Below are positions 1-64,000 of a DNA stretch of 64,000 nt, piece after piece. Numbering within the stretch: position 1 is the stretch's first letter; every line of letters begins with the position of its first letter. The stretch covers positions 1,039-65,038 of the forward strand of contig CAMWTK010000006.1 of NCBI GenBank assembly GCA_947177175.1, in the 5' to 3' direction. The translations under genes and the position numbers were made by a program. Source of the stretch: an uncultured Treponema sp. (GTDB lineage: Bacteria > Spirochaetota > Spirochaetia > Treponematales > Treponemataceae). A model generated the notes under the pieces. It was not told where the DNA came from. It saw nothing but the letters and a program-made list of their open reading frames with translations, and searched no databases.

Positions 1-624
1 ATTCAGTACAACTTCCCGATCGGCTTTGAGGAGATCGAGGGCATCCACAACCGCACCGACTTTGATCTCGGCCAGCACACCAAGGTGAGCGGAAAGGACA
101 TGGCGTACATCGATCAGGACGACGGCAACAAGACCTACACGCCCTATGTCATTGAGACGTCCGCCGGGCTGAACCGCAATTTCCTCGCGTTCCTGTGCGA
201 GGCATACGAAGAGGAGAACGTGGGCAAGGACGGCAAGGACGATTACCGCACGGTGCTGCACCTGCATCCCAAACTCGCGCCGATTACGGTCGCCGTGCTG
301 CCGCTCATGAAAAAGGACGGGCTTGCGGAGCGGGCAAAGGAAATCCAGCACGCGCTCAAAGAAGAATTCGTGACCGACTATGACCAGAGCGGCACGGTGG
401 GAAAACGCTACCGCCGCCAGGACGAGGTTGGCACGCCGTTCTGCGTGACCGTGGACTACGACACGATTACCGAAAAGGCCGAGGACGGCAGCGCGAACCC
501 GGATTTCAACACGGTGACCGTCCGTTTCCGTGACAGCATGGCGCAGGAGCGCGTCAAGGTGGACGAGCTGGTGCCGTTCATCCAGAACGCGATCCGCGCG
601 TACCGGCCGGTCGTGCGGGACTAG
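1..624 (+). CDS. glyQS: Glycine--tRNA ligase (dimeric type), C-terminal part, 5' truncated
   Basis: Frame open from base 1; EEIEGIHNRTDFDL, PYVIETSAG, GKRYRRQDEVGTPFCVTVDY anticodon-binding motifs. Confidence 0.95.
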   Translation: MQYNFPIGFEEIEGIHNRTDFDLGQHTKVSGKDMAYIDQDDGNKTYTPYVIETSAGLNRNFLAFLCEAYEEENVGKDGKDDYRTVLHLHPKLAPITVAVLPLMKKDGLAERAKEIQHALKEEFVTDYDQSGTVGKRYRRQDEVGTPFCVTVDYDTITEKAEDGSANPDFNTVTVRFRDSMAQERVKVDELVPFIQNAIRAYRPVVRD

Positions 625-626
625 CA

Positions 627-1391
627 ATGGAATATATCGCGCTGGGAACATCACAGCTTCTCGTGAGCCGCACGGCATTCGGCGCGATGACGCTTGACCG
701 GCTTGCCGATGCCACGGCGGCGCGGCGGCTGGTCGCACAGGCGTATGACGGCGGCGTGAATTTTTTTGACGTCGCCCGGTCGTCCCCGCAGAGCGAGGCG
801 TGGCTCGGCGCGGCAATCAAGCCGTACCGCAAGGATATTTTTGTCGCGACCAAGACGGCGGCGCGCACGATTGCCGATTTGAAAGGCGATTTGTACGCGA
901 GCCTTGCCGCGCTCGGCGTGGATTACATCGACTTATACCAGCTGGAGCGCGACGAGGGGCTGCCCGAAAAAGGCGGGGAAGACGGCCTTGTGGACGAGCT
1001 GATTGACTTGCGCCGCGCGGGGCTGATCAATCATTTTGGCGTGGTGACGGAATCTCCCGACGTTGCGGACCGCGTGGTGCGCTCGCAGGCGGGGTGGGAG
1101 ACGTTGCAGTTTCCGTTCAATGTGCTGTGCGGCGAGGTGGCGGAGACGGTCGCCGCGCAATGTGCCGAAAAAAACATCGGCTTTATCGCCATGCGACCGC
1201 TGTGCGGCGGCGTGCTGACCAATATCCCGATTTCGCTCGGATATTTGCATCAGTTTGAGCACGTCGTGCCGGTGTGGGGCGCGCGTACCGAAGAAGAGTT
1301 GCGGCAGATTCTCTATTTTGCCGAGAATCCGCCGGTCGTTGACGAGCAGTTCCTCAAAGAAGCCGAGCAGCTCCGCGCGTTCTTCAACTGA
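627..1391 (+). CDS. Aldo/keto reductase family protein with degenerate active site
   Basis: GVNFFDVA, ATKT, YIDLYQL, IGFIAMRPLCGG motifs. Confidence 0.85.
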   Translation: MEYIALGTSQLLVSRTAFGAMTLDRLADATAARRLVAQAYDGGVNFFDVARSSPQSEAWLGAAIKPYRKDIFVATKTAARTIADLKGDLYASLAALGVDYIDLYQLERDEGLPEKGGEDGLVDELIDLRRAGLINHFGVVTESPDVADRVVRSQAGWETLQFPFNVLCGEVAETVAAQCAEKNIGFIAMRPLCGGVLTNIPISLGYLHQFEHVVPVWGARTEEELRQILYFAENPPVVDEQFLKEAEQLRAFFN

Positions 1392-1394
1392 CCG

Positions 1395-2798
1395 TTATTC
1401 CGCGTCGTTTTTAAGTGATTCCGCTTCCTGCGCGTTCAGCACGCGCACGATTTTGTAGTCGCCGTCATCGGTTTCGTGCTCGCCCGTGCCGTCGGTCAGC
1501 TTGACGGCGGGATGGGTCGGGTTTCCCGGCGTGTTCTTGATGACCTGGGCGGTCTTGCCGTTTGCGAGGCAGACGAACGCGCCGATCGGAAAGAGCGACA
1601 GGCTGTGCACCAGTGCCTTGAGCACGATTTTGTCGTACTGCGGCTCGTGTTCCTTGAGCATGTCGAGCATGGCTTCGTAAGCCGTCCGCGCTTCCCTGAA
1701 ATGGCGCGGCGCGGTAATCGCCTCGAACGAGCAGGCGGCGGCGATGATTTTTGCGAACGCGGTGATGTGTTCGCCGGTGAGCTTGCGCGGGTAGCCCGAT
1801 CCGTCTTCGCGTTCGTGGTGCTCGAGCGCCGCAATCTGGACGGGCAGGGAGAAGTCGTTTTCCTTGAGGATATTGTAACTCAGAATCGGATGCACGGCCA
1901 TTTTGTCCCGTTCTTCGGGGGAGAGCGGTCCTTTGGTCATGTAGAGTTGTGGCGGCAGGCGGATTTGGCCGATTTCATGCAGGAGGCAGGCGGTGCCCAG
2001 TTCGGTCAGTTTGTCTGCGGGCAGTCGGAGCGTCATGCCGATAATCAGCGCGAGCACGGTGGAGCGCATGCTGTGGTTGACCAGAAAATGTTTGCCGCTC
2101 GCTTCGTCCGTGGGCATGATGCGCAGCACGTACTGCTGGTGTTCTTTGAGGTACGCGCACAGTTCGGTGATTTTTTCGGCGACCGCCTGCGCGGCGAGCG
2201 TTTTTTTGACCGTGTACTGCTTGAACAGCGCGTCGATGTCGTTCAGGAAATTGTTGTAAAAGGCGCGGGTCTGCGCGAGTTGCTCGTCGTCCGCCTCCGT
2301 GCCGGGCGCGGGCATTTCAGTTGGGGCTTCTGCGCCTGATTCCTCGCCGTCTGCCGCGGAATCTTCGGCAAGCGGCGAGGTGTTTCCGTCGAGTTCCGGC
2401 GGCGCGTCCAGGTTGTCGAACATGTCGTCAAGGTCGTCGAGCGCGATCGGGGTGTCCTCAGTGGGCAGGTCGGGGATGTCCGTCACCGGCTCGGGGGGCT
2501 GCTCCTTTTCGACGTGGGGCAGTCCGAGCAGGTCTTCCAGGTCTACCGTCTCATAGTTCACGTCCTGCGGAATATCTTTTTTTGCGTCGGAGGCTGCCGG
2601 GCTGCTTTCGGGCTTTTTTTCCGGGGGCTTCGGCTTTCCGTCGGAAAGCACCGCGCGGAAATTCCATTCGATGAGTGCCTTTTTCATCGGACCGCTGAAC
2701 GGGACTTCCGTATCGAGCAGCTGGAATTGTTCGTCCAGAAAAACATGCGATGAGAATGTCGTGCCGTCTTCGAGTTCGCTGATAGGATAAGAATTCAT
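1395..2798 (-). CDS. HD-GYP domain protein with acidic N-terminal linker
   Basis: LLHEIG, HHEREDGSGYP, PHFREARTAYEA motifs. Confidence 0.88.
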   Translation of the reverse strand: MNSYPISELEDGTTFSSHVFLDEQFQLLDTEVPFSGPMKKALIEWNFRAVLSDGKPKPPEKKPESSPAASDAKKDIPQDVNYETVDLEDLLGLPHVEKEQPPEPVTDIPDLPTEDTPIALDDLDDMFDNLDAPPELDGNTSPLAEDSAADGEESGAEAPTEMPAPGTEADDEQLAQTRAFYNNFLNDIDALFKQYTVKKTLAAQAVAEKITELCAYLKEHQQYVLRIMPTDEASGKHFLVNHSMRSTVLALIIGMTLRLPADKLTELGTACLLHEIGQIRLPPQLYMTKGPLSPEERDKMAVHPILSYNILKENDFSLPVQIAALEHHEREDGSGYPRKLTGEHITAFAKIIAAACSFEAITAPRHFREARTAYEAMLDMLKEHEPQYDKIVLKALVHSLSLFPIGAFVCLANGKTAQVIKNTPGNPTHPAVKLTDGTGEHETDDGDYKIVRVLNAQEAESLKNDAE

Positions 2799-2860
2799 AG
2801 TCGCTCTAGTATCGGCATGATACGGCGGCGGCTAGAGGTGAAAAATCCTGCGGGCAAAAA

Positions 2861-2895
2861 AAAACTTGAAAGACCTTACACTTCTTTCAAGTTTT
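2861..2895. promoter_or_regulatory. Perfect 13 bp inverted repeat with 9 nt spacer between divergent genes
   Basis: AAAACTTGAAAGA-ccttacact-TCTTTCAAGTTTT. Confidence 0.55.
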
Positions 2896-2904
2896 AAGTA
2901 TGGA

Positions 2905-2977
2905 GAACCGGCACACGAGGTCACTCATGCAATCGGCCAGTGCGTCTGGATGTCGTGTCGCACTGTCCTGCCGGCTT
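2905..2977 (+). ncRNA. Candidate structured RNA (three-way junction), unassigned
   Basis: CCGGCA/TGCCGG, CAGTGCG/CGCACTG and GAG/CTC stems in a GC-rich patch inside an AT-rich intergenic region; strand uncertain. Confidence 0.25.
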
Positions 2978-3041
2978 ACGTATTTATTATCGGAGCGGAA
3001 CGGAGAAACTTGAGAAAAAAGTGAAAAAAAAATCGAAAAAT

Positions 3042-3065
3042 AGTATATACTGAAGTATATACTGA
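3042..3065. repeat. Tandem duplication of 12-mer AGTATATACTGA containing palindrome AGTATATACT
   Basis: Two exact copies just upstream of lepB. Confidence 0.7.
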
Positions 3066-3074
3066 AAGAAAGCG

Positions 3075-3581
3075 ATGATGAGTGACGACAAAAAGAACGC
3101 GGTTTTTATTATCTGTATCGGGCTTGCGGTCGGCCTGTTCCTGAAACTTTTTGTGGTGGACATCCTGCATGTCTCCGGCACCTCGATGCTGCCCGCGCTC
3201 AAGGACGGGGACACACTCGTGGTGAACCGGCTGGCATACGGAATCGCGCCGCCCTACGGCGAAAAGTTGCTCGTGCAGTGGCGCGAGCCGAAGGCGGGCG
3301 ATGTCGTCATCTATCTGTACGACAACAAGATCGTGGTGAAAAGATGCGTCGCGGTGGGCGGCGACCATCTAGCATATTCGTCCGATACGGTATATACTTT
3401 TACGGCGGGTGGAAAACAGATTCCGCTGACGGACGCGCAGTACCGGCAGCTCAAGGATATTGACACCGTGCCCGACGGCTATATCCTGGCGGTGGGCGAC
3501 AATTACGAGGAATCGGTGGACTCCCGCACCTACGGATTCGTTCCGGTACGGAACGTGTTGGGGAAAGTCTTATGCAGGTGA
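3075..3581 (+). CDS. lepB: Signal peptidase I
   Basis: N-terminal TM, GTSMLPAL (Ser), VVKR (Lys), GDNYEESVDSRTYGFVP. Confidence 0.93.
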   Translation: MMSDDKKNAVFIICIGLAVGLFLKLFVVDILHVSGTSMLPALKDGDTLVVNRLAYGIAPPYGEKLLVQWREPKAGDVVIYLYDNKIVVKRCVAVGGDHLAYSSDTVYTFTAGGKQIPLTDAQYRQLKDIDTVPDGYILAVGDNYEESVDSRTYGFVPVRNVLGKVLCR

Positions 3582-5455
3582 ACCATTTTTTACGGACGAA
3601 GCGACTCATTTTCCTGGGCATCTGCGCGGTCATCTTCTCCATCGTCATTTTCGTCAAGTATGCCCGGCTCGCGTTCGTGCGGGAATCGCAGCGCATGGCT
3701 TCTCCGCCAGTCGTGCAGCGCGGGTCAATCGTTGACCGCAACGGAAAGGCGCTCGCCGTCTCGGCGAATTTCTATCATTTTGGCGTGACACCGAGCGCGA
3801 TTAAGGATATTCCCGCGTTCGCAAAGGCGGTCGCGCCCATCCTGAACGAGGACGAACAGGCGGTGGCGGCGACGGTGGCGAACGCCTCGAACGCGCATTT
3901 TGTCTACATCAAGAAAAAAATCGACCAGAACACGTGCGACGCGCTGTACGAGGCGTGCCGGAACAACGGATTTTTTGCCGCCGCACGCTTTGACCGTATT
4001 CCCGGGCGCGTCTATCCCGAAGGCGCGCTCGCTTCTCAGCTCATCGGCTATATGGGCGATTCCGGCACGGGGCTTGCGGGCATTGAGTATTCCATGCAGG
4101 ACACGCTTTCTCCCAAGGTGGCGGCGGATTTTTTGCCGGCGGACTTGCAGGGGAAGAACGTCTACCTGACGATTGACGCGAATTTGCAGTTCAAGCTGGA
4201 AAAAGTGGCGCGCGAGGCGATGACGACCACGCAGGCGGAAAGCCTCATGCTGGTGGCGGCGGAGGCGAAGACGGGCGAAATCCTCTCGTACATCAGCTTG
4301 CCGGCGGTGAACCTGAACGATTATACGCATTCGTCGAGCGAGGAGCGCATGGATCGTCCGGCGACGGAAAGCTATGAGCCGGGCTCGGTGTTCAAGGTGT
4401 TCTCCGTGGCGGAATTCTTGGATTCGGGGGCGATCAGCGACCGGGATTTGTTCCTCTGCGACGGCCGGTATGAGAAACGAACGCCGGGCGGCGAGCGAAT
4501 TGTCATCACCTGCCTTGATTATCACGGCTGGGTGAGCGCGCGCGAGGCATTGCAGTATTCGTGCAACGACGCGCTCGCGCAGATGAGCGAGCGGATTGAC
4601 TCCGAGCCGTTCCTCGCGCGCGTGCGGTCGTTGGGATTCGGCGCGCGCACGGGCGTGGAATTGCCCGCGGAGACGACCGGCTCGGTGCGCAACACGAGCG
4701 ACCGCCTGTGGTCGGCGCGCTCAAAGCCGACGATCGCTATCGGGCAGGAAATTACGGTGAGCGCGTTGCAGATAGTGCAGGCGGCGACGGCCATTGCGAA
4801 CGGCGGCGTTCCCGTGCAGCTTACGTTCATCGCAAAAGTCACGACGCATGACGGGAGCGAAACGTACAGCCATGTTCCTGTCTACCGGGATGCCGTGCTT
4901 TCTTCCAAAACGGCGAACTACCTGCTCAGCTGCATGGAAACCGTCGCGCAGAGCGGTACGGGCACCCGCGCAAGGCTGGGCGATATTTCAATCGGCGTAA
5001 AGACGGGCACGGCGCAGATGGCAGATTTGGTGCACGGCGGCTACAGCAAGACGGATTTCCTTTCCAACTGCATCGCCGTGTTTCCCGTCGAGAATCCCGA
5101 AATCATCCTGTATATCGTCATCGAAAAGGCGAAGGGCGAAAATTATGGGGGGCGGATTGTCGCGCCGGTCATCAAGGAAGCCGCGAACGAGATTATCGAT
5201 CATTTGGGCATGAACCGCGGGCGCGCGGCGAGCGTGCGGCATTCGGGGAGCATTACCATTACGGGGGCGGAGCTGCTTGAGATTACCGACGTGATTCCCG
5301 ATTTTACGGGATTGCCCAAGCGCGAGCTGCTGCCGCTGCTGTACCGCACCGACTTGCACGTCAAAATCAACGGGGACGGCTGGGTCAAGAGCCAGAATCC
5401 GCCCGCCGGAACGCCCGTCACGGAGCAGATGAACATTGAACTCTATCTGGAATGA
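3572..5455 (+). CDS. ftsI: Class B penicillin-binding protein with C-terminal PASTA
   Basis: RGSIVDRNG, EPGSVFK (SxxK), SCN (SxN), KTGTAQ. Confidence 0.88.
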   Translation: MQVNHFLRTKRLIFLGICAVIFSIVIFVKYARLAFVRESQRMASPPVVQRGSIVDRNGKALAVSANFYHFGVTPSAIKDIPAFAKAVAPILNEDEQAVAATVANASNAHFVYIKKKIDQNTCDALYEACRNNGFFAAARFDRIPGRVYPEGALASQLIGYMGDSGTGLAGIEYSMQDTLSPKVAADFLPADLQGKNVYLTIDANLQFKLEKVAREAMTTTQAESLMLVAAEAKTGEILSYISLPAVNLNDYTHSSSEERMDRPATESYEPGSVFKVFSVAEFLDSGAISDRDLFLCDGRYEKRTPGGERIVITCLDYHGWVSAREALQYSCNDALAQMSERIDSEPFLARVRSLGFGARTGVELPAETTGSVRNTSDRLWSARSKPTIAIGQEITVSALQIVQAATAIANGGVPVQLTFIAKVTTHDGSETYSHVPVYRDAVLSSKTANYLLSCMETVAQSGTGTRARLGDISIGVKTGTAQMADLVHGGYSKTDFLSNCIAVFPVENPEIILYIVIEKAKGENYGGRIVAPVIKEAANEIIDHLGMNRGRAASVRHSGSITITGAELLEITDVIPDFTGLPKRELLPLLYRTDLHVKINGDGWVKSQNPPAGTPVTEQMNIELYLE

Positions 5456-7253
5456 CAATATCGCGCTGTTCTGCGAACGTTTTCCCGCGCTCGCGCAGGC
5501 GCACGGCATAACGCCGCAGTCGGCAGAGCCGGCGGGCATTCCCTCGGTGGAATTCCTTGCGGCAAAAAACGGTCAGATGACCGCGCGGGAAGACGGTCGG
5601 TGGTGGCATTCGCAGTACGATCCGGGTCGCGAGGCCGATCAGGCGGTGGCGAACGTGAAAAAAGGCGGCGGGCATGCGTGTGCGTTCTTTTCCTGCGGGC
5701 TGGGCTATGCGCCGGTCGTCTGTGCACGGCAGTTTCCGCACGACACGATTATCATCGTTGAGCCGGACGCGGCGTATTTTTTTGCGGCGTTGCGTCAGGT
5801 GGACTGGTCGCCCGTGTTTTCCGCGTCGAACGTGGTGATTGCGTTGCAGGCGGCGGCGGACGACGTGGTTGCGCTCATAGAACGCGCGGGCGGCGTTGCG
5901 CACACGGCAATCGTCGCGAACAACAATCATCTGCGGCATGCCGCCGACTATTATGCCGGGCTGGTTTCTGCAATCGACCGCGCCAAACAGAAGTCGCAGG
6001 TGAATACCAACACGCTGGAGAAATTCTCCGCGCTGTGGATGCGGAACAGCTGCCGCAACCTGCATTATCTGGGAGAGCTGGACGGCGTGGCGCGTTACGA
6101 GCGGACGTGTCCGCCTTCGTTGGGCGCGCTCGTGCTTGCGGCAGGACCGACGCTTGCCGACGTGCTTCCGTATCTTGCCGAGCTGAAAAAACGGCTGCTC
6201 GTGATATGCACGGACACGGCGTTGCGCGCGTGCCTGCGCGCGGGCGTTGAGCCGGATTTTATCGTGCTTGTTGACCCGCAGTATTATGCCGCCCGCCACA
6301 TTGCGGGGCTTTCGTCCCCGTCGTCCGTGCTCATCACGGAATCTGCCGCATATCCGCCGGTGTTCCGTTTTCCGTGCAAGGAAATCGTGCTGTGCTCGTC
6401 GCTGTTTCCGCTCGGAGCATATTTTGAGCGGCGGCTGGGCGGAAAAGGTGCGCTTGCCGCGGGCGGGTCGGTTTCGACGACGGCGTGGGATTTTGCGCGG
6501 CTGTGCGGGGCAACGGACATTTATGTCGCGGGGCTTGATTTGGGCTACCCCGGCTTGCAGACGCATATCCGCGGCTCGACGGCGGAGGAGCGCATTTGTA
6601 CGGTCGCGACGCGCGTTGCGCCGGTGGAGACGCGCGCGCTTGCGTCGCTGTTCGGGGCGAATATGACCGTGGCGCGTGATTACGACGGCAATCCGTTGCT
6701 GACCGACGAGCGGATGCAGCTGTTCGGCTGGTGGTTTGAGCAGCGCGCGCGTTCCTGCCCGCAGGTGCGGACGTTTTCGCTTTCTGCCCGGTCGCTTGCC
6801 GTGCCGACGATTTCCGTGGCCGACGTGCGGACGGTGCTGCGTCTGCCGGAACAGTCTGCCGCGCGCGCGCAGTTTTTTTCGGCGGTGGCTCGTTCCGCGC
6901 CGGGCGATATGGCGGCGTTTGCCCGCGTGTACGACGGGCTTGCCGCCGGATTCGACGCGCTGTCCCGGCTGGCAGCAAAGGGCATCGCCGTTGCCGATCA
7001 GGCTTTGGGCGACCGCCGCAACTGCGGCGCGTACCTGCGCGAACTGGAATGCATTGACGCGGACATTCTGCACGCCGAATGCAAGGACGTTGCCGCACTC
7101 GTCTTTCCGACCGAGCGCAGGCTGAATGAAATTTTTGCGGCGGCGGGGCTGTCGTCTGATTCGGTAACCGCTTCGTTCCAGCGGTCAAAAATCATTTATC
7201 AGCTGCTGCAAAAAAGCATCGGCGACTATCAGCAGTACCTGCACAATGCCTGA
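5436..7253 (+). CDS. Motility-associated factor (Maf)/DUF115 MptE-like protein
   Basis: HSQYDPGREA, LAAGPTL, GVEPDFIVLVDPQ, GGSVSTTA, GLDLGY; TTG start. Confidence 0.75.
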   Translation: MNSIWNDNIALFCERFPALAQAHGITPQSAEPAGIPSVEFLAAKNGQMTAREDGRWWHSQYDPGREADQAVANVKKGGGHACAFFSCGLGYAPVVCARQFPHDTIIIVEPDAAYFFAALRQVDWSPVFSASNVVIALQAAADDVVALIERAGGVAHTAIVANNNHLRHAADYYAGLVSAIDRAKQKSQVNTNTLEKFSALWMRNSCRNLHYLGELDGVARYERTCPPSLGALVLAAGPTLADVLPYLAELKKRLLVICTDTALRACLRAGVEPDFIVLVDPQYYAARHIAGLSSPSSVLITESAAYPPVFRFPCKEIVLCSSLFPLGAYFERRLGGKGALAAGGSVSTTAWDFARLCGATDIYVAGLDLGYPGLQTHIRGSTAEERICTVATRVAPVETRALASLFGANMTVARDYDGNPLLTDERMQLFGWWFEQRARSCPQVRTFSLSARSLAVPTISVADVRTVLRLPEQSAARAQFFSAVARSAPGDMAAFARVYDGLAAGFDALSRLAAKGIAVADQALGDRRNCGAYLRELECIDADILHAECKDVAALVFPTERRLNEIFAAAGLSSDSVTASFQRSKIIYQLLQKSIGDYQQYLHNA

Positions 7254-7303
7254 AATCCCCGCTTTCTTCTCATAGCGGCGTTTTTTCTGCCGATAAAAAG
7301 AAT

Positions 7304-8497
7304 ATGGAAATTATCAGCTATGTGGGTGCCGTTTCGGCTGCGCGCAATGAATCGTCCCGGCCACACGTTGCAAAGCCGAGCGTTTCGTTTTCGCCCCGCA
7401 AGCCGTCGTCGTTCCGTACCAAGCGTTATGCGGCAAAGACGGACGTGCTTGCCGTGCGGAAAAGCCGGCTTTCGGCGGTGTGCAACCTGCGCCTGTTCAC
7501 GCGCGTGTCTTTCTACCGGTGGCTGCTTCCGACGCTCGCAATCTGCGCGTTCGTGCCGCCCGCACTGTTCCGTCTGGCGGACTATGCGGAGAGCCATGCG
7601 AATCCCGTCGTCTTTCCGTCGCTCCCGCAGGAGGAGCTTGACTTTTTGAACACGGCGATGGCGCGGTTTGCCATGGAGCACGGCGGCGATTCGGTCGATG
7701 AGAACGGCAACGTGCTTGCCGACGACGGGTCGGTTCTGACGGCATCGACCGTGGGCGTGGGAAAGGCGATTTCGTATGCGTCCTACACCGTGGCGGCGGG
7801 CGACACGATCAGCGGAATCAGCAAGAAATTCGGGCTGGGAAATATCTCGACGCTCATTGCGGTGAATGACATTGACAACGTGCGCTCCCTGCGCTCGGGG
7901 CAGAAACTGCGCGTGCCGAATCAGGACGGCGTGGTGCACCGCGTGGCAAAAGGCGATTCGATCAACGCGATTTCGGTGGCGTACCATGTAAGCGTGGAGG
8001 AGATTCTTGACGCGAACGACATTGAGACCATGACGCTGACCGTGGGGCAAGAGCTGTTCATTCCGGGCGCAAAAATGGACGCGACGTCGCTCAAGAAGGC
8101 GATGGGCGAGCTGTTCACCTGCCCGATCAAGGCGGCGTGGCGGCTTACTTCGCGGTTCGGCATCCGCAACGACCCGTTCACCGGCATCAAGTCGTTGCAT
8201 ACGGGCGTTGACATGGCGTGTCCGACGGGAACGCCGATTTATGCGGCGATGAGCGGAAAAGTCGTGGTGGCGGGCTGGTCAAACGTGTTCGGCAATTACG
8301 TCATCATCAACCATGAGAACGGCTATCAGACGCTGTACGGGCATCTGTCAAAGCGTATCGCGCAGCAGGGGCAGCGGGTCAGTCAGGGGACGCGGATTGG
8401 CCTTGCGGGATCGACGGGCTATTCGACCGGACCGCACCTGCACTTTACGGTGTACAAGAACGGAAAATTGGTAGACCCTTTGACCCTTTTGAAGTAA
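7304..8497 (+). CDS. LysM-containing M23 family peptidoglycan endopeptidase
   Basis: Two LysM repeats, HTGVD and STGPHLHF zinc motifs. Confidence 0.92.
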   Translation: MEIISYVGAVSAARNESSRPHVAKPSVSFSPRKPSSFRTKRYAAKTDVLAVRKSRLSAVCNLRLFTRVSFYRWLLPTLAICAFVPPALFRLADYAESHANPVVFPSLPQEELDFLNTAMARFAMEHGGDSVDENGNVLADDGSVLTASTVGVGKAISYASYTVAAGDTISGISKKFGLGNISTLIAVNDIDNVRSLRSGQKLRVPNQDGVVHRVAKGDSINAISVAYHVSVEEILDANDIETMTLTVGQELFIPGAKMDATSLKKAMGELFTCPIKAAWRLTSRFGIRNDPFTGIKSLHTGVDMACPTGTPIYAAMSGKVVVAGWSNVFGNYVIINHENGYQTLYGHLSKRIAQQGQRVSQGTRIGLAGSTGYSTGPHLHFTVYKNGKLVDPLTLLK

Positions 8498-8514
8498 GAT
8501 AGGAGTGGAGCGCG

Positions 8515-8766
8515 ATGAATATGAAAACGGTGTGCGTGTGCAAGGAATGCGGTCGGACGATTGAGGAGCAGTTCATCTATTGCCCCTGGTGCGGCGTGTC
8601 GCGTATCGGCATGAACAGCGAAGCCGTGCTGGACAGCGTGTTCCAGCAGCTGGAAGAAAAGCAGTCCGATGACCGCTCGCGCCGTCTGCGCCGTCTGGAA
8701 AGCAGGCTGGAAGGACTGGAAAAAGACCTTGATATTTTGGTGCTGAGCGCGGAGATGCATAAATGA
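8515..8766 (+). CDS. Small zinc-ribbon plus coiled-coil protein
   Basis: CKEC...CPWC, heptad C-terminus, GGAG RBS, overlaps next start. Confidence 0.75.
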   Translation: MNMKTVCVCKECGRTIEEQFIYCPWCGVSRIGMNSEAVLDSVFQQLEEKQSDDRSRRLRRLESRLEGLEKDLDILVLSAEMHK

Positions 8767-10994
8767 TACCCTGGGCGACCCGCACCCTAAAAAAAACGTT
8801 CGCACTGGCGGCCGTGTTTGCGGCCGCCGTCATCGTTCCTGCGGAGATTACGTTTGAGCATCCGTCGATTAACGCGCAGGACGAGGTTTTGTTTACTGTC
8901 CGGCATGACGTTCCGGGAAGCCCCGCGTACCGCACGGTTTTCTTGGGCAATGCGGCAAGCACGGGGGACGCGGACATCATCACGTGCTTTCCCGAAAAAA
9001 TGGACGTGCTTTCCGGCGGCGCGGTTCTGCAGCTGCGCAACCGGTACGGGACGGCGCGGTATGCCTTGGCGGACGGGACGCTTGCCTGGGTTGCGCGCGG
9101 CGATTCCGTTCCTGCCGAATCCATCCGCCTGGGACCGCAGTCGGTCAGCCCGGACGGACGGTGGCTGTGCTATGTGCGCAAGACGGGCGTTGCCACGGGC
9201 GAGTTGATCCTGAAAAATGCGTCCACGTTTGCGGAGACGGTTCTGGACGACCATGCGGACTTCAGCTTTGACGATGTGCCCGTGCGGTGGTCGCCCGACA
9301 GCGCTACGGTCGTCTATGAGAAGGACGGGGCGGTGTATTTCAATGACCTGAAGGCGGCGCTCCAGCAGGTGCAGATGACCGAGGCGTTCAGAAAAATCGG
9401 CGCGGGAAAGATTTCGTCCGTCTGCTGGGCGAACAGCAGGACGCTTATCTATATCAACCATGACGTGGTGTACCGCGTGAGCACGACGGAACTGTACACG
9501 CGCGGCATGTACGCGCCGCTGGTGGGGAGCGGCGTGGTCACGGGGCGGCTTCCCGTCGCGTTCAATCCGATGGAAGACCATTTTTACGTGAACGAAAAGG
9601 CTGACCGGCTGCTGGTGGTGCAGGGGAATCGCGTGCTCTCCGCGTACATTGTGCAGACGCAGGGGTTTTCCTATCTGCCGGCATATTACAGCAAGCCGTT
9701 CGTGGACGGGCGCGGTTCGGTCGTCGGCTGCACGGTATTCTGGACGCAGGACGATGCCGCGCTCGTGTGGGCGGACATCATCAGCAATGACGACGGCGTG
9801 CGGCGCGGCGCAGTCTACCGGCTTGCGGATGGACTGCAACTGCTTTCGGTCATCGACCGCCCCGGAAAGCCGGTCGTCTCTCCTGACGGCACATCGCTTG
9901 CCTTTGCCGTCGGCGAATCGCTCCATGTCTATGACATTGCCACCTGGAAAGCGACGGCGCGGCTGAACGGCGAGCGGCAGGTTTCGTATGTCTGGCACGG
10001 CAACGACACGTTGTTTGTCGGCGGCGTTTCTACCGTCAGGGCGTGGCATTTGGGCGAAAAATCGGCGGATCTGCTGTTCCTGTCTGCCGCAAAGACAGCG
10101 TTTTGGACGGACGATTCGACCGTGTGCGCGGAAGATGCGGCAAAGGACGGAATCCGCTATCAGTACGACCGCAAAAAGAACACGTGGCGGCAGTTTCCGG
10201 CGGGTGCGGCGGCGATTCCGGCACGGTATGCCGTGCAGAACGGACGGTATCGCGTTTTTGTCGGATCGACGGCGAATCAGCGGTATGCCGATACGCTGTA
10301 CGTGCGCACGTTGAGCGGCGGCGCGGAAAACAAGGCGTTCTTCCCCGATACCGCCGTACAGACGGCGCGGCGCAAGCGCGTCGCGTTGGTATGTGATGCG
10401 ACAGACAGTGCCGACGGGCTGACGCGCATTCTTTCGGTGCTGGGCGAATACGGCGTGGGCGCGACGTTCTTTGTGAACGGCGAATTCGTGCGCCGCTATC
10501 CTGCCGAGGCAAAGCAGATTGCCCTGAGCGGCTATGACTGCGCGTCCATGTTCTTCACCGCCGCGGATCTGACGGCAAAAGGCTTTGTGGTGGACGATGA
10601 TTTTATCCGCCGCGGGCTTGCGCGCAACGAGGACGAATTCTTTGCCGCGACGGGAAAAGAACTGTCGCTCATTTGGCACGCGCCGTATTACCGGGCGACC
10701 GCCGCAATGAAAGCGGCGGGCATTTCGGGCGGCTACCGCTATGCCGACTGCGGGGCGTTGAGCATGGACACGCAGACCTTTGAGCGCGCGGTCGCCAGCA
10801 ACGAAAAGTATCTGACGGCATCGGAAATCATCGCGTCCTGCGTACAGCGCGCGCGCGACGGCTCGGTTATCCCGGTCGTCACGGGCATTACCGACGGTAC
10901 GCGCGGCGATTTTCTGTATGACAAGCTCGACCTGCTTATTACGGCGTTATGGGATGCCGGGTTTGACATCGTGCCGTTGCGCCAGTTTATCTAG
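8763..10994 (+). CDS. Secreted beta-propeller plus polysaccharide deacetylase-like protein
   Basis: Signal peptide, SPDG/WSPD propeller repeats, C-terminal ATFFVNGEF and WHAPYY NodB-like domain. Confidence 0.75.
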   Translation: MIPWATRTLKKTFALAAVFAAAVIVPAEITFEHPSINAQDEVLFTVRHDVPGSPAYRTVFLGNAASTGDADIITCFPEKMDVLSGGAVLQLRNRYGTARYALADGTLAWVARGDSVPAESIRLGPQSVSPDGRWLCYVRKTGVATGELILKNASTFAETVLDDHADFSFDDVPVRWSPDSATVVYEKDGAVYFNDLKAALQQVQMTEAFRKIGAGKISSVCWANSRTLIYINHDVVYRVSTTELYTRGMYAPLVGSGVVTGRLPVAFNPMEDHFYVNEKADRLLVVQGNRVLSAYIVQTQGFSYLPAYYSKPFVDGRGSVVGCTVFWTQDDAALVWADIISNDDGVRRGAVYRLADGLQLLSVIDRPGKPVVSPDGTSLAFAVGESLHVYDIATWKATARLNGERQVSYVWHGNDTLFVGGVSTVRAWHLGEKSADLLFLSAAKTAFWTDDSTVCAEDAAKDGIRYQYDRKKNTWRQFPAGAAAIPARYAVQNGRYRVFVGSTANQRYADTLYVRTLSGGAENKAFFPDTAVQTARRKRVALVCDATDSADGLTRILSVLGEYGVGATFFVNGEFVRRYPAEAKQIALSGYDCASMFFTAADLTAKGFVVDDDFIRRGLARNEDEFFAATGKELSLIWHAPYYRATAAMKAAGISGGYRYADCGALSMDTQTFERAVASNEKYLTASEIIASCVQRARDGSVIPVVTGITDGTRGDFLYDKLDLLITALWDAGFDIVPLRQFI

Positions 10995-12394
10995 CGGCAG
11001 TCAAGGCATACGCCGGCAAGCGTTCCCCAGAATCTTCCCCAGATGCCCGCGCGGGCGACCGTCCGGTCCGAGACGAGCGGCACGGTTTCCAGCACGATGT
11101 TTCCGAGTTTGTATTCGATTGTTCCGTAGGTTTCGCCGCCGTGCGCGCCGCCAAAGATATAGCCCGGCATGGTGACCGTCGCCGTCACCTGCTGCGCGGC
11201 ATCGTGCGCCGTCTCTCCTGCCACGTGCGGAACGGAAATCGCCGTCGTCCATGCCGGAACGAGGCGCGTGAAATGTTCCTTGCCGCCCGTCACGGCGAGC
11301 GGGTACGACGGCTGGATGTGCTCCAGCGGAAGGTAATCGGCGAACGACGCGAACGCCCATTCCATGAGCGTTCGCCCGTCACGGTCGCGGTACAAGTTTC
11401 CTTCGCGCGTCGTTTTTCCCGGCCCGCGCATCGTCACGGAAAGGTAGCGAACGCCGTCGCGCTGTGCGGTGAGCGCGATGTTGAAGCCGCTCTCATAGAT
11501 GAAGCCCGTTTTCAGCCCGTCGCAGCCGTCCAGCGTGTGCAGCAGCACGTTGGTGTTGCGCTGCGTGATTGCCATGCTGTCGCCGCGCTCTTTCATCCAG
11601 GGCGCGAGGTTCGCCGTGAGCGGGTAGGCGATTTCCGTAATCGAATGGAATTCGGCAAGGGACTGCGGGTAGCGGTTGACATAGACGCGCGCGAACGCCG
11701 CCAGCTCGCGGGCCGTGGTGATGTTGTCCTCGCTGTAGCCGCTCGGCTCGACAAAATGCGTGTGCTGCAGGCCCAGTTTCTGCGTCTCCTCGTTCATGCG
11801 CGCGACAAAATCCTTGACGCTCCCGCTGATATAGGTCGCCACCGCGATTGCCGCGTCGTTTCCGCTGGCGACCGCAAGCCCGCGCAGCAGCTCGCGCAGG
11901 GTGACAATCTGCCCCTGCCCCAAAAACATGCGCGATGCGTCCGACGGCAGGTTGATCGCCCAGCTGTTTTCGGGGAGCGGCACGATGTCATCGAGCGCGA
12001 TGCGCCCCGCCTCAATCTCCTGAAACGCGATGTACATGACGAACAGCTTCGCGATTGAGGCGGGCGGAATCGCTTCGTCGGCATTTTTTTCGTACAGGAC
12101 GCAGCCGTTCGCCGTGTCGATGAGGATGGCGGATGCGGCGGCGATGTCGAGGTTTGCGGGAGTCGTTCCGTAGGGGAGCGGGCGCAGAATCTGCCGCCGC
12201 TTGGCAGGATACGTTTGGTCAAGGTAGCCCGCGAGCGCGGCGCGCTGTGCGCCCGTCGGCTGCGGGGCGTTTTCCCCGTGCGAGAACGTCTGCACGTACT
12301 GGCAGAAACAGGCGATGCCTGCGGCAAGCGCGAGCAGGATTGCGAGCGCGATGAGCGTCCGTTTTTTTTGCATGAGCCGAGCGAGTTTTTTCAT
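10991..12394 (-). CDS. dacA: D-alanyl-D-alanine carboxypeptidase (S11)
   Basis: PASIAK (SxxK), SGND (SxN), GLKTGF. Confidence 0.9.
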   Translation of the reverse strand: MKKLARLMQKKRTLIALAILLALAAGIACFCQYVQTFSHGENAPQPTGAQRAALAGYLDQTYPAKRRQILRPLPYGTTPANLDIAAASAILIDTANGCVLYEKNADEAIPPASIAKLFVMYIAFQEIEAGRIALDDIVPLPENSWAINLPSDASRMFLGQGQIVTLRELLRGLAVASGNDAAIAVATYISGSVKDFVARMNEETQKLGLQHTHFVEPSGYSEDNITTARELAAFARVYVNRYPQSLAEFHSITEIAYPLTANLAPWMKERGDSMAITQRNTNVLLHTLDGCDGLKTGFIYESGFNIALTAQRDGVRYLSVTMRGPGKTTREGNLYRDRDGRTLMEWAFASFADYLPLEHIQPSYPLAVTGGKEHFTRLVPAWTTAISVPHVAGETAHDAAQQVTATVTMPGYIFGGAHGGETYGTIEYKLGNIVLETVPLVSDRTVARAGIWGRFWGTLAGVCLDCR

Positions 12395-12433
12395 GGGAAC
12401 AGTGTATCAGAAAAAACGGAAATCGGGAAGTTG

Positions 12434-12468
12434 AAAAAAAACTCCGGCCAGCGGGAAGCGAGCCGGAG
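12434..12468 (-). terminator. Intrinsic terminator after the pectin esterase gene
   Basis: CTCCGGC/GCCGGAG stem followed by T8 on the minus strand. Confidence 0.6.
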
Positions 12469-12484
12469 CAGTGCGCGGGGCGGA

Positions 12485-15400
12485 TTATTTCTTTATGGAG
12501 TCCATCAGCGCCTGCGCGTAGGTTTTCCAGTACGTGTCCTTGCAGTCGATGCTGCCGTTTCCGTCCACCGTGAACAGCAACGTGCCGTCGCTGTTCTCAC
12601 CGATTGCCTTTGCCGGATGCACGACGCTCGTTGCCAGTGCCGGAATGCCTGCCTTTATCGCCTTGGCAATTTCGCCCGCGATGACAAAGCCGCCCAGCTT
12701 GTTGTTGTGCGTCTTGTCGCCCGGGAACATGAGCACGAACGCCTCGTCGCTCTTTTTGGTGTCCGCATAGGATTTCTCGTACAGCCGCTTGGTAATCTCA
12801 AAGCCGTCGATCAGCGGCACGTTCTCTTCTTTTGCTAGCTGGCGCACGGCTTCCACGTAGGCGTTGTTGGTCGTCACCTGCGTGTTCGTGGTCGTGTCCT
12901 TTGAGTCGTGGTGCGGCTCGATTTTTCCGTTCATGCCCGCAAAATACACGCGCGCGACCGGCGTGACCAGCACGGGCGTTGCGCCCGCCTTGCGCGCGGT
13001 GTCGATGTACTGCTTGAGATACCATTTGAACGTGCCGCCGGTGTACGGATAGAATTCGTCGCCGTATTTTGCCGCGTATGACGGCGGCGTTTTGGTCTTC
13101 TTGCCCGGCGTGACGGGGTAGATGCCTTTTTTGTCCGGCTTGCCGAGCGGCACGTAGCGGTCCTCAAGGTAGCCCGCGCCGTTCGAGCAGTCGTTGTGCC
13201 CGAACTGAATGAACAGGTAGTCGCCTTTGCCGATGTTCTCCGCGATTTTTGCGAGGCTGCCTTCGTTGATGAAGTTGCGCGTGGAGCGTCCGCCGTTCGC
13301 GTAGTTCTGCACGGCGACGGAATCGTTGAACCATGCCTGCAAGAATTCGCCCCAGGCTCCTTCGTCGCGCGTCTTGCCGCCGCTCCACATGCCGTCCGCG
13401 CTGTAGTCCTTTACGGTCGAGTCGCCCGCAAGGAACACGTTGACTTTGCCCACCGCGCGCGGCCTGCCGGCGGCTGCCTTTGACGGCACGGCGAATCCGT
13501 CTTTGACCGTCGCGTCCAGCTGTATCGTGGCGGGGCTTGCGGTCGTGCCGTCGCGCGTCATTGGGGTGACGGTCACCGAAATCTTGCCGCCGGAATCTTC
13601 TTTGGTGAGGAAATAGGTCTTGTCGCCGTAGCCCGCGGACTGCTTGACGAGCGCGCCGTTGCGGAACCACTGGATGAGCGACCTGTCCTCGCCGTCAGCC
13701 TTGCCAAGCGAGTAGTGCAGGGTGATCGTGTGGCCGGGGTAGGGCGTGTTGATGTCGTCGTCCGTGGTGAGGCTCGGCTTTTTGGCAAACGCGAGCTTGC
13801 CGGTCTTTGTCTCCGTATAATACGCCGGAGTCCAGCCGCCGAAGAAATCTTTGGGCGTGTAGCCGCTGTCGCTTTTGAGCACGTTGCCGCGCCGTTCTGC
13901 GGTGCTGACTTCCTTGCCGTCCCAAAGCGTGCGGTATTCGGCAAAGTGCGCGTTCTGCGGGAGGTTGCCGCTCATGTCCGTCCAGCCCATCGGGTCGATG
14001 ACGGAAGCCGTGCCCAGCAGGGTGTTGACCCAGGCGACGCTTGCCTGCGGTCCCCACGGACGGCCGAACACGCCCGGATTCTGGTAGACGGCGTTGTCCG
14101 CGCTGATCAGGCAGTTATAGAATAGGTAGCCCTTGTGCAGCGCGTTCCGCGCCGCCGTCAGGTAGCCCGCCGCCTTCATGTCGGTGTAGCCCGCCCAGCG
14201 GATCTCGCAGTTCTCGAACACGACATCGCCGTCGCCGAAGATAAAGTCGGTGTTGCCTTCAATAAAGCAGTTGCGGAAATACTGCCGCGTGCCCGCGCCC
14301 GTGTAGAGCGTGTCCTGCGATCCGAGGAACGAGCAGTTGCGGTATTCCGCCTCGTCCGCCTCCGAGCAGAGCGCGGCGGAGCGTTCGGTCGCCTTTTTGG
14401 TGCGCACGTCGGAGTTGAGCTTGCGCACGAACGCGATTGATCCGTCGCTTTCCACGCCGTCGGCGATTTCCTCGTCGGTCACGTATTTGTTGAACGATGT
14501 CTCGAACGTGATTCCCTCCGCCCGGAACGCTTTCGCGCCTTTCTGCACGTACGTCGCCACGCCCCACCGTGCCACGGTTTTCTTGCCGAATTTGTCGTAG
14601 GCGAGGTCTTCGTCATAGTAGCCTTTCGCGTCCGCACTGTAATACTGGTAGCCGATGCCGTAATACCAGGTGAGGACGACTGCCTTCTCCGGCATGTCGT
14701 TCTTGAGCGTGATATACGGCGTGTTGATGAGCAGCTGCGCGCGGTACGTGCCCGGCGCGATATGGATTGTCACGCGCTCCGCCTCGCTTTTCGGGTTCAT
14801 GGCCGCCGCCGCCGCGATTGCCTCCCTGACTGTGGCGTAGTCGGCTTTCTTGCCGCCCACGAACAGGTCGCGCTTGAGCGGAATCGGCGGCATGGACGCA
14901 TCCTTTGCCGTCAGCTTGATGTCCTTTGTCACCGCCGCGTCCCGCACGACTACATGGTTCGTCGTTGCCGCCGTGTCCGTCTGCGCGATGACTTCGTATG
15001 CGCCCGCACGGAGTTTTGCGCGGTAGGCGTTCCCCGTTATCGTGCCGCCGTACACCGAGCCGTCGTCAAGGTGCCGGAACGCGATCGTCTGCGGAATCGT
15101 CTTGACCGCCCCGAAGAACGCGCCCGTCACGTCGTAGGTCGGCTTGGGCGTGACGGCGATGTCCTGCGTAAACGATTCGGTGTGTTCTGCCGTGCCGCCC
15201 GCCGTGATGTCGTAGTCGGGCGCGCCCGTGAGCGTGGCCGTGTAGCTGACCGCCGGTTCCAGCTCGCCGCGGTACGTGTACGCGCCGTTCGCGCCGCTCA
15301 CCGCCGCTTCTGCCGGCTGGAACGCAGAGCCTTTCGGCGGGGTAAAGACGATTTTCATTGCCGACCCGTCATAGTCCGCCGCAATGCCCGTCACCGCCCC

Positions 15401-16300
15401 GCTGATGACATACGTTTTCTGCTCGGCGACCGTCAGGTTCACCGTCATGCTGCCCGCCTGCGCGGGCGCGACCGTCACCGTCTTGGTGGCGGCGTTGACC
15501 CCGTAGCCCTTGATGCCCGTCAGCACGGCCGTGTAGGTGTGTCCCGCCGCAAGCCCCGCCATGTAGGATTTTCCCGTGATTTTTGCGGGCAGCTCCTGCT
15601 TCGTCTCGGTCTCGATGAATTTTAGTGTGCCCGATCCGCCCGGAATCCCGTTCAGCGCGCCGCTCACCGTGACCGCGCCCGTGCGCACCACGCGGTAGTA
15701 GACGGGCTTGCCCACGTTCGCCTCCGCATAGATTTTGTATGCGCCGTCCGCGCCCGCGATGTACGAATATTTCCGGGAGACTGCGCCGAGCGCGGCAACC
15801 TCGTCCTGCGCGCCGTCCAGAGTGCCGTCGGCGCGCACGTGCGCAAAGTGGATTTTCTCGTCGCCGCTGTTGCTGGTCCGCGCATAGAACGTCACCGTGT
15901 CGCCCGCGCGGACGTTCCTGAGCAGCACGTACCGCTTTTTCTCGCCGCCCTTGCCGTTCGCGTAGTACAGCCCGTTGGCGACGTAGCCGTCCTTGAAGTC
16001 GAACGACGTATAGCCCTGTTCGCCATAATTCTTCTTGCCCGCATAATAGGCGCGGTCGTTCTTGTCGGCATTCAGCGTGAGGTCGCCGAACGTGAGGTCG
16101 CCGCCCGTGAATTTTCCGTCCTCCGCAATGATGCCCGCGCCGTCAAGGTCCGCCACGGAAATATGATTCGCCGCGTCCTTTGCCGCCACACCGCCAAAAT
16201 CCCAGACGTCAACCTTGCGCGCCTGTGCCACCGCCGTCCCTGCCGCCGCAAGCGCGAGCAGCACGGTCACGGCTTTCTGAACTGTCCGTTTCACTGTCAT
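12485..16300 (-). CDS. Secreted multidomain pectin methylesterase (CE8) plus SGNH acetylesterase (CE12) fusion
   Basis: Signal peptide; QDTLY, DFIFG, GRPW (CE8); GDST, NGGRS, FGHND, DKTH (SGNH). Confidence 0.88.
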   Translation of the reverse strand: MTVKRTVQKAVTVLLALAAAGTAVAQARKVDVWDFGGVAAKDAANHISVADLDGAGIIAEDGKFTGGDLTFGDLTLNADKNDRAYYAGKKNYGEQGYTSFDFKDGYVANGLYYANGKGGEKKRYVLLRNVRAGDTVTFYARTSNSGDEKIHFAHVRADGTLDGAQDEVAALGAVSRKYSYIAGADGAYKIYAEANVGKPVYYRVVRTGAVTVSGALNGIPGGSGTLKFIETETKQELPAKITGKSYMAGLAAGHTYTAVLTGIKGYGVNAATKTVTVAPAQAGSMTVNLTVAEQKTYVISGAVTGIAADYDGSAMKIVFTPPKGSAFQPAEAAVSGANGAYTYRGELEPAVSYTATLTGAPDYDITAGGTAEHTESFTQDIAVTPKPTYDVTGAFFGAVKTIPQTIAFRHLDDGSVYGGTITGNAYRAKLRAGAYEVIAQTDTAATTNHVVVRDAAVTKDIKLTAKDASMPPIPLKRDLFVGGKKADYATVREAIAAAAAMNPKSEAERVTIHIAPGTYRAQLLINTPYITLKNDMPEKAVVLTWYYGIGYQYYSADAKGYYDEDLAYDKFGKKTVARWGVATYVQKGAKAFRAEGITFETSFNKYVTDEEIADGVESDGSIAFVRKLNSDVRTKKATERSAALCSEADEAEYRNCSFLGSQDTLYTGAGTRQYFRNCFIEGNTDFIFGDGDVVFENCEIRWAGYTDMKAAGYLTAARNALHKGYLFYNCLISADNAVYQNPGVFGRPWGPQASVAWVNTLLGTASVIDPMGWTDMSGNLPQNAHFAEYRTLWDGKEVSTAERRGNVLKSDSGYTPKDFFGGWTPAYYTETKTGKLAFAKKPSLTTDDDINTPYPGHTITLHYSLGKADGEDRSLIQWFRNGALVKQSAGYGDKTYFLTKEDSGGKISVTVTPMTRDGTTASPATIQLDATVKDGFAVPSKAAAGRPRAVGKVNVFLAGDSTVKDYSADGMWSGGKTRDEGAWGEFLQAWFNDSVAVQNYANGGRSTRNFINEGSLAKIAENIGKGDYLFIQFGHNDCSNGAGYLEDRYVPLGKPDKKGIYPVTPGKKTKTPPSYAAKYGDEFYPYTGGTFKWYLKQYIDTARKAGATPVLVTPVARVYFAGMNGKIEPHHDSKDTTTNTQVTTNNAYVEAVRQLAKEENVPLIDGFEITKRLYEKSYADTKKSDEAFVLMFPGDKTHNNKLGGFVIAGEIAKAIKAGIPALATSVVHPAKAIGENSDGTLLFTVDGNGSIDCKDTYWKTYAQALMDSIKK

Positions 16301-16463
16301 TATGCAAGTAACTCCTCACGATTATTGTAGCAGACTTTTGCGGATATGCAAAGATTTGTCTGCCGCCGGGGCGGTTTGTAGTGGATTGTTTTGCTTTCCA
16401 AAGCAGACTTGCCGTTGCCCGTGATTGCCGCTCACTGATCTTCCGTCCCAGTTCGGATGCGCC

Positions 16464-18635
16464 CTATTTTGTTATAGTGCTGGCTGTGCCGCGGATTGTT
16501 GTTCCGTTTGACAAATAAATTCCGTCGATTCCCTCTATCTCATTCCATTCCTCTTTCGTGCCGCCGTATACTATCTGGCAAAGATTGCTGCTGTTGGCGA
16601 ACGCGTATTTTTCGATTTTTTTCACGCTCGCAGGAATCGATATGCGTTTGAGATGCATGCTTTCGCTGAACGTGTTTGCTCCGATTTCCGTAACGCCGTC
16701 GGGAATTGTCAGCTCGTCTGCAAGACCGAATGCGATTCCGCCGCTGATTTTTACGCCATCACGCATCTCCATAGCCTGTATGCCGTCCGTGCAGGTCACA
16801 GTCGCCTCAAGCAGATCTGGATTGCATGACAGTCCCTTAATGTTGCGCCACTGCTCCAGCGTTCCGCCGAAACGTACCGATTTGAGATGCTGATTGAATC
16901 CAAACTCGCCGATTTCTCTCACGCTCTCTGGAATCTCAAGGTTCTCAATGTGAGTACCGTTGAATACGTGGCTGAGAATTTTCTTTACGCCGTCAGGAAT
17001 CGTTATGCTTTGCGCTTCTGTGTCCATGCATTCATAAACAACAGTGCCTAAAATGCGAAGTCCGTTCCGTTCCTCCGTGTGCAGATCGCCGTCGGCACAG
17101 GTTACGTTCGCCGCAAGAAGCTCGCAGTTGGAGAAAATCCCCGGGATTTCAGTCCACTGCTCGGTCGTTCCGCCAAAACATACCGATTTTAACGACGAGC
17201 AGCCATGAAATGCATTATATCCGATTTCTTTCATACTTGCAGGAATCGTCACACTTTCAAGAGATTTGCAACCGCTGAACGCCCGCCCGCTGATTTGGGT
17301 TATACCGTCAGGAATCATCACGGATTTCGGAACATGTCCCGTATGCCCCACAGCAGAGAAACCAGTGATTTTCATTCCTGCGACTGGCTCATAAAACATG
17401 CCATCGGCGCAATGTGCTTTTTTTGAGAGCAGTTCGGGATTGCAGGCAACAAGCCTTTTCCACTGCTCCTTTGTGCCGCCAAAGCGAATGGTTTTCAATT
17501 TCTTGCAGCCGATGAACGCGTCCGCCTCGATTTTCTTTACGCTGGCTGGAATAACAATGCTTTTTATCGCACTGTGTGCAAACGCTTCCGTACCGATTTC
17601 GGCAAGTCCGTCCGCAATAATGATGTGCCTGCTGCACCAATGCCTAAACGCGCCGTCCGCAATGTTTGTCAATCCGCTCGGAATCGTCATTTTTGCGGGA
17701 AGCACGGTGCCCCGTTTTTTGTCAAAGAAAGCAAAACCGTCCACTGTGCAGACGGTTTCCCCGATGATGCTCAGCCCGCCGGATTTTCTTGCGTCAAGTG
17801 ACCCATCGGAACAAACGATGTTTCCTTCCAGTCCAAAGAGTTGGAACATTTTAATCGCGGCTTCCTTAGTTCCTCCGAAACGGATTTCTTTGAGATTCTC
17901 GCACTTTTCAAACGCAAAGGGTGAAATTTCCGTCACGGTCGCAGGAATCGTTATGCTCTCAAGCGACATACATCCGCAGAACACACGGTGGTCGATTTTT
18001 CTGATTTCGCAGAGGAGCATGATTTCCTTAAGCGACGTGCAGCCCTGGAACGCACTTGCTCCGATTTCAGCCACGCTTTCGGGAATCGTAACGCGTTCAA
18101 GTGACGTGCATTTCGCGAACGCGCCCGCCGCAATGCCGGTAACGAGCGCAGGAATTGTCACGGGTGAAGGAAGTCCGTCCGAATATCCGTATACGGTGTT
18201 GCCGCTCATGAGCAGACCGTCCACATGCTCAAAGTCCACAATGCCGTCAGAACAGGAAATTTTCACGGTGAGCAGGTTCTGATTATAACCAAGATTGGCG
18301 ACATTAAGCCACTGCGCCTTCATGCCGCCGAAACGGATTTCCTTGAGGCTCGTGCAGCCCGCAAACGCTTTTGTTCCGATGTGCGTAACACTCGCCGGAA
18401 TCGTAACGCTTTCAAGCGAGGTGCAGTCCGCGAACGCATTGCGGGAGATACCCTTGACGCTGCCCGGCAGCACCACGCTTTTCAATGACGCGCATCCCCT
18501 GAATGCATTGTACCCGAAAAAGTCGTATCCGATTTCAGTCACTTCGCTCGGAACAGGGATATGCTCCGGGATGTTTTTTTCGTAGCCGACCAAAATCCCG
18601 TCTCTCACTATAAGATAGTTCGGTATGTTTCTCAT
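16464..18635 (-). CDS. BspA/TpLRR-type leucine-rich repeat protein, about 723 aa
   Basis: Repeated IxxxAFxxCxSLxSVTIPxSVxxIG; start taken at ATG 18635; lower GC. Confidence 0.88.
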   Translation of the reverse strand: MRNIPNYLIVRDGILVGYEKNIPEHIPVPSEVTEIGYDFFGYNAFRGCASLKSVVLPGSVKGISRNAFADCTSLESVTIPASVTHIGTKAFAGCTSLKEIRFGGMKAQWLNVANLGYNQNLLTVKISCSDGIVDFEHVDGLLMSGNTVYGYSDGLPSPVTIPALVTGIAAGAFAKCTSLERVTIPESVAEIGASAFQGCTSLKEIMLLCEIRKIDHRVFCGCMSLESITIPATVTEISPFAFEKCENLKEIRFGGTKEAAIKMFQLFGLEGNIVCSDGSLDARKSGGLSIIGETVCTVDGFAFFDKKRGTVLPAKMTIPSGLTNIADGAFRHWCSRHIIIADGLAEIGTEAFAHSAIKSIVIPASVKKIEADAFIGCKKLKTIRFGGTKEQWKRLVACNPELLSKKAHCADGMFYEPVAGMKITGFSAVGHTGHVPKSVMIPDGITQISGRAFSGCKSLESVTIPASMKEIGYNAFHGCSSLKSVCFGGTTEQWTEIPGIFSNCELLAANVTCADGDLHTEERNGLRILGTVVYECMDTEAQSITIPDGVKKILSHVFNGTHIENLEIPESVREIGEFGFNQHLKSVRFGGTLEQWRNIKGLSCNPDLLEATVTCTDGIQAMEMRDGVKISGGIAFGLADELTIPDGVTEIGANTFSESMHLKRISIPASVKKIEKYAFANSSNLCQIVYGGTKEEWNEIEGIDGIYLSNGTTIRGTASTITK

Positions 18636-18864
18636 GATTTTTCTCCCTTGCGTTTTACGTCCGCCGACCTGTTTTGCGTGAGAATTTGCACCGCAACTTC
18701 CCTGTCGTAACCAAGCGTTCAAAAGCCGTGCGAGTTGACACTTTTTGGTAAAAAATGTCCGCTTTCCAAAGAGCGGAAACAGACAGGCGCGACAAAAGTC
18801 CTGCGCCCGCCCGTTTCCGCCATGCTGTGCTATCTCTCCGGGAACGCGTCATGGAGAGCCGTCA

Positions 18865-19488
18865 TCACTGAATGCGCTGGGGTGTCAGCTTCGGAGCCTC
18901 GAATACATCAGCATAATCACCGTCCGTGCAGTGGATGACCATATCGTAATCATAGCCAGAACAAGTTCTACGAATATGATCCTGCCATGTTTCCTGCCAT
19001 TGTGCCTTTGTACCACCGTAGTACACCTCTTTTAGCTGAAAAAAATCAAATGCCCGAGAAAACAAAGGCTCGTATTTCCCTGTCTGATATTCTTCTGCTT
19101 CGGCAAGAGATGAGACATGATGTTTTAACAAATCCCTACGTTCATGATCAGGTCTCATCCTGCCGATAACGCGTAGACTGGCAGGAATCGTTATAATTTT
19201 AAGAGCAGGACAGTCTGCGAATGCACTACTGTAGATTTCCGTCACGCCCTCACAAATCTTAACCTGCTTAAGACGTGCACAACAGCGAAACGCACCTATG
19301 CCAATGTCATACACAGTGCCAGGAATCGTCACGCTTTCAAGCAAATGGCACTCTCTGAGTGCATCACTGGCTATTCCGCATATGCCATCAGGAATTTCAA
19401 GGTTCTTGGGAATCCCGAAATTAAACCCCGTTATGACGGCTCTGCTTTCATTCAGATACCGTGGAAACACATTCTCTTCATCTTTCAT
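18865..19488 (-). CDS. Short BspA-type LRR protein
   Basis: LESVTIPGTVYDIGIGAF repeats, YYGGTKAQW...HCTDG; AAGGGG RBS; low GC. Confidence 0.82.
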   Translation of the reverse strand: MKDEENVFPRYLNESRAVITGFNFGIPKNLEIPDGICGIASDALRECHLLESVTIPGTVYDIGIGAFRCCARLKQVKICEGVTEIYSSAFADCPALKIITIPASLRVIGRMRPDHERRDLLKHHVSSLAEAEEYQTGKYEPLFSRAFDFFQLKEVYYGGTKAQWQETWQDHIRRTCSGYDYDMVIHCTDGDYADVFEAPKLTPQRIQ

Positions 19489-19570
19489 ACAAACCCCTTG
19501 TACATTTTACATCCGTTGATGATTGTTTTGCGCTGCATACGCCGTACGAATTGCATTACAAGCAGGACAT

Positions 19571-19606
19571 GCAAATCGGCACAGTCGAAAGACTGCGCCG
19601 ATTTGC
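19571..19606. other. Long hairpin (16 bp arms, GAAA/TTTC loop) flanked by GCAGGACA direct repeats
   Basis: GCAAATCGGCACAGTC-GAAA-GACTGCGCCGATTTGC. Confidence 0.7.
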
Positions 19607-19612
19607 AGGACA

Positions 19613-19741
19613 CTACTTCTTCCCGCTGTTAGCGGGAGGATTGTTTCCCCTGCCGCCACCGCTCTGGTTGTTGGTTGTTGACGGCATATTGCCGCCCACG
19701 CCCCCGAAAGGATTTCCGGGTTTTACCGTTGTCTTTGCCAT
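19613..19741 (-). CDS. Unannotated 42 aa Gly/Asn/Pro-rich peptide
   Basis: AAGGAG RBS, ATG...TAG; MAKTTVKPGNPFGGVGGNMPSTTNNQSGGGRGNNPPANSGKK. Confidence 0.6.
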   Translation of the reverse strand: MAKTTVKPGNPFGGVGGNMPSTTNNQSGGGRGNNPPANSGKK

Positions 19742-19770
19742 AGTTGGTCTCCTTAGAAAAATATTTTTGA

Positions 19771-19817
19771 AGGAAAGCAACGCTTTCCTGTTTTTACGCG
19801 GAAACTCCGCGTTTTTT
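19771..19817 (+). terminator. Two tandem hairpins with AAC loops, each followed by a T-run on the plus strand
   Basis: AGGAAAGC-aac-GCTTTCCT-gttttt; ACGCGGA-aac-TCCGCGT-ttttt. Confidence 0.5.
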
Positions 19818-19849
19818 CTTCAAATGTTCCCCGTATCTTTTCCGAGTCA

Positions 19850-19957
19850 TTAGTTTTTTCCGCGCCGCTCATAGCTTGCGGATTCCTGCGCCTCCGCTTC
19901 GGTCATAAAAACCGATCGTGGTTTTCCCGACGAATTGAAACACGTGCTGCTTTTCAT
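19850..19957 (-). pseudogene. Possible 35 aa remnant ORF coupled to the DUF6261-like gene
   Basis: ATGA overlap with upstream stop; MKSSTCFNSSGKPRSVFMTEAEAQESASYE. Confidence 0.25.
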
Positions 19958-20688
19958 CAGTCATCCGCTCCCGCGCCTGCCGCGCCGCTCTTCTTCTTTC
20001 CGCCCAATACTTCCTGCTTAAAATGCTCAATCTCGGTGTTGGCGTAGTCGATGAACGCGGCGTAGGCTTCCTCGCCCTCAAGCAGGGCGTGGGCGTTCAC
20101 GTGCAGCACGAGCATGCGGTATGCCTCGTCGCTCGCTGCCCGCGCCGCTTTGAGTGCGCCCGCTGTCTTTGCTGAGCGTTCGTCCGTGCGCTGACCCGTG
20201 AGCGAGCGTACTTCTTCGTTCGCCGCCTTGAGCCGCTCCACGAACGCTGTGAGCGACAGCATCTTCACCTGCTCGGCGAACTTGCCTTCCAAGTCCTGCA
20301 CGAAGTTCACGAGCAAGCCCGTCTCCTTGTCCAGCTGCGCCTGCACGTCGATTTTGTAGTCCTTGACGTGCTGTTGCAAAACTTTCGCCGCCTCCGCCAT
20401 GTCCTCCACGGGGAAGCTCGCGTAGCCCGCCACGGCCTTCTTGTAGCCCGCGTAGAGCTGGTCGCGCAGGCGGTCAGCCGCCGCGATTTTGTCGGTCGTG
20501 AGGCTCTTCGCGCTGGTTTGCAGGTTCTCGTCCTCCGCCGTGACCGCCGCCCGCAGTGCCTTCACCTGCGCCGCGCATTTCTCGGACACCGCCACGTCTT
20601 TCTCCGCGCGCTCCGCCATGTTGGACACGAACAGGAAATGCGCCGCGTTGTTCATGCCGCCCACATATACCGTCTGGATTTCTTTCAT
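19957..20688 (-). CDS. DUF6261-like all-helical protein (copy 1)
   Basis: MNNAAHFLF, ADRLRD, LDKETGLL, FIDYANTEI resemble recalled Bacteroidota DUF6261 proteins; AAGGAG RBS. Confidence 0.75.
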   Translation of the reverse strand: MKEIQTVYVGGMNNAAHFLFVSNMAERAEKDVAVSEKCAAQVKALRAAVTAEDENLQTSAKSLTTDKIAAADRLRDQLYAGYKKAVAGYASFPVEDMAEAAKVLQQHVKDYKIDVQAQLDKETGLLVNFVQDLEGKFAEQVKMLSLTAFVERLKAANEEVRSLTGQRTDERSAKTAGALKAARAASDEAYRMLVLHVNAHALLEGEEAYAAFIDYANTEIEHFKQEVLGGKKKSGAAGAGADD

Positions 20689-20715
20689 AGGAATGCTCCT
20701 TTGCCATATTGTTTT

Positions 20716-20735
20716 GCCGCCGCATACGCGGCGGT
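20716..20735. other. GC hairpin between array 1 and the DUF6261 RBS
   Basis: CCGCCGC-atac-GCGGCGG. Confidence 0.65.
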
Positions 20736-21057
20736 ATTTGTTGTGCCAAATTTGTACTTGTCGAGTGCTGAGAGGGTATCTTGCGCACCAAATTCGTGTT
20801 TGTCGAATGCTGACAGGGCATTTTGTGCGCCAAATTCGTACTTGTTGAGTGCTGGGAATGAATTTGTTGTACCAAATTCATGTTTGTTGACTGCGGGCAA
20901 GGAATTTTGTGTACCAAATTTGCACTTGTCGGTTGCTGACAAAGAATTTGTTGCACAAAATTCGTGTTTGTTGAATGCTGGTAAGGAATTTTGTGTATCA
21001 AATTCGTATTTGTTGAATGCTGACAAAGAATTTGTTGTGCAAAATGCATATTTGTTG
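20736..21057. repeat. Degenerate tandem array, 8 x 42 bp
   Basis: Units start at 20736, 20778, 20820, 20862, 20904, 20946, 20988, 21030. Confidence 0.95.
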
Positions 21058-21092
21058 GGAGAAGAAAGCCTGTCAGCAATGATTTTTGGGGT

Positions 21093-21211
21093 CTTGGGGT
21101 GCAACCCCAAGCTGTGCTGGGAAAGGGTGAGGGGTTGGGAGAGGGAAAACCCCGCTTCGGAAGTAGAGGGTTTTCCCTCTCCCAAGAAAGTTCCCACCGC
21201 TTCCAAGCGGT
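21093..21211 (+). repeat. Dispersed three-hairpin element (REP/MITE-like), copy A
   Basis: High similarity to 38194-38313; three stem-loops. Confidence 0.85.
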
Positions 21212-21226
21212 AAAAAACCGCGTTCA

Positions 21227-21255
21227 TTGCAGAAATCCCCCGCTTTCGCTATAAT
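21227..21255 (+). promoter_or_regulatory. Sigma70 promoter of valS
   Basis: TTGCAG-17-TATAAT. Confidence 0.75.
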
Positions 21256-21289
21256 ACTCGCTGAAAGACTGAGCGCATGGGGTGGCAAC

Positions 21290-24016
21290 ATGAAAGCGAT
21301 TGAACTGGAGAAGGCATACAATCCCAAGGATTTTGAGGACCGCATTTACGCGGCATGGGTGGAGCAGGGGCATTTCCGCCCGCACAGCGACGCGGATTCC
21401 CCCGTGCACGGGCGCGCGGGGCGCACGGACACCACATACACGGTGGTCATTCCGCCGCCGAACGTGACGGGCGTTCTGCACATGGGGCACGCGCTCAACA
21501 ACACGTTGCAGGACGTTGTGGTGCGCTACCACCGTATGTGCGGCGACGACACGCTGTGGGTTCCCGGCACCGACCATGCGGGCATTGCCACGCAGAACGT
21601 GGTGGAGCGGCAGCTCAAGAAAGAGGGCAAGAGCCGCAAGGACCTGGGGCGCGAGGCGTTCCTTGAGCGCACTTGGGCAGTGAAGCGCGACCATCATGCG
21701 ACCATCGTCCGGCAGCAGCAGACGCTCGGCAACAGCGTGGACTGGTCGCGCGAGCGGTTCACGATGGACGAGGGGCTGACAAAGGCCGTCCGCGACGTGT
21801 TCGTCACGCTGTACGAGCGCGGGCTGATATACAAGGGGCAGTACCTCGTCAACTGGTGTCCGCGCTGCGGCACTGCCCTTGCGGACGACGAGGTTGACCA
21901 CATCGACACGAACGGCGCGATGTATCATCTGTATTATGAATTCGCCGACGGCAGCGGAAAGATCGAGGTGGCAACGACTCGCCCGGAGACGTTTTTCGGC
22001 GACACGGCGGTCGCGGTCAATCCCGACGACGAACGCTACCGTTCGCTCGTGGGAAAGACGCTCCGCCTGCCGCTGACGGGCAAGGAGATTCCGATCATTG
22101 CCGACGCGTATGTCGATAAGGAATTCGGGACGGGCATGGTGAAGATTACGCCCGCGCACGACCCCAACGACTGGGAAGTGGGCAAACGCCACGGCCTAGA
22201 GGTGGTCAACCTGCTGAATCCCGACGGCACGCTCAACGAGAACGTGCCAGAAAAATACCGCGGGCTGACGTGCGAGAAGGCGCGCGCGCTGGTCGTCGCC
22301 GACCTGACGGAGGCGGGGCTGTTCAAGGGCGAGGAGAAGCTGACGCATTCGGTGGGGCATTGCTACCGCTGCAAGACCGTGGTCGAGCCGTACCTGTCGT
22401 TCCAGTGGTTCGTGCGGATGCGCCCGCTCGCCGACAAGGCGCTCGCGGCGTGGAAGAACGGCGACATCGAATTTTTCCCGCGCAAATGGGAGCGCACCTA
22501 CGCGCACTGGATGGAAAATATCCGCGACTGGTGCATCAGCCGTCAGCTGTGGTGGGGGCATCGCATTCCCGTGTGGTACTGCAAGGACTGCGGGGAGATG
22601 ATCGTCAGCCGCACCGACCCCGTGTCGTGTCCCAAGTGCGGCGCGTCCGCCGGTACGCTGGAGCAAGATCCCGACGTGCTGGACACCTGGTTCAGCGCGT
22701 GGCTGTGGCCGTTCAGCACGCTCGGCTGGCCGGAAGACACGCCCGACCTGAAAAAATTCTATCCGACTTCCGCGCTCGTGACCGCCTACGACATCATTTT
22801 CTTCTGGGTGAGCCGCATGATCATGGCGGGGCTGGAATTCACGGGCAAAGCCCCGTTCCACGACATTTATATCCACGGGCTGGTGCGCGACAAGCAGGGG
22901 CGCAAGATGAGCAAGTCGCTCGGCAACGGCATTGACCCGCGGGATGTCATCGAGCAGTACGGCGCGGACGCGCTCAAATTCACGCTGTCGTTCCTCTGCG
23001 CGCAGGGGCAGGACATCCTGATCGACAACGAAAGCTTCAAAATGGGCAGCCGATTCTGCAACAAAGTTTGGAACGCGAGCCGCTACATTCTGGGCAACTT
23101 GGAGGGGCGCACGCTCATTCCCGTGGCGGACAGCGACCTAACCGAACTCGACCGGTGGATGTACGTCGCGCTGGATAAGGCGACCCGCGACGTGCGCTCC
23201 GCGTTGGGCGGCTACCGCTACAATGACGCGGCGAGCACCGTGTACGAATTCTTTTGGAACTGTTTCTGCGACTGGTACGTGGAGGCGACCAAGCTGAGCT
23301 TCCGCGGCGATGACGAGCACGAAAAAGACCGCGCGGTTTCCGTCCTGCTCAACGTGCTGGAGGAAAGTCTCCGCCTGCTGCATCCGTTCATTCCGTTCGT
23401 GACCGAAGAGATTTACGGGAAGTTGCCGCGCGCGCAGATTATCGCCAACCGCCGCCAGGCGGGGACGCAGCGCATTCTGCCGAACGACGACTATGATTCG
23501 CTGCTGGTGAACGCGCCGTTCCCTGCCGCGAGCGACGACCGGAAGGACGAGACGGTTGCCGCGCGGTTTGCCGCTGTGCAGGACGTGATTCGGGCGGTGC
23601 GCGGCTTGCGCAACGAGTGCGGCATTGATCCCGCCGTAAAGCTGCATATCGCGCTGCACGTCGTTCCGGGCAGCGATGCCGAAAGCTGCCGCGAGAAGAC
23701 CGACTTGATCTGCCTGCTCGCGGGCGTGTCGGACATCGACTTTGTGGACGCGAAGCCCGCGCAGTCGATCGGCACGGTCGGTCCGGGCTTTGAGGCATTC
23801 ATTTTGATTGACGCCGCCATCAACAGGGAGCAGCTGCGCGCGCGCTTTCAGAAAGACATCGAGAAAACGACTGCCGAAGCCGCGCGCACGGAGGCAAAGC
23901 TGGGCGGCAAGTTCGCCGAGCACGCGCCCGCGGAGCTGGTGCAGGCAGAGCGCGAGAAGCTCGACGAGGCGAAAAGGCGCATAAAAACCTTGCATTCGTA
24001 TATTTCTGCGTTATAA
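21290..24016 (+). CDS. valS: Valine--tRNA ligase
   Basis: PPPNVTGVLHMGH, DWCISRQLWWGH, KMSKS, C-terminal coiled coil. Confidence 0.98.
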   Translation: MKAIELEKAYNPKDFEDRIYAAWVEQGHFRPHSDADSPVHGRAGRTDTTYTVVIPPPNVTGVLHMGHALNNTLQDVVVRYHRMCGDDTLWVPGTDHAGIATQNVVERQLKKEGKSRKDLGREAFLERTWAVKRDHHATIVRQQQTLGNSVDWSRERFTMDEGLTKAVRDVFVTLYERGLIYKGQYLVNWCPRCGTALADDEVDHIDTNGAMYHLYYEFADGSGKIEVATTRPETFFGDTAVAVNPDDERYRSLVGKTLRLPLTGKEIPIIADAYVDKEFGTGMVKITPAHDPNDWEVGKRHGLEVVNLLNPDGTLNENVPEKYRGLTCEKARALVVADLTEAGLFKGEEKLTHSVGHCYRCKTVVEPYLSFQWFVRMRPLADKALAAWKNGDIEFFPRKWERTYAHWMENIRDWCISRQLWWGHRIPVWYCKDCGEMIVSRTDPVSCPKCGASAGTLEQDPDVLDTWFSAWLWPFSTLGWPEDTPDLKKFYPTSALVTAYDIIFFWVSRMIMAGLEFTGKAPFHDIYIHGLVRDKQGRKMSKSLGNGIDPRDVIEQYGADALKFTLSFLCAQGQDILIDNESFKMGSRFCNKVWNASRYILGNLEGRTLIPVADSDLTELDRWMYVALDKATRDVRSALGGYRYNDAASTVYEFFWNCFCDWYVEATKLSFRGDDEHEKDRAVSVLLNVLEESLRLLHPFIPFVTEEIYGKLPRAQIIANRRQAGTQRILPNDDYDSLLVNAPFPAASDDRKDETVAARFAAVQDVIRAVRGLRNECGIDPAVKLHIALHVVPGSDAESCREKTDLICLLAGVSDIDFVDAKPAQSIGTVGPGFEAFILIDAAINREQLRARFQKDIEKTTAEAARTEAKLGGKFAEHAPAELVQAEREKLDEAKRRIKTLHSYISAL

Positions 24017-24043
24017 TTGTAGGAACGATACAGGGGGCGCGCC

Positions 24044-24667
24044 ATGGGAAAATATGAGATGAAGGTCGATAAGCCGGAGCAGATGGATCAGCAGCAGATG
24101 CTCCAGCTCAAGAATATTTTCCTTGCGCCCTACATGCAGATTGCGACCGCGCTGATCGGCAAACGCCGCCGCGCGGGCGGCAATATGTTCCGCCATCAGC
24201 TGGACACGATGACCATCCTCATCGACTACGGCTATATCGACAACATCCTGCTCAAGGCGAGCATCATCCACGACGTGGTGGAGGACATTCCCGGCTTTGA
24301 CCGGGACATCATCCGCTCGTGCGACGAGGACGGCTGCGAAGTGCTCGACTTGGTGCTCGAGGTGACCAAGCGCGACGGAGAGCAGAAAAACCAGTTCCTG
24401 CGCAGGATCATCGAGACGGGAAGCCACAAGGCGAAAGTCCTCAAGTGCGCCGACCGTATCAGCAACATGATTGCGCTGGGCTTCGTCACCGACGAGCAAT
24501 TCATCGAGCGCTACTGCGACGAGACCGAATATTTCATCTTCCCGATCGCGCTGGAAGTTGACTACAATATGTACCTTGAGCTGATTTCGTTGGTGATGAC
24601 GCGTCGCCAGGTGCTGGTGGAAAACGGCTACTTTGAGCGGAAGAAAGCGGAAAATCCTATTGTCTAA
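24044..24667 (+). CDS. Stand-alone HD domain protein of the RelA/SpoT hydrolase (small alarmone hydrolase) type
   Basis: RRAGGNMFRH, ASIIHDVVED, EVTK, KCADRISN. Confidence 0.75.
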   Translation: MGKYEMKVDKPEQMDQQQMLQLKNIFLAPYMQIATALIGKRRRAGGNMFRHQLDTMTILIDYGYIDNILLKASIIHDVVEDIPGFDRDIIRSCDEDGCEVLDLVLEVTKRDGEQKNQFLRRIIETGSHKAKVLKCADRISNMIALGFVTDEQFIERYCDETEYFIFPIALEVDYNMYLELISLVMTRRQVLVENGYFERKKAENPIV

Positions 24668-24744
24668 CCCGGTGAAATGCGGTATTCTTGGAGCAAGAAA
24701 CTTTTTGTACAGTGCCGTCTGCGGACGGTGAGAGGAGTTATACA

Positions 24745-25821
24745 ATGGCAGATGTAAGAGTTGCTATTAACGGCTTTGGTCGTATCGGTCGTTTGGCTTT
24801 CCGCCAGATGTTTGATGCCAAAGGCTATGAAGTTGTCGCCATCAACGATTTGACGAGTCCCAAAATGCTCGCCCACCTTTTGAAGTATGATACCGCGCAG
24901 GGCGGCTATGCCGGTCGTTTTGGCGAGGGCAAGCACACGGTTTCTTTTAAGGACGCGGTGCTTGAGGACGACGGCAAGACCGTCAAAGTGCCCGGCTCAA
25001 TCACGGTTGACGGAAAGGAAATCACCATTTATGCCAAGCCGAATGCGGCTGATCTGCCTTGGGGTGAGCTGAAAGTCGATGTCGTGCTGGAATGCACGGG
25101 CTTCTACGTGTCAAAGGCGAAGAGCCAGGCGCATATCGATGCGGGCGCGCGCAAGGTCGTCATTTCTGCTCCCGCCGGAAGCGACCTGCCCACGATCGTC
25201 TACAACGTGAACCACAAGACGCTGGCCAAGAACGACAACATCATTTCTGCGGCTTCCTGCACCACGAACTGCCTTGCGCCGATGGCAAAGGCGCTGAACG
25301 ATGCGTTCCCCATTCAGAGCGGCATCATGGCGACCATCCACGCGTACACGGGCGACCAGATGATTCTTGACGGTCCGCAGCGCAAGGGTGACCTCCGCCG
25401 CTCACGCGCGGGCGCGCAGAACATCGTCCCGAACAGCACGGGCGCGGCAAAGGCTATCGGTCTGGTCATCCCCGAACTGAACGGCAAGCTGATTGGCTCG
25501 GCGCAGCGCGTTCCCGTTCCGACCGGCTCGACCACCATTCTGACCGCAGTCGTCAAAGGCAGCGACGTTACCAAAGAGGCAATCAATGCCGCAATGAAAA
25601 AGGCTTCTGACCCCGAGACGTTCGGCTACACCGAGGACGAAATCGTTTCAAGCGACGTTATCGGCATGAAGTTCGGCTCGCTGTTCGACGCGACGCAGAC
25701 CATGGTGACCAAAATCACCGACGGGCTGTTTGAGGTGCAGGTCGTCTCTTGGTACGACAACGAGAACAGCTACACGTCACAGATGGTCCGCACCATCAAA
25801 TACTTCAGTGAGAACTGCTAG
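24745..25821 (+). CDS. gap: Type I glyceraldehyde-3-phosphate dehydrogenase
   Basis: [25 protein letters not shown]. Confidence 0.98.
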
Positions 25822-25846
25822 TCGCCCGCTGACGGCATAAAGACGC

Positions 25847-25875
25847 AAAGCCTCCGCTTCAGCGGGGGCTTTTTT
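25847..25875 (+). terminator. Intrinsic terminator after gap
   Basis: AAAGCCTCCGC-ttca-GCGGGGGCTTT followed by T-run. Confidence 0.85.
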
Positions 25876-25968
25876 GTCGCCCGAAAAATTTCCGTGGCAC
25901 GGCGGGGCGTATCGTTTCTCCGTGCCGAAAAATCGCATCAAAACCGCCCGGCTTTTCGCCGATTTTAT

Positions 25969-25997
25969 TTGACTATTCAGAATTCTTAGAGTATAAT
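25969..25997 (+). promoter_or_regulatory. Sigma70 promoter of the rny operon
   Basis: TTGACT-17-TATAAT. Confidence 0.85.
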
Positions 25998-26073
25998 ATA
26001 AGTGTATATTTGTATTTTGTCCTGCAAGAGGCCGCGAGGCTTCCGGGACGGGTGCAATGCGAGGAGTTGCAAT

Positions 26074-27603
26074 ATGAACGTGATGTTGTTCATCGTGCTC
26101 CCCCTTGCTGGAATTGTTCTTGGATGGATTATTCGCTGGTTGTATGCCAGATTTCAGTTGTCTGCGTCAGAGCAAAAAGCTGAACGTGTAAAACAGGATG
26201 CGATAAAAGAGGCCGAAGCACAGAAAAAAGAAATTTTGCTTGAAGCAAAGGATCAACTCATTCGGGAACGGAATCAGCAGGAGCGGGAGAACCGGGAGCG
26301 CCGCAGCGAAGTGCAGAAGTACGAAGCGCGGGTCGCCAAAAAAGAAGAATTGGTGGACAAACGTGCCGCCGAGTTCGACAAGAAAGAGCAGGATTTTGCC
26401 GGTCGCCTTGCGTCCATGAAAAAGCGCGAGGATGCGTTTGCGGCGCAGGAAGAGACGCTCCGTACCGAGTTGGAGCGGATTTCGGGGCTTTCTCAGCAGG
26501 AAGCGAAGAATTTGATCATCAAGAATCTCGAAAACGATGCCCGGCATGACGCGCAGGTGTTGCTCAATAAAATTGAGCAAGAAGCGCAGTTGACGGCGGA
26601 AAAGAAAGCGCAGGAGATTCTTGTCTCTACTATTCAGCGCGTGGCGACGGAGGTCACGAGCGATATTACGGTCACGACGGTTTCGCTTCCGAGCGACGAA
26701 ATGAAAGGTCGTATTATCGGGCGCGAGGGGCGCAATATCCGCACGCTGGAGACGCTGACGGGCGTGGACATCATTATCGACGATACGCCGGAGGCGGTGG
26801 TCATCAGCTGTTTTGATCCCGTGCGCAAAGAAATCGCCAAGCAGTCGCTGGAACGTCTGGTGACGGACGGGCGCATTCATCCTGCCCGCATCGAAGAAAT
26901 CGTGCAAAAAGTGACGCGCGAGATTCAGCAGAAGGTGTACGAAGAGGGCGAGAAAGCGCTGTTCGACCTGGGCATCCACAACATGAGCCAGGACGGCGTT
27001 CGCGCGCTCGGTCGCCTGTATTTCCGCATGAGCTATGGGCAGAACGTGCTCAGCCACAGCAAGGAAGTCGCGGAACTTGCGGCGGTGCTTGCGGCGGAAG
27101 TGGGTGCGAACCGGGAGCTTGCCAAGCGCGCCGCCTTGCTCCATGACATCGGCAAGGGCGCGGAGAGCGACAGCGATCAGAACCACGCGGAAGTGGGCGC
27201 GGAAATGGCGCGGAAAATGGGCGAGGACGCAAAAATCATCAATGCGATTGCCGCGCACCATAACGATGTTGAGGCGACGACCGTTGAGGCGGTCATCGTG
27301 CAGATTGCCGACGCTATCAGTGCCGCCCGTCCGGGTGCGCGCCGCGAGACGGTGGATAATTACGTCAAGCGTCTGGAAAACCTTGAGGAAGTCGCCGAGA
27401 AATTTGACGGCGTGGAAAAAGCCTATGCCATTCAGGCGGGGCGTGAGCTGCGTATCTTGGTCAACAATGAGAAAATTCCCGACGGCGAGGTCAAGGAGCT
27501 GGCGCAGAAAATCGCCAAGCAGATTGAGACGGACTTGCGCTATCCGGGAAGAATCAAGCTGACGATGATTCGTGAAACGCGGATTATCGAATACGCGCGG
27601 TAA
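26074..27603 (+). CDS. rny: Ribonuclease Y
   Basis: N-terminal TM, coiled coil, KH (MKGRIIGREGRNIR), HD (LLHDIGK). Confidence 0.97.
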   Translation: MNVMLFIVLPLAGIVLGWIIRWLYARFQLSASEQKAERVKQDAIKEAEAQKKEILLEAKDQLIRERNQQERENRERRSEVQKYEARVAKKEELVDKRAAEFDKKEQDFAGRLASMKKREDAFAAQEETLRTELERISGLSQQEAKNLIIKNLENDARHDAQVLLNKIEQEAQLTAEKKAQEILVSTIQRVATEVTSDITVTTVSLPSDEMKGRIIGREGRNIRTLETLTGVDIIIDDTPEAVVISCFDPVRKEIAKQSLERLVTDGRIHPARIEEIVQKVTREIQQKVYEEGEKALFDLGIHNMSQDGVRALGRLYFRMSYGQNVLSHSKEVAELAAVLAAEVGANRELAKRAALLHDIGKGAESDSDQNHAEVGAEMARKMGEDAKIINAIAAHHNDVEATTVEAVIVQIADAISAARPGARRETVDNYVKRLENLEEVAEKFDGVEKAYAIQAGRELRILVNNEKIPDGEVKELAQKIAKQIETDLRYPGRIKLTMIRETRIIEYAR

Positions 27604-27607
27604 TTGC

Positions 27608-29212
27608 ATGAGCAAGTATGTTTTGGTAACGAGCGGCGTCTGTTCCAGTTTGGGAAAAGGTGTCGCGACGGCATCAATCGGCAGTCTTCTGGAATGCAGT
27701 GGCCTGAAAATTGCGATGGTCAAATGCGATCCGTACATCAACATTGATGCCGGTACGATCAGTCCGTATCAGCACGGCGAGGTGTACGTTACTGAGGACG
27801 GCGCGGAGACCGATGCCGATTTGGGGACGTATGCGCGCTTTACGAACGTGAACGTGAGCGAAGGCGACTGCGTGACTATCGGCAAGGTGTACGAGACGGT
27901 CATCCGCAATGAGCGCGCCGGTCGGTATAACGGGCGCGCCGTGCAAGTCATTCCGCACATTACCGACGAAATCAAGCGGCGCATCGTACAGGCGGGGACG
28001 AAGACGGGTGCGGATGTCGTTATCGTGGAAATCGGCGGTACGGTCGGCGATATTGAGTCCATTCCGTTTTTGGAGGCGGCGCGGCAGTTCAGCCACGAGC
28101 AGGGCAAGGGAAACTGCATTACGGTGCACTTGACGCTCGTTCCGACGATTATCGGCGGCGAGCTGAAAACAAAGCCGACCCAGCACAGCGTCAAGCAGTT
28201 GCAGGAATGCGGGATTCAGCCCGATATTCTCTTGTGCCGCTGTGAGCGAGCCATAGAGGACGAGATGCGCAAGAAAATCGCGCTGTTCTGCAACGTGTCG
28301 CTCGGTTCGGTCTTTACGTCGGTCGATATTGACGCATCCATTTATGAATTGCCGGTGCTGTTTTATGAGCAGGGAATTGCCACGGCTATTCTGGAAAAAC
28401 TGGGCATGGGCGACCGGCACATTGCCGTCAAGCCTTGGACGGATTTTTTGGCAAAACTGCAAAAGACAAAAAAAAGCGTCACGGTCGCGATGGTGGGCAA
28501 AAAGGACTATTTGGACGACTGTTATAAAAGCGTGCAGGAAAGTTTGTTCCATGCGGCGGTGACTACCCATGGCATTGGCTTGCGGTTGCATAAAATCGAC
28601 GCGGAATCGCTGGAATCCTGCATGGACATCGCGCCGCATTTTCAGGATGTGGACGCGATTATCATTCCGGGGAATTACGGGCAGCGCGGCTTTTTGGGAC
28701 TGCTTGCGACGGTGCGGTATGCGCGTGAGCATCAGATTCCTTATTTGGGCATTGATCTGGGAATGCAGCTGATGGCGATTGAGACAGCGCGGTCGTTGCT
28801 TGGCTGGGAGGATGCGGATTCGACGGAATTCATGCAGCATACCCAGCATGCGGTCATCAGTCTGCCGGAAGAGCAGTCCGGCGCGGCGGCGGCGGGCGTG
28901 GTCAAACTGGGCGCGCTGCCGGTCGCCATTATGAAAGAGACGAATATGTATGCGGCGTATCGCACTGAGGCGGTGCGCGAGCGGCATCGGTCGAAATATA
29001 CGTTTGACCGCCGCTATATGGACGACATGGCGGCGCATGGTCTGGTCGTTGCGGCGACGGCGGCTGACGACAATCAGGTGGAGGCGTTTGAGTGGCGGCA
29101 GCATCCGTGGGGAATCGGCGTGCAGTTCCACCCGGAATTTGTCTCACGGCCGACGACCCCGCATCCGCTGTTCAACGCATTCATCGGGGCGGCATTGACG
29201 CGGAAAAAATGA
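27608..29212 (+). CDS. pyrG: CTP synthase, divergent; glutaminase Cys replaced by Asp
   Basis: SSLGKG, SPYQHGEV, GGTVGDIES, KTKPTQHSV, QFHPEF; GIDLGMQ. Confidence 0.9.
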   Translation: MSKYVLVTSGVCSSLGKGVATASIGSLLECSGLKIAMVKCDPYINIDAGTISPYQHGEVYVTEDGAETDADLGTYARFTNVNVSEGDCVTIGKVYETVIRNERAGRYNGRAVQVIPHITDEIKRRIVQAGTKTGADVVIVEIGGTVGDIESIPFLEAARQFSHEQGKGNCITVHLTLVPTIIGGELKTKPTQHSVKQLQECGIQPDILLCRCERAIEDEMRKKIALFCNVSLGSVFTSVDIDASIYELPVLFYEQGIATAILEKLGMGDRHIAVKPWTDFLAKLQKTKKSVTVAMVGKKDYLDDCYKSVQESLFHAAVTTHGIGLRLHKIDAESLESCMDIAPHFQDVDAIIIPGNYGQRGFLGLLATVRYAREHQIPYLGIDLGMQLMAIETARSLLGWEDADSTEFMQHTQHAVISLPEEQSGAAAAGVVKLGALPVAIMKETNMYAAYRTEAVRERHRSKYTFDRRYMDDMAAHGLVVAATAADDNQVEAFEWRQHPWGIGVQFHPEFVSRPTTPHPLFNAFIGAALTRKK

Positions 29213-29778
29213 AATATCTGTTTCCGCTGTTTGCGGCCGGCATGCTTTTGGGCTGTTCGCTTGATTACGGGAAAACCGAGAGCGTTGAGGACATCGTGCC
29301 TGAATTCCGTTTTTCCGACGCATTTTTCTCACGCTATGAAGACAACGCGGTGACAATGGAGATTGAGGCGCAGAAAATCGAGCAGTACAAGAGCGACGGC
29401 GCATCGTATGCGCGTAAGGCGCGGTTCAGGACGTTTGACGGCGAGGGCGCGCTCGATACGGAAGGCACGTGCAATCTGCTTGCGGCGAACACGCAGGACG
29501 AAATCTATCTGATGTTCGACGATATTTCCGTGACATTGCATGCGCAGGACATGAGGATTTTTGCGGACGCGCTCAGATACGACGGCAAGACCGAGCAGAT
29601 GACGAGCGGTCGCGACGACGAAGTGTCAATCGAGAAAAAAGATACGGTCATCACGGGGCGGGGCTTCAGTTCCAGCGGCGTGAGCAAGACATTTTCGTTT
29701 TTGGCGCAGGTGACGGGCGACATCACCACGGACGAGGGCGAAGAATCGGCTGACGGCGAAGGCGGGGCGCAGGAATGA
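29209..29778 (+). CDS. lptC: LptC-like lipoprotein
   Basis: LLGC lipobox, beta-jellyroll-like sequence, upstream of lptA/lptB. Confidence 0.65.
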   Translation: MKYLFPLFAAGMLLGCSLDYGKTESVEDIVPEFRFSDAFFSRYEDNAVTMEIEAQKIEQYKSDGASYARKARFRTFDGEGALDTEGTCNLLAANTQDEIYLMFDDISVTLHAQDMRIFADALRYDGKTEQMTSGRDDEVSIEKKDTVITGRGFSSSGVSKTFSFLAQVTGDITTDEGEESADGEGGAQE

Positions 29779-30524
29779 AACGGCTGTGTGCGCTTGCCGC
29801 CTGTTTGCTTACGGTTTCCGTGCTGGCTGCCGAGACTATCACGTTCCGCGCGGATTCGCTGACGGGAACGGCGGGCAGCAAGAGCGACACGACGCGCCTG
29901 CAAGGCCATGCGTTCGTCAAGACCGAGACGATGGAGATTGCGGCGGATGTCATCGAGCTGTTCGGCGACAATTTCCGCTATATCACGGCGGAGGGGGCGG
30001 TTACGGGCAAGAACACCGAAAGCCTGATGGATTTTACGTGCGGAAAAATGCGGTATGACCGGCAGACAAAAATCGCCAATTTGGAAAGCTCCGTGCATTT
30101 GGTTGACGTGCAGAACGAAGTGACGGCGGACGCGCAGGTCATCGAGTATAATCAGACGATGGAAATTGCCGTCATGCAGATAAACGTGACGCTCAAACAA
30201 AAAGACAACACCTGTACGGCGGCGTATGCTGTCTACCGCAAGAACGACAAGATGCTGGAAATGAGCGGCAATCCCAAAATCGTGCAGGGCGAGGACACGT
30301 TCCGCGCGCAGGGAATTGCGCTTGACTTGGACACGCAGGAAATTACGTTGGACGGGCGCGTGAGCGGCACGGTGACGGACACCAAAAAAGACCCCGAACC
30401 GGCGGCGGACGCGCAGGAATCCGCGGACGAAAATCCTGCCGAAGAAGTTGCGGAAGATTCCGCGGAAACGACAGCGCCGGTGTTGGACGATGACGGGGCG
30501 ATGGACGGAGCGGGCGATGAATGA
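29775..30524 (+). CDS. lptA: LptA/OstA family periplasmic protein
   Basis: Signal peptide, OstA-like repeats, operon context. Confidence 0.75.
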
Positions 30525-31287
30525 CGGCATGAACGAGCCGATGGCAGGGGAACGCGGCGGATTGCATACGTTGCGCGCGAGTAGCCTCTATAAAATGTTC
30601 GGCAAAAAGAAAGTGGTGCAGGGCGTTGATTTTTCTATGCAGACGGGCGAGGTGCTCGGGCTGCTCGGTCCGAACGGCGCGGGAAAAACGACCACGTTTT
30701 ACATGATCGTGGGATTCCACAAGCCCACGGCGGGCGAGATTTTTTTGGACGACCAGCGCATTACCGGCTTGCCCATGTACAAACGCGCGCGCATCGGCAT
30801 TTCGTACCTGCCGCAGGAGCCGAGCGTCTTCCGCAAGCTCACCGTCGAAGAGAATATCTGGTCGATCTTGGAGACGCGCCGTGACCTGACGCGCGCGCAG
30901 AAAAAACAGCGGCTCGAAGAACTGATTGAGGAATTTTCGATTGGGCGGATACGCAAGCAGCAGGCGTTCACGCTGAGCGGCGGCGAGCGGCGGCGCACCG
31001 AAATCGCGCGTTCCCTTGCCATTGAGCCGAAATTCCTGCTTTTGGACGAGCCGTTCGCGGGCATTGACCCGATTGCCGTCGCCGACATCAAGGGGATGAT
31101 CACGCTGCTTGCCAAGCGCGGCATCGGCATTCTGATTACCGACCACAACGTGCGCGACACGCTTGAGATTACCGACCGCGCCATTATTATCAGCACGGGG
31201 CAGATTATGATTCAGGGGTGCAGGGACGAGATTTTGGCAAGTCCCGTCGCCCGTGAGATTTATTTGGGAAAAGATTTTTCGATGTAA
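30517..31287 (+). CDS. lptB: LPS export ABC transporter ATPase
   Basis: [40 protein letters not shown]; exact start uncertain. Confidence 0.93.
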
Positions 31288-31312
31288 TTTTTTCAGTTAT
31301 TTTTAAATATGA

Positions 31313-31341
31313 TTTACTTTTTTTGTCTGCGGGTGTATAAT
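31313..31341 (+). promoter_or_regulatory. Promoter of cheR, probably leaderless
   Basis: TTTACT-17-TATAAT, 7 nt before ATG. Confidence 0.6.
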
Positions 31342-31348
31342 AAGTTTT

Positions 31349-32167
31349 ATGGCAGACTTATTAACTGATGCAGAATTTGATACGTTCCGCAAGGTCATCT
31401 ATGACCAGAGCGGGATTACATTTTCAGCCACGAACCGTTCGATTCTTGACGGCCGACTGAAAGAAAACCTGCGCGAAAAGCAGATAGCGACCGTCGGCGA
31501 GTATTATAAGCTCATTATGTCTGACGAAAAAGAAATGAAGCAGATGTTGGATTCGGTCACCACCAATCTGACACGTTTTTTCCGCAATCAGCCGCATTTT
31601 GACGCGCTCGTGAATTATGTTATCCCGCACATCATCGAGCAGAAGCGGAAGACGGGCGACCAGCGCATCAACATTTGGAGTGCTGGCTGCTCCACGGGTG
31701 AGGAGCCGTACACGCTTGCGATGATTTTGTGCGACACGTTGCCGTCGCCGTATCGTTTCAATATCATGGCTTCCGACATTTCGCTGAAATCGCTCATGGT
31801 CGGGCAGCAGGGCTTTTATCCCGATTCGCGCGTTACAGGCATTCCGCCGAAATATCTTGCCCGCTTTTTCAAGAAGGTCGAAAAAGGCTATCAGGCGACG
31901 CCGGAATTGATGTCGCATATTAAATTTGACTACCACAACTTGCGCAACGATTCGGGCGTGCGCAACTTTGACATCGTGTTCTGCCGCAACGTGCTGATTT
32001 ATTTTGATGAGCCTGCGCAGAAAGCGGTTATCGACCGTTTTTATAACGCGATGGCACCGCATTCCTATCTGTTCATCGGTCATTCGGAATCGTTGTTCGG
32101 CATGGACACGAAATTCGAATTCTTGAAGACCGAATGGGCGTGTCTCTACCAGAAAAACGAAGGCTAG
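31349..32167 (+). CDS. cheR: Chemotaxis methyltransferase
   Basis: TTNLTRFFR, IWSAGCSTGEEPYT, FCRNVLIYFD. Confidence 0.96.
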   Translation: MADLLTDAEFDTFRKVIYDQSGITFSATNRSILDGRLKENLREKQIATVGEYYKLIMSDEKEMKQMLDSVTTNLTRFFRNQPHFDALVNYVIPHIIEQKRKTGDQRINIWSAGCSTGEEPYTLAMILCDTLPSPYRFNIMASDISLKSLMVGQQGFYPDSRVTGIPPKYLARFFKKVEKGYQATPELMSHIKFDYHNLRNDSGVRNFDIVFCRNVLIYFDEPAQKAVIDRFYNAMAPHSYLFIGHSESLFGMDTKFEFLKTEWACLYQKNEG

Positions 32168-32177
32168 GAGCAGAACG

Positions 32178-33404
32178 ATGGATGATATTTCCGTACTGGT
32201 TTGTGATGATTCCGCGCTGATGCGCAATTTGGTGAGTCGTGCTGTAGAAAGCGTTCCCGGTATGCATGTCGTCGGGCGCGCGGAAAACGGCAAGGATCTG
32301 ATTGAGAAGCTTCCGCAGGCAAATCCCGATGTCATTATCCTTGACATTGAGATGCCCGTGATGTCGGGTATTGATTTCCTCAAGCACCGCAAGGAAAACC
32401 GCATAAAGATCCCGGTCATTATCCTTTCGAGCGTCGTGGAAAAAGGTGCCGCCCTCGCCATGCAGTGCTTGGAACTGGGCGCGGCCGACTTTATTACCAA
32501 GCCGAACGGTTCTATTTCGGCCGATATTACCAAAATCTCCGACCGCTTGATCGAGATGATTTCGTCTTACGGCGGACAGTATGCCCGTCTGCACGGAAAG
32601 ACAGTCTACCGTGACGATTTCTATGCGAAAATCGCCGCCGACCGCGCTGTTGAACGCAAGTTGCAGGGGGTCATGAGCGAGGAGAAACTCAAAGAATTCC
32701 TTGACAAGGAAATCGCCAACAAGGCCGAGGAGGCGCGCAGGGCAAGCGAGATGCTCAAGGCGAGTCTCGCCGCCAAGCCCAAGGAGATTCCCGTCATCAC
32801 GCCGGTGCGTGCCAGCGGCAAGATTGACATTATTGCCATCGGCATTTCTACCGGCGGACCGAACGCGCTGCGCGATATGTTCAAGATGATTGACCCGCGC
32901 CTCAAGCAGCCGGTGCTGGTGGTGCAGCACATGCCGGCGGGCTTTACGAAGGAATTTGCCAGCAGCTTGAACCGCATCTGCGCGCTGGAAGTGAAAGAGG
33001 CGGAGGACGGCGACAAGATTGAGGGCGGTCATGTGTACATCGCGCCGGGCAGTTTCCATATGTTCGTGGAGAAGGACGGCTTGCAGTGCGTTATCAGGCT
33101 TTCGCAGGAGCCGCCGCGCAACGGACACCGGCCTTCTGCGGACGTGCTGTTTGAGAGCGTGGCAAAAGTGTACCAGAACAAGGCGCTCGGCGTTATTATG
33201 ACCGGCATGGGCAAGGACGGCGCGGTGCAGCTGGCAGAAATGCGCAAGCAGGGCGCGTGGACGCTCGGACAGGACGAAAAGTCTTCTATCGTATATGGCA
33301 TGCCGCGGGTCGCGAATGAACTGGGGGCGGTGCAGAAACAAGTGCCGCTGGCGCAGATGGCCGATGAAATCAGCAAGCTTGCGCGCGAGCACGTGGCGAG
33401 CTAA
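32178..33404 (+). CDS. cheB: Chemotaxis methylesterase/response regulator
   Basis: REC domain (DDSALMR, LDIEMP), GISTGGP, VQHMP, GMGKDG. Confidence 0.96.
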   Translation: MDDISVLVCDDSALMRNLVSRAVESVPGMHVVGRAENGKDLIEKLPQANPDVIILDIEMPVMSGIDFLKHRKENRIKIPVIILSSVVEKGAALAMQCLELGAADFITKPNGSISADITKISDRLIEMISSYGGQYARLHGKTVYRDDFYAKIAADRAVERKLQGVMSEEKLKEFLDKEIANKAEEARRASEMLKASLAAKPKEIPVITPVRASGKIDIIAIGISTGGPNALRDMFKMIDPRLKQPVLVVQHMPAGFTKEFASSLNRICALEVKEAEDGDKIEGGHVYIAPGSFHMFVEKDGLQCVIRLSQEPPRNGHRPSADVLFESVAKVYQNKALGVIMTGMGKDGAVQLAEMRKQGAWTLGQDEKSSIVYGMPRVANELGAVQKQVPLAQMADEISKLAREHVAS

Positions 33405-33418
33405 TTCGTGCGGAAATC

Positions 33419-33829
33419 TTACACCACTTGCAGGATTTCCGGCTTAAGAAAATGAAGGCGGCTGCGGCTGACGGCAAAGACAATGCCGGCGGACACCGCC
33501 AAAAAAGACATGGCACAGACGGCTTTGAAAGTTTCCGTGCTTTCAAAGCCGATTTTTTTTGCGATGAGTCCCGACAGCAGGTAACCGGCAACCGCGCTGG
33601 CGACGGGAACGATGAGCGAAATCAGCCCATGCACGGCGCGCGTGAACCGTGAGCGGCCGATACGCACGACCGTTCCCTTTCCGACGGAAAAATGGCGGCT
33701 GTTTGCCACGGCGAACGGCTTTCCGCGCTGAAGACAGCCGGTCGTGCAGGTGACGCAGGCTTGGGTGATGAGCTGCATGGCGAGAATTTCGTCGTCATTG
33801 ACCTGGACGATAAACGCGTGGCTATGCAT
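33419..33829 (-). CDS. RseC/MucC family membrane protein
   Basis: CVTCTTGC motif then two TM helices; ATG overlaps the TPR gene stop. Confidence 0.65.
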   Translation of the reverse strand: MHSHAFIVQVNDDEILAMQLITQACVTCTTGCLQRGKPFAVANSRHFSVGKGTVVRIGRSRFTRAVHGLISLIVPVASAVAGYLLSGLIAKKIGFESTETFKAVCAMSFLAVSAGIVFAVSRSRLHFLKPEILQVV

Positions 33830-34358
33830 GGTGCTTTCCGTCGGGGCTGATATGGCGCATCTGCCGTTTGCACTGCTCGACACCTGCCGTGTTTCCCAGT
33901 TCCTCATAGGTATCGCGCAGGTTGTAGAGCGCGTCGTAATAGTACGGATTTATCGAGACGGCCTGCTCAAAGGCATCGCATGCAAGGGCGTATTCGGAGC
34001 GGTTGAAATAGATGACCCCGATCGTGTTCCATACGTGCGCGTTCGATGGGTTTTTGTCGATTCCTTCCGTGCAGTACGCCAGCGCCTCGTCGTAGTTTCC
34101 TATGCTGTAGCAGATAATCGCGAGCGTTTCGATGATGTCGTCGTCGTCGCTGTTGATGGCGTAGGCTTTTTCGAGCGCGCGGCGGGCATTTTGCAGGTCG
34201 CCCGCGTCGCGGTACGTAATGCCGAGGTTGAACCAGAGCAGGTGATTGTAGCGTTCCAGCGACAGCGCGCGCTTGAAGCAGGCGATTGCCTCGGGGTAGT
34301 TGCCTTGCTGCGCGAGTTCGATTGCCTGCGTGTTCAGGTTTTCGGGCGATTCTCTCAT
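33822..34358 (-). CDS. TPR repeat protein
   Basis: WFNLGITY, WNTIGVIY, LYNLRDTY TPR motifs. Confidence 0.88.
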   Translation of the reverse strand: MRESPENLNTQAIELAQQGNYPEAIACFKRALSLERYNHLLWFNLGITYRDAGDLQNARRALEKAYAINSDDDDIIETLAIICYSIGNYDEALAYCTEGIDKNPSNAHVWNTIGVIYFNRSEYALACDAFEQAVSINPYYYDALYNLRDTYEELGNTAGVEQCKRQMRHISPDGKHHA

Positions 34359-34364
34359 GGCGGC

Positions 34365-35429
34365 CTACTCTTTGCGCAGGGAGTCGAACAGAGCGCCAAT
34401 CAGCTGGCTTGCCTCGCCGTCCGTGTGATAGAAACCGCTCAGCTCGCGGCTCTTGCGAAGCACGAGGTCGTTGCCCTGCGCGCGCGCTTTTTCGATGGCG
34501 TCGCTTTCGGAGAGCAGGGCGATTGCCTGTTCGACGGCGGGCGACGCGATGCCTTCGGCACGTGCCTGGGCGAACAGCGTTTCGAGCGCGGGTCGGTCGC
34601 CGGGGCGTTCCTGGAGGTGCAGGAGCACGGGGAGCGATTTTTTGCCCTCTACGATGTCGTCGCCGCGCTGTTTGCCGGGATTGCCCGTGGTCAGGTTGGT
34701 CACGTCGTCGATAATCTGGAATCCCACGCCGATGTCCTCGGCAATGCTCCCGGCGCGCTCGGCTTCTTCTGCCGTGCCGCCGCCCGCGAGCAAGCCGGTC
34801 TTGACGGCAAGGCGGGCGAGCGTTCCCGTCTTGTTGCGTACCATCGCCGTGTACTCGTCAACTGACGGCACGAGCGCGGTCTGTTTGTGCCACCGGATGT
34901 CCATTGCCTGTCCCAAATGCAGGCGGCGCAGTTCATGCAGGTAGAGCGCATAGAACGTGTTTTTCTGCGCGTCGGGCAGGGCGAGCGATTCGATGCACGC
35001 GGCCGCCTCAAAATAGAGCCAGCTGGCGGCGTTGAGCGCGGTGTCCGTGCCGAACGTGACATGCGCCGCCGGTTTGCCGCGCCGCATGTCCGCGCAGTCC
35101 TCGATGTCGTCATGGATCAGGCTCGCGGTGTGCGCGAATTCCACGAGCGGGGTGAGCCGGTAGGCGATTTCGCCGCTGGCGGCGCACGTGCCTTTTGCGT
35201 CGGCGGCAAGCTCCGCGCACAGCACGAGCAGCAGCGGCCGCCACCGTTTGCCGCCGAGCGCGAGCAGGTCGTGGTTGGGCGCGATAAGTTCGTTGATGTG
35301 CGCGCTGTTCACGCAGGGGTCGAGCGCGCCGAACGACCGCTCCTGCCAGTCCGGGTTTGTCTGCGGCGGCAGTGCCTGCGCGAGCACCGCCTCAATCTTA
35401 TGCAGCCGCGAAAAAAAACGTGCGTCCAT
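34365..35429 (-). CDS. Polyprenyl diphosphate synthase
   Basis: GGKRWRP, LIHDDIED...RRG, KTG, FQIIDD, DIVEGK. Confidence 0.93.
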   Translation of the reverse strand: MDARFFSRLHKIEAVLAQALPPQTNPDWQERSFGALDPCVNSAHINELIAPNHDLLALGGKRWRPLLLVLCAELAADAKGTCAASGEIAYRLTPLVEFAHTASLIHDDIEDCADMRRGKPAAHVTFGTDTALNAASWLYFEAAACIESLALPDAQKNTFYALYLHELRRLHLGQAMDIRWHKQTALVPSVDEYTAMVRNKTGTLARLAVKTGLLAGGGTAEEAERAGSIAEDIGVGFQIIDDVTNLTTGNPGKQRGDDIVEGKKSLPVLLHLQERPGDRPALETLFAQARAEGIASPAVEQAIALLSESDAIEKARAQGNDLVLRKSRELSGFYHTDGEASQLIGALFDSLRKE

Positions 35430-35462
35430 GTCTCCTAGTATAGTGCAGGAACGGCGAAAAGT

Positions 35463-36137
35463 CTATGCCACGCTTGCGTTTGCTTTGGCAATCTCAACGT
35501 CGGCTTTTGCGGCGAAATCCGCGTACTCCGCATTCACCGCGCCCATTGCCGTGAGGTAGGGCACGAGCTTTTCGTTGATTGCGGCGAGCAGGGGCTTCTT
35601 TATCGAGTATGCCGACTCGCCTTTTGCGGCGGTCGCGGTGTCGTTGGCGGCGTTGAACTCGTCCTGCGCGGTGCGGAGCGAGGCGATTAAATCGGCAACG
35701 CCGTCGAGCGACTTGATTGCGTCGGCAAGACTTTCCGCGGCGAAGTCCTCCAGCATCGATTCAATCAAAGAAGATTCGCGCGCGTAGGTCTCATTCACAA
35801 TTGACTTGCCGTACTTGTCGTAGGTGGCGAGCAGGCGTTCGGCGGCGGCTTTCTTTGCGGCGATGGGAATCGCCCCGTAGCCCGAAAGCAGCGTGCCGAG
35901 CGAGCGGATTATCTCGTCGCGCTTCGCGTCCGCGTCCTCGAGCGACCGGGACACCTTGTCCGCCTTGATTGCCGTGGTGATTTTGGCGGAGAGCGTCTCC
36001 ACCTCGCCCATGATCGCCGCGAGCGCGGCATCTTTCGCGACCGCACCGTCCTTGGCGGCCTCCTTGTAGATGCGCACGAGCGCGTCCGATACGGTGTCCG
36101 CGTCGGTGATGCGGACGTTCTGTTTCACTTTTTTCAC
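35463..36137 (-). CDS. DUF6261-like all-helical protein (copy 2), 224 aa
   Basis: GTG start with AAGGAGG RBS; ADAKRD...GY...P...AAERL...Y pattern shared with copy 1. Confidence 0.72.
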   Translation of the reverse strand: MKKVKQNVRITDADTVSDALVRIYKEAAKDGAVAKDAALAAIMGEVETLSAKITTAIKADKVSRSLEDADAKRDEIIRSLGTLLSGYGAIPIAAKKAAAERLLATYDKYGKSIVNETYARESSLIESMLEDFAAESLADAIKSLDGVADLIASLRTAQDEFNAANDTATAAKGESAYSIKKPLLAAINEKLVPYLTAMGAVNAEYADFAAKADVEIAKANASVA

Positions 36138-36149
36138 ACGTTCCTCCTT

Positions 36150-36165
36150 CGGCGGATAACCGCCG
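36150..36165. other. GC hairpin between array 2 and the DUF6261 RBS
   Basis: CGGCGG-ataa-CCGCCG. Confidence 0.6.
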
Positions 36166-36167
36166 TT

Positions 36168-36505
36168 TTTTGCTTGTCGCCCGCCTTTGCGTCGAGAAGC
36201 GAACAAAACTTTGTTTTCTGCCCGTTTTTGCGTCAGGACAAAAAACAAATGTTTGTTTGTTCCTCGCTTTCGCGTTGGGGAGCGAAAAAACATTTGTTCG
36301 CTCGCCGTTTTTGCGTCCGGGCGAGCAAAAAACATTTGTTTGTTCTTCGCTTTCGCGTTGGGGAACGAAAAAACATTTGTTCGTTCGCCGTTTTTGCGTT
36401 TGGGCGGGCAAAAAACATTTGTTCGTTGCCCGCTTTTGCGTTGGGGAGCGAAAAAACATTTGTTCGTTCGCCACTTTCGCGTTGGGCAGACAAAAAATTT
36501 TTGTT
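36168..36505. repeat. Degenerate tandem array, about 8 units mostly alternating 42/41 bp, each a stem-loop
   Basis: TTTGTT anchors at 36210, 36252, 36293, 36335, 36376, 36418, 36459, 36500. Confidence 0.93.
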
Positions 36506-36554
36506 TGCCGTGCGCCATGAAAAGAAAACCCGCCCGCGCCGAAGCGGGGCGGGG

Positions 36555-36587
36555 AAGCCCGCAGAAACTTTCAAAAACTGCGGGCTT
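36555..36587. terminator. 10 bp hairpin downstream of the 36621-37049 gene
   Basis: AAGCCCGCAG/CTGCGGGCTT. Confidence 0.4.
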
Positions 36588-36620
36588 TGGTTGCTTGGTC
36601 AGTCTCTCTCCGTCAGTTGT

Positions 36621-37049
36621 CTAATTCTTGCTCAGAAGTATCGGTGCGCAAAGACCGGGTTTGCGGTATTCATCAGGGATGCGCCTACCTTTGATGCCCG
36701 TCGATATGTTTGACGGGGCGGGTTTTCCTGTGAACTGTACTCGGTGTTCGCCGCTCGGTTCCCATGAGTCCGCGACAAAGACTTCCTGCACTATGCCACC
36801 TATGACGGCAAAGACATATTTGTAGTCCTTTACGGTATTAAGTGAAACATTATACCACGACCCGCGCGCGGCCTCGTACAGGCTACCGCACTCCTCCACC
36901 ATGCGGTCACTTGTCTTGACGATGACGTACTTGAATTTTGGCTCTTTGTAGCAGGTTGCGGACGGGTCTCTGACTTTCACTGTAACATGCACGGAATGTA
37001 CCTTATGGCAGTCAGGACACTCAATATCGAAATCGACAGAATTTGTCAT
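36621..37049 (-). CDS. Hypothetical protein with CxxC..H knuckle and YEAARGSW domain
   Basis: GGAG RBS, lower GC; resembles a domain recalled from LEM-3-like GIY-YIG proteins. Confidence 0.65.
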   Translation of the reverse strand: MTNSVDFDIECPDCHKVHSVHVTVKVRDPSATCYKEPKFKYVIVKTSDRMVEECGSLYEAARGSWYNVSLNTVKDYKYVFAVIGGIVQEVFVADSWEPSGEHRVQFTGKPAPSNISTGIKGRRIPDEYRKPGLCAPILLSKN

Positions 37050-37153
37050 GCTGTATGTCTCCAAAGTATTTGGTGTGGATCGCACGGAAGGGCGGTGCGC
37101 TTCCGTGCTGAGGTTTGCCGCGCTGTTGCTCCCGTGCGGCGGGGGAGTGCGGG

Positions 37154-37942
37154 TTAGTTCGCGGCAGGTGTTACGGTAATCGTTGAAACATCAATTCCGC
37201 CAGTACCATTACCATCGCTTTTTTTCGCTCCGTTTCGGCTGAATACAAGGTAGACCGTGCCTGCGGCACTGACCGTACCCGAAACCGTTTTCTCAGAAGA
37301 TGCCGTCACTTCATCAGTCACGACCGTTCCGAGGACTTTTCCGTCAGCATCTACAAAAGCCACTTGAAACGGACCGCCAGTCGGATTGTCAGAGTCCTTA
37401 GCTCCCTTGAAAGTTACCTCTGCTGTTACCGTTCCTGCGCCGTCAACAGGAATACTGACGTAACGGTCAAGAGAGTCGATTGCGATACCGTTTGAGATGT
37501 CGCTGTCCGCACCGCCGTTGTACTTGAGTGCGGTGATAGTAGGAGCAAGGTCAGATATTGCTCTTTCGTTCTTCTCATGCGTCGCACGGAAACGGAGCGT
37601 TGCCACCTTAGAGCCTTTCCATGAAAGTGAAGCTTCGTTGGTAAGTGCTTTTGTGGTCAATTCTTTTGCTATCGGAGAGTTAATCACATCTTTTGCGCTC
37701 AAGTCCCAATCGCTTATATCAGCGGCAACAATTCCATTTTCTCCGCCCGTGAAGCTGTAAGTCTTCGCAGTTGCAGGAGTGCCTGTTTCCGGCGCAGGTG
37801 CTTCCGGCTTCGGCTTGTCTTTATCGCCGTCTTCGTTCCCGTTACCGCTGTCGCCGTCGTCACTGTCCGAACACCCAATTGCCCCAAAGAGCAATGCCGT
37901 CGCCGCAAACAGCGCGGCGAGCCTAGAAATTTTCTTCATCAT
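37154..37942 (-). CDS. Spirochaetal lipoprotein with beta-rich, CBM-like domain
   Basis: MMKK...FGAIGC lipobox, acidic linker, GGAGG RBS. Confidence 0.8.
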   Translation of the reverse strand: MMKKISRLAALFAATALLFGAIGCSDSDDGDSGNGNEDGDKDKPKPEAPAPETGTPATAKTYSFTGGENGIVAADISDWDLSAKDVINSPIAKELTTKALTNEASLSWKGSKVATLRFRATHEKNERAISDLAPTITALKYNGGADSDISNGIAIDSLDRYVSIPVDGAGTVTAEVTFKGAKDSDNPTGGPFQVAFVDADGKVLGTVVTDEVTASSEKTVSGTVSAAGTVYLVFSRNGAKKSDGNGTGGIDVSTITVTPAAN

Positions 37943-38193
37943 GATTTACCTCCAGATGAAATATGTGATGATTACATCATACTATACACTGTGGAGAATA
38001 TACCGTTTTTTTTGTAGTTTTCCGACCAATTCGCGTGCGTTTTGGCGGGCGTTTTGCTTGTCCCGGCGCAATTTCCACAAAAACGCCCGTCATTTCCGCT
38101 TTCCCCGCGGCGCACCCGTGCCGCAGTGCGATGCGCTGTTTGCCGAGTTTTCGGAGAAAACTCGTTAAGCAAGGCAACGCCTTGCGACGGGTT

Positions 38194-38313
38194 CTTAGGG
38201 CAGTCGCCCTAAGCCGTGCTGGGGAAAGGAGAGGGTTTGGGAGAGGGAAACCCCCGCTTCGGAAGTAGAGGGGTTTCCCTCTCCCAAGAGGTTCCCTCCG
38301 CTTCCAAGCGGAG
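38194..38313 (+). repeat. Dispersed three-hairpin element, copy B
   Basis: Aligns with 21093-21211 with compensatory substitutions. Confidence 0.85.
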
Positions 38314-38398
38314 ATCCCCTACTTGCCTTGTACCCCACAAAATCGTTACTATATAGAAAACGTGTTCGCGCGGAATACCAAGGGCGAAGGAGCGGAAA

Positions 38399-39304
38399 AT
38401 GATTGCATTGCGTGGCGCACTGACGGCGATGGTTACGCCGATGAACGCAGACGGTTCGGTGGATTACGAGGGATTTCGGAAGAACGTGGCGTTCCAGCTG
38501 GAGAAAGGAATCGACGGGCTTGTGCCGCTGGGGACGACGGGCGAGACCCCGACGCTGGCGGAGGACGAAGAAGAGCGGATGATAACGATCGTGTTGGAGG
38601 CCGTGCGCGCGCATGAGGCGCGGACGGGCAGGCGCGTTCCCGTGGTGGTGGGCGCAGGCTCGAACAACACGGCGGATGCGGTGCGCTACTGCACGAGGGC
38701 AAAGGCGATGGGGGCGGACGCGGCACTGGTCGTCACGCCGTACTACAACAAGCCGAGCGACGAGGGCATTTTCCGCCATTTTGAGGCGGTCGCGCGGGTG
38801 GGCATTCCGATTGTGGTGTACAATATTGCGGGGCGCACGGGAAAGAATATTCCCACGCCGCTGCTCGCGCGGATTGCCGCGCTGCCGAATGTCATCGGCG
38901 TGAAAGAGGCGAGCGGCGACATCAGCCAGATGATGGCGGTCATCGCGACGGTCAAGGCGAAGCGTCCCGATTTTGCCGTGCTCAGCGGGGACGACGCGCT
39001 GACCCTGCCGTTGGTCGCGCTGGGCGGCGACGGCATTGTCTCGGTCGTCTCCAACCTTGCCCCCGCCGAGGTGACGGCGATGACGGCGGCCGCGCTTTCC
39101 GGCGACATGGAAAAGGCGCGCGCGCTGCATTACCGGCTGCTGCCGTTCTTTAAGGCGGCGTTCGTGGACGGCAACCCCACGTCAATCAAATATGCGATGA
39201 ACTGCAAGGGAATGCCCGCCGGTACGGTGCGCCTGCCGCTGGTGGAGGTGACCGACGCGGCAAAGCAGGTGATTGCGGACGCGCTGCGGGAAAGCGGGCT
39301 GTAA
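38399..39304 (+). CDS. dapA: 4-hydroxy-tetrahydrodipicolinate synthase
   Basis: GTTGE, PYYNKP, YNIAGRT, GVKEAS, SGDD. Confidence 0.97.
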   Translation: MIALRGALTAMVTPMNADGSVDYEGFRKNVAFQLEKGIDGLVPLGTTGETPTLAEDEEERMITIVLEAVRAHEARTGRRVPVVVGAGSNNTADAVRYCTRAKAMGADAALVVTPYYNKPSDEGIFRHFEAVARVGIPIVVYNIAGRTGKNIPTPLLARIAALPNVIGVKEASGDISQMMAVIATVKAKRPDFAVLSGDDALTLPLVALGGDGIVSVVSNLAPAEVTAMTAAALSGDMEKARALHYRLLPFFKAAFVDGNPTSIKYAMNCKGMPAGTVRLPLVEVTDAAKQVIADALRESGL

Positions 39305-39315
39305 GGAGGAACGGT

Positions 39316-40419
39316 ATGGCAGGAAAGATTGCGGTCGGTGTGCTCGGTGCGACGGGCATGGTCGGGCAGAGATATATCAAGCTGTTGGAGAATCACCCCT
39401 GGTTTGCGGTGACGTATGTGGCGGCAAGCCCGCGCAGCGCGGGAAAGTCGTACCGGGAGGCCGTGGAGAACCGCTGGCTGATTGGCGCGGACATTCCTGC
39501 GGCGGTGGCGGATTTGACGGTGCAGGACGCGAACGATCCCGCGCGGGCGGTCGGCAACTGCGCGTTCGTGTTCAGTGCGCTGGAAATGGGCAAGGATGCA
39601 ATCAAGGCACTGGAGGAATCCTATGCCGCGGCGGGCATTCCCGTGGTCTCGAACGCGAGCGCGAACCGCTGGACGGACGACGTTCCCATGCTCATTCCGG
39701 AAATCAACGCGGCGCATCTGGACATTATCCGCGCGCAGCAGAAGCACCACGGCTGGGACAAGGGCTTTATTGCCGTCAAGCCGAATTGCAGCTTGCAGAC
39801 GTACATGATGCCGCTGTATGCGTTGCAGCGGGCGGGCTATCCCGTCCGGCGCATGGTCGTGACCACGTTGCAGGCGGTCTCCGGCGCGGGCTATCCGGGC
39901 GTGCCGTCGTTCGATATGATTGACAACATCGTGCCGTACATCGGCGGCGAGGAAGAGAAGACCGAGCGTGAGTGCCTCAAGATTCTGGGCGCGGTGAGCG
40001 GCGATAAAATCGTGAATGCGGCCGCGCCGTTGGTTTCGTCCACCTGTACGCGCGTCCCCGTCATTGACGGGCACACCGCGAGCGTGAATCTCGAATTCGA
40101 CCTTGACGGCGGCAAGAAGCCGGGGCTGGAAGAAATCATCGCCATTTGGGAGCAGTTTTCGTCCGTGCCGCAGGAACTCAGGCTGCCGAGCGCGCCGGAA
40201 CACCCGATCGTGTACCGCCGTGAGGACAACCGCCCGCAGCCCAACCGCGACCGCGACACCGAAAAAGGCATGGCGTGCGTACTCGGTCGTTTGCGTCCGT
40301 GCAACGTGTTTGACGTGAAATTCGTTGCGCTCAGCCACAACACCAAGCGCGGCGCGGCGCTCGGCGGCATTCTGAACGCGGAGCTGCTCAAGGCGAACGG
40401 CTTTTTTGACGGGCTGTAG
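39316..40419 (+). CDS. asd: Aspartate-semialdehyde dehydrogenase
   Basis: GATGMVGQ, KPNCS, QAVSGAG, CTRVPVIDGH, HNTKRGAA. Confidence 0.96.
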   Translation: MAGKIAVGVLGATGMVGQRYIKLLENHPWFAVTYVAASPRSAGKSYREAVENRWLIGADIPAAVADLTVQDANDPARAVGNCAFVFSALEMGKDAIKALEESYAAAGIPVVSNASANRWTDDVPMLIPEINAAHLDIIRAQQKHHGWDKGFIAVKPNCSLQTYMMPLYALQRAGYPVRRMVVTTLQAVSGAGYPGVPSFDMIDNIVPYIGGEEEKTERECLKILGAVSGDKIVNAAAPLVSSTCTRVPVIDGHTASVNLEFDLDGGKKPGLEEIIAIWEQFSSVPQELRLPSAPEHPIVYRREDNRPQPNRDRDTEKGMACVLGRLRPCNVFDVKFVALSHNTKRGAALGGILNAELLKANGFFDGL

Positions 40420-40435
40420 CCCGGCAAAAATTGCG

Positions 40436-40464
40436 TTGACCCGAACGGCAACCCGTGGTAAAAT
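40436..40464 (+). promoter_or_regulatory. Sigma70 promoter, probably leaderless
   Basis: TTGACC-17-TAAAAT, 6 nt before ATG 40471. Confidence 0.72.
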
Positions 40465-40470
40465 AGAAGA

Positions 40471-40887
40471 ATGGCAGACTTATTGGTAAGCGTACAGGTC
40501 GATAACCGTGTCGATACGTACATGAATATCCAGCATGGGAAAGTCCAGACGCTTGTCCGTGCGATGAAGCAGAAAGACTGGGCGTTCGTGCTTTCTGTGC
40601 CGGCGATTGAGAAAATCCGTCACAAGTATTGTATCCTGCCGGTCTGGGAAATCGACGATGTGGGGCGGCTGGCGACGGCACGGCGGATTGGCACGTACGT
40701 GTTCAATTTCTCGCTCGTCGAGCAGCGCTCCATGTTCTCAACCACCGATTTTGCCACGCTCGCGGGCGCGCTCAGAAAATCCCGCGAGCCGTTCCGCGGG
40801 TTTGTCGGGCCGCTTCCCCGCGACGAGCTGACGTACCGCATGATGATGATTAACGACGAGCTTTCCATCATGCCCACGCCGCAGTAA
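40471..40887 (+). CDS. Hypothetical protein
   Basis: Typical codon bias, own promoter, lies between asd and lysA. Confidence 0.7.
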   Translation: MADLLVSVQVDNRVDTYMNIQHGKVQTLVRAMKQKDWAFVLSVPAIEKIRHKYCILPVWEIDDVGRLATARRIGTYVFNFSLVEQRSMFSTTDFATLAGALRKSREPFRGFVGPLPRDELTYRMMMINDELSIMPTPQ

Positions 40888-40914
40888 GCGCGCATATCCC
40901 GCAGGAGACAGAGC

Positions 40915-42180
40915 ATGAGTTCATTTTTCCCCCTTTCACACGACGAGTTGGTGCGGCTGACGGAGACATATCCCACGCCGTTTTATCTGTACGATGAACA
41001 GGCTATCCGTGAGAATTTCCGTTCGTTCAAGGACGCATTCAGTATCTTCCCGCAGTTCCGCGAGTTCTTTGCGGTCAAGGCGTGTCCCAACCCGTATATC
41101 CTGAAAGTGCTTGCGAGCGAGGGCTGCGGGGCGGACTGTTCGAGCATGCCGGAGCTGATGCTCGCACAGCGCGCCGGCATAGCGGGCGACATGGTGATGT
41201 TCACGTCGAACGAAACGCCGGCGGAAGAATACCGGTTCGCGGCGGAGGCGGGCAACATCATCAACCTTGACGACGTGACGCACATCGATTTTTTGGAGCA
41301 GTCGCTCGGAAAACTGCCCGACACGATTTGTTTCCGCTATAATCCCGGCCCGCTCAAGCAGGGCGGGAACGCGATTATCGGCAAGCCGGAGGAGGCGAAG
41401 TACGGCTGTACGCGCGAGCAGCTGCTTGCGGCATATACGCGGTGCAAGGCGGCGGGCGTGCGGCGGTTCGGGCTGCACACGATGGTCGCCTCGAACGAGC
41501 TGAATCCCGACTTCTTTGTGGACACCGCCCGGATTGTCTTTGATCTGGTGCTGGAAATCCAGCGCGAATGCGGCGTGGACATTTCGTTCGTGGATTTGGG
41601 CGGCGGTGTCGGCATTCCGTACCGCCCCGACCAGAAGAAAGTCGATGTGGCGTACATTGCCCGGAAAATCCGCGCGCTCTACGACGAGAAAATCGTCCCC
41701 GCCGGGCTTGACCCGCTGATGATCAGCCTTGAGTGCGGCCGCCCGATTACCGGGCCGTATGGCTGGCTCGTCATGCGCGCCGTCCATGAAAAGCATATTT
41801 ACCGCGAGTACATCGGCACGGACGCCTGCATGGCGGATTTAATGCGCCCCGGCATGTACGGCGCGTACCACGAGCTGACGGTGAGCGGCAAGGAACACGC
41901 GCCCAAGGATCACGTGTATGACGTGGTGGGAAGCCTGTGCGAGAACTGCGACAAATTCGCCGTGCAGCGTCCGCTCCCCAAAATCGACCGGGGCGACCTG
42001 CTCATCGTGCACGACGCGGGCGCGCACGGGCGGGCGATGGGCTTCAATTACAACGGCAAGTTGCGCGCGGGGGAAATCCTGCGCCGCACGGACGGGTCGT
42101 TCCTGCAAATCCGGCGCAGGGAGACGATAGAAGATTATTTTGCGACGCTCGATTTTTCCGGGCTTGACCAGTTCTGTTAA
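40915..42180 (+). CDS. lysA: Diaminopimelate decarboxylase
   Basis: FAVKACPN (PLP Lys), DLGGG, ECGR, GSLCE. Confidence 0.95.
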   Translation: MSSFFPLSHDELVRLTETYPTPFYLYDEQAIRENFRSFKDAFSIFPQFREFFAVKACPNPYILKVLASEGCGADCSSMPELMLAQRAGIAGDMVMFTSNETPAEEYRFAAEAGNIINLDDVTHIDFLEQSLGKLPDTICFRYNPGPLKQGGNAIIGKPEEAKYGCTREQLLAAYTRCKAAGVRRFGLHTMVASNELNPDFFVDTARIVFDLVLEIQRECGVDISFVDLGGGVGIPYRPDQKKVDVAYIARKIRALYDEKIVPAGLDPLMISLECGRPITGPYGWLVMRAVHEKHIYREYIGTDACMADLMRPGMYGAYHELTVSGKEHAPKDHVYDVVGSLCENCDKFAVQRPLPKIDRGDLLIVHDAGAHGRAMGFNYNGKLRAGEILRRTDGSFLQIRRRETIEDYFATLDFSGLDQFC

Positions 42181-42195
42181 TTTGGGGGAGGCGGT

Positions 42196-42603
42196 ATGAC
42201 GGAGAAAGTCGTATGGGACGACAGCTATCTGCTCGGCATTCCTGAGATTGACAGCCAGCACAAAAAACTGCTCGTAATCGCGAACGAGCTGTATGAGATT
42301 GCGGCGGGTTCGCCCGACTCGTACCGGCTCAAGATGTCGGCCGCGCTGAAAAAACTGACGGACTACACGGTCTATCATTTTTCGAGCGAGGAAGCTTTCA
42401 TGCGCTCGTGCGGGTATGCGGGAACGGACGCGCACAAGACTGCGCACGACAATTTTGTGCGTGAGGTGAGCTTCCAGGTACAGCAGCTTTCGTCCGACAA
42501 CATCGAGGACGGCATCCGCTTCTACGCATACGTGGCGAACTGGGTCCTGAACCACATCGCAAAGGCGGACAAAATCTGGGCCGCCGCCGTCAAAGCGTCG
42601 TAG
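42196..42603 (+). CDS. Bacteriohemerythrin
   Basis: IDSQH, HFSSEE, HKTAH, HIAKAD iron ligands. Confidence 0.93.
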   Translation: MTEKVVWDDSYLLGIPEIDSQHKKLLVIANELYEIAAGSPDSYRLKMSAALKKLTDYTVYHFSSEEAFMRSCGYAGTDAHKTAHDNFVREVSFQVQQLSSDNIEDGIRFYAYVANWVLNHIAKADKIWAAAVKAS

Positions 42604-42726
42604 GATCGGCGCGGGTTTTCTTTTCAGGTTGTTTTCTCTTTTTGTGCATGACAAGGGCGGATTGGTCTTTGTCGGTCGGCTCATCGCGCATGAGGCTGAC
42701 CGTGCGGTATTTTTTCCCGCGCGCTC

Positions 42727-42776
42727 CGCAGACAAAAAACGCCGGAGGACAGGGAAGCCGGGAGGAAGCCGATAGC
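42727..42776 (+). repeat. About 50 bp dispersed repeat, copy 1
   Basis: About 42/50 identical to 54178-54226. Confidence 0.6.
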
Positions 42777-42830
42777 ACATCGCGCCGCCGTCTGCTAGTC
42801 ATGTCCGCCGTTCTGTGCTATACTGCTTGC

Positions 42831-45095
42831 ATGGCAGAATTATTGGCACCCGCCGGGAATCCGGAGGCATTGGATGCCGCAATCGGCGAGGGCGCGGACG
42901 CGGTGTATTTGGGGCTGAAAAGTTTTAACGCGCGGTTGCGCTCGGCAAACTTCGCATGGAACCAGTTTGAGGGCGCGGTGCAGTCGCTGCACCGGATGGG
43001 AAAGAAAATCTATGTGACCGTCAATACCGTAAGCGAGGAGCGCGAGACCGAACGCCTGTACCGCTTTCTTGCCTATCTGAACCGGGTCGGACCTGACGGG
43101 CTTATCGTGCAGGACTTGGGCGTGGTGCGGATGTGCCAGGAGTTTTTCCCCGATCTTGTCCTGCACGGCTCGACGCAGATGAACGTGGCGAGCGCGGCGG
43201 GCGTGAATCTGCTCGCAAAAGAGGGGCTGAAGCGCGTCGTCGTTGCCCGCGAGCTGGGCTTGGAAGAGCTGCGGGCAATCAAGGCGCGCACGTCCGCGGA
43301 ACTTGAGGTGTTCGTGCACGGCGCGCTGTGCGTGAGCGAGAGCGGGCTGTGCCTGTTCTCCAGTTTTCTGGGCGGCAAGTCCGCCAACCGGGGTATGTGT
43401 ACGCAGGCCTGCCGCCGCTTCTACACGGCGGAAATGGGTGAGGGAACGGAGCAGGGCTACTATTTTTCCCCGTCGGACTTGCAGTTGATTGACCATATCC
43501 CCGACCTCATGGAGCTGGGGGTGGAGTCGTTCAAGATTGAGGGGCGCATGAAGAGCGCGGAGTACGTCGGCTCGGTCGTGGCCGCCTACCGTTACCTGAT
43601 GGATCACTGGCAGGAGGACAAGAAAGGTTCGGTCGCCGCCGCCAAGCGTATGCTCGCCACCGATTTTGCCCGCGCCAAGACATCGTACTGGTTCGGCTTC
43701 AAGACGGGCGCGGCGGGCGTGGACGGCGCGGGCGATGCCATACTGAATCCCCGGCAGGCGGGCGGCACGGGCATCTATTTGGGAGTCATCGACCGCATAC
43801 AGACTGCCGCGCCGCGCGTGCAGGAAGATGCCGCCGCCGAGCCGGTGCGCATGGCATGCCTCAGGGGCGGGTCGTATGAGCCGGATGCCGGTGATTCCGT
43901 CCGTCTGCACCGCAAGGACGACAGCGGGCGCGAAAGCCACAAGGTGCGCACCGTGCAGACCGACGACAAGGGCAACCGCTGGATTGATATTCCGGCGGGC
44001 TTTTCCTGCGGCGATTCCGTGTACCTGCTCCAGACCAAGGCGATGTCAAAGCGGTATGCCCGCGTGTTGCCCGCCGACATCGGGCGGTTCCGCCGACAGC
44101 CGGGCGCGGAAAAACTGCCCGTGCTCGACCTCACGCCGGTGGAAAAGAACGAGCTTTCGTATTTTCCCGCGGGGCTGTACATGCAGGTTTCCACCGTCAG
44201 CGATATGTTCGCCGTGCAGTCGCAGCACCCCGTCCGCGTCATTCTGGAGCTGAACTTTGAGACCAAGGCGGACTTGCTTGACCTGAAGATGACGCTGCCG
44301 TTCTCAAAGCGGCAGATTATCATCTCGCTCGACCCGTACTGCCCGGCGGCGACCGAGGACGACCTTGCCGTCACCCTTGACCACTGCATTGCGAACGGAT
44401 TTACTACGTTTGTGGCGAACAATATCGCGCATATCGCCCTGCTCCGGGGCAAGGGCGTGAACATTATTGCCGGACCGTACCTGTATACGTTCAACCGCTG
44501 GGCGGTCAGTTGGCTGGAGAATCAGGACATCGGCGCATTCATCACGCCGATTGAGAATTCGTATGCCAACTTGCAGGCGACGTTTGAGAAAAACGTGCGC
44601 GACCGTGTGCTGGTGACGACCTATGCCTATCCCGCGCTGTTCAGAATGCGGTTCAAGCTGCCCAAAAGCTACGACTTCACCTATTTTACCGACAAAGAGG
44701 AGATGGAATTCAAGGTGAATTCCACGCCCGACGGTTCGTTCGTCATGCCCGAAGCGCCATTCTCTATCGTGGACAAAATCGAAATGCTTGACCACGAGGG
44801 CTTCCACCGCGTACTCATCGATTTTTCCAAGACAAAGGTGAGCCGGGGCGAGCTGAAGCTGGTAAAGACGGCGATGCTCAAGAAGCTGCCCGTTCCCGAA
44901 ACGTCACGGTTCAACTGGAAGGACGGCTTTTACAGTCCCGAACGCATGGAAGAGTACCGCGCGAGCAATGAGCGCGCCGCCGAACGATCCGCGCAGTCCG
45001 CGCGCGGCGGTGCGGGTTCTGCCGCCCGGCAGGGGCGGGGCGCAAAGCGTGGCGGCGCAAAAGGGAACGGACGGCGCGGGAAGCGTGTGCCGTAA
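42831..45095 (+). CDS. U32 family protein (RNA hydroxylation type)
   Basis: ELLAPAG, HGSTQ, HGALC...NRGMCTQACR, KIEGRMK. Confidence 0.9.
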   Translation: MAELLAPAGNPEALDAAIGEGADAVYLGLKSFNARLRSANFAWNQFEGAVQSLHRMGKKIYVTVNTVSEERETERLYRFLAYLNRVGPDGLIVQDLGVVRMCQEFFPDLVLHGSTQMNVASAAGVNLLAKEGLKRVVVARELGLEELRAIKARTSAELEVFVHGALCVSESGLCLFSSFLGGKSANRGMCTQACRRFYTAEMGEGTEQGYYFSPSDLQLIDHIPDLMELGVESFKIEGRMKSAEYVGSVVAAYRYLMDHWQEDKKGSVAAAKRMLATDFARAKTSYWFGFKTGAAGVDGAGDAILNPRQAGGTGIYLGVIDRIQTAAPRVQEDAAAEPVRMACLRGGSYEPDAGDSVRLHRKDDSGRESHKVRTVQTDDKGNRWIDIPAGFSCGDSVYLLQTKAMSKRYARVLPADIGRFRRQPGAEKLPVLDLTPVEKNELSYFPAGLYMQVSTVSDMFAVQSQHPVRVILELNFETKADLLDLKMTLPFSKRQIIISLDPYCPAATEDDLAVTLDHCIANGFTTFVANNIAHIALLRGKGVNIIAGPYLYTFNRWAVSWLENQDIGAFITPIENSYANLQATFEKNVRDRVLVTTYAYPALFRMRFKLPKSYDFTYFTDKEEMEFKVNSTPDGSFVMPEAPFSIVDKIEMLDHEGFHRVLIDFSKTKVSRGELKLVKTAMLKKLPVPETSRFNWKDGFYSPERMEEYRASNERAAERSAQSARGGAGSAARQGRGAKRGGAKGNGRRGKRVP

Positions 45096-45143
45096 CCGGG
45101 CGGACTACGTACCCGGTCGCGGAGCGTCCTCCCGCGCCGCCGG

Positions 45144-45629
45144 TCAGAACACGGTTTCGCCGGCCTCCTGTTCGGCGCGCCGTCCTGCCGCCGCCGTGCG
45201 CAGGTTCGCGATTTCCGCGTCGGCATCTTCTTCGTAATTGTCCGCAAACGGCATCGCTTCTGCCGTGCCGTCCGCGTTTCCGTCGCCCTGTCTGCGCGGC
45301 ACGGGCTTGAAGTCCAGGTGTTCCGCCACGATAAGCACTTTGCTCATCGCCTTGCCGTCGGCGGTGCGCCAGCGGTTCTGCTTGAGCCTGCCGACCACGC
45401 GCACGCCGCGTCCTTTCCATCCGCATTTTTCAATGCTGTTGGCCAGTTTTTCGCCCCATGCCTCCACGTCATAGTAGCCCACTTCGTCGATTTCCGCGCC
45501 GTCGCGCCCTTTGTAGGAGCGGTTGACGGCAATCGGCATGACGCACACGCGGTTTCCGTTGGGCGTGTCTTTTACCAGGGGAGCGCGGACGACGTTCCCC
45601 TCCAGGATGATTTGGTTCATTCCATTCAT
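45144..45629 (-). CDS. ssb: Single-stranded DNA-binding protein
   Basis: NQIILEGN, IAVNR, VEAW, VVGRL; acidic tail. Confidence 0.9.
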   Translation of the reverse strand: MNGMNQIILEGNVVRAPLVKDTPNGNRVCVMPIAVNRSYKGRDGAEIDEVGYYDVEAWGEKLANSIEKCGWKGRGVRVVGRLKQNRWRTADGKAMSKVLIVAEHLDFKPVPRRQGDGNADGTAEAMPFADNYEEDADAEIANLRTAAAGRRAEQEAGETVF

Positions 45630-45763
45630 ACGCATTTCTCCGTTCGTTCCGGCCGGAACAAAAAATACGCGCGGGCGTTTCTGCCCGCACGTCTTCTTAT
45701 AGACACTGAAATGCAAAAATGACCGCTTTTTGTGAAAAAAAATGCAAAAATTTTCGCGGCGGC

Positions 45764-47695
45764 TTAGGTCGGGATGTTTTTTATCAGCTTGACGATATAC
45801 AGCTGCGTGTACATGAACAGTGCGTCGCGGTTCTTAATTTTTTGCAGCCCCCGCGCGGAGGCAATCGTCTCCGCCATGTTCTTGATGCGGTCAACGGTGA
45901 GCGAGGTCGATTTGAACGAGCGCAGGCTCTTGCGCACGTAGTCGCGGATGAGCGTGTTGACGTCCTCGGTCAGGTTGGCGTTGCTTTCCTTGCCGATGAG
46001 GTGATTCCACTGGCGGCAGTACGATTCCAGCTCCCGGTCAAGGGTCGATGAGCGCGGCACCAGGTCCTGCTCGGCATCGCGGGCGGCTTCGCGCAGGGCA
46101 ATCTTTTTGCTCACGTTCGGGTTCTTCGCAATCTCGGCATCCGCCGCGTCCTGCCGCCGCTTTTCCGCCTCGCTTTCGCGGTACTGCTCGGCGGAGTTCT
46201 TGTGCTTTGCCGCGCTTTTCTTGGACGACCCCGTGAACAGCTTGGCGAGCCATGAGATGAGGGGCATGGTGTACCAGAACGGGAGTAGCATCCGCGTGCC
46301 CGTGTACAGTTCGGCGCGGTTCATCAGCAGAAGCTCGCTGTAGGGGACGAGGTTGCCGTTCTCATACAGCATGACCCGCTGTTCCGTCTCGTCGCCGCGC
46401 TCGCTTGCAATGAGCGGCAGGAAACTGGCGTGCAGCAGCGCGTACAGCAGCGGTACTTGCTCCTGCACTTCCCGCTCCACGCGCCGCTCAAAGTCGTCCT
46501 GGTTCTTCATTTCGGGAAGCGTCTGGTAGTTGCGCATGACGGAATCCCAGTGCTTGATGATGGTGTCCCTGACGGTCACGCGGGCATCGGCGCACAGGCG
46601 CACGATGAGCGGCATGACTTTGTTCTTGAAGATAAAATACCGCTCGTTGTCGGCGGTCTTGAAGATGAGCAGGTCGGGCAGGTCGTCCCCGCCGCTCTGC
46701 GTCGATTTTGACTGGATCCAGGATTTGAGTTCCTCTTCGCTGTAGGAGCTGAGCAGCGGCGCGCCTTTTGCGTCGCAGAATTTGATGATCGCGTCAACCG
46801 TGAACGCATAGGGCGGACGCTGCATCTGCTCCTTGAGCGCGGCGAATGCCGCCGCTTTCTGGTCGTCCTCATGTGCCTTGGTCTTGTAATAGTTGGCGGC
46901 AAGCTCGACGATTGTTATCGCCTGCAAGCGGGAAATGTCATCGCTCGTGTATTCCTTGATTTTCTCATAGTCCTGCCGGATAAAATAGCAGAGCTGATTC
47001 CACAGGTAGAACAACTCGCCCGATTCCTGCAACAGTTCCATGCCGGAGTCGGGCTGGTCGGCGAATTTGTTGAAGAAATTTTTTGCCGACATCTCACGCC
47101 CCGGATTGGAAATCGTCATCTTCTTGAGGAAATAGTCGTGGTGGTCGCCCTTTGACAGCAGCAGGCGGATTTTTGCCAGGCTCGCCGCAATGAGCAGCGA
47201 CGCGGGAACGCTCGACGGCAGCAGGATAGGCGGCATGTCGTTGGGGAGCATCAAAGCATAGAGTGTCTTGTCGCTCGTCTCCGGCTGGTCGAGCAGCGCG
47301 TACAGCAAATTGGTCGCGTCCTGGCGTGAGACGATTTCCTGCGGCACACTTTTGGGCAGGTCACTGGGCGACGGGAACGGCTGCCCCGGATTGGCGATTA
47401 AGTCTTTGTAGCGGTCGGCAAAGCGGTCAATGTAGAACGGCACGACCACGATGCCCTGCTTGCCGGGCGCGGTATCGATGACGGTGACCTGCCGGCTCTC
47501 CGCCAGTTTTGCCAGCTCGGTCTGCAACGGCGGCACAGGGTCGGTCAGGTAGGCGGCAAGAACCGGCTGTTCGTCCAGATGGTGCTCCGCATACCGTTTG
47601 AGGTATTCGACGAAATCACCGTATGCAACGATGCCATCGCCTTGCTTTCCCGCAAAGAATTTGAGCAGGGTAAGGATATTTGCCGTTGTCGCCAT
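45764..47695 (-). CDS. Large hypothetical protein
   Basis: 643 aa ORF with core codon bias and its own -10 element. Confidence 0.8.
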   Translation of the reverse strand: MATTANILTLLKFFAGKQGDGIVAYGDFVEYLKRYAEHHLDEQPVLAAYLTDPVPPLQTELAKLAESRQVTVIDTAPGKQGIVVVPFYIDRFADRYKDLIANPGQPFPSPSDLPKSVPQEIVSRQDATNLLYALLDQPETSDKTLYALMLPNDMPPILLPSSVPASLLIAASLAKIRLLLSKGDHHDYFLKKMTISNPGREMSAKNFFNKFADQPDSGMELLQESGELFYLWNQLCYFIRQDYEKIKEYTSDDISRLQAITIVELAANYYKTKAHEDDQKAAAFAALKEQMQRPPYAFTVDAIIKFCDAKGAPLLSSYSEEELKSWIQSKSTQSGGDDLPDLLIFKTADNERYFIFKNKVMPLIVRLCADARVTVRDTIIKHWDSVMRNYQTLPEMKNQDDFERRVEREVQEQVPLLYALLHASFLPLIASERGDETEQRVMLYENGNLVPYSELLLMNRAELYTGTRMLLPFWYTMPLISWLAKLFTGSSKKSAAKHKNSAEQYRESEAEKRRQDAADAEIAKNPNVSKKIALREAARDAEQDLVPRSSTLDRELESYCRQWNHLIGKESNANLTEDVNTLIRDYVRKSLRSFKSTSLTVDRIKNMAETIASARGLQKIKNRDALFMYTQLYIVKLIKNIPT

Positions 47696-47779
47696 ATCGT
47701 CAGTGTAGCATAAAACGCGGGGGTCTTACAAGTATGCGCATACGTAGATTATTTTCCCGTATCGCGCTATACTGTGCGT

Positions 47780-48964
47780 ATGACAACCGAACGCATGAAA
47801 AACCTGCATCCCTACGTGCCGGGCGAGCAGCCCAAGGACCGGGATTACATAAAGCTCAACGCGAACGAGAATCCCTATCCGCCGTCGCCGGTGGTGGCAA
47901 AGACGGCGGTGCGAGTCGCGCGCAAATACGCCGCACGGCTCGGCCTGTACCCCGACCCCGACTCGAACGCGCTCAAGTCCGCCATTGCCGCCATGCTCAA
48001 CCAGACGGGCGGCGTGCTGTGCCGCACGGAACTGCGCGGCGGCAAAAAGAACGGCAGCGGCGCGGTATGTTCGCCGTCGGCGCAGGACCGGATTCCGTTT
48101 GCCGTCACGCCCGATATGGTGTACTGCGGGAACGGCAGCGACGAGGTGCTGAGCTTCGTGTTCTACGCCTTCTTTGACAGCGACCGCCCGGTGGTGCTTC
48201 CGTCGTTCACGTACAGTTTTTATCCCGTGTACGCGGGCTTCTACGCGATTCCCCTGAACGCCGTTCCGCTCAAGGCCGACTGGTCGCTTGACACGCAGAA
48301 CATGCTCGCCGAGGCGAACGCGACGGACAGCGGCATCATTTTTGCCAATCCCAACGCGCCCACGGGAATCGGCCTGACCCGGGCGCAGGTGGACGCGATG
48401 ATACGCGCTGCCCCCCAGGACCGCGTGTTCGTGGTGGACGAGGCCTATGTCGATTTTGGCGGCGAGAGCTGCATTCCGCTGCTGGCGGAGCATAAGAACC
48501 TGCTGATCGTGCGCACGTTCAGCAAAAGCCTGTGCGGTGCGGGTATGCGCCTGGGCTATGTGGTCGCGTCTCCCGAACTGGTCGCCCATTTAACGACCGT
48601 CAAGAATTCGCTCAACCATTTTCCGGTCGATGTCATGGCACAGCGGCTCGGCATTGCCGCCTGCGGCGACGCGGGCTATTACGCCCGCTGCGCCCAGCTT
48701 ATTGTCCGCGAGCGCGACGATTTTACCGCGTTCCTGCGCGCGCGCGGGTGGTTTGTCCTGCCGAGCCGGACGAATTTCGTTTTTGCGAAGAAAGACGGCG
48801 TGCGCGCGGAAGCGGCCTACCGTGCCATCAAGGCGGCGGGCATTCTGGTGCGCCATTTTTCTGCGGCAGGAATCGAGGACTTCCTGCGCATTACGATCGG
48901 CACGCGCGCGCAGATGGACGCGCTCAAGGCGGTCATGGAACAAATAGATAAGGAGACGACATGA
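47780..48964 (+). CDS. hisC: Histidinol-phosphate aminotransferase
   Basis: KLNANENPY, GNGSDE, NPNAPTG, DEAY, RTFSK, GMRLGY. Confidence 0.9.
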   Translation: MTTERMKNLHPYVPGEQPKDRDYIKLNANENPYPPSPVVAKTAVRVARKYAARLGLYPDPDSNALKSAIAAMLNQTGGVLCRTELRGGKKNGSGAVCSPSAQDRIPFAVTPDMVYCGNGSDEVLSFVFYAFFDSDRPVVLPSFTYSFYPVYAGFYAIPLNAVPLKADWSLDTQNMLAEANATDSGIIFANPNAPTGIGLTRAQVDAMIRAAPQDRVFVVDEAYVDFGGESCIPLLAEHKNLLIVRTFSKSLCGAGMRLGYVVASPELVAHLTTVKNSLNHFPVDVMAQRLGIAACGDAGYYARCAQLIVRERDDFTAFLRARGWFVLPSRTNFVFAKKDGVRAEAAYRAIKAAGILVRHFSAAGIEDFLRITIGTRAQMDALKAVMEQIDKETT

Positions 48965-49650
48965 AATTTCTGGTACTTTCTGACATTCACGGCGACGTTG
49001 CCGCGCTTGACCGGCTGGACGTGGCGTTCGCGGAGGCGGACGCGGTGCTGTTCGGCGGGGATTTCGCGCAGTTCGCCCACACGGAGACGGCGTTGCCCGT
49101 GCTCAAAAAACTCTGCGCCAAGCACGAGGTCATATTCGCCGTGCTCGGCAACTGCGACGAACCCGCATTCCTCGCGCAGCTTGAGGACGCGGACATCAGC
49201 GTGCAGGGGAGCATCGTCTGGCATGACGGGCTTGCGTTTGCCGGAAGCGGCGGCGGCTCGCGCTTTACGGGCACGACACCGTTTGAGCGCGACGACGAGG
49301 AGCTTGCGGGCGACTTTGCCGTGGTGACGGATGCGCCGGAGGGCGCGGACGCTGACGGACATTGGAACAACCTGCTGCTCATCATGCACAACCCGCCCAA
49401 GGACACGGCATGCGACCTGCTCCCGAACGGCGTTCACGTGGGAAGCGCGTCGCTCCGCGCGTTCATCGAACAGACCGCGCCGCTCGTCGTCGTCACGGGG
49501 CATATCCATGAGAGCGCGGGAATCGACCATATCGGCTCGACCACCGTCATCAATCCCGGCTCGCTTGCCGAAGGCAAGTATGGCTGGCTGGAATGCGAAA
49601 AAAACGCTGACGGCTGGCACGTGACCAAAGCCGAGCTGCGGACGCTGTAA
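48961..49650 (+). CDS. Calcineurin-like metallophosphoesterase
   Basis: SDIHG, GGD, GNCD, HNPP, GHIHE. Confidence 0.9.
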   Translation: MKFLVLSDIHGDVAALDRLDVAFAEADAVLFGGDFAQFAHTETALPVLKKLCAKHEVIFAVLGNCDEPAFLAQLEDADISVQGSIVWHDGLAFAGSGGGSRFTGTTPFERDDEELAGDFAVVTDAPEGADADGHWNNLLLIMHNPPKDTACDLLPNGVHVGSASLRAFIEQTAPLVVVTGHIHESAGIDHIGSTTVINPGSLAEGKYGWLECEKNADGWHVTKAELRTL

Positions 49651-49653
49651 GGA

Positions 49654-50622
49654 TTACGGCACTGTCCGGCAAAAGCGGAATCCCATGTAATTGTAGCATT
49701 CGTTGGGGTCGTAGTTGTAGCGGTCGCCCGCATAGGCAAACGGGTTGTACGCGCTCCAGCTGCCGCCCCGGCTGACGCGGCTGCTGCCCGCCGCCGCCCC
49801 GATGGCGCGTTTTTCCGGCGGTATCTCAATATACGTTCCGTACCAGTCCCAGCAGAATTCAAGGATATTGCCGCTCATGTCAAAAAGCCCCGCGCCGTTG
49901 GGGTTGCCGCCGCCGGGCGCGGGCGGCGCGTCGTCCGTGAACGGCGAGCCAGCCGTGCCGACGATGTGCGTGCCGTCCGTGTTCGCCGCCGTCCAGGCAA
50001 CCTCGTCTTCGGGAATGTCTACGTCGTCGTGACCGTCCGCATCCACCTGCCCGCTGCACAGCGCGCCGCTCTGAAAACCGGCCGCCGTCTTGCGCGCGGC
50101 GTACTCCCATTCCGCCTCGGTGGGAAGCCGCCAGCCGTTCGCGGCCCAGTTGCATTCCGCCAGGTCAAGGTGCGACGTATCGCTCGAATCCTTGATGACC
50201 GCGCCCTTGTACGTGTAGCACGGCTTGTAGCCGCAGTATTCGCTGAACGCGTTGCACCAGACCACCACGTCGTACCAGGAGACCATCGTGACGGGGTGGT
50301 GCAGCCCTTTTTTGGTGGGAGCCGCCCCGCGCCGTCCGTCCGAGCCTTCCTGCCCCGGGTGCATGAACACGTAGCCGCGCTTTTCCGCGTCGGTGCGGAT
50401 AAGATACCACAGCGCGTAGGTCGTCTCATAGCGGTTCATGGCGAACGGCGCGACCCAGCGTTGCGCGGTGTACGACTGGCTGCCCTCGCCAATGACGAAC
50501 GTGTCGAAGCCCTCCCGCGCCGCAGGACCGAGCCGCACGGCATCGACCGGATTAAACGATTTCTGCGCGGCGCACCATGCCGCCGAAAGCAGGCAGAACG
50601 CCACTGCAATGATATGTTTCAT
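49654..50622 (-). CDS. Secreted FGE-sulfatase/SUMF1 (CLec-fold) domain protein
   Basis: YETT, PVTMVSWYD, RLPTEAEWEYAAR, DMSGN, RGGSW, GFR. Confidence 0.88.
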   Translation of the reverse strand: MKHIIAVAFCLLSAAWCAAQKSFNPVDAVRLGPAAREGFDTFVIGEGSQSYTAQRWVAPFAMNRYETTYALWYLIRTDAEKRGYVFMHPGQEGSDGRRGAAPTKKGLHHPVTMVSWYDVVVWCNAFSEYCGYKPCYTYKGAVIKDSSDTSHLDLAECNWAANGWRLPTEAEWEYAARKTAAGFQSGALCSGQVDADGHDDVDIPEDEVAWTAANTDGTHIVGTAGSPFTDDAPPAPGGGNPNGAGLFDMSGNILEFCWDWYGTYIEIPPEKRAIGAAAGSSRVSRGGSWSAYNPFAYAGDRYNYDPNECYNYMGFRFCRTVP

Positions 50623-51596
50623 GGCTTGCTTCTCCGTGTGCGTTTGTTTTTCTTGAAAGGCGATACTTCCAGCAGGATATAGGCGACGGTAAAGCTCACG
50701 GCGCACAGCCCCGTTATGGCGATCGCGCCCGCCCAGCTTGCGGCGTTCCCCCAGGGCAGGCGGATATTCATGCCCATAAAGCTGGTGATAATCGTGGGGA
50801 TTGCCAGCGCGATTGAGAACACGGTGAGCCGCTTCATCACCATGTTCATGTTGTTGCTGATGACCGACGCGAACGTGTCCATCGTGCCGACCGTAATCGT
50901 GCTGTAGGTGTCCGCCATCTCCATTGCCTGCCGCGAATCGATTTCCACGTCGTCCAGCCATTCGCGGTCGTCGCCGTCGAGCGTGAGGATGCGGGTCTTG
51001 CGGATTTTTTCGAGCAGCTGCTGGTTCGACCGCAGCGACGTGGCGAACGTGGTGAGCGACTTTTCCATGTTGAGCAGCTGAATCAGCTCGCTGTTCGCCA
51101 CTGCCTCCTGCAATTCCTGCTGAATGCTGACGGTGCGGCGGTAAATCTCTTTCAGGTAGCGCAGGAACATCGTGTGGGCGCGGCTCAGAATCCTGATGAT
51201 GAACGCCGGAAAGTCGTCCAGCGTCAGGTCCTTGATCCTGTTCGCGGAGATGTCTTTCAGCACCTCGCAGTCCGTCCAGCAGATCGTGATAATCCAGTTA
51301 GGGAGCATGATGATTCCCACGGGCGCGGTAAAGTACTGCGGCGTCGCCTTGGGGTTGAACACGGGCAGGCGGAGAATGGCGGTCACGCAGTCGTCGTCCT
51401 TTTCGATGCGGGAAAGTTCGTCGGGGTCAATGATGTCGAGCAGTTGCTCATGGTCAATGCGGTACGTCTCCTCCAGCTCGTGCATATCCTCGGCAGTCAC
51501 GCTGCGGGCATCCACCCAGGCACGTCGTTTTGAGTCGATTTCTTCCCGTTCCTTGCGGACGAACATGCCGTCATCCTGCTGCCACAGATACACCAT
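50619..51596 (-). CDS. corA: CorA family Mg2+ transporter
   Basis: ISNNMNMVMKRLT, GMN signature, two C-terminal TMs. Confidence 0.9.
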   Translation of the reverse strand: MVYLWQQDDGMFVRKEREEIDSKRRAWVDARSVTAEDMHELEETYRIDHEQLLDIIDPDELSRIEKDDDCVTAILRLPVFNPKATPQYFTAPVGIIMLPNWIITICWTDCEVLKDISANRIKDLTLDDFPAFIIRILSRAHTMFLRYLKEIYRRTVSIQQELQEAVANSELIQLLNMEKSLTTFATSLRSNQQLLEKIRKTRILTLDGDDREWLDDVEIDSRQAMEMADTYSTITVGTMDTFASVISNNMNMVMKRLTVFSIALAIPTIITSFMGMNIRLPWGNAASWAGAIAITGLCAVSFTVAYILLEVSPFKKNKRTRRSKP

Positions 51597-51734
51597 AAGA
51601 GTATTGTACCGCCCAAAACGGACAGAATGCAAGACAAAACCGACGATTTTTATGAAAATACTGACCTTTTTGTGATTTTTCGCATTTCCGCGTCTATAAC
51701 AGGGAGCAAGGAAAAATGGAAGGAGCAGGAACAG

Positions 51735-52481
51735 ATGATGAAAAGCAGAAAGACGGCGGCATTGCCGCCCGCGCAGGATGAGACTGTTGCCGCGCTGCTT
51801 GCGGCGGTCGCGCGGAATGGCGGCACTTTGACGGCGGCGGTATGGCAGGACGGCACGTGCTCGCTTGCCGTCACGGGCTGCCGTCCCCAGGCAGTCGCGT
51901 CCGGCGAGCGGTGTGCCGTCTCGCTCAGCGGCGGCGAGGACGGCTTTGAGGTGGCGGTGCGCGCCGTCGTGCCACCAGCGGATATGGCAGAAAACGCGGC
52001 GGCTGCGGCAGACGTGCTGTTTGCCGTGCGCGACGCGCTTGCCCCCTGCGGCGCGTCGGTGCTGCGCGGGGAGGCGGACGGCGAAGCGGGTGCGGTCACC
52101 GTGCGCTGGTACGTCGGGCATGACGCGCTCGGCCTTGCGCTCAGGCTGTGCGCGGAACAGGCAGGGGTGTGCGGCTGGAGCGAGCGCGCCTTTGCGGTGC
52201 GCGGCAGGGCTGACGGCTGTGACGTGGCGCTGACCTTTGTGGCGGGACGGCGGTCGCCCGGAACGCCGTCGCTGCTGTGGACGCTCGCCCGGTATGCGCC
52301 GCTGTTTGCTCCCGCCGCCCTCCTGCCGCCAGCGGTCGTGCGTCCGCGCCATGCCGCCGCAGCACCGCAACCCGCCCGCGACAAAATCGGCGAGGTCAGG
52401 CGGCTGGACGGCGTACGCTATGCCTATTATCGCTTGGACAGCGGCCGCGTCGTCTGCGAGGCGGATCGCGCCGACGGCTAA
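51735..52481 (+). CDS. Hypothetical Ala-rich protein
   Basis: AGGAG upstream; very GC-rich, no recognisable motif. Confidence 0.5.
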   Translation: MMKSRKTAALPPAQDETVAALLAAVARNGGTLTAAVWQDGTCSLAVTGCRPQAVASGERCAVSLSGGEDGFEVAVRAVVPPADMAENAAAAADVLFAVRDALAPCGASVLRGEADGEAGAVTVRWYVGHDALGLALRLCAEQAGVCGWSERAFAVRGRADGCDVALTFVAGRRSPGTPSLLWTLARYAPLFAPAALLPPAVVRPRHAAAAPQPARDKIGEVRRLDGVRYAYYRLDSGRVVCEADRADG

Positions 52482-52534
52482 GGATGCCGTCCACCGCACG
52501 GCACAAGGACACGGAGAGAATGAGGAGATTTTCG

Positions 52535-52999
52535 ATGAAAAAACGGTATGACAAGAGACTGACGTGCGCCGCCTGCGCACTGCTGGCGTTTTTGACCGGC
52601 TGTGCCACGCTCGGCCCGTTCGGCTGCCCGTATGAGGTGGCGGACACGTATATGGAAGTGGGGGAGCGCGCGGGAATCCACCACCTTGCGGGGCTGTGCC
52701 TGACGCTCCATAACGGAACGGAAAAGCCCGTGCGCGCGTTCACGGTGTCGCTCCAGCTCTCTGACGCGGACGGCGCAAGCCCGTTTGACGGCGCGGACAG
52801 TATGACTGTCCCGTGCGCGGCGGACATCAAGCCCCGCTCGCAGGCGACGTGCGTCATCAGCCTGGATTCCTTTCTCCCCGACGCGCCCGCCGAGCCGTAT
52901 GCGGTTGACTGCCTCTACCTGCGCGAAATCAACTACGCGGACGGCACCCGCTGGCGCGACCCGTTCGGTATGTACGCGCAGGACGGGTACGAGGAGTGA
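52535..52999 (+). CDS. Hypothetical lipoprotein
   Basis: GAGGAG RBS, FLTGC lipobox, Ig-like beta pattern. Confidence 0.75.
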   Translation: MKKRYDKRLTCAACALLAFLTGCATLGPFGCPYEVADTYMEVGERAGIHHLAGLCLTLHNGTEKPVRAFTVSLQLSDADGASPFDGADSMTVPCAADIKPRSQATCVISLDSFLPDAPAEPYAVDCLYLREINYADGTRWRDPFGMYAQDGYEE

Positions 53000-53066
53000 G
53001 GATGCCGCGAGGCTGACGGGGATACGCAGTTTTGTTCTGAGCTTTGGTTTTGAACGAAACTGCGTT

Positions 53067-53861
53067 TTATGCCATGTGGGGTTGAAGCCGGGTTGCAAGT
53101 TCCGTGACTTTCTCAAGGGAAAGGGACAGGCACTCCGCGATGTCTTCTAAAGTCATTTTGCCTTTGGCGATGAGTTTTTCCGCCGATTCGATTTTGTCTT
53201 CTTCAATCAGCTCTTCCATTGCCTTGCACATAGTGGTTACCCCCTTCTGGTCTTGTTTTAGGTATCTTGCCCTTTCTGCAAGAACCTTGTATTTCATGTC
53301 GTCAGGATTTACGCATGAGAAATCGTGCATAAGATTTCCGACGGCCGTGTCCTCTCTGTTTTCTCCGTTCACATAGACGATATGCGCGCCATCATTGAAA
53401 CGGAGTCCGTTTTCTACAATCGTCCGCTCAATGTGGTAGAGCGGAAGCCCATAGCCAAACACGTCACTTTCCGCGATAAAGATTACATACGATTCCGGGA
53501 GTTTTTCGCCGTACTTCCCCGAATCAGCCACATTCGCGTCCATAAGCGCGGAATTGTACCTTGCCCTTCTTGCGCCGGCTCCGCTTTCAGCCCGCTGAAT
53601 TTCAATGTCGTAGAGCCTTTTTGCCTCGTCCTCAGCCTGAATGTCAAGCCGAACAGAGCGACCTTGTAGGTTCTTGATACTTCTCTGGCTGATTGATTTT
53701 GTTGCCCGAATAGTCGGATTCTCCATAATGACTTGAAGAAGAAGCGAAGTTGCCGCTAAGTCGTCCTCAAAGAACTTCGTCATATAATCGTCGTCAAAAA
53801 GTCTGAAGTTCCTGATTTTGTCAAGAATCTTTTTCCTTTTCGGGTCGTTTACCTCAGCCAT
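53067..53861 (-). CDS. Rpn/YhgA-like PD-(D/E)XK nuclease family protein
   Basis: DDDYM, SVRLDI, YDIEIQ, RARYN, YVIFI; low GC. Confidence 0.85.
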   Translation of the reverse strand: MAEVNDPKRKKILDKIRNFRLFDDDYMTKFFEDDLAATSLLLQVIMENPTIRATKSISQRSIKNLQGRSVRLDIQAEDEAKRLYDIEIQRAESGAGARRARYNSALMDANVADSGKYGEKLPESYVIFIAESDVFGYGLPLYHIERTIVENGLRFNDGAHIVYVNGENREDTAVGNLMHDFSCVNPDDMKYKVLAERARYLKQDQKGVTTMCKAMEELIEEDKIESAEKLIAKGKMTLEDIAECLSLSLEKVTELATRLQPHMA

Positions 53862-54126
53862 TCTCACACCCCTGCACAAGAAAGCTCATGATAGTGGTCG
53901 TGTATGCGGACTCGTCTCCCGTGCATTCCTGTATGAGGTATGTTCCCGCGTCAAAAGACTGCGCCTGCATGTTTTTAATGAGTGCGGGAACGCTCTCGGC
54001 AGTGCCGATGATGCGTTCATCCCTGATGGCAAGGAATGCGTGTCCGTTCTTGGCGAAAAAATCTTCGTTTATGTCTTTGAAAAACTGAAAGTCTTTTTCT
54101 TTCTGCGTTTCCGTATACCCGTTCAT
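53854..54126 (-). CDS. Small hypothetical protein, overlapping the Rpn start
   Basis: GGAGGG RBS, TGCTATAAT upstream, YLIQECTGDESAY motif. Confidence 0.7.
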   Translation of the reverse strand: MNGYTETQKEKDFQFFKDINEDFFAKNGHAFLAIRDERIIGTAESVPALIKNMQAQSFDAGTYLIQECTGDESAYTTTIMSFLVQGCENG

Positions 54127-54177
54127 GGCGACCCTCCGCACGATTATAGCATGAATGCTTGCGCAAAACAACCGTCG

Positions 54178-54226
54178 CGCAGACAGAAACGCCGGGGGGT
54201 GGGGAAGTCGGGAGGAAGCCGACAGC
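54178..54226 (+). repeat. About 50 bp dispersed repeat, copy 2
   Basis: CGCAGACAGAAACGCCGG...GGGAAGTCGGGAGGAAGCCGACAGC. Confidence 0.6.
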
Positions 54227-54342
54227 CCCCGCGCACCCCGGCGCAGATTACGGAATTGCCACCACGCGGGCAGGACTGCTCCGCAAGGAACGCCTGCCCG
54301 CACTGGCTGCCGTGCAATGCTCCGCACGGCGGGAGAGCGTGG

Positions 54343-57300
54343 TTAGTTGTAGGTTACTGTTACGCTCGGCGTGTAAGCCTGTCCGCTGCACAGGAATTTC
54401 AATGTCGCCGCGCCGCCGGTATAGTTGAATGCGTATGTTCCTGTTTTGTCCTCAGTAACCACCACGCTTTGTGAGGCAGGAGTGATTGTTCCTGCATTTT
54501 CAGTTTCAACAGAAGCAGCCATGTTGCCACTGGAATACGTTGACCCTGTGAAAGTGACCGTGCAGTTGCCGGAGACTTTCAGCAACAGATACCCGTTATT
54601 CTTGATAACGACACCATAGCTGTGTGCTATAATCTGATTTTCCTTGTCCCCTACAAACTCCAGTCCGTTTAAAGCCAGTATGGAAGTTGCGTGAGTGGTT
54701 TTGTAATCGGCGGCGAAATCGTATGTTCCTTTCGCATACACTTTTTCGCCGTTGTTGGCGACCACTTGAATGCTGTGCAGGTAGGCTTCGTTTGCGCCCG
54801 CGTTTGTGAACGTAATGTCAGCAGCTGCTCCCGTATATGTATACGTCAGCTCCGCGTTCTCTCCTGTCGCAAGCGTCATTTGAGAACCGTCTGTTGTCCA
54901 GCCATTCTCCGTGTGGTCTCCATAGGCACAGCAGCCAAAGGTGATTGTGCTGTCGCCGGTCACATGGATGGTGATTGAACCGCCATTTGCTATGCCCCAC
55001 CCGTGCTGAGCACCGTTATAAACGGTGTTTTTCGAGGAGAATACTCCATAAGTCACCGGCTGTGCCATTGATTTTCGTGAAGTCAATCTTGTAGGTTGCC
55101 GGTGTCGCGCTGTCGCTGACATGCACCGTGCAGGTCGCCGTCTGCTCTTTCACGCTTTCGGTCGCGGTAATCGTCGCCTCGCCCATGCCGACTGCGGTGA
55201 CCGTTCCGTCCTGCGCGACCGTCGCAATCTTGTCGTCGGAGCTTTTGTAGGTAACGGTTGCCTTGTTCGCGTCCGCGCCGGTCAGAGTCGCTGTCTGCTT
55301 GTACGTTTTGGTGCCGTTCAAGTCAAGGTCGGCTTTTTCTGTTGCGAACTCAATGCTGATGTCCGCCACAGGCGGTGTGTACTGCTCAAGTTTGATGTAG
55401 CCGATGTAGACATCGTTGCTTGAGGAAATCGCGATGTCGGTTACGTCGTCCTTGGCATACTTCACGGTGTACGAGCCATTGTTCTCATCAAAGTTTGTGT
55501 ATGAGTCGTAGGTAGTAATCATGCCATCAGAGAAGCGGACGGCGATGTACCGTGAGCCTCCGCATTTTTTGCTTTCATGGACGGTCACGCTGAACGGTCC
55601 CTGTACGCCTTTGAGCAGCAGCGCGTCCTTGGTGGGCATATTGTTCCCGTCCTGTTCGGCAGTGCCTTTGTAGTCCCACTGGTTATTGTTGCCGATTGTG
55701 TTGTGCTTGTTGCCCTTTGCCTTGAAGTAGGTGCTTGTCAGTTGCGGCTGGTTATGCTCTTTGAGCAGCGTGATGTATTTTCCGCCTGTTCCCAGCGTGG
55801 TGCTGAACGCTTCGGTCGTCGTAGAGCCGACGTTGTAGTCGCGCGCAGGACCGCTGTCTTTTGTGCCGCTGAGCAGGGAGTCTTTTGATTCGCTGTTCGG
55901 TCCGATGAAAGAGAACGTGTAGCCCTCCGCAGGGATTGCGCCCACGGTCTTTCCGTCGTCGGTGACCGTAATGGTGATGCTTGCCGGTGTCGCATCCGGG
56001 TAGGCGATTGACGCTGCGGTAATCGTCACCATGCCGGTCTTTTCGGCGTAAATGCCGATTGTCTCTGCCGTTGCGGCTGCGTCGCCTGACCATTCAGCTT
56101 TCGCTTCGCCCTTTGCGTCATTGTAGAACACAATGCCGTCGGTAGCAGTCCATTTTACGCGCCGGTCGGTGACGTTTTCTGTTCCGTCGGCAGCGAGCAG
56201 CTGTGCGGTAATCCACTGCACGTCGCCCACCACCATGGCTTTGTCGCTGACGGACTCAAGGCTTACCTTGCTTGCCTTTACGGCCGTTTTGTACACGTGC
56301 GTCGTCGCGCTGTCGCTTGTCCCGTTTGCCGACGTTACGGTTATGGTAACGTCGCCCTCTACGTTGGGCTTTGCGGTGACCGTTCCGTCTGCAACGGTGG
56401 CAAAATCGCTGCCGGCGGTAATGCTGAACGTGAACGTGTCGCCGTCGGTGAAAGAGCTTGCCGTGAATTTCGTGGATTTCAGGCTGTCGTCGTCGCCCAC
56501 AAGGTACGGGACGAACACCGGCTCAATGAACACGTTTTTCTTGGATTCGTCGGCAGTCGCATTGAATACCGTCTCAAACGCGCTGATGTTCCAGATATTC
56601 GCCTTGGTCTCATACGCGCCGGTCTCGATGTTGTAGTTGCGGTTGAAGATGACATGCCGCCCGTTGTACTCACGCTTTGCGATGCGCTCGGACAAATCCC
56701 ACGTGTCTTTCAGTCTTCCGCTGGTATCTACGGGCGTTCCGTTCATCGTGTTGTTGTAGTCCTTGTAGCCGACCGCCGCATCGCCTTTCACGTCCGCTTC
56801 GTTTGTGCCGGCAGCCGTTCCCCACAATTTGGCGTTCAGCGTACCCTTGCCGCTAAAGCGGTTGTTCAGCACCGTCGCCTGCGTGTCGCTTCCGCTGTTG
56901 CGTCCGTAGTTTGCCGTGCAGCCTTCTTCAATCGTAATGTCGTTGTTCAGCAGGACAAAGCCCTTGCCGATTTTGTTGCCGGTAACCGGCGTGCGTGAGG
57001 CAAAGATGTGCGCCTGATTCTTTTTTCCGTCCGCGCGGCATACGATGTTGCACTCCTCGAACAAAGCCACGTCGATGTAGCCCCAGATGAAGTCAACGTC
57101 GCCGTCAATATAGCATTTATAGAACCATGCGCGCCCGCCGTTGTTGCCGAGCAGCAGCGTGTCCTGGTAGCTGGAGAATGAGGAGTTGTACACCACAAGG
57201 TCTTTCGCGCAGTCAAAGTACAGCGTCTCTGCTTGCACGTCCTCAGTGCCCGTGCGCGTCGTTGTGTTGACAAAACTCATGTGCTTGATGACGAGGTTTC

Positions 57301-58176
57301 CGCCCTGCCACATGAACGTTTGGCGTGAACGCTGCGTGTTGCCCGCCTTGCCTGATTCTTCGCCCAGTTTCTGAGCGTTGCGCCAGTACACGACCGTATC
57401 GCGTCCGAGGTTGCTTTCATCGCCCTCAATCGTCACGTTCGCGTCGCCCACGTATGCAAGCAGCTCATGGTAGCTTCCTGCCGCCACCTTGATGGTCCAG
57501 TCGCCTGTGCCGTTGGTCTTTTTGATGTGGTTGAGCGCGCCCTGAATCGTGAAGAAGTCGCCGCTCCTGCCGACCGTAATCGTGTGGTCGGAGATTGTCT
57601 TGGCCGCGCCGACCGTGAACGTCCACCCGTCTTTTGCAATGCCGCTGAAGTCCGCGCCGCTCACTTTTCCTTGTAGCAGACCGTCTTCAACGACGACGGA
57701 GTAGGTTTTCCCCGCGCTAAGGATTGCATAGCCGTCGGTGGTCACGTGCGGCTTGATGATGACCGTCTTGCCGCTTACGGTAATCAGCTGGTCATCAACG
57801 TTGAACAACTGGTAATTCTTGTTGACGGAATAATACGTTTCGCCTTTTGGATTGATGGTATCTACGAGCGTGTCGCCGTCGTAAATCATCACCGTACCCG
57901 TCGTGCCAATGGTCGGCACGTCGTCAAACTGGATAGCAAGAATGGTGTCTGCGTAGGCAGCCGTCTCGCCGTTCTTCGGAAAATAAGTACCCTCGCCCAC
58001 ATTGATGGCAGGAATGTCTATCGATGGTGTCTGCGTGGAAGTGACCGGCGGTGTGTTTGGTGTGTCACCTTCCCCGTCATCCCCGCTGGAGCAGGCTAGA
58101 AAATACCCCCCCCCATGATGGCGAGCGCAGCCATGCCCGCGAGCATGCCGTGCCTGAACGTCCTCGTTCTTTTCAT
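54343..58176 (-). pseudogene. Pectin methylesterase (CE8) lipoprotein with Ig-like domains, broken by two frameshifts
   Basis: AAGGAG RBS plus MKRTR signal at 58176; G9 tract at 58106-58114; QDTLL and DFIWG motifs; second shift near 55050. Confidence 0.8.
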
Positions 58177-58367
58177 ACGTTTCTCCTTGTCTGGCACATA
58201 TATGCGGAATGCGTCCCGCACGTGCCATTACGGTAGTATAGCACGGCTTCATGGTAATTTTCCGACCTAAAACGGTATTTTTACGCGGTTTTCGCGCACC
58301 AATCGCACGGCAAACGCCCCGTTCCCCTGCACCGTGCGGTATTTGATGACCTTGCGCCCATACCACG

Positions 58368-58500
58368 GACAGCCTAAGGTTCGTGGTACTGACAGCTCAG
58401 TGTAAGGGATGCTCACAGTCTCATGTGAGGGCCTGTTACATACCCGTGTGAGGGGTGCTCACAGCCTAATGTGAGGGGTATTAACAGCCTAGTGTGAGGG
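58368..58500. repeat. Degenerate tandem array, 6 x 23 bp, with palindrome CTCACA-N6-TGTGAG
   Basis: Units at 58368, 58391, 58414, 58437, 58460, 58483. Confidence 0.88.
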
Positions 58501-58599
58501 AGAGAAACCTGTACATGGTTTGCATACGCACCTGTACAGGTGCGTGTCGGTCATCTGTTCGTGGTGTTCGGTGTCACTGGGGCAGGAGTGCGGTGCGGG

Positions 58600-58628
58600 T
58601 TGCGTCGTGTGCCGCTGAGCGGTATACT
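58600..58628 (+). promoter_or_regulatory. Promoter of the HU/DUF4469-like gene
   Basis: TTGCGT-17-TATACT. Confidence 0.6.
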
Positions 58629-58674
58629 GGAGCGGCGGGAACGTTAGGCAGTATGCCGCGCACCGTCACCTACT

Positions 58675-58703
58675 AGTATAGCACGGTGCGCCACGACGCG
58701 CAA
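58675..58703 (-). promoter_or_regulatory. Promoter directed into the 23 bp array
   Basis: TTGCGC-17-TATACT with extended TG on the minus strand. Confidence 0.55.
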
Positions 58704-58716
58704 CGGAGGAGGGGTC

Positions 58717-59466
58717 ATGCCGAGAAAAAAGCCGGGTCTGGGGGAATTCAGGGAGGTACAGTACGGGGTGCGGGTCACGCTGTCGGAAGACCACCTGAAC
58801 GGGAGCGGGCGGCTCGTGGGCAAGGTGAACGAGCAGACGGCCACCCTGCGGAACATCGTCGGCGACATTCAGAAGAACGGGCGGTGTCTGCTGAACGAAA
58901 ACATGGTGTTCTACGCCGCGCAGGTGCTGCGCGATGCGTACCTTGACCGGCTCAGGCGCGGGTATGCTGTGGACGTGCTCGGCCTGGGGAAAATCTACCA
59001 CGCGCTCGACGGCACGTTCCGCTCCGAGAGCGACACGCCGAGCGCGCGGCCCAAGCTGGTGCCGCGCTTTACGCCGTCAAAGACACTGCTCGCCGCCTGC
59101 AAGAAACTCGTCTGCTCGGTCGTCCGCAGGAGCGACACTGCCCCGGCGGTGTGGTCGGTGCGGAGTCTGCCCGACGACGGGAGCGGCTCGGTGCGCACGG
59201 GGACGCTCGTGCGGATTTGCGGCAGGAACTTGAAGCTTGCGGGCGACGGCGCGGGCGTTTTCTTCCTGCCCACGGCGGGCGGGGATGCCGTCTGCGTGCC
59301 GCCCGAACGCATGGGCGACAACTTCCCGCGCTCGCTCATGTTCTACCTGCCGAGCGAAGTCACGCCCGGCGCGTATGCCCTTGAGGTGCGCACACGGTGG
59401 GCGCGGAACGGCAGGCTCAGGCAGGAGCTGTGCGCGGGCAGGCGGATTGAGATAACGGTGGTGTGA
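58717..59466 (+). CDS. HU-like DNA-binding domain plus Ig-like (DUF4469-like) protein
   Basis: LRRGYAVDVLGLG, RFTPSKTL, GRNLKL, GAYALEVRT; GGAGG RBS. Confidence 0.75.
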   Translation: MPRKKPGLGEFREVQYGVRVTLSEDHLNGSGRLVGKVNEQTATLRNIVGDIQKNGRCLLNENMVFYAAQVLRDAYLDRLRRGYAVDVLGLGKIYHALDGTFRSESDTPSARPKLVPRFTPSKTLLAACKKLVCSVVRRSDTAPAVWSVRSLPDDGSGSVRTGTLVRICGRNLKLAGDGAGVFFLPTAGGDAVCVPPERMGDNFPRSLMFYLPSEVTPGAYALEVRTRWARNGRLRQELCAGRRIEITVV

Positions 59467-59473
59467 GCGGGAT

Positions 59474-60076
59474 TTATCTTTTGCGCAGGGAACAGAGTGC
59501 CAGTATGGCGACCGGCACGGACAGCAACATAAAGCAGCGGTCCGTGTAGACAAGGAACCGGGCATAAAGTGGGGGCGTGCATCCAAGAAACGTAAAGACT
59601 AAGGCAAAGGTCATGCATACCGCTGAGAATATTCCGTAGCCGTACAGGAACGCCGAGGCGATGTGCGGATGCCGTCCGGCAAAACGCTGTACGGCTTGTT
59701 CCGCCGGGGCTTCTTGCGCTGCCGGGGCGGGGCTTTCGTGCGATGTGTTGCGCTTGGCTGCTGAATGCTTGAGCCACAACGCCACGAGCGACAAGAGTAT
59801 ACTCAGTGCCGTAAAGCAGATAACTCCTGCCGACATGAGACGGCTGGGGATACCGTCCGCCATGAGACAGCGGGGAAAGTTGTCGCTGAGTAGTATACCA
59901 ATAATGGGGATTAAGAAACTGACATGAACCACTACCGTCCAAATGCCGAATCCGAAGAAATACAGGGAAGCCGCGCGCGGGCATTTTTCCGCAAGCATCT
60001 GAACGCCGTAGCGTCGTCTTGCTTCCGCCTGCCGTCCCGCGCGCCCGTCCTGTCCGTCCGTGTCTGTATGTTCCAT
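59474..60076 (-). CDS. Hypothetical multi-TM membrane protein, paralogue 1
   Basis: Four hydrophobic segments; near-identical blocks with 60118-60642. Confidence 0.7.
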   Translation of the reverse strand: MEHTDTDGQDGRAGRQAEARRRYGVQMLAEKCPRAASLYFFGFGIWTVVVHVSFLIPIIGILLSDNFPRCLMADGIPSRLMSAGVICFTALSILLSLVALWLKHSAAKRNTSHESPAPAAQEAPAEQAVQRFAGRHPHIASAFLYGYGIFSAVCMTFALVFTFLGCTPPLYARFLVYTDRCFMLLSVPVAILALCSLRKR

Positions 60077-60117
60077 GTGATCTCCTTGGTTTCGCCCGGC
60101 GGCGTTTTTGTCTGCGG

Positions 60118-60642
60118 TTAGTCGTCTTTCCTGCGCAGGGAACAGAATGCTAGTATGGTGACCGGCACGGACAGCAGCTCACGGCAGAGGAGTATAGGGG
60201 GTATGCCCGTAAACCAGCACAATAGTGCGTAGCCATACAGGTACGCCGAGGCGATGCGCAGATGCCGTCCGGCAAAACGCTGTACGGCTCGTTCCGCCGG
60301 GGCTTCCTGCGCTGCCGGGGCGGGGCTTTCGTGCGGTGCGCTGCGCTTGGCAGCTGAATGCTTGAGCCACAACGCCACGAGCGACAGGAGTGTGCTCAGC
60401 ACCTTAAAACATACGTCTACTGCGACAAGGAAAAAAAAGCAAATTACATTGCAGGACATATGTAAGATGTAAATCAGGCAGCCGACAAAGACCACCACTA
60501 TCGTCCAGATGCCGGATCCGAAGAAAAATACAGAAGTCATACGCGGGCATTTCTCCGCAAGCAGCTGAACACCGTAGCGTCGTCTTTCTTCTGTCTGCCG
60601 TTCCGCGCGCTCGTCCTGTCCGTCCGTGTCTGTATGTTCCAT
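60118..60642 (-). CDS. Hypothetical multi-TM membrane protein, paralogue 2
   Basis: Shared MEHTDTDGQD start and WLKHSAAKR...QRFAGRH block. Confidence 0.7.
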   Translation of the reverse strand: MEHTDTDGQDERAERQTEERRRYGVQLLAEKCPRMTSVFFFGSGIWTIVVVFVGCLIYILHMSCNVICFFFLVAVDVCFKVLSTLLSLVALWLKHSAAKRSAPHESPAPAAQEAPAERAVQRFAGRHLRIASAYLYGYALLCWFTGIPPILLCRELLSVPVTILAFCSLRRKDD

Positions 60643-60689
60643 GTGCGTTTCCCCGTTGTTTGCAAGGGCGGGAATGCCCCTGCATATTG

Positions 60690-62174
60690 TTACAGCGGGA
60701 TATTCCCGTGCTTGCGGCGGAGGGTGTCGCTGTCCGTCTTGGTCGCGAGCAGGGCAAGGCTTTGTACCACGCGCGCGCGGGTCTCCTCAGGCGCGATGAC
60801 CGCGCTGATGTAGTCGCGCTGTGCGGCAATGGTGGGGGTCATGAATGTGTCGCGGTATTCCTGCCCTTTCTGCGCCTTTACGTTCAGGTCGGTCTCCTTT
60901 GCGTACAGGATGCCGATCGCGCCCTCCGCGCCCATGACGGCAATCTCCGCCTTTGGCCAGGCGTACACAAAGTCCGCGCCCAAATGTTTGGAGCACATCG
61001 CGATGTACGCGCCGCCGTATGCCTTGCGCGTGATGACCGTCACCTTGGGGACGGACGCTTCGCTGTAGGCGTACAGCACTTTTGCGCCGTGGCGGATAAT
61101 GCCTTTCTGCTCTTCCTGCGGGCCGGGGACGAATCCGGGCACGTCCACGAACGTGAGCAGCGGGATGTCGTAGCTGTCGCAGAAGCGCACGTGCCGCGCG
61201 ATTTTGTCGGATGCGTCGCAGTTGAGGATGCCGCCCAAAAAGCCGGGATTGTTCGCCACGATGCCGACGGTCCTGCCTTCCACCTTTGCAAAGCCGATGA
61301 CGGCGTTCTGCGCGAATTCCGCCGACACCTCAAAGAAACTGTCGTCGTCCGCCACGTCGGCGATCACCTCGCGGATGTCGTAGCCCTTGTTGCTGCTTTC
61401 GGGGAGGATGGTCGTGATGTGCTTTGCCTTGTGCTTTTCGTCGTACTTCGGTTTTTCTGCCGCCGCCGGCTGGTCGCCGTAGAAATGGGGGATATAGTCG
61501 AGCAGCGCGCGCACTTTTTCGTAGCATTCGGCCTCGTCGCCGCAGCGGTAGTGCGCCACGCCCGATTTCTGGCTGTGAATGGTCGCGCCGCCCAGGTCTT
61601 CGTCGGTGATGTCCATGAACATGACCTGCTTGACGACTTTCGGGCCGGTGATGTACATGTGCGAGATAGCGTCAATGGTAAAGATGAAGTCGGTCAGCCC
61701 CGGCGAATAGACCGCGCCGCCCGCGCACGGACCGGCGACGATAGAAATCTGCGGGATTACGCCGGACGCGCGCACGTTCTGATAGAAGATGTCGCCGTAG
61801 CCGCACAGCGCGTCCACGCCTTCCTGAATGCGCGCGCCGCCTGAATCGTTCACGCCGATGACGGGGCATTTTATTTCGATTGCCTTGGCGATCAGCTCCG
61901 CGATTTTCTGCCCGTGCACTTTGCCGAGCGAGCCGCCCTGTACGGTAAAGTCCTGCGCATAGACGGCGACTTTCCTGCCGTTAATCGTGCCGAAGCCCGT
62001 GATAACGCCGTCGTAGGGGATTTCTTTGGTCTCCATGCCGAAGTTAGTGCACTGATGCCGCGCGTCGGCGTAGATTTCCATAAAACTGCCTTTGTCGCAC
62101 AGCGCGTTGATGCGCTCGATCGCGTGCAGCTTGCCCTTTGCGTGCTGTTTTTCCAGATTGTATTCGTATGCCAT
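60690..62174 (-). CDS. Acyl-CoA carboxylase/decarboxylase carboxyltransferase subunit (PccB/MmdA family)
   Basis: DFTVQGGSLG, DSGGARIQEG, GPCAGGAVY, DVPGF, RKAYGGAY, RKHGNIPL. Confidence 0.93.
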   Translation of the reverse strand: MAYEYNLEKQHAKGKLHAIERINALCDKGSFMEIYADARHQCTNFGMETKEIPYDGVITGFGTINGRKVAVYAQDFTVQGGSLGKVHGQKIAELIAKAIEIKCPVIGVNDSGGARIQEGVDALCGYGDIFYQNVRASGVIPQISIVAGPCAGGAVYSPGLTDFIFTIDAISHMYITGPKVVKQVMFMDITDEDLGGATIHSQKSGVAHYRCGDEAECYEKVRALLDYIPHFYGDQPAAAEKPKYDEKHKAKHITTILPESSNKGYDIREVIADVADDDSFFEVSAEFAQNAVIGFAKVEGRTVGIVANNPGFLGGILNCDASDKIARHVRFCDSYDIPLLTFVDVPGFVPGPQEEQKGIIRHGAKVLYAYSEASVPKVTVITRKAYGGAYIAMCSKHLGADFVYAWPKAEIAVMGAEGAIGILYAKETDLNVKAQKGQEYRDTFMTPTIAAQRDYISAVIAPEETRARVVQSLALLATKTDSDTLRRKHGNIPL

Positions 62175-62204
62175 AAAAACCTCGACCATCAAAAAGATAT
62201 GACC

Positions 62205-62233
62205 AGTGTAGTAAGAAACACGGGTTTTGTCAA
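62205..62233 (-). promoter_or_regulatory. Sigma70 promoter of the carboxyltransferase gene
   Basis: TTGACA-17-TACACT. Confidence 0.8.
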
Positions 62234-62263
62234 TCTGACACTTTTTGTAAATTTGTCATGCTG

Positions 62264-63217
62264 TCATTTCAGGTATGTCTTGAGCCATTCGATTGACAGC
62301 GGCTGCCACTGCGCCGCCGTGCCGTAGGCGTTCAGCACGCCGAACCCGTGTCCGCTTTCGGGGAAGACGTGCAGCTCGCATTTCGCGCTCTTGTCGCTCA
62401 TGGCTTTCCAGTAGGCGATGGCATTCGTGTACGGGGGCACGCTCTTGTCGTCGGTCGCACAGACGATGAACGCGGGCGGCGTTGCGGCGGTTACCAGCAG
62501 CTCGCATGAGGCGGCGTCCTTGTCTTTCTGCGACGGTTTTGCGCCCAGCAGCGCGGTGCGGCTTCCGGCGTGTGTGCCGTCCTGCATGGTGATGACCGGG
62601 TAAATGAGGAACTGGAACGCCGGTTTCGCGCTCGTCCAGTTGCCGTCCTTGTCCTTGTCGGCACTGTCAACGGGCTTGTAGGTCTCCTCGCCAAAGCGCG
62701 TCGCGAGGCTTGCCGCCACGTGTCCGCCCGCCGAGCTTCCCATTACGCCGATTCTGAACGGGGAAATGCCGTAGACCTCCGCGTTCGCCCGGATTAGCCG
62801 CATGGCGCGCTGTGCGTCCTGCAACGGGACAAGGCTCGCGTTCTTGTGTCCGTCGTTGGGGGTGCGGTAGGTAAGCACGAACACCGTATAGCCCGCGTCG
62901 GTGTACCCGTGCACGTAGTCGTAGCCTTCGGTGTCGATGACGACGCGCTGGTATGCGCCGCCCGGAATGACGAGCAGGGAACGCTGCGTGTTTGCGGCGG
63001 TTGCGGGCGGCGCGAACACTTCGTAATACGGTTCGGTCACGCCGGAGACGGCGCGGTTCTGCTGCCCCGGAATGGGGCTTCGCTCGGCAATCGTTTGGGT
63101 CGCCTTGACTTTTTCAGAGCCGGGGCCGACTTTGTTCGGCCACAGGTAGACTTTTTCCTGCGCGGATGCCGCGCACCAAGTGAGGCAGACAAGTGCCGCC
63201 GCGATGATTCTTTTCAT
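62264..63217 (-). CDS. Secreted alpha/beta hydrolase (esterase)
   Basis: Signal peptide, PGGAY, GSSAGGH, DDKSV, GHG. Confidence 0.9.
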   Translation of the reverse strand: MKRIIAAALVCLTWCAASAQEKVYLWPNKVGPGSEKVKATQTIAERSPIPGQQNRAVSGVTEPYYEVFAPPATAANTQRSLLVIPGGAYQRVVIDTEGYDYVHGYTDAGYTVFVLTYRTPNDGHKNASLVPLQDAQRAMRLIRANAEVYGISPFRIGVMGSSAGGHVAASLATRFGEETYKPVDSADKDKDGNWTSAKPAFQFLIYPVITMQDGTHAGSRTALLGAKPSQKDKDAASCELLVTAATPPAFIVCATDDKSVPPYTNAIAYWKAMSDKSAKCELHVFPESGHGFGVLNAYGTAAQWQPLSIEWLKTYLK

Positions 63218-63265
63218 TATAACGCTCCGTTTGGCGCACCGCGCACAACGGCGCGCGTCATTTCT

Positions 63266-63294
63266 ATTGTAAAGCCGTTTTTGCGCGCGGTCAA
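63266..63294 (-). promoter_or_regulatory. Sigma70 promoter of the hydrolase gene
   Basis: TTGACC-17-TACAAT. Confidence 0.75.
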
Positions 63295-63295
63295 A

Positions 63296-64000
63296 CTAAA
63301 ACGCGCGGCGGCTGAGCTTCTTTTCGAGGGAGGCTTTGCCCGCGCGGATTTCTTCGGCGGTGGGAATCCATTCGTAGGTGGCGCGCAGGATGTCGGCGGT
63401 CTGCTCGATGTCGCCGTCCGTCACGTCGAGCGCGGCCTGATAGGCGGCGTAGAAATCCTTGGTGAACACGAAGCCGCCCTTGCTCTTGCTCGCGATGTCC
63501 GTCACGAGCCACCGCCCGCGCCGCCAGGTGAGCGTCACGGTGTCCGTCACCGTGTTCGTGCTGATACGGGCGGAGCCGTCGTTGTTCACCAGATAATAGG
63601 TCGCCGTGTGGCGCGCGGTCGTCCCGTTTTTTCGCGGCACGTCCGCTTCTGCCGCCAATGGCTGCGGCTTGTCCGCGCGCACGGGGTAGGCGAACGACGA
63701 GTCCGCGTCCGTGCCGTCAATGCGCAGGTGGGTCAGCCCGTACTGCCAGAAATTCGTCTTGTTTTTGAGGAACAGCCATTCCGCTGGGCTGACGGTCGCT
63801 TCGTCCTGGCTCATCGCGTAGCGGCTGCGGTTGGTCACGTAAAAGCCGCTCACGATCTGGCGCAGGTTTTTGGTCTTTTTTCCCTTGGCGATTTCCTGCA
63901 AGTGCGGCACGTTCGCCTGATGAATGGTGGCGTACAATGCCTGCGTCGTTTCCCAGGAGGTGAGGCCTTTGCTCGTCGCAAGCCCGCGGTTTTCCCGCTC
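63296..64000 (-). CDS. Hypothetical protein, C-terminal part, runs off the window
   Basis: Frame open to base 64000, core codon bias. Confidence 0.7.
   Translation of the reverse strand, partial: ERENRGLATSKGLTSWETTQALYATIHQANVPHLQEIAKGKKTKNLRQIVSGFYVTNRSRYAMSQDEATVSPAEWLFLKNKTNFWQYGLTHLRIDGTDADSSFAYPVRADKPQPLAAEADVPRKNGTTARHTATYYLVNNDGSARISTNTVTDTVTLTWRRGRWLVTDIASKSKGGFVFTKDFYAAYQAALDVTDGDIEQTADILRATYEWIPTAEEIRAGKASLEKKLSRRAF

Follow-up and report, generated by a model that had tools for sequence, protein, structure and literature searches.

Tandem-repeat arrays upstream of DUF6261 genes co-vary with six N-terminal residues of the encoded proteins

Two DUF6261 cassettes in a Treponema chromosome

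The window analysed here, a 64 kb (64,000-nucleotide) stretch of a Treponema chromosome, contains two DUF6261 genes, both on the minus strand. The layout shared by the two, in which a repeat array is followed by a GC hairpin, a ribosome-binding site and the gene, had been recognised in the original prediction and is real for both copies. The features are the following:

19957..20688, minus strand: DUF6261 gene, copy 1 (243 aa; Pfam PF19775, E 3.4e-46)
20656..20673, minus strand: codons 6-11 of copy 1 (T-V-Y-V-G-G), proposed reading head, which fits class B arrays (mutual information with array class)
20696..20701, minus strand: Shine-Dalgarno AAGGAG of copy 1, read from the sequence
20715..20736, minus strand: GC hairpin CCGCCGC-GTAT-GCGGCGG, separating array 1 from the ribosome-binding site
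20737..21057, minus strand: array 1, 7.5 units of 42 bp, class B (Tandem Repeats Finder and register)
20776-20795, 20818-20837, 20860-20879, 20902-20921, 20944-20963 and 20986-21005: array 1 dyads (motif search)
35463..36137, minus strand: DUF6261 gene, copy 2 (224 aa, GTG start; Pfam PF19775, E 1.5e-19)
36102..36119, minus strand: codons 7-12 of copy 2 (N-V-R-I-T-D), which align to the proposed reading head of copy 1
36143..36148, minus strand: Shine-Dalgarno AGGAGG of copy 2, read from the sequence
36150..36165, minus strand: GC hairpin CGGCGG-TTAT-CCGCCG, directly before the copy 2 Shine-Dalgarno
36198..36507, minus strand: array 2, about 7.5-8 units of 41-46 bp (Tandem Repeats Finder and register)
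36529..36548, minus strand: intrinsic terminator of the upstream minus-strand gene, a hairpin followed by TTTTCTTTTC, forming the upstream boundary of cassette 2

Both proteins match PF19775 above its gathering cut-off of 27 bits (157.4 bits for copy 1 and 70.9 bits for copy 2), which upholds the DUF6261-like label they had been given. They share only 25% identity, across 92 residues, and copy 2 is a member of a divergent DUF6261 subfamily, for which 333 homologues were found. The AlphaFold2 model of copy 1 (pLDDT 90.7) has ten helices, with residues 232-243 disordered, and predicts an all-helical bundle with a disordered C-terminal tail. The all-helical, non-RNase-like character expected of these proteins is borne out by this model, and structure searches found no ToxN, Kid or HEPN relative; Foldseek with the model gave no relative with an E below 0.09, and PADLOC returned no match. 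Neither a helix-turn-helix nor a ribbon-helix-helix was found in Pfam, NCBIfam and PDB profile searches, and a profile search did not detect a KfrA_N domain. The DUF6261 proteins are acidic (pI 5.0-5.5), without a basic N-terminal patch.

Array 1 was recovered by Tandem Repeats Finder with a period of 42, 7.4 copies and 73% matches, together with super-periods of 84 and 126 bp, and on the minus strand its 7.5 units keep a register that is exact at 42 nt. Each unit is formed by a RACAAR-containing flank and the dyad GAATTTG-N5-CAAATTC; the dyad motif has eight matches at six sites, spaced by exactly 42 bp, with none expected by chance, and a motif search of the whole window found none outside the array. 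Array 2 has a period of 41, or of 83 with 3.7 copies, the latter reflecting two alternating unit types that produce an 83 bp super-period, and its recurrent core, CCCCAACGCGAAAGCG, gives four matches against 0.17 expected, in the whole window only within the array. The predicted number of about eight units of 41-42 bp per array agrees with these values (about 7.5 units, period 42 or 41). The TTTGTT anchors described earlier correspond to RACAAR on the gene strand and are periodic in both arrays, with 42-nt spacing in array 1 and about 41-nt spacing in array 2. In Treponema arrays RACAAR is biased towards the gene strand (0.49 per unit, versus 0.08 on the other strand), but regular anchors are found in only 18 of 49. 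The description of the arrays as palindromic likewise applies to both arrays of the window, but a significant dyad is present in only about half of the array classes.

The hairpin of copy 1 adjoins array 1, and that of copy 2 lies downstream of a final degenerate array 2 unit. On the plus strand their loops read ATAC and ATAA, matching the predicted ATA(C/A), and, also as predicted, no U-tract follows the hairpin on the gene strand at either cassette. A perfect GC hairpin within 110 nt of the start codon is frequent, not universal, being found at 34 of 48 Treponema loci and missing in 14. The hairpin of copy 1 occurs with class A and class B arrays alike, and is thus not array-class specific; hairpin variants carry compensatory changes (CCGTCGC/GCGACGG, GCCACA/TGTGGC).

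Generality of the array and its co-variation with the protein N-terminus

Upstream of DUF6261 genes the best self-similarity lag is 41-43 bp at 68 of 70 genome loci, and at 63 of 67 held-out metagenome loci. Control regions rarely have this lag (downstream, 4 of 59; far upstream, 5 of 55), which excludes a chance origin of the genome arrays. Tandem Repeats Finder detects arrays at about 45 of 49 Treponema loci and also in Tannerella, Prevotella and Phocaeicola, and degenerate arrays are present at 22 of 23 Bacteroidales loci. The search for arrays upstream of homologues that the original prediction proposed, run here with Tandem Repeats Finder and with the lag, thus finds them at most loci, and the array is a general feature of DUF6261 genes. 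The sole pseudogene seen (L032, with a stop at codon 3) is without a detectable array. The neighbouring genes are unrelated from locus to locus and the operator motifs occur nowhere else in the window, so the cassette is self-contained.

The arrays fall into many unrelated, mutually exclusive sequence classes. In the aligned proteins, residues 6-11 follow the array class almost perfectly, which is not true of the other ~230 residues. The columns with the highest mutual information with array class are residues 8, 11, 10 and 7 (2.15, 1.87, 1.72 and 1.36 bits, of 2.48), all other alignment columns having 0.91 bits or less, and the maximum over 1000 label permutations was 1.07 bits. Whole-protein identity is 83% within array classes and 81% between them. 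The head has a regular pattern, in which conserved hydrophobic residues at 7 and 9 alternate with hypervariable residues at 6, 8, 10 and 11. The co-variation is seen in Treponema paralogues, in Bacteroidales and in the held-out metagenome loci. In Bacteroidales, EIYLGR pairs with the array motif GATTGCNGCAATC, DINIQR with TTGATTGCAATCAA, DISLPR with RCGTTTCTT, and T[LI]S[LV]ER with GAAACAATGTTTC. Among relatives of copy 2, L086 (S-V-R-I-T-D), an orthologue, falls into the array class of copy 2, and L084 (N-M-R-V-A-E) and L081 (S-L-R-V-T-E) have array classes other than this one.

Relatedness was controlled for by taking identity over the other 205 residues. For pairs at least 95% identical there, the array is shared by 88% of those with the same residues 8, 10 and 11 (n=234), versus 5.6% of those with different residues (n=18), and at 90-95% identity the corresponding values are 85% and 9.5%; in these comparisons of sequences the rule survives the control. 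L139 (DINIQR) and L141 (DISIQR), which share 98% identity outside this head, form in effect a putative natural specificity switch: Asn8 goes with the core TTGATTGCAATCAA and Ser8 with the core TTGCAAGCTTGCAA. One head residue and a 14 bp core change together, while the constant array flank ACTTTT and the promoter-proximal region are kept, positions -100 to -1 being 78% identical.

The array as a binding site and competing readings

Over roughly 200 related loci, the co-change of six N-terminal amino acids with the repeat sequence suggests a new family of site-specific nucleic-acid-binding proteins, each recognising its own array. We infer that each DUF6261 protein binds its own phased array directly, probably as double-stranded DNA near the promoter, a proposal that we hold with moderate confidence. 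The pairing of protein and cognate array that the original prediction put forward thus has, in its general form, strong support from the co-variation of residues 6-11, but the type III toxin-antitoxin frame in which it was placed is not supported.

That DNA is favoured over RNA as the ligand comes from several observations. In Prevotella and Segatella arrays an asymmetric motif is present in both orientations, and the distant orthologues L084 and L081 have a conserved promoter-like element, TTGTCG-18-TATTAT, between array and gene. For Parabacteroides distasonis a single RNA run was clear; in it a transcript contig starts 22 nt before the ATG, and no RNA contig of that run crosses the periodic region. 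Consistent RNA structure is also missing, with arrays barely above shuffled sequence of the same composition (mean z -1.5 and -1.1). The promoter-like element and the P. distasonis contig point to promoters that lie after the array and before the gene in several lineages.

The RNA alternative would have the array transcribed, as a long 5' leader or a separate RNA, with the head binding the repeated RNA units, leading to autoregulation of translation or stability, or to a type III-like toxin/antitoxin-RNA pair, and with the GC hairpin as attenuator or 5'-end stabiliser. Type III loci (ToxIN, CptIN, TenpIN) do resemble the cassette in having tandem 35-45 nt units, a palindrome and one protein gene, with array and protein cognate. 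In these loci the toxin is an endoRNase built on a Kid/MazF-like beta core, the toxin gene follows a Rho-independent terminator and a single promoter lies upstream of the array (PMC5086642), in contrast to the all-helical DUF6261 protein, the lack of a gene-strand terminator, the hairpin missing at 14 loci and the promoters placed after the array. The RNA data on array transcription are mixed. Both arrays are covered by contigs of metatranscriptome X20, about as deeply as the genes, and one contig links the start of the coding sequence, through the hairpin, to 99 nt upstream, which makes transcription of at least part of the array probable in that run. Coverage of the arrays in X7 and X11 is about ten times lower than that of the genes. 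The arrays of L022 and L030 extend to 16 nt before the ATG and must therefore be partly transcribed. The compensatory hairpin variants and the defence-type neighbours of some Prevotella loci (Abi_2, PLD nuclease, a restriction-modification system) also fit an RNA function, which we nevertheless regard as unlikely given the protein fold, the absent U-tract, the two motif orientations and the P. distasonis transcript. Counting against the DNA-binding model are the lack of a detectable DNA-binding domain, the acidic protein, the dyad missing in about half of the classes, the many Treponema loci whose array ends 16-100 nt before the ATG, and the X20 coverage.

Alternatively, the array could be a centromere- or iteron-like maintenance site of mobile elements, with DUF6261 as a single adaptor to the segregation or replication machine of the host and autoregulation as a secondary effect. 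Such a role recalls sopC of plasmid F, which has 12 direct units of 43 bp, each with one inverted-repeat site for SopB (PMC3177203). It also recalls KfrA of RA3, an alpha-helical autoregulator encoded by a conjugative plasmid, whose N-terminal helix-turn-helix (residues 29-52) binds an operator of five 9-bp repeats, this specific binding serving autoregulation and maintenance (PMC7783346). The cassettes of Segatella copri and Prevotella merdae are part of a conjugative element with TraQ, a primase, DUF1896 and a topoisomerase, and the many non-overlapping specificities are reminiscent of incompatibility groups. Against this, no ParA, ParM or TubZ-type NTPase or Rep gene adjoins DUF6261 in any locus examined; the family is chromosomal or ICE-borne and essentially absent from plasmids (1 of 72,556 records, a 568 kb replicon), and on Treponema chromosomes it is present in ten or more copies, set among housekeeping genes, which makes a maintenance site improbable as the main function.

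Least probable, and in our view very unlikely, is that there is no direct recognition, the arrays being minisatellites that evolve fast, or else upstream promoter elements recognised by host factors, and the coupling a matter of DNA neighbourhood while gene conversion homogenises the rest. This would fit the multi-copy state of the family (at least 14, at least 10 and at least 10 loci in three single Treponema MAGs), the gene bodies that are about 81-83% identical regardless of class, and the 50-300 bp between head and array. A simple linkage block is opposed, however, by the 5'UTR and hairpin between array and head, which are common to classes A and B and differ inside class A, by head residues that are conserved within a class although codons 6-11 vary synonymously there, and by the lack of any complementarity of codons 5-13 to the array. 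In addition, head variability is confined to residues 6, 8, 10 and 11, L139 and L141 differ as described, and the coupling is found in two phyla with different transcription machineries, for which one host-factor reader is not expected. If recombination had its boundary immediately behind codon 11 and the gene body underwent conversion, head and array would likewise stay tied together, but the purifying selection on the head within classes would be left unexplained.

A proposed reading head and comparable systems

In the binding model that we prefer, the cassette would comprise a DUF6261 gene directly preceded by its candidate cognate sites, 2-16 units of 41-42 bp arranged head to tail. An extended N-terminal segment, residues 6-11, would act as the reading head and recognise the class-specific module of the unit, which in about half of the classes is a dyad of 13-20 bp. 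The helical body and disordered C-terminal tail are shared by all members, body length possibly setting the unit spacing. Since 42 bp corresponds to four turns of B-DNA, successive proteins would align on one face of the DNA and be in contact with their neighbours. With the resulting complex at the gene's own promoter, or a short way upstream of it, the protein would regulate its own gene, and a large nucleoprotein landmark specific to the site would form, in a layout analogous to plasmid operator and centromere arrays (the KfrA operator, sopC, parC). That head/array specificities are many and do not overlap suggests selection against cross-talk among copies that reside together on conjugative elements and chromosomes.

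KfrA would share with DUF6261 an N-terminal DNA-reading part (putative here) followed by a long alpha-helical body, a direct-repeat operator (also putative here) at the gene's own promoter, and carriage by conjugative elements; the differences lie in the DUF6261 proteins having no detectable helix-turn-helix or KfrA_N domain, in the 2-16 units of 41-42 bp and in the proposed specificity residues. The sopC/SopB, parC/ParR and parH/ParG systems similarly have about ten head-to-tail units with one cognate protein, and specificities that differ between carriers, there plasmids. In contrast, sopC is located after sopAB and functions together with the ATPase SopA, and SopB is a ParB-type helix-turn-helix protein, whereas DUF6261 is without a linked NTPase and is not plasmid-borne.

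Ribbon-helix-helix proteins (Arc, MetJ, CopG, omega, ParR, ParG) read bases with alternate side chains of an N-terminal strand, and show cooperative binding to tandem repeats at the promoters of their own genes. The same alternation is seen in the DUF6261 head, as in N-V-R-I-T of copy 2, but sequence and profile searches gave no similarity to these proteins, the DUF6261 body is about 200 residues longer and apolar residues (P, Y, F, A, V) are common in the head. The Par protein of pSK1, of about 240 aa, binds DNA through its N-terminal part, has a coiled coil in the middle and ends in a disordered C-terminus; it acts on repeats upstream of its own gene, without an NTPase. It is thus like DUF6261 in being a single protein of similar size, with a disordered C-terminus, upstream repeats and no NTPase; unlike DUF6261, it uses a helix-turn-helix and is plasmid-borne, and homology between the two was not detected. 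In passages of PMC11500499, pSK1 Par is cited as a single-protein partition system of staphylococcal plasmids.

Two cassettes in the window and the spread of their layout

The window is Treponema chromosome, neither phage nor plasmid, with a G+C content of 58.5% over the 64 kb, a strong GC3 bias (GC3 near 0.8) and housekeeping genes including valS, gap, rny, pyrG, lptC/A/B, cheR, cheB, polyprenyl synthase, dapA and asd; the nearest database proteins come from rodent-gut Treponema MAGs. A tRNA scan of the window found none, and an Rfam scan gave no match at the gathering score. All the elements that the original prediction had described for the two cassettes are present, namely tandem arrays detected by Tandem Repeats Finder (TRF), genes of the Pfam family PF19775 (DUF6261), GC hairpins and Shine-Dalgarno sites:

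19957-20688, minus strand: DUF6261 gene, copy 1
20715-20736: GC hairpin of cassette 1, between array 1 and the Shine-Dalgarno site
20737-21057, gene strand (minus): array 1, TRF 42 bp x 7.4, in exact 42-nt register
35463-36137, minus strand: DUF6261 gene, copy 2
36150-36165: GC hairpin of cassette 2, between array 2 and the Shine-Dalgarno site
36198-36507, gene strand (minus): array 2, TRF 41 bp, or 83 bp x 3.7; eight units of 41-46 nt

The two proteins are only 25% identical, and both are members of the family, scoring 157.4 bits (copy 1) and 70.9 bits (copy 2) against a membership threshold, the curated gathering score, of 27 bits. The operator motifs of each copy are confined to its own array.

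Several other explanations of the arrays were rejected. They are not CRISPR arrays, since the units are contiguous, the whole 41-42 bp unit is repeated and there are no cas genes nearby. A sigma-70 promoter within each unit was discarded, as class B units (those of array 1) agree with the consensus at no more than about 8 of 12 positions; the GC-rich array classes have no -10 element. A promoter scan found none near array 1, and near array 2 a single match at 35437-35465, downstream of gene 2. Open frames cross both arrays, yet their translation was rejected because a period of 41 bp is common among the arrays and because the arrays are AT-rich although GC3 in the genome is so high; the ATGA stop-start overlap is an automatic consequence of the ATG AAA start and thus gives no support to translation.

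DUF6261 is a large family (2042 clusters at 50% identity; 4756 proteins match at E <= 0.001), for which we found no literature on function. From a scan of one genome per species we took the best 80 loci, 53 from Treponema MAGs and about 25 from Bacteroidales, the latter at about 60% identity. Running TRF upstream of the homologues, as had been proposed, revealed arrays in front of most of them: in Treponema, arrays of period 41/42 (2-16 copies) lie 5' of about 45 of the 49 usable genes, and in Bacteroidales TRF reports them in Tannerella forsythia (41 x 7.3), Prevotella (42 x 6.6 and 42 x 4.3) and Phocaeicola. At Bacteroidales loci where TRF was blank, the autocorrelation maximum fell at 41 or 42 in 22 of 23. 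Overall, the best lag in the range 20-69 was 41-43 in 68 of 70 upstream regions, against 4/59 downstream and 5/55 far-upstream control regions, and a separate metagenome scan gave the same lag in 63 of 67 loci.

The gene of Prevotella nigrescens also has a 41 bp array. The PGAP start codon of this locus (L087; NZ_CP082843.1, 2339-3292) lies inside the array, the true ATG being likely at locus position 2478, and database proteins of about 300-400 aa (P0028, P0048, P0053, P0058 and P0091) have probably been over-extended in a similar way, through arrays free of stop codons. Many Treponema DUF6261 loci lie on contigs of 1-2 kb, which suggests that arrays and paralogy break assemblies. The arrays in this way explain two practical problems, broken short-read assemblies around DUF6261 genes and start codons called too far upstream. 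Upstream 41/42 bp periodicity is entirely missing from just one Treponema locus, a pseudogene (L032; MAG JAAVAO010000003.1, gene 3001-3702) whose codon 3 is a stop and whose head, FVPSH, is of class G; this single case fits array decay after gene death.

The GC hairpin is less general. A perfect hairpin within 110 nt of the start codon is found in 34 of 48 Treponema loci, typically ending about 27 nt 5' of the ATG and with several compensatory variants, and Bacteroidales loci have none. It is not tied to array class. The absence of a U-tract on the gene strand, pointed out in the original prediction, was borne out: there is no T-run downstream of the window hairpins on that strand, and the terminator scan scores the opposite strand only. 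We read the hairpin as a 5'UTR stem-loop or promoter-proximal structure of the Treponema lineage, and not as a defining part of the cassette.

Array class and the N-terminal head of the protein

Among the Treponema arrays there are at least seven classes, mutually exclusive and set by a variable module inside the unit. The co-phylogeny of protein and array, which the original prediction proposed as a check, is weak for the whole protein, with identities of 83% within and 81% between classes, and the signal is carried by residues 6-11, the proposed reading part or "head", which follow array class almost perfectly.

Residues 6-11 of Treponema DUF6261 proteins, by array class
Class A: (T/S)(L/I)PLT(S/T)
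Class B (window copy 1): T(V/F/I)Y(V/I/L)GG
Class C: SIFLGN
Class D: SIALVN
Class E: AFA(V/L)SH
Class F: TVA(I/L)TH
Class G: xFVPSH

The mutual information with class, out of 2.48 bits, is 2.15 for residue 8, 1.87 for residue 11, 1.72 for residue 10 and 1.36 for residue 7, and at most 0.91 for all remaining columns; 1000 label permutations gave a maximum of 1.07. The 5'UTR between array and head is not class-specific, as one hairpin-containing UTR occurs in both class A and class B loci, and class A loci alone have five or more UTR types. Codons 6-11 vary synonymously inside a class, indicating that selection acts on the amino acids, and together with the class-independent 5'UTR this means that head and array are not simply a single inherited block. 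Pairing of the array RNA with codons 5-13 was discarded, the longest complementary match averaging 5.4 nt against 5.6 nt in shuffled sequences.

Relatedness was controlled for with 128 pooled genome and metagenome loci, stratified by identity over the other 205 residues. At 95% identity or more, 88% of the pairs with the same residues 8/10/11 have a common array, against 5.6% of the pairs with different ones, and at 90-95% identity the corresponding values are 85% and 9.5%. In the pair L139 and L141 the proteins differ by Asn8/Ser8, plus Tyr5/Ser5 just beyond the head, and are elsewhere 98% identical; positions -100 to -1 are 78% identical, and the arrays keep the flank ACTTTT and exchange the 14 bp core TTGATTGCAATCAA for TTGCAAGCTTGCAA. 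In the subfamily of copy 2, L086 (head S-V-R-I-T-D) has the same array class as the window, and L084 (N-M-R-V-A-E) and L081 (S-L-R-V-T-E) share a different one. The correspondence extends to Bacteroidales, where four head groups match four array motifs one-to-one.

Family-wide, the head has the pattern x-[ILVF]-x-[LIVM]-x-x, followed by a conserved M-N-N-G-A-H, and 87 cluster representatives contain 83 distinct head hexapeptides. The reading strand of ribbon-helix-helix proteins has an alternating residue pattern, and the alternation of conserved hydrophobic and hypervariable positions in the DUF6261 head is alike, but profile searches give no support for membership: Pfam showed no ribbon-helix-helix similarity, whether searched with the full proteins or with 46 N-terminal segments (the latter at E up to 10), and no such chain appeared in a PDB profile search. 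Head-array pairs amount to dozens of natural specificity switches, one of them by a single head residue, and are unusually good material for a recognition code; they would also be useful for orthogonal regulator-operator design in Bacteroidales, which are important gut bacteria.

Loci with a DINIQR head have one extra operator-like copy (GATTGCAATC) between a conserved promoter-like TTTTTATATCTTAGC and the ATG (-62 to -46 in L139, with equivalent positions in L080 and L063), the location expected for an autorepressor site.

The protein and its probable ligand

The all-helical nature of the protein, recognized in the original prediction, is supported by the AlphaFold2 model of copy 1, a bundle of ten helices with a disordered tail (pLDDT 90.7), in which residues 1-13 of the monomer are non-helical (pLDDT 88). 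DUF6261 proteins are acidic. Foldseek returned only generic helical bundles, with nothing below E = 0.09 and no RNase in the PDB, and no structural relative in BFVD; searches of NCBIfam, PADLOC and PHROGs gave no match, and profile searches with the N-terminus brought up neither an RHH nor an HTH.

Several observations favour double-stranded DNA as the ligand. Forty-two base pairs correspond to four helical turns, and the arrays, originally described as palindromic, do contain dyads, although a dyad, of 13-20 bp, makes up the module in only about half of the classes. In Prevotella and Segatella the asymmetric motif TTGACGCACGTTTCTT occurs in direct copies with inverted copies flanking, and the stretch from array to gene in L081 and L084 contains a conserved promoter-like element. 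The RNA-seq evidence consists of assembled contigs without strand information, and several RNA-labelled runs resembled DNA; in the one run that behaves like true RNA, a Parabacteroides distasonis transcript contig has its boundary 22 nt 5' of the ATG, and no contig of that run covers the periodic region. RNA structure points the same way. The opposite strand of the unit array folds more stably than the gene strand in 37 of 50 arrays, but this difference vanishes on base-composition correction (mean z -1.5 for the gene strand and -1.1 for the opposite strand), so that it was rejected as real structure and the apparent advantage is due to G+T richness.

Other observations speak against DNA as the sole ligand, and binding of RNA by the DUF6261 protein, although less likely than binding of DNA, may occur. 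It would agree with the Treponema metatranscriptome run X20, in which arrays are covered at a depth similar to that of genes and one contig joins the start of the coding sequence to 99 nt upstream, hairpin included, and with L022 and L030, where the array ends 16 nt from the ATG. From these data at least the last units of Treponema arrays are probably transcribed.

Overall, each DUF6261 cassette is self-contained and pairs a protein with the phased repeat array cognate to it. As judged from the sequence patterns, the most likely mechanism is one in which the protein would bind its own array on DNA at the promoter, sequence-specifically and cooperatively, and, once array-bound, would autoregulate its gene and build a site-specific nucleoprotein structure.

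Known systems, genomic context and possible roles

The type III toxin-antitoxin systems, which the original prediction had used as an analogy, have a tandem array of short repeats directly 5' of a protein gene (PMC5086642), as do both window cassettes and 68 of 70 related DUF6261 loci. In those systems a single promoter lies upstream of the array, which is processed into unit-length RNAs, a Rho-independent terminator separates array and toxin gene, and the toxins are endoRNases of ToxN, AbiQ or CptN fold with a Kid/MazF-like beta core (PMC5086642). In contrast, DUF6261 is all-helical, with no RNase relative by Foldseek against the PDB and no PADLOC match, and its hairpins have no gene-strand T-run and are missing altogether in 14 of 48 loci. 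A type III identity was therefore rejected on fold and on the missing gene-strand terminator.

In layout, DUF6261 cassettes come closest to the KfrA operator (PMC7783346), to sopC/SopB (PMC3177203) and to the single-protein Par systems, and DUF6261 is outside all these families. KfrA-type proteins share a helical body and a direct-repeat array by their own gene or promoter (PMC7783346), but DUF6261 lacks their N-terminal HTH (KfrA_N), with no such Pfam match at E up to 1. Unlike ParABS/Sop-type partition systems, there is no linked NTPase (ParA, SopA, ParM or TubZ) among DUF6261 neighbours in the loci examined, and unlike iteron replicons, the cassettes lack a Rep domain and can number ten or more on a single chromosome, and the family is nearly absent from plasmids.

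Neighbours across loci include valS, BspA-like LRR proteins, polyprenyl synthase, a sulfatase, radical SAM proteins, a primase and a methylase, and no conserved partner gene was found in the neighbourhoods examined. A conjugative element that also encodes TraQ, primase, DUF1896, topoisomerase and a DpnII restriction-modification system carries the cassette in Segatella copri and Prevotella merdae, and such carriage may account for the 60% identity between phyla. Plasmid and phage collections yielded only one 568 kb Prevotella replicon and two unannotated faecal contigs. The family is expanded in the Treponema MAGs JAAVAM, JAAVAP and CAMWWZ (loci L001-L064), with at least 14, 10 and 10 copies among the best 80 loci. 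Within a single genome several copies belong to the same specificity class, so that, judging by head and array classes, one product could bind the array of another copy.

A more far-reaching reading, possible but tentative, is that DUF6261 carries a compact reading head of a new type, in which three or four residues of an N-terminal strand would set recognition of the ~14 bp core, and that the orthogonal pairs may serve as NTPase-free, single-protein identity or maintenance tags (centromere-like or for incompatibility) of Bacteroidales conjugative elements, expanded to at least ten copies in rodent-gut Treponema. If true, DUF6261 would have a new DNA-binding fold whose specificity code can be read, and the cassettes would be segregation or exclusion modules of a new, NTPase-free class. 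The head-array analysis itself provides DUF6261 with a concrete, testable molecular activity, with the proposed specificity residues and cognate site named for each member.

The window holds a third tandem array, which may be a further repeat array beside a DNA-binding protein gene, flanked by divergent genes:

55016-58366, minus strand: 1116-aa Big_2-domain protein
58369-58501: third array, period 23/46, ~5.7 copies, minus-strand unit roughly CCCTCACAYTAGGCTGT + 6 nt
58717-59466, plus strand: HU-like DNA-binding protein with DUF4469

Upstream of array 1, at about 21130-21180 (minus strand), there is a long GC-rich inverted repeat, GGGAGAGGGAAAACCC...GGGTTTTCCCTCTCCC, and a similar one lies between array and gene in another locus (L008), within 110 nt 5' of the ATG. 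In all runs coverage depth rises at this inverted repeat, possibly a small dispersed element such as a MITE or REP. Downstream of cassette 1, the region 12485-19488 encodes two BspA-type leucine-rich-repeat proteins and a 1271-aa protein with pectinesterase and GDSL lipase domains, surface and glycan-degrading functions typical of gut Treponema.

Follow-up and report, generated by a model that had tools for sequence, protein, structure and literature searches.

A family of three-hairpin mosaic repeats in gut Treponema that may fold into an intrastrand DNA triplex and recombine at the borders of strain-variable gene islands

The closest described counterpart of the element reported here is the intrastrand triplex motif of E. 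coli, known as BoxC, PIT or 'TMECO' (Holder et al., 2015, PMC4666352, which cites Hoyne et al., 2000). Its consensus is CCCTCNCCC-N3-6-GGGNGAGGG-N3-GGGNGAGGG, and strain MG1655 carries 23 copies, which are always intergenic, show no strand bias, stand more often upstream of ORFs and have no link to mobile elements (PMC4666352). The motif forms a very stable triplex in vitro, as seen by CD and NMR, and in vivo DMS footprinting in E. coli gave no protection (PMC4666352). TMECO loci are rearranged between E. coli strains more than control sites are, and purine-motif triplexes of this kind form in DNA and cannot form in RNA (PMC4666352). Intrastrand triplex repeats are known, then, from E. coli, where the triple helix may or may not matter in vivo.

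The DNA analysed here (the window, 64,000 nucleotides from an uncultured Treponema sp.) holds two copies of an intergenic element made of three hairpins (H1, H2 and H3) with a linker between H1 and H2. Like BoxC/TMECO, this element has on one strand, next to each other, a block of pyrimidines, a block of purines and a further purine-rich block that mirrors the latter; the 9-mers (CCCTCTCCC, GGGAGAGGG and GGGTGAGGG) are the same, a T-rich turn of 3 nt separates the G-rich blocks, and T or A of the proposed third strand stands opposite A-T pairs. Its copies, too, number tens per genome, are intergenic and without strand bias, lie more often upstream of ORFs, have no known link to mobile elements and seem to occupy strain-variable loci. 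The two differ in that the order is third strand, purine, pyrimidine (class I) in Treponema, whereas it is pyrimidine, purine, third strand (class II) in TMECO, and in that Treponema has 12 triads, with three A.AT added, against 9. Where TMECO has a loop of 3-6 nt, the Treponema element moreover carries a helical extension of 30 nt that ends in a conserved apical loop; its core is flanked by two more conserved hairpins and occurs in combination with a module X and with 42-bp arrays. The strict TMECO consensus (class II order, short loops) has no match on either strand of the window, blastn against E. coli genomes returned no match to the element, and there is no similarity to the MG1655 BoxC loci outside the 9-mers. 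Given this lack of similarity and the different phylum, we regard the resemblance as analogy and not homology: the Treponema element is probably a convergent analogue of BoxC/TMECO that stands outside that family. The two families are unrelated and belong to different phyla, yet they share these three 9-mers, in opposite order.

The BIME of E. coli, the RIME of rhizobia and the BOX of Streptococcus pneumoniae are mosaic intergenic repeats in which hairpin modules occur in varied combinations and numbers. The Treponema element resembles them in being intergenic and multi-copy and in combining a few modules in various ways (H1, linker, X, H2, H3 and partial tandem copies), but its sequences are unrelated, its modules stand in direct and not alternating orientation, and no three-strand mirror/complement core is known to define those families. 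With the REP/REPIN-RAYT system it shares the character of a short structured intergenic repeat with compensatory stem changes and a conserved GTAG. This GTAG, however, lies in the apical loop instead of at the 5' foot as in REP, the element is 120 nt long with three hairpins instead of a single palindrome of 20-40 nt, its copies are singlets and not inverted doublets, and no RAYT was found in the ~300 kb examined.

Both copies lie on the plus strand where the preliminary description had placed them, copy A at 21093-21211 and copy B at 38194-38313. They are ~84% identical over ~125 aligned bases, and their homology stops at both edges. A 34-mer from the central hairpin matches the window at copies A and B only, with 0 matches expected (100 shuffles). 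The copies fold far better than shuffled sequences on both strands, whether treated as RNA (z-scores of -5.1 to -6.6) or as DNA (-5.4 to -6.1). The stem variants from which compensatory change had been proposed are all present as quoted: those of H1 and H3 are given in Table 1, and the central stem is a perfect 18-bp duplex in both copies, with AAAACCC/GGGTTTT in A and AAACCCC/GGGGTTT in B. The genomic context was likewise described correctly, with DUF6261 genes on one side and valS or dapA downstream; copy B ends 86 nt upstream of the dapA start and stands at the edge of the block that contains the second DUF6261 gene.

Table 1. Parts of the two window copies and their neighbours (positions counted from the first letter of the window).
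Feature	Position	Strand	Remarks
DUF6261 gene	19957-20688	-	left flank of copy A
Junction GAAAGCCTGTCAGCAATGATTTTT	21069..21092	+	between 42-bp tandem array and copy A; common to copy L014a, also abutting a 42-bp array
Copy A H1	21093..21111	+	CTTGGGGT-GCA-ACCCCAAG; folds, with covariation across copies
Copy A linker GGGAAAGGGTGAGGGG	21119..21134	+	proposed third (reverse-Hoogsteen) strand; mirror of purine arm
Copy A TT turn	21135-21136	+	after linker
Copy A central hairpin H2	21137..21183	+	purine arm, CCCC, apical loop, GGG, TTTT, pyrimidine arm
Copy A H2 purine arm GGGAGAGGGAAAA	21137-21149	+	
Copy A H2 apical loop GCTTCGGAAGTAGA	21154-21167	+	conserved
Copy A H2 pyrimidine arm CCCTCTCCC	21175-21183	+	
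Copy A 18-bp perfect inverted repeat	21135-21152 / 21168-21185		
Copy A H3	21196..21211	+	ACCGCTT-CC-AAGCGGT, then A-run
valS	21290-24016	+	right flank of copy A
Second DUF6261 gene	35463-36518	-	1.7 kb left of copy B
ORF without Pfam match	37154-37942	-	left flank of copy B
Module X	38144..38189	+	beside copy B; hairpins CGAGTTTTC-GGA-GAAAACTCG and GCAAGGC-AAC-GCCTTGC, then GACG
Copy B H1	38194..38213	+	CTTAGGGC-AGTC-GCCCTAAG
Copy B linker GGGGAAAGGAGAGGG + TTT turn	38221..38238	+	proposed third strand; 10/12 allowed triads
Copy B H2	38239..38285	+	purine arm GGGAGAGGGAAA, CCCCC, loop, GGGG, TTT, pyrimidine arm CCCTCTCCC
Copy B H2 apical loop GCTTCGGAAGTAGA	38256-38269	+	
Copy B 18-bp perfect inverted repeat	38237-38254 / 38270-38287		
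Copy B H3	38296..38313	+	CTCCGCTT-CC-AAGCGGAG
dapA	38399-39304	+	right flank of copy B

The preliminary description would have been undone if the element had only these two copies and lost its covariation in a larger alignment; many copies exist, and the covariation holds. When species-representative genomes were scanned for the 20-mer CCCGCTTCGGAAGTAGAGGG from the loop, 29 loci were obtained, 27 of them from four Treponema MAGs, and JAAVAM01 alone accounted for ~21 of the matches, on many contigs and in both orientations. The two remaining matches, from Hyphomicrobiales and Verrucomicrobia, share nothing further with the element, are about as numerous as expected for a 20-mer and were dismissed as chance. 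Wherever the window and JAAVAM01 overlap they are ~96% identical, and they therefore represent the same species. A covariance model built from 24 full copies gave 35 strong matches in the collected Treponema DNA, including copies that lack the exact 20-mer. One same-species Treponema MAG has at least 26 copies; three other MAGs and several metagenome assemblies add to these, and further copies were found independently, via neighbouring DUF6261 genes, in other metagenome assemblies. The k-mer depth over the element in DNA runs with this organism is roughly 6-95x that of flanking single-copy genes, a rough figure that implies tens of copies per genome. No viral contig with the loop 20-mer was found, and the gapped H1-H3 pattern recovered two loci only in the JGI metagenome collection. 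All copies lie between called ORFs, and their orientation is unbiased with respect both to the downstream gene (19:15, on rough gene calls) and to local GC skew (15:15). Literature searches on Treponema REP/MITE elements and on DUF6261 yielded nothing relevant. The repeat family is real, previously undescribed and confined to a clade of gut Treponema.

The proposal that the structure is under selection had been made from two copies; compensatory changes in all three stems hold in alignments of 24 and of 31 copies of this dispersed family. In the model alignment of 31 copies, 97.3% of paired cells are standard pairs, against 38-59% in controls with slid partners, and double changes occur in 21 of the 38 pairs. 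The covariation score is 0.238, compared with 0.116 in shuffled alignments (0/500 as high) and 0.03-0.07 with slid partners. An independent MAFFT/RNAalifold run on the 24 copies returned the same three hairpins, with compensatory double changes in 14/38 pairs. Position 4 of the H1 stem, for instance, is GC in 14 copies, AU in 12 and GU in 4, and position 8 is CG in 21 and UA in 7; H2 shows double changes in 11 of its 21 pairs and at least six stem variants; and the closing pair of H3 is CG in 10 copies, UA in 6 and AU in 5. Towards its apex H2 hardly varies (GCTTC..AGTAGAG), also in the copies that were found without using the loop (GCTTCCGAGTAGAG, GCTTCGGCAGTAGAG and GCTTCGAAAGTAGAG), and its conserved apical hairpin is GCTTCGGAAGTAGAG. 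Mismatches of the G.U type (~13) and of the A.C type (9) are about equally frequent and carry no RNA-type strand signal.

The linker between H1 and H2, which is conserved although drawn unpaired, was missed by the preliminary description and is part of the structure. The core reads GGG-AAA-GGGTGAGGG-TTT-GGGAGAGGG-AAAA, the linker being a homopurine mirror of the 5' arm of H2. When the 28 copies that could be parsed are read in the mirror register, 9-12 of 13 positions match. A direct-repeat relation between linker and arm was rejected; even its best offset gives 6-10. Linker and arm mostly depart from G at the same places. Counting along the arm and the reversed linker, the non-G positions are {4, 6} in the main type, {3, 7} in the GGAGGGAGG type, {5, 9} in the GGGGAGGG type, {2, 4, 8, 10, 11} in L021, {6, 8, 10, 12} in L027b, {6, 8, 12} in L016b and {4, 6, 9, ...} in L026a, and they agree between linker and arm at positions 1-11 in eight of ten sequence types. 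In the subfamily of L038, L040 and L041, position 9 has changed from G to A in both linker and arm. Among five subfamilies the true assignment of linkers to arms is the single best of 120 permutations, and shuffled linkers score as well as those observed in 0.04-0.3% of trials. The asymmetric subfamilies L016b and L027b fit the mirror and not the direct repeat. Watson-Crick pairing between the linker and the pyrimidine arm was also rejected: it would set T against T, put the A-tracts on the wrong side and leave the asymmetric subfamilies unable to pair.

Read as triads, 287 of 336 positions in register (85%) are G.GC, A.AT or T.AT, against 25-55% when the linker is slid by 1-3. Of 21 linker T residues, 20 stand opposite an A-T pair and none opposite a G-C pair. 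Linker, purine arm and pyrimidine arm thereby covary three ways across ~8 sequence types, although these subfamilies are related by descent and the independent three-way changes are few. In copy A, 12 of 12 triads between linker and purine arm are allowed; copy B (10/12) and L027a (9/12) are exceptions, and the linker is lost in L011 and L023. The centroid DNA fold leaves the linker unpaired in copy B and partly paired in copy A. The family has three consecutive blocks on one strand, the purine block being complementary to the pyrimidine block and mirrored by the third in a register of 12 triads, where repeats of this kind call for a stem of at least 8, and the geometry of 5' third strand, 3-nt turn, purine, loop and pyrimidine corresponds to a class I intrastrand purine-motif triplex (PMC4666352). 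Triplex formation, in the cell included, is predicted here from covariation, and a triplex would leave the apical loop and the conserved unpaired stretch CCGTGCTGGG unaccounted for.

The element is assembled from modules that recur in different combinations, as in mosaic repeats of the BIME/BOX kind. Module X is a separate two-hairpin repeat found ahead of copy B and of several further copies. In L020 and L025 it interrupts the element precisely at the TTT turn, and in L030 it takes the place of H2; other-strain contigs join X directly to H2 or to the 3' half of H2 plus H3. The orders X-H1-linker-H2-H3, H1-linker-X-H2-H3, H1-linker-X-H3, X-H2-H3 and tandem partial H2'-H3 were seen. Partial tandem copies follow H3 in L017 and L028, and many copies carry a 5' extension, CAAAACGCC..CAAAAC.CGAAGC. 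The unit formed by the element, a 42-bp array and DUF6261 recurs in other assemblies.

Several repeats were seen beside these modules. Module X also occurs without the element at several loci (e.g. L024 2515, L026 1977 and L006 7692). Arrays of 41-42 bp period, with ~7 units and small palindromes, lie just upstream of both window DUF6261 genes (20737-21057 and 36198-36507), and similar arrays occur at L014 1560-1960, L002 1029-1354, L017 7267-7554 and L004 4095-4391. They often abut the 5' end of the element via a shared junction, GAAAGCCTGTCAGCAAYGATTTTT; at L014 the array lies between two inverted elements, the only close inverted pair. Public gene callers translate the array into an ORF of 160-190 aa that overlaps the DUF6261 start by ATGA. 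Its window equivalent, 20685-21227 on the minus strand, runs antisense through copy A, and a coding role for it is unlikely, with a GC3 of 0.46 and an ambiguous codon-position test. In the second DUF6261 gene the first ~120 annotated residues are translated 42-bp array, probably non-coding. Elsewhere in the window, Tandem Repeats Finder reported a 23/46-bp tandem repeat of ~5.7 units at 58369-58501 (consensus ACAGCCTAATGTGAGGGGTGCTC).

Individual copies bear traces of exchange. The left flank, H1, linker and 5' arm of copy A match the MAG copy L014a, and its spacer, H3, A-run and the valS promoter region match L009, the true ortholog; judging by these matches, copy A is a chimera of two copies with the switch inside H2. 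The orthologous copies diverge 2-8x more than their flanks (identity of 87-88% against 98.5% for copy A, and of 93.4% against 97.6-98.6% for copy B), and each window copy is closest to a copy that is not its ortholog.

The preliminary description had also set both copies at the edges of gene islands; these islands proved to be strain-variable, and homology between the window and the MAG ends at element edges. It stops at the 5' edge of copy A and, in the second island on the polyprenyl-synthase side, at the 3' edge of a MAG element that is absent from the window, i.e. at two of the three orthologous sites compared, in a MAG that may itself be misjoined at repeats. At 16.4-20.7 kb the window carries two BspA-type LRR genes of low GC3 and a DUF6261 gene. 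This block is missing at that position from the same-species MAG and is therefore an accessory island. Genes of island type (DUF6261, LRR and relatives of the ORF at 37154) adjoin the element in at least 12 of ~27 loci, all of which were chosen for containing it.

Some properties of the island genes are recorded here in their own right. The BspA-type LRR genes (16464-19488) have a GC3 of 0.42-0.57, compared with ~0.8 in core genes. The second island (36621-37942; see also L019 6200-6966) varies between strains, in that other-strain contigs skip 37144-37869, the ORF at 37154; the place of the second DUF6261 gene and the ORF at 36621 is taken in the MAG by a gene that has an HNH-type motif (CxxC...HH...CPNCH). 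The two DUF6261 genes belong to a very large and highly similar multigene family with more than 4700 database proteins at E<=1e-20. The best 120 matches are 82-92% identical to the window protein and come from gut MAGs of Treponema/Treponemataceae, several per MAG. In the metatranscriptome of run X21, the contig depth over the coding region of the first DUF6261 gene (20300-20570) is 480-2500, against ~33 over valS, which reflects either high expression or many paralogs.

Other accounts of the element must be set against this evidence. As a REPIN/MITE-like non-autonomous transposon, it would be recognised by an HUH/Y1 transposase (RAYT, IS200-type) or another transposase that binds the hairpins, especially the GTAG loop, on single-stranded DNA, and copied to new intergenic sites. 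Tens of similar copies in both orientations, always intergenic, some of them truncated or mosaic, would suit such an element, as would a conserved loop on a covarying stem, suggestive of protein recognition, and copy numbers that seem to vary between related MAGs. The mobilisation by an HUH transposase put forward in the preliminary description nevertheless fares poorly, because the copies are singlets without inverted doublets, their ends (GGGKTCTT... and ...AAGCGGR) are not complementary and form no terminal inverted repeats, and the flanks of 28 copies contain no target-site duplication. A tblastn search with E. coli RayT covered the window and 31 loci (~300 kb, roughly 10% of a genome); its lowest E was 0.56, with no match at E <= 0.5. 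No empty-site contig was found for either locus in DNA runs X1, X2, X4, X7 and X10, whose contigs are short and break at the repeat. The absence from viral contigs also counts against a transposon, which moreover leaves the mirror covariation of linker and arm unaccounted for, and we consider this reading improbable. An attC/integron site was rejected separately, since the element has three separate hairpins and lacks R''/R' core sites, and its copies are dispersed in both orientations.

The ncRNA suggested in the preliminary description fits no better. A multi-copy small RNA, or a cis-acting 5' leader or 3' stabiliser whose three hairpins are selected as RNA, would be in keeping with the strong covariation and with the many copies that stop 20-110 nt short of a downstream start codon in the same orientation; for L014 and L025 this distance is ~20 nt, which leaves no room for a promoter, and transcription must run through the element there. 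The element also appears in metatranscriptome contigs, at ~10x the depth of valS, but Logan contigs are unstranded and multi-mapping inflates this depth, a level that ~10-30 copies in the DNA, or carry-over of DNA, would produce. The window has no Rfam match at gathering score; permissive searching returned generic microRNA-hairpin matches of <=25 bits, against thresholds of 34-190, and a tRNA/tmRNA scan found none. Copies stand in both orientations to the downstream gene, abut the stop codon of an opposing gene at four loci, and show no strand signal in their mismatches. Scanning for the sigma-70 consensus revealed no promoter beside either window copy, and no plus-strand terminator was called within either. 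Copy A is upstream of the sole -10-like box before valS, a perfect TATAAT at 21250-21255, and is thus probably outside the valS transcript; a TTGCAG-N17-TATAAT seen by eye at 21227-21255 has a weak -35 and is a lead only. The T.AT/G.GC third-strand pattern is not an RNA motif and fits a triplex that forms in DNA only (PMC4666352). A structured RNA thus seems to us doubtful, on a par with the transposon. Less probable still is that a G-quadruplex of the G3-N3 runs in linker and purine arm, or a BIME-like platform for a nucleoid protein or gyrase, acts just ahead of promoters to regulate or insulate locally. A canonical motif of at least four G3 tracts with loops of 1-7 nt occurs in 21 of 28 copies, so that another G-rich fold may be what matters; many copies lie immediately upstream of gene starts, an A-run follows H3, and proposals of G4 motifs exist for loci of antigenic variation in spirochaetes (PMC3585125). 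Yet the motif is lost in subfamilies that keep the mirror (L021, L027b and the GGAGGGAGG type), a quadruplex does not require matching A/T positions in linker and arm, and an 18-bp hairpin ties up the purine arm. No protein is known to bind the element, which weakens the protein-site version.

The explanation that we favour, while judging the balance for and against it to be about even, is that of a non-coding, DNA-level mosaic repeat with an intrastrand triplex core, whose copies recombine and lie at the borders of variable islands. On the G-rich strand, H1 and H3 would form two small independent hairpins. The 5' linker GGGAAAGGGTGAGGG would turn back through TTT and run antiparallel along the purine arm GGGAGAGGGAAA, itself Watson-Crick paired to the pyrimidine arm TTTCCCTCTCCC, in 12 triads of the G.GC, A.AT and T.AT types. 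A short GC/AT helix would extend the hairpin and carry on top the conserved loop of 14-15 nt, probably a recognition site. Copies would exchange sequence by homologous recombination or gene conversion, and the element would sit at swap points of accessory genes (DUF6261, BspA-type LRR and others) because it provides portable homology and is capable of non-B DNA. Reports on E. coli BoxC/TMECO match such a placement at strain-variable points, the repeats themselves being unrelated. That the triplex causes or favours recombination, and how new copies originate, are points that we infer.

For these Treponema, the family explains assembly breaks and misjoins at element sites and flags the borders of strain-variable islands, and its covariance model can be used for masking or annotation. 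Covariation evidence, normally used to prove RNA structures, is here applied to a DNA triplex, and the diverged subfamilies are natural variants for direct biophysical and genetic tests. A bolder version, which we think unlikely, is that the triplex is selected in living bacteria and that the element is the working part of a recombination system that shuffles cassettes of a very large family of closely similar surface or accessory genes (DUF6261, BspA-type LRR), with the triplex as initiating lesion and the apical loop as docking site of a dedicated protein. If this were true, the three-way covariation would be evolutionary proof of a selected intrastrand DNA triplex, unlike the in vivo probing of E. 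coli BoxC. Pilin variation in Neisseria is triggered by a G4, and cassette shuffling in Treponema would then resemble it.

Follow-up and report, generated by a model that had tools for sequence, protein, structure and literature searches.

A phased repeat lattice with facing promoters as a candidate operator region of Treponema HU-HIG genes

A conserved, phased cis-element travels with the HU-HIG gene of a Treponema protein clade. In the window, the whole stretch of 64,000 nucleotides (64 kb) that was analysed, the element comprises an array of 23-bp direct repeats, palindromes that continue the same phase, and two predicted promoters that face each other in front of the HU-HIG gene. Its architecture, phase and conservation, and the variation in its repeat copy number, are plain from the aligned loci. 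The interpretation that we favour, at a probability a little short of even, is that a self-contained control region of ~350 bp, in which the array takes the distal position, accompanies a Treponema-specific HU-HIG clade. With the same reservation, the region may serve as an operator lattice to which a protein, probably HU-HIG itself, binds cooperatively, combined with interference between convergent promoters.

The repeat array and its palindromes

The direct-repeat array (58363..58500; strandless, as are the palindromes, the spacer and the inverted repeat described below) comprises six units in strict register, located at 58363-58385, 58386-58408, 58409-58431, 58432-58454, 58455-58477 and 58478-58500, and each unit ends in (A)GGG. 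Tandem Repeats Finder reported a period of 23 with 5.7 copies and ~66% matches at 58369-58500, and a repeat search found four 47-nt copies within the array at spacings of 23, 23 and 23. The autocorrelation of the array is 0.56 at lag 23 and 0.54 at lag 46, compared with a shuffle maximum of 0.42 (n = 2000), and periodicity of this strength occurs at no more than three sites across the 64 kb. With up to three mismatches allowed, the unit 17-mer ACAGCCTAATGTGAGGG has three matches in the window, all within the array, where 0.07 are expected. The positions given to the array, the palindromes and the two facing promoters in a first-pass annotation were reproduced, with a periodicity far above chance. 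The same annotation described the array as six 23-bp TCACA-N6-TGTGA units. The register and the number of units hold; the dyad, which occupies unit positions 5-20, is perfect (CTCACA-N6-TGTGAG) in two units only (58413-58430 and 58459-58476), partial in others (TGACA..TGTAA, TTACA..TGTGA and TAACA..TGTGA), and degenerate in the leftmost unit, 58363-58385. The number of repeats varies between the window, locus L001 and a metagenome variant. Metagenome assemblies often break within the array. CRISPR arrays consist of identical repeats with unique spacers between them; here the units run head to tail, spacers are absent and the matches reach only ~66%, and this identification was ruled out.

Beyond the array, the 23-bp phase is continued by two palindromes with TGTACA at their centres. 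P1 (AAACC TGTACAT GGTTT; 58505..58521) is centred 23 bp to the left of P2, a perfect 20-mer (ACGCACCTGT/ACAGGTGCGT; 58526..58545) that is unique within the 64-kb window and serves as the lattice origin. A conserved spacer follows (58548..58599), in which the alignment reveals the conserved TTCGGTGTCA and two weaker lattice positions, P3 (centre ~58558.5, CTGTTC) and P4 (centre ~58581.5). Counted from P2, the lattice comprises four to eight or more direct repeats with the core T...AGGG, TGYRCA palindromes centred on -23, 0 and +46 and, furthest to the right, a core at +68 that falls within the -35 box of the rightward promoter. A TGYRCA core occupies offset -23, the P1 position, in 8 of 12 loci and +46 in three loci besides the window, and TGCGCA cores lie at +68, within the -35 box, in six loci; the P3, P4 and -35 cores of the window itself are near-matches only. 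Altogether, 27 of the 33 TGYRCA cores lie within 1 bp of the lattice, with ~4 expected. The lattice step of 23 bp corresponds to ~2.2 helical turns. When the register is anchored on P2, the GGG of all units falls into a single column in nine of ten loci.

The arms of P2 vary symmetrically among clades (ACGCACC/GGTGCGT, ACGCATC/GATGCGT and CTCACG/CGTGAG). The distance from the P2 centre to the -35 box is 60-65 bp, mostly 64, in all ten loci, and the intervening sequence diverges. Additional P2 candidates were set aside as chance matches: two to the P2 18-mer in IMG/VR, one in an intrinsic terminator and one in a coding region, and one at L024 within an HD-GYP-like gene.

Association with the HU-HIG gene

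The gene downstream of the lattice (58717..59466, plus strand) encodes a 249-residue protein of HU-HIG type, in which a putative HU-like domain at the N-terminus is followed by an Ig-like DUF4469 domain at the C-terminus. Its Shine-Dalgarno region, GGAGGAGGGG (58705..58714, plus strand), was read from the sequence, and the alignment shows purine-rich ribosome-binding sites in all orthologues. Pfam DUF4469 (PF14734) is matched with E = 2e-13 and 50.6 bits against a cut-off of 22.6, and the N-terminal region matches PF14848 (HU-DNA_bdg, E = 2.6e-5) and PF18291 (E = 0.006), both under the curated cut-offs. A family profile that included distant relatives matched PDB entry 4FMR over residues 38-247 (E = 2.9e-14). 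AlphaFold yielded a confident beta-sandwich for residues 140-249 and a poor N-terminal domain (pLDDT <50, from a 15-sequence alignment). Neither the protein nor its relatives matched NCBIfam, PADLOC or PHROGs, the protein had no match in phage collections and IMG/VR, and a degenerate-pattern locus search with P0016 alone found nothing. Judged by its sequence, the gene product belongs to the Ig-fused HU-HIG clade.

Within the HU superfamily, whose members act as dimers (PMC5499826), the HU-HIG proteins form a large group that has expanded and evolves fast in gut Bacteroidota and in some spirochaetes. The clade was described as transferred to spirochaetes and as lacking conserved gene neighbours (Burroughs et al. 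2017, PMC5499826), a pattern that was reproduced here, with a patchy spread that includes spirochaetes and with neighbours that differ in every lineage. No cis-element was described for HU-HIG genes in that study (PMC5499826). The search for relatives yielded 14 close and 864 distant proteins, and the close ones all come from Treponema MAGs or gut metagenomes.

The first-pass annotation coupled the array to this gene and proposed a survey of the regions upstream of its homologues; that survey came out positive. Among loci with a protein 53-94% identical and at least 250 nt of upstream sequence, the same layout was found upstream of every close relative, in 11 non-identical upstream sequences. 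It recurs in three outgroups at 26-34% protein identity, where TGTACA, CATGTGA or CAGGGA sites are phased at 22-23 bp. The more distant family members, T. saccharophilum pTS1 and two Parabacteroides genes, have no array. The flanking genes vary among the loci (Big_2 adhesin-like, CHAP, DpnII, RNase H and HTH), which leaves the HU-HIG gene as the sole constant partner of the module.

Orthologous arrays keep the 23-bp phase and the T...AGGG core, and their unit sequences diverge strongly among clades, that of L005 being quite different. The TCACA and TGTGA pentamers are missing from them, and TTTAAC..GTAAAA, TTATAG..CTATAA or CACAC..GTGTG are found instead; in the arrays of L003, L009 and L011 the dyad is at chance level. 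These pentamers, present in the units of the window, resemble those of the CRP/FNR operator, TGTGA-N6-TCACA, and the units had been linked to that family as half-sites. However, the order TCACA-N6-TGTGA is the inverse of the canonical one, and the alternative pairing, TGTGA-N7-TCACA, is wrongly spaced. Since the TCACA/TGTGA dyad is confined to the lineage of the window, whereas the phase and T...AGGG persist in the orthologues, the reading of the units as CRP/FNR-family binding sites fails, and we regard its probability as practically negligible. A neutral minisatellite, expanded by slippage beside an ordinary promoter and without a function of its own, would agree with the fast turnover of unit sequences, the strain-variable copy number and the many assemblies that break within the array. 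Yet the position, the 23-bp period, the P2 phase and the AGGG core persist at 53-94% protein identity, and the phasing persists down to 26%. If neutral, the repeats would have drifted out of phase with the palindrome and the -35 box, and a minisatellite is therefore disfavoured and very improbable.

Modules that lack the gene were also found. The MAG of L001 contains a second module of palindrome and 23-bp array, L023, in which the HU-HIG gene is absent, as expected for a trans-acting factor. In a T. brennaborense MAG (L022), the P2 palindrome and phased partners lie upstream of rpsF, again with no HU-HIG gene. Both cases would also suit a lattice that is bound by another host factor and that constitutes a shared regulatory region of the two divergent genes, with the HU-HIG gene as one target, and the structural argument that casts doubt on DNA binding by Ig-fused HU-HIG proteins (PMC5499826) favours the same explanation. 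We consider it distinctly unlikely, given that the module accompanies the HU-HIG gene in neighbourhoods that are otherwise unrelated and at protein identities as low as 26%, that no further P2-like or unit-like site occurs elsewhere in the 64-kb window, and that a second site for the P2 20-mer of the L012 type is missing from the species representatives.

The first-pass count of three cassettes of array and small gene in the window was borne out. The other two arrays each lie upstream of a DUF6261 gene and have a period of 41-42 bp, and a Prevotella DUF6261 gene has an array as well.

Facing promoters and the leftward transcript

The predicted rightward promoter of the HU-like gene, P(+) (TTGCGT-17-TATACT; 58600..58628, plus strand), overlaps lattice position +68/69 with its -35 box. 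The predicted leftward promoter, P(-) (TTGCGC-17-TATACT, the spacer ending in TGC; 58675..58703, minus strand), lies within the 5' UTR and points through P(+), the palindromes and the array. Both promoters read as previously described and have sigma-70-type hexamers 17 bp apart that are conserved in the aligned orthologous loci. The pattern TTGC..-17-(TGn)TATnnT of P(+) is kept in all aligned loci, and P(-) recurs as TTGnnn-17-TGnTAnnnT in 10 of 10 independent sequences despite unrelated spacers. The extended -10 pattern TTG-N17-TGnTAnnnT has three sites in the 64 kb, including P(-), with 0.52 expected. A generic TTGACA/TATAAT consensus scan called neither promoter, because their -35 boxes match at only 3/6 positions.

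Transcripts would start near 58635 (plus strand) and 58668 (minus strand) and overlap by ~33 nt; judged from the -10 positions, an overlap of ~30-40 nt is predicted in nine of ten loci. An imperfect inverted repeat, or hairpin, lies between the -10 boxes in the predicted overlap (58635..58668). Single-sequence folds of the other loci gave hairpins of differing sequence at the same place, with z values of -1.0 to -4.6, except in L006. Across the loci, the -10 box of P(-) is located 30-83 nt upstream of the ATG, so that the overlap stops upstream of the ribosome-binding site. An invertible promoter was dropped as a candidate, since the centre of the inverted repeat lies between the two promoters, so that flipping the segment changes nothing.

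Face-to-face promoter pairs are known from IS10 (pIN/pOUT) and coliphage 186 (pR/pL). The module shares with them the convergent promoters, the predicted 5' transcript overlap of ~30-40 nt and the hairpin within it. Unlike in those systems, the overlap stops 33 nt or more short of the start codon, leaving the ribosome-binding site uncovered; of the IS10-like features, convergent 5' overlap is thus predicted here, and coverage of the ribosome-binding site and start codon is not. Neither a transposase nor a phage context is found at the module.

The conservation of P(-) and its direction through the array raise the alternative that function resides in the leftward transcript. This might be an ncRNA or antisense RNA that bears the repeats, with CCCU/CUCCCU boxes every 23 nt that are complementary to Shine-Dalgarno-like AGGGAG sequences, including that of the HU-HIG gene itself, and the 7-mers common to units and ribosome-binding site (GAGGGGT in the window, AAGGGAG in L012) are in line with this version. 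Alternatively, it could serve the gene to the left as a long leader or distal promoter; at the window locus and L023 this gene encodes a Big_2/pectinesterase-like surface protein. In most contexts the left neighbour is encoded on the minus strand, both modules of the species are followed by a large gene for a Big_2 surface protein, and metatranscriptome contigs extend over DNA upstream of P(+). However, the minus-strand fold is no better than shuffles (z = -1.09; -1.91 for the plus strand), and a scan of the whole window against Rfam at the gathering threshold returned no matches, results that tell against a structured form of the repeat ncRNA suggested by the first-pass annotation. The hairpins of AT-rich clades would be very weak, besides the chance-level dyads of L003, L009 and L011. 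The left genes are unrelated among species, and the neighbour in L009 is co-directional. In addition, the Big_2 gene has a proximal promoter of its own: the 13-mer of P(-), TAGTATAGCACGG, recurs on the minus strand at 58234-58246 (CCGTGCTATACTA, a repeat family), and this second copy of the extended -10 sequence, conserved in L001, is predicted to form that promoter.

The asymmetry of G.U versus A.C in P2, meant to separate an RNA hairpin from a DNA palindrome, was 8 to 3 by hand count of the aligned P2 sequences, favoured neither strand clearly and was not decisive. RNA depth is confounded by a multi-copy segment spanning P2 to P4: the depth over 58520-58600 is raised in DNA metagenomes as well as in metatranscriptome-type runs, which indicates a segment common to several loci or strains and not expression. 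The metatranscriptome contigs that hold the region are unstranded, derive from four metatranscriptome-type runs and represent related strains only; the HU-HIG gene is covered in a metatranscriptome. A search of RNA runs with L002 gave no match. Taken together, a functional leftward RNA appears unlikely. A CsrA sponge formed by plus-strand GGA boxes was also dropped as a candidate, there being no conserved rightward promoter upstream of the array.

A candidate operator lattice

In favour of the operator lattice we count the shared layout, the strict register, the fixed distance between P2 and the -35 box and the placement of the TGYRCA cores, and also the symmetric change of the P2 arms, the phasing in the outgroups, the differing flanks, L023, the retention of P(-) and the membership of the protein in the HU superfamily. 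Presumably, a dimeric DNA-binding protein would nucleate on the palindromes and then polymerise cooperatively along the lattice. Which protein binds, and with what sign it regulates, is something that we infer; the HU-HIG protein itself would be the most economical candidate, because its gene is the only one always present. Occupancy up to the -35 position would set the output of P(+) and so give autoregulation, and convergent transcription from P(-), with its ~33-nt 5' overlap, may add transcriptional interference or antisense pairing. Together, autoregulation and convergent transcription could allow the locus to act as a switch, which the strain-variable repeat number would tune.

Several observations count against the operator model. 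From the 4FMR structure, the Ig domain was argued to occlude the DNA clasp (Burroughs et al., PMC5499826). In this study, the sole published analysis of the family, HU-HIG proteins were predicted not to be sequence-specific, and the Ig-fused forms perhaps not to bind DNA (PMC5499826); for the Treponema clade, the conserved phased lattice points the opposite way. Array units and palindromes represent differing sequence types, which weighs against a single binder and calls for either one protein with two recognition modes, as in plasmid Rep proteins, or two factors. The divergence of units among clades, the near-match status of P3, P4 and the -35 core in the window, the poor N-terminal AlphaFold model and the distant members without arrays also count against the model.

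Theta plasmids such as pSC101, pPS10, F and P1 have iterons, an inverted-repeat operator and an autoregulated rep gene. The module resembles this layout in that repeats of ~22-23 bp in helical phase lie ahead of palindromic operators overlapping the promoter of a gene for a putative DNA-binding protein, and two recognition modes, for direct repeats and for palindromes, are plausible here as well. By analogy, the array, whose phased direct repeats are within the ~17-23 bp range of iterons, could be an iteron-type replication origin or a centromere-like partition site of an integrated plasmid-like element. In contrast to the winged-helix Rep of these plasmids, however, the protein here combines a putative HU-like domain with an Ig-like one and is neither Rep nor Par; Pfam, NCBIfam and PHROGs returned no match to a Rep family, and genes for ParA/ParM or Rep are absent from the vicinity. 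No DnaA box (TTWTNCACA) was found up to 20 kb from the array, and an AT-rich unwinding element is likewise missing, the GC content of the region being 0.49-0.63. The context is chromosomal, with housekeeping genes such as a putative valS (read from its translation) and a carboxyltransferase-like ORF, and plasmid and phage collections had no matches except an unrelated chromid copy that lacks the array. The conserved convergent promoter is a further difference, no replication function is indicated for the module, and we judge an origin or partition site to be extremely improbable.

Plasmid centromere arrays are bound by the adaptor of their own operon, as in sopC, with 43-bp repeats that contain an internal dyad, parC/ParR and parH/ParG. 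Here, too, an array of phased sites, some with internal dyads, lies beside the gene of the presumed binder, and cooperative, filament-like and autoregulating binding is the working model in both. Unlike at the centromeres, a partition ATPase gene is absent and the array precedes one gene only. The period of sopC is closer to that of the 41-42-bp DUF6261 arrays of the window than to the 23-bp array.

We consider a broader reading doubtful. The Ig-fused HU-HIG proteins of this Treponema clade would be sequence-specific, cooperatively polymerising binders, and the 23-bp lattice with its two site types would act together with the convergent promoters as a heritable on/off switch whose regulon includes surface-protein loci (L023). 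The DUF6261 arrays, with their 41-42-bp period in Treponema and Prevotella, would then represent a second family of genes with a private repeat lattice. The HU-HIG proteins of this clade would, on this broader reading, be HU-derived transcription factors or nucleoprotein-filament formers. Since the 41-42-bp DUF6261 arrays occur in two phyla, small genes with repeat arrays of their own may form a wider class that has escaped recognition, and such arrays are probably under-reported because they break metagenome assemblies. For the uncharacterised HU-HIG family, the phased lattice provides a first testable DNA target and a concrete candidate ligand. If the HU-HIG protein binds it, a function and a recognition code could be assigned to the family, which would also offer a model of cooperative lattice binding.

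The 23-bp array and its facing promoters

Tandem Repeats Finder places an array with a period of 23 and 5.7 copies at 58369-58500, and a repeat search of the window shows copies exactly 23, 23 and 23 nt apart. The lag-23 autocorrelation is 0.56 versus a maximum of 0.42 in 2000 shuffles. The first-pass annotation had described units of TCACA-N6-TGTGA; the periodicity holds, but a perfect CTCACA-N6-TGTGAG dyad is found in only two of the six units, the rest being partial. The 23-bp phase does continue into the neighboring palindromes: the TGTACA-centred P1 (58505-58521) is offset leftwards by exactly one period from P2 (58526-58545), a perfect 20-mer palindrome that occurs once within the window. 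The pentamers cannot be assigned as CRP/FNR half-sites, as had been proposed, because their geometry is inverted and they are not conserved in orthologous arrays. Nor is a structured repeat ncRNA supported, with no match in Rfam and folds that are not clearly better than those of shuffles. An iteron origin or a centromere is also unlikely, as the context is chromosomal and is devoid of a Rep or Par gene, a DnaA box and an AT-rich element.

Both facing promoter-like sites read as originally reported: P(+), the rightward promoter of the HU-like gene, is TTGCGT-17-TATACT at 58600-58628, and P(-), on the minus strand, is TTGCGC-17-TATACT at 58703-58675 and carries a TGC extension. A generic consensus promoter scan called neither because their -35 boxes are TTGCGx. 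The window contains just three matches to the extended -10 pattern TTG-N17-TGnTAnnnT, versus 0.52 expected. The implied P(+) and P(-) transcripts overlap by 30-40 nt, and this overlap does not reach the ribosome-binding site, ending before it on the upstream side. The overlapping stretch tends to fold into a hairpin whose sequence differs by locus; in nine loci the z-scores range from -1 to -4.6. An exact 13-mer, TAGTATAGCACGG, corresponding to a minus-strand extended -10 box, occurs both in the Big_2 gene's proximal promoter (58234-58246) and in P(-) (58674-58686).

Within the 64-kb window, comparable periodicity is confined to three sites, the 23-bp array and two arrays of 41-42 bp. The latter comprise a 42-bp array of 7.4 copies (20737-21057) and a 41-bp array of 6 copies with an internal inverted repeat (36198-36507), located 50-60 bp upstream of the minus-strand DUF6261 genes 19957-20688 and 35463-36137, respectively. 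Because both adjoin DUF6261 genes, the earlier remark that the window contains three array-plus-gene cassettes is correct. A Prevotella nigrescens locus (L031, 608-806) contains a 41-bp array of 3.6 copies with an internal dyad ~90 bp upstream of the aligned start of a DUF6261 gene. The DUF6261-array association spans two phyla, and looks like a cross-phylum cassette.

Conservation of the lattice among relatives

A survey of the upstream regions of homologues, proposed as a check of the array, covered 11 non-identical loci and one contig beginning at the palindrome; alignment revealed the same layout in all of them. When each sequence was arranged in rows of 23 nt with the P2 centre as anchor, the GGG that ends each unit fell in the same column in nine of ten loci despite differing unit sequences and copy numbers, the latter ranging across loci from 4 to at least 8. 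Over 50 units, conservation is strongest at a T and at the terminal AGGG. The units show above-chance dyad symmetry in the window and in loci L001, L006 and L016, and chance-level symmetry in L003, L009 and L011. As above-chance symmetry is limited to some clades, the general feature is a phased direct-repeat array, which in this lineage takes the form of a palindrome array.

In every locus P2 is close to a perfect palindrome, with arms that vary symmetrically by clade (ACGCACC/GGTGCGT, ACGCATC/GATGCGT, CTCACG/CGTGAG). P1 lies 23 bp to its left, and the distance from the P2 centre to the -35 box is 64 bp in most loci (range 60-65 bp). TGYRCA cores are located at -23, 0, +46 and +68 relative to P2; 27 of 33 deviate from the 23-bp lattice by no more than 1 bp, versus ~4 expected, and the +68 core falls inside the conserved -35 box, TTGCGCA. 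Thus, a single lattice is common to array, palindromes and promoter. A minus-strand TTGnnn-17-TGnTAnnnT between P(+) and the ribosome-binding site is kept in every independent sequence with unrelated spacers.

The outgroup genes L019 and L021 (33-34% identity) are accompanied by 22-23-bp phased CATGTGA, AATGT..ACATT and TGTACA/TGCACA sites, and L014, a metagenome relative (26% identity), by CAGGGA-type repeats 46 and 23 bp apart and by CTGTAC repeats. No array accompanies the more distant family members examined, namely one chromid gene of T. saccharophilum and two genes of Parabacteroides, where the intergenic DNA spans only ~50 bp. This indicates that the lattice belongs to a Treponema-centred clade and not to all HU-HIG genes.

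A depth peak over P2-P4 (P3 and P4 being weaker positions at 58548-58599) appears in RNA data, as unstranded contigs, and also in DNA metagenomes, where depth is raised 3-10x. Its presence in DNA indicates that P2-P4 exists in multiple copies across co-resident strains or loci. A DNA metagenome variant has one extra unit, as does L001; hence the array copy number varies. Many gene-bearing metagenome contigs stop inside the array or at P2 (L004, L008, L012, L013, L015, L016, L017, L026, L028), which together with the raised depth shows that the module breaks assemblies. It is probably under-represented in MAGs. Left of its main array, L001 also has a ~130-bp insertion relative to the window (2490-2640) that holds a different 23-bp repeat, CCACAAAACGCCGAAAAAAATCA, in 2.7 copies; a metagenome contig carries this insertion as well, at 128 nt.

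The HU-HIG gene, its neighbors and gene-free copies

The ORF at 58717-59466 matches DUF4469 above the Pfam cut-off, and its scores against two HU-type domains are sub-threshold. Profile alignment of the wider family matches it to PDB 4FMR (E=2.9e-14), the Bacteroides structure taken as prototype of the Ig-fused HU-HIG clade by Burroughs et al. (PMC5499826), who describe transfers of this clade to spirochaetes and a lack of conserved gene neighbors. They predict that proteins of this clade do not act as sequence-specific factors and that the DNA clasp is occluded by the Ig domain. The AlphaFold model is confident in the Ig half only. The window derives from a gut Treponema; its nearest genome locus is L001, a Treponema MAG (94% protein identity), and the close family comprises 14 clusters (53-94% identity) exclusively from Treponema MAGs or gut metagenomes. 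A search for phage and defence annotation of the protein found none. Two tandem minus-strand paralogues, 59474-60076 and 60118-60642, converge on the gene; they encode small membrane proteins with a common N-terminus, MEHTDTDGQD...RRRYGVQ.LAEKCPR, and no assigned family.

Flanking genes vary by lineage, with a Big_2 surface protein in the window and CHAP, restriction-modification, RNase H and HTH genes elsewhere; the module is self-contained. Elsewhere in Treponema, lineages are seen in which the HU-HIG gene adjoins restriction-modification genes, namely an N6_N4 methyltransferase plus MvaI/BcnI, DpnII and HsdR (L006 4902-6507; L009 268-1128; L018 1-762), an arrangement that fits the "biological conflict" idea put forward by Burroughs et al.

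Within the Big_2 gene region, a run of 9 C (58106-58114; poly-G on the coding strand) lies between a lipoprotein signal peptide (MKRTRTFRHGMLAGMAALAIMGGG...) and the main part of the 1116-aa Big_2 ORF. The two are in different frames and would be joined by one extra G. L001 has the same 9 C at ~2279-2287, and one sequencing run has a 1-nt deletion variant. Slipped-strand phase variation, a pseudogene or a homopolymer error are possible explanations.

The P2 20-mer recurs on another contig of the L001 MAG (L023 3830-4330, JAAVAM010000018), between a second Big_2/pectinesterase-like gene (1176 aa) and a CoA-binding gene. This module includes a P1-like palindrome, degenerate copies of both facing promoters and at least 12 in-phase 23-bp units with a 46-bp super-unit and the core TAGCACGG; no HU-HIG ORF was found in it. 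Its units resemble degenerate copies of the TAGTATAGCACGG motif. In a T. brennaborense MAG (L022 4824-4860), an intergenic P2-type palindrome, ACGCATCTGTACAGATGCGT, has a second site, CGTACAG, at exactly +23 bp, and no HU-HIG gene within 8 kb. The downstream gene presumably encodes ribosomal protein S6 (rpsF), judging from its N-terminus, MRKYELMTIFPV. These gene-free sites are consistent with a factor acting in trans, and also leave room for a binding factor other than the HU-HIG protein.

Proposed operation and related designs

In the mechanism proposed here, HU-HIG synthesis may be set by a dimeric lattice-binding protein, for which the HU-HIG protein itself would be the most economical candidate. 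Such a protein would nucleate at the palindromes and polymerise along the lattice as far as the -35 box, thereby setting its own synthesis, while the convergent P(-) may contribute transcriptional interference or antisense regulation. Among known designs, the closest include the iteron, inverted-repeat operator and rep arrangement of theta plasmids, the centromere arrays sopC and parC, and the face-to-face promoters pIN/pOUT of IS10, yet the module departs from each in a defining feature. The cis-architecture is real, conserved and previously undescribed, and is attached to an uncharacterised protein family; the function proposed for it is an inference, and its design resembles that of known operator and iteron arrays.
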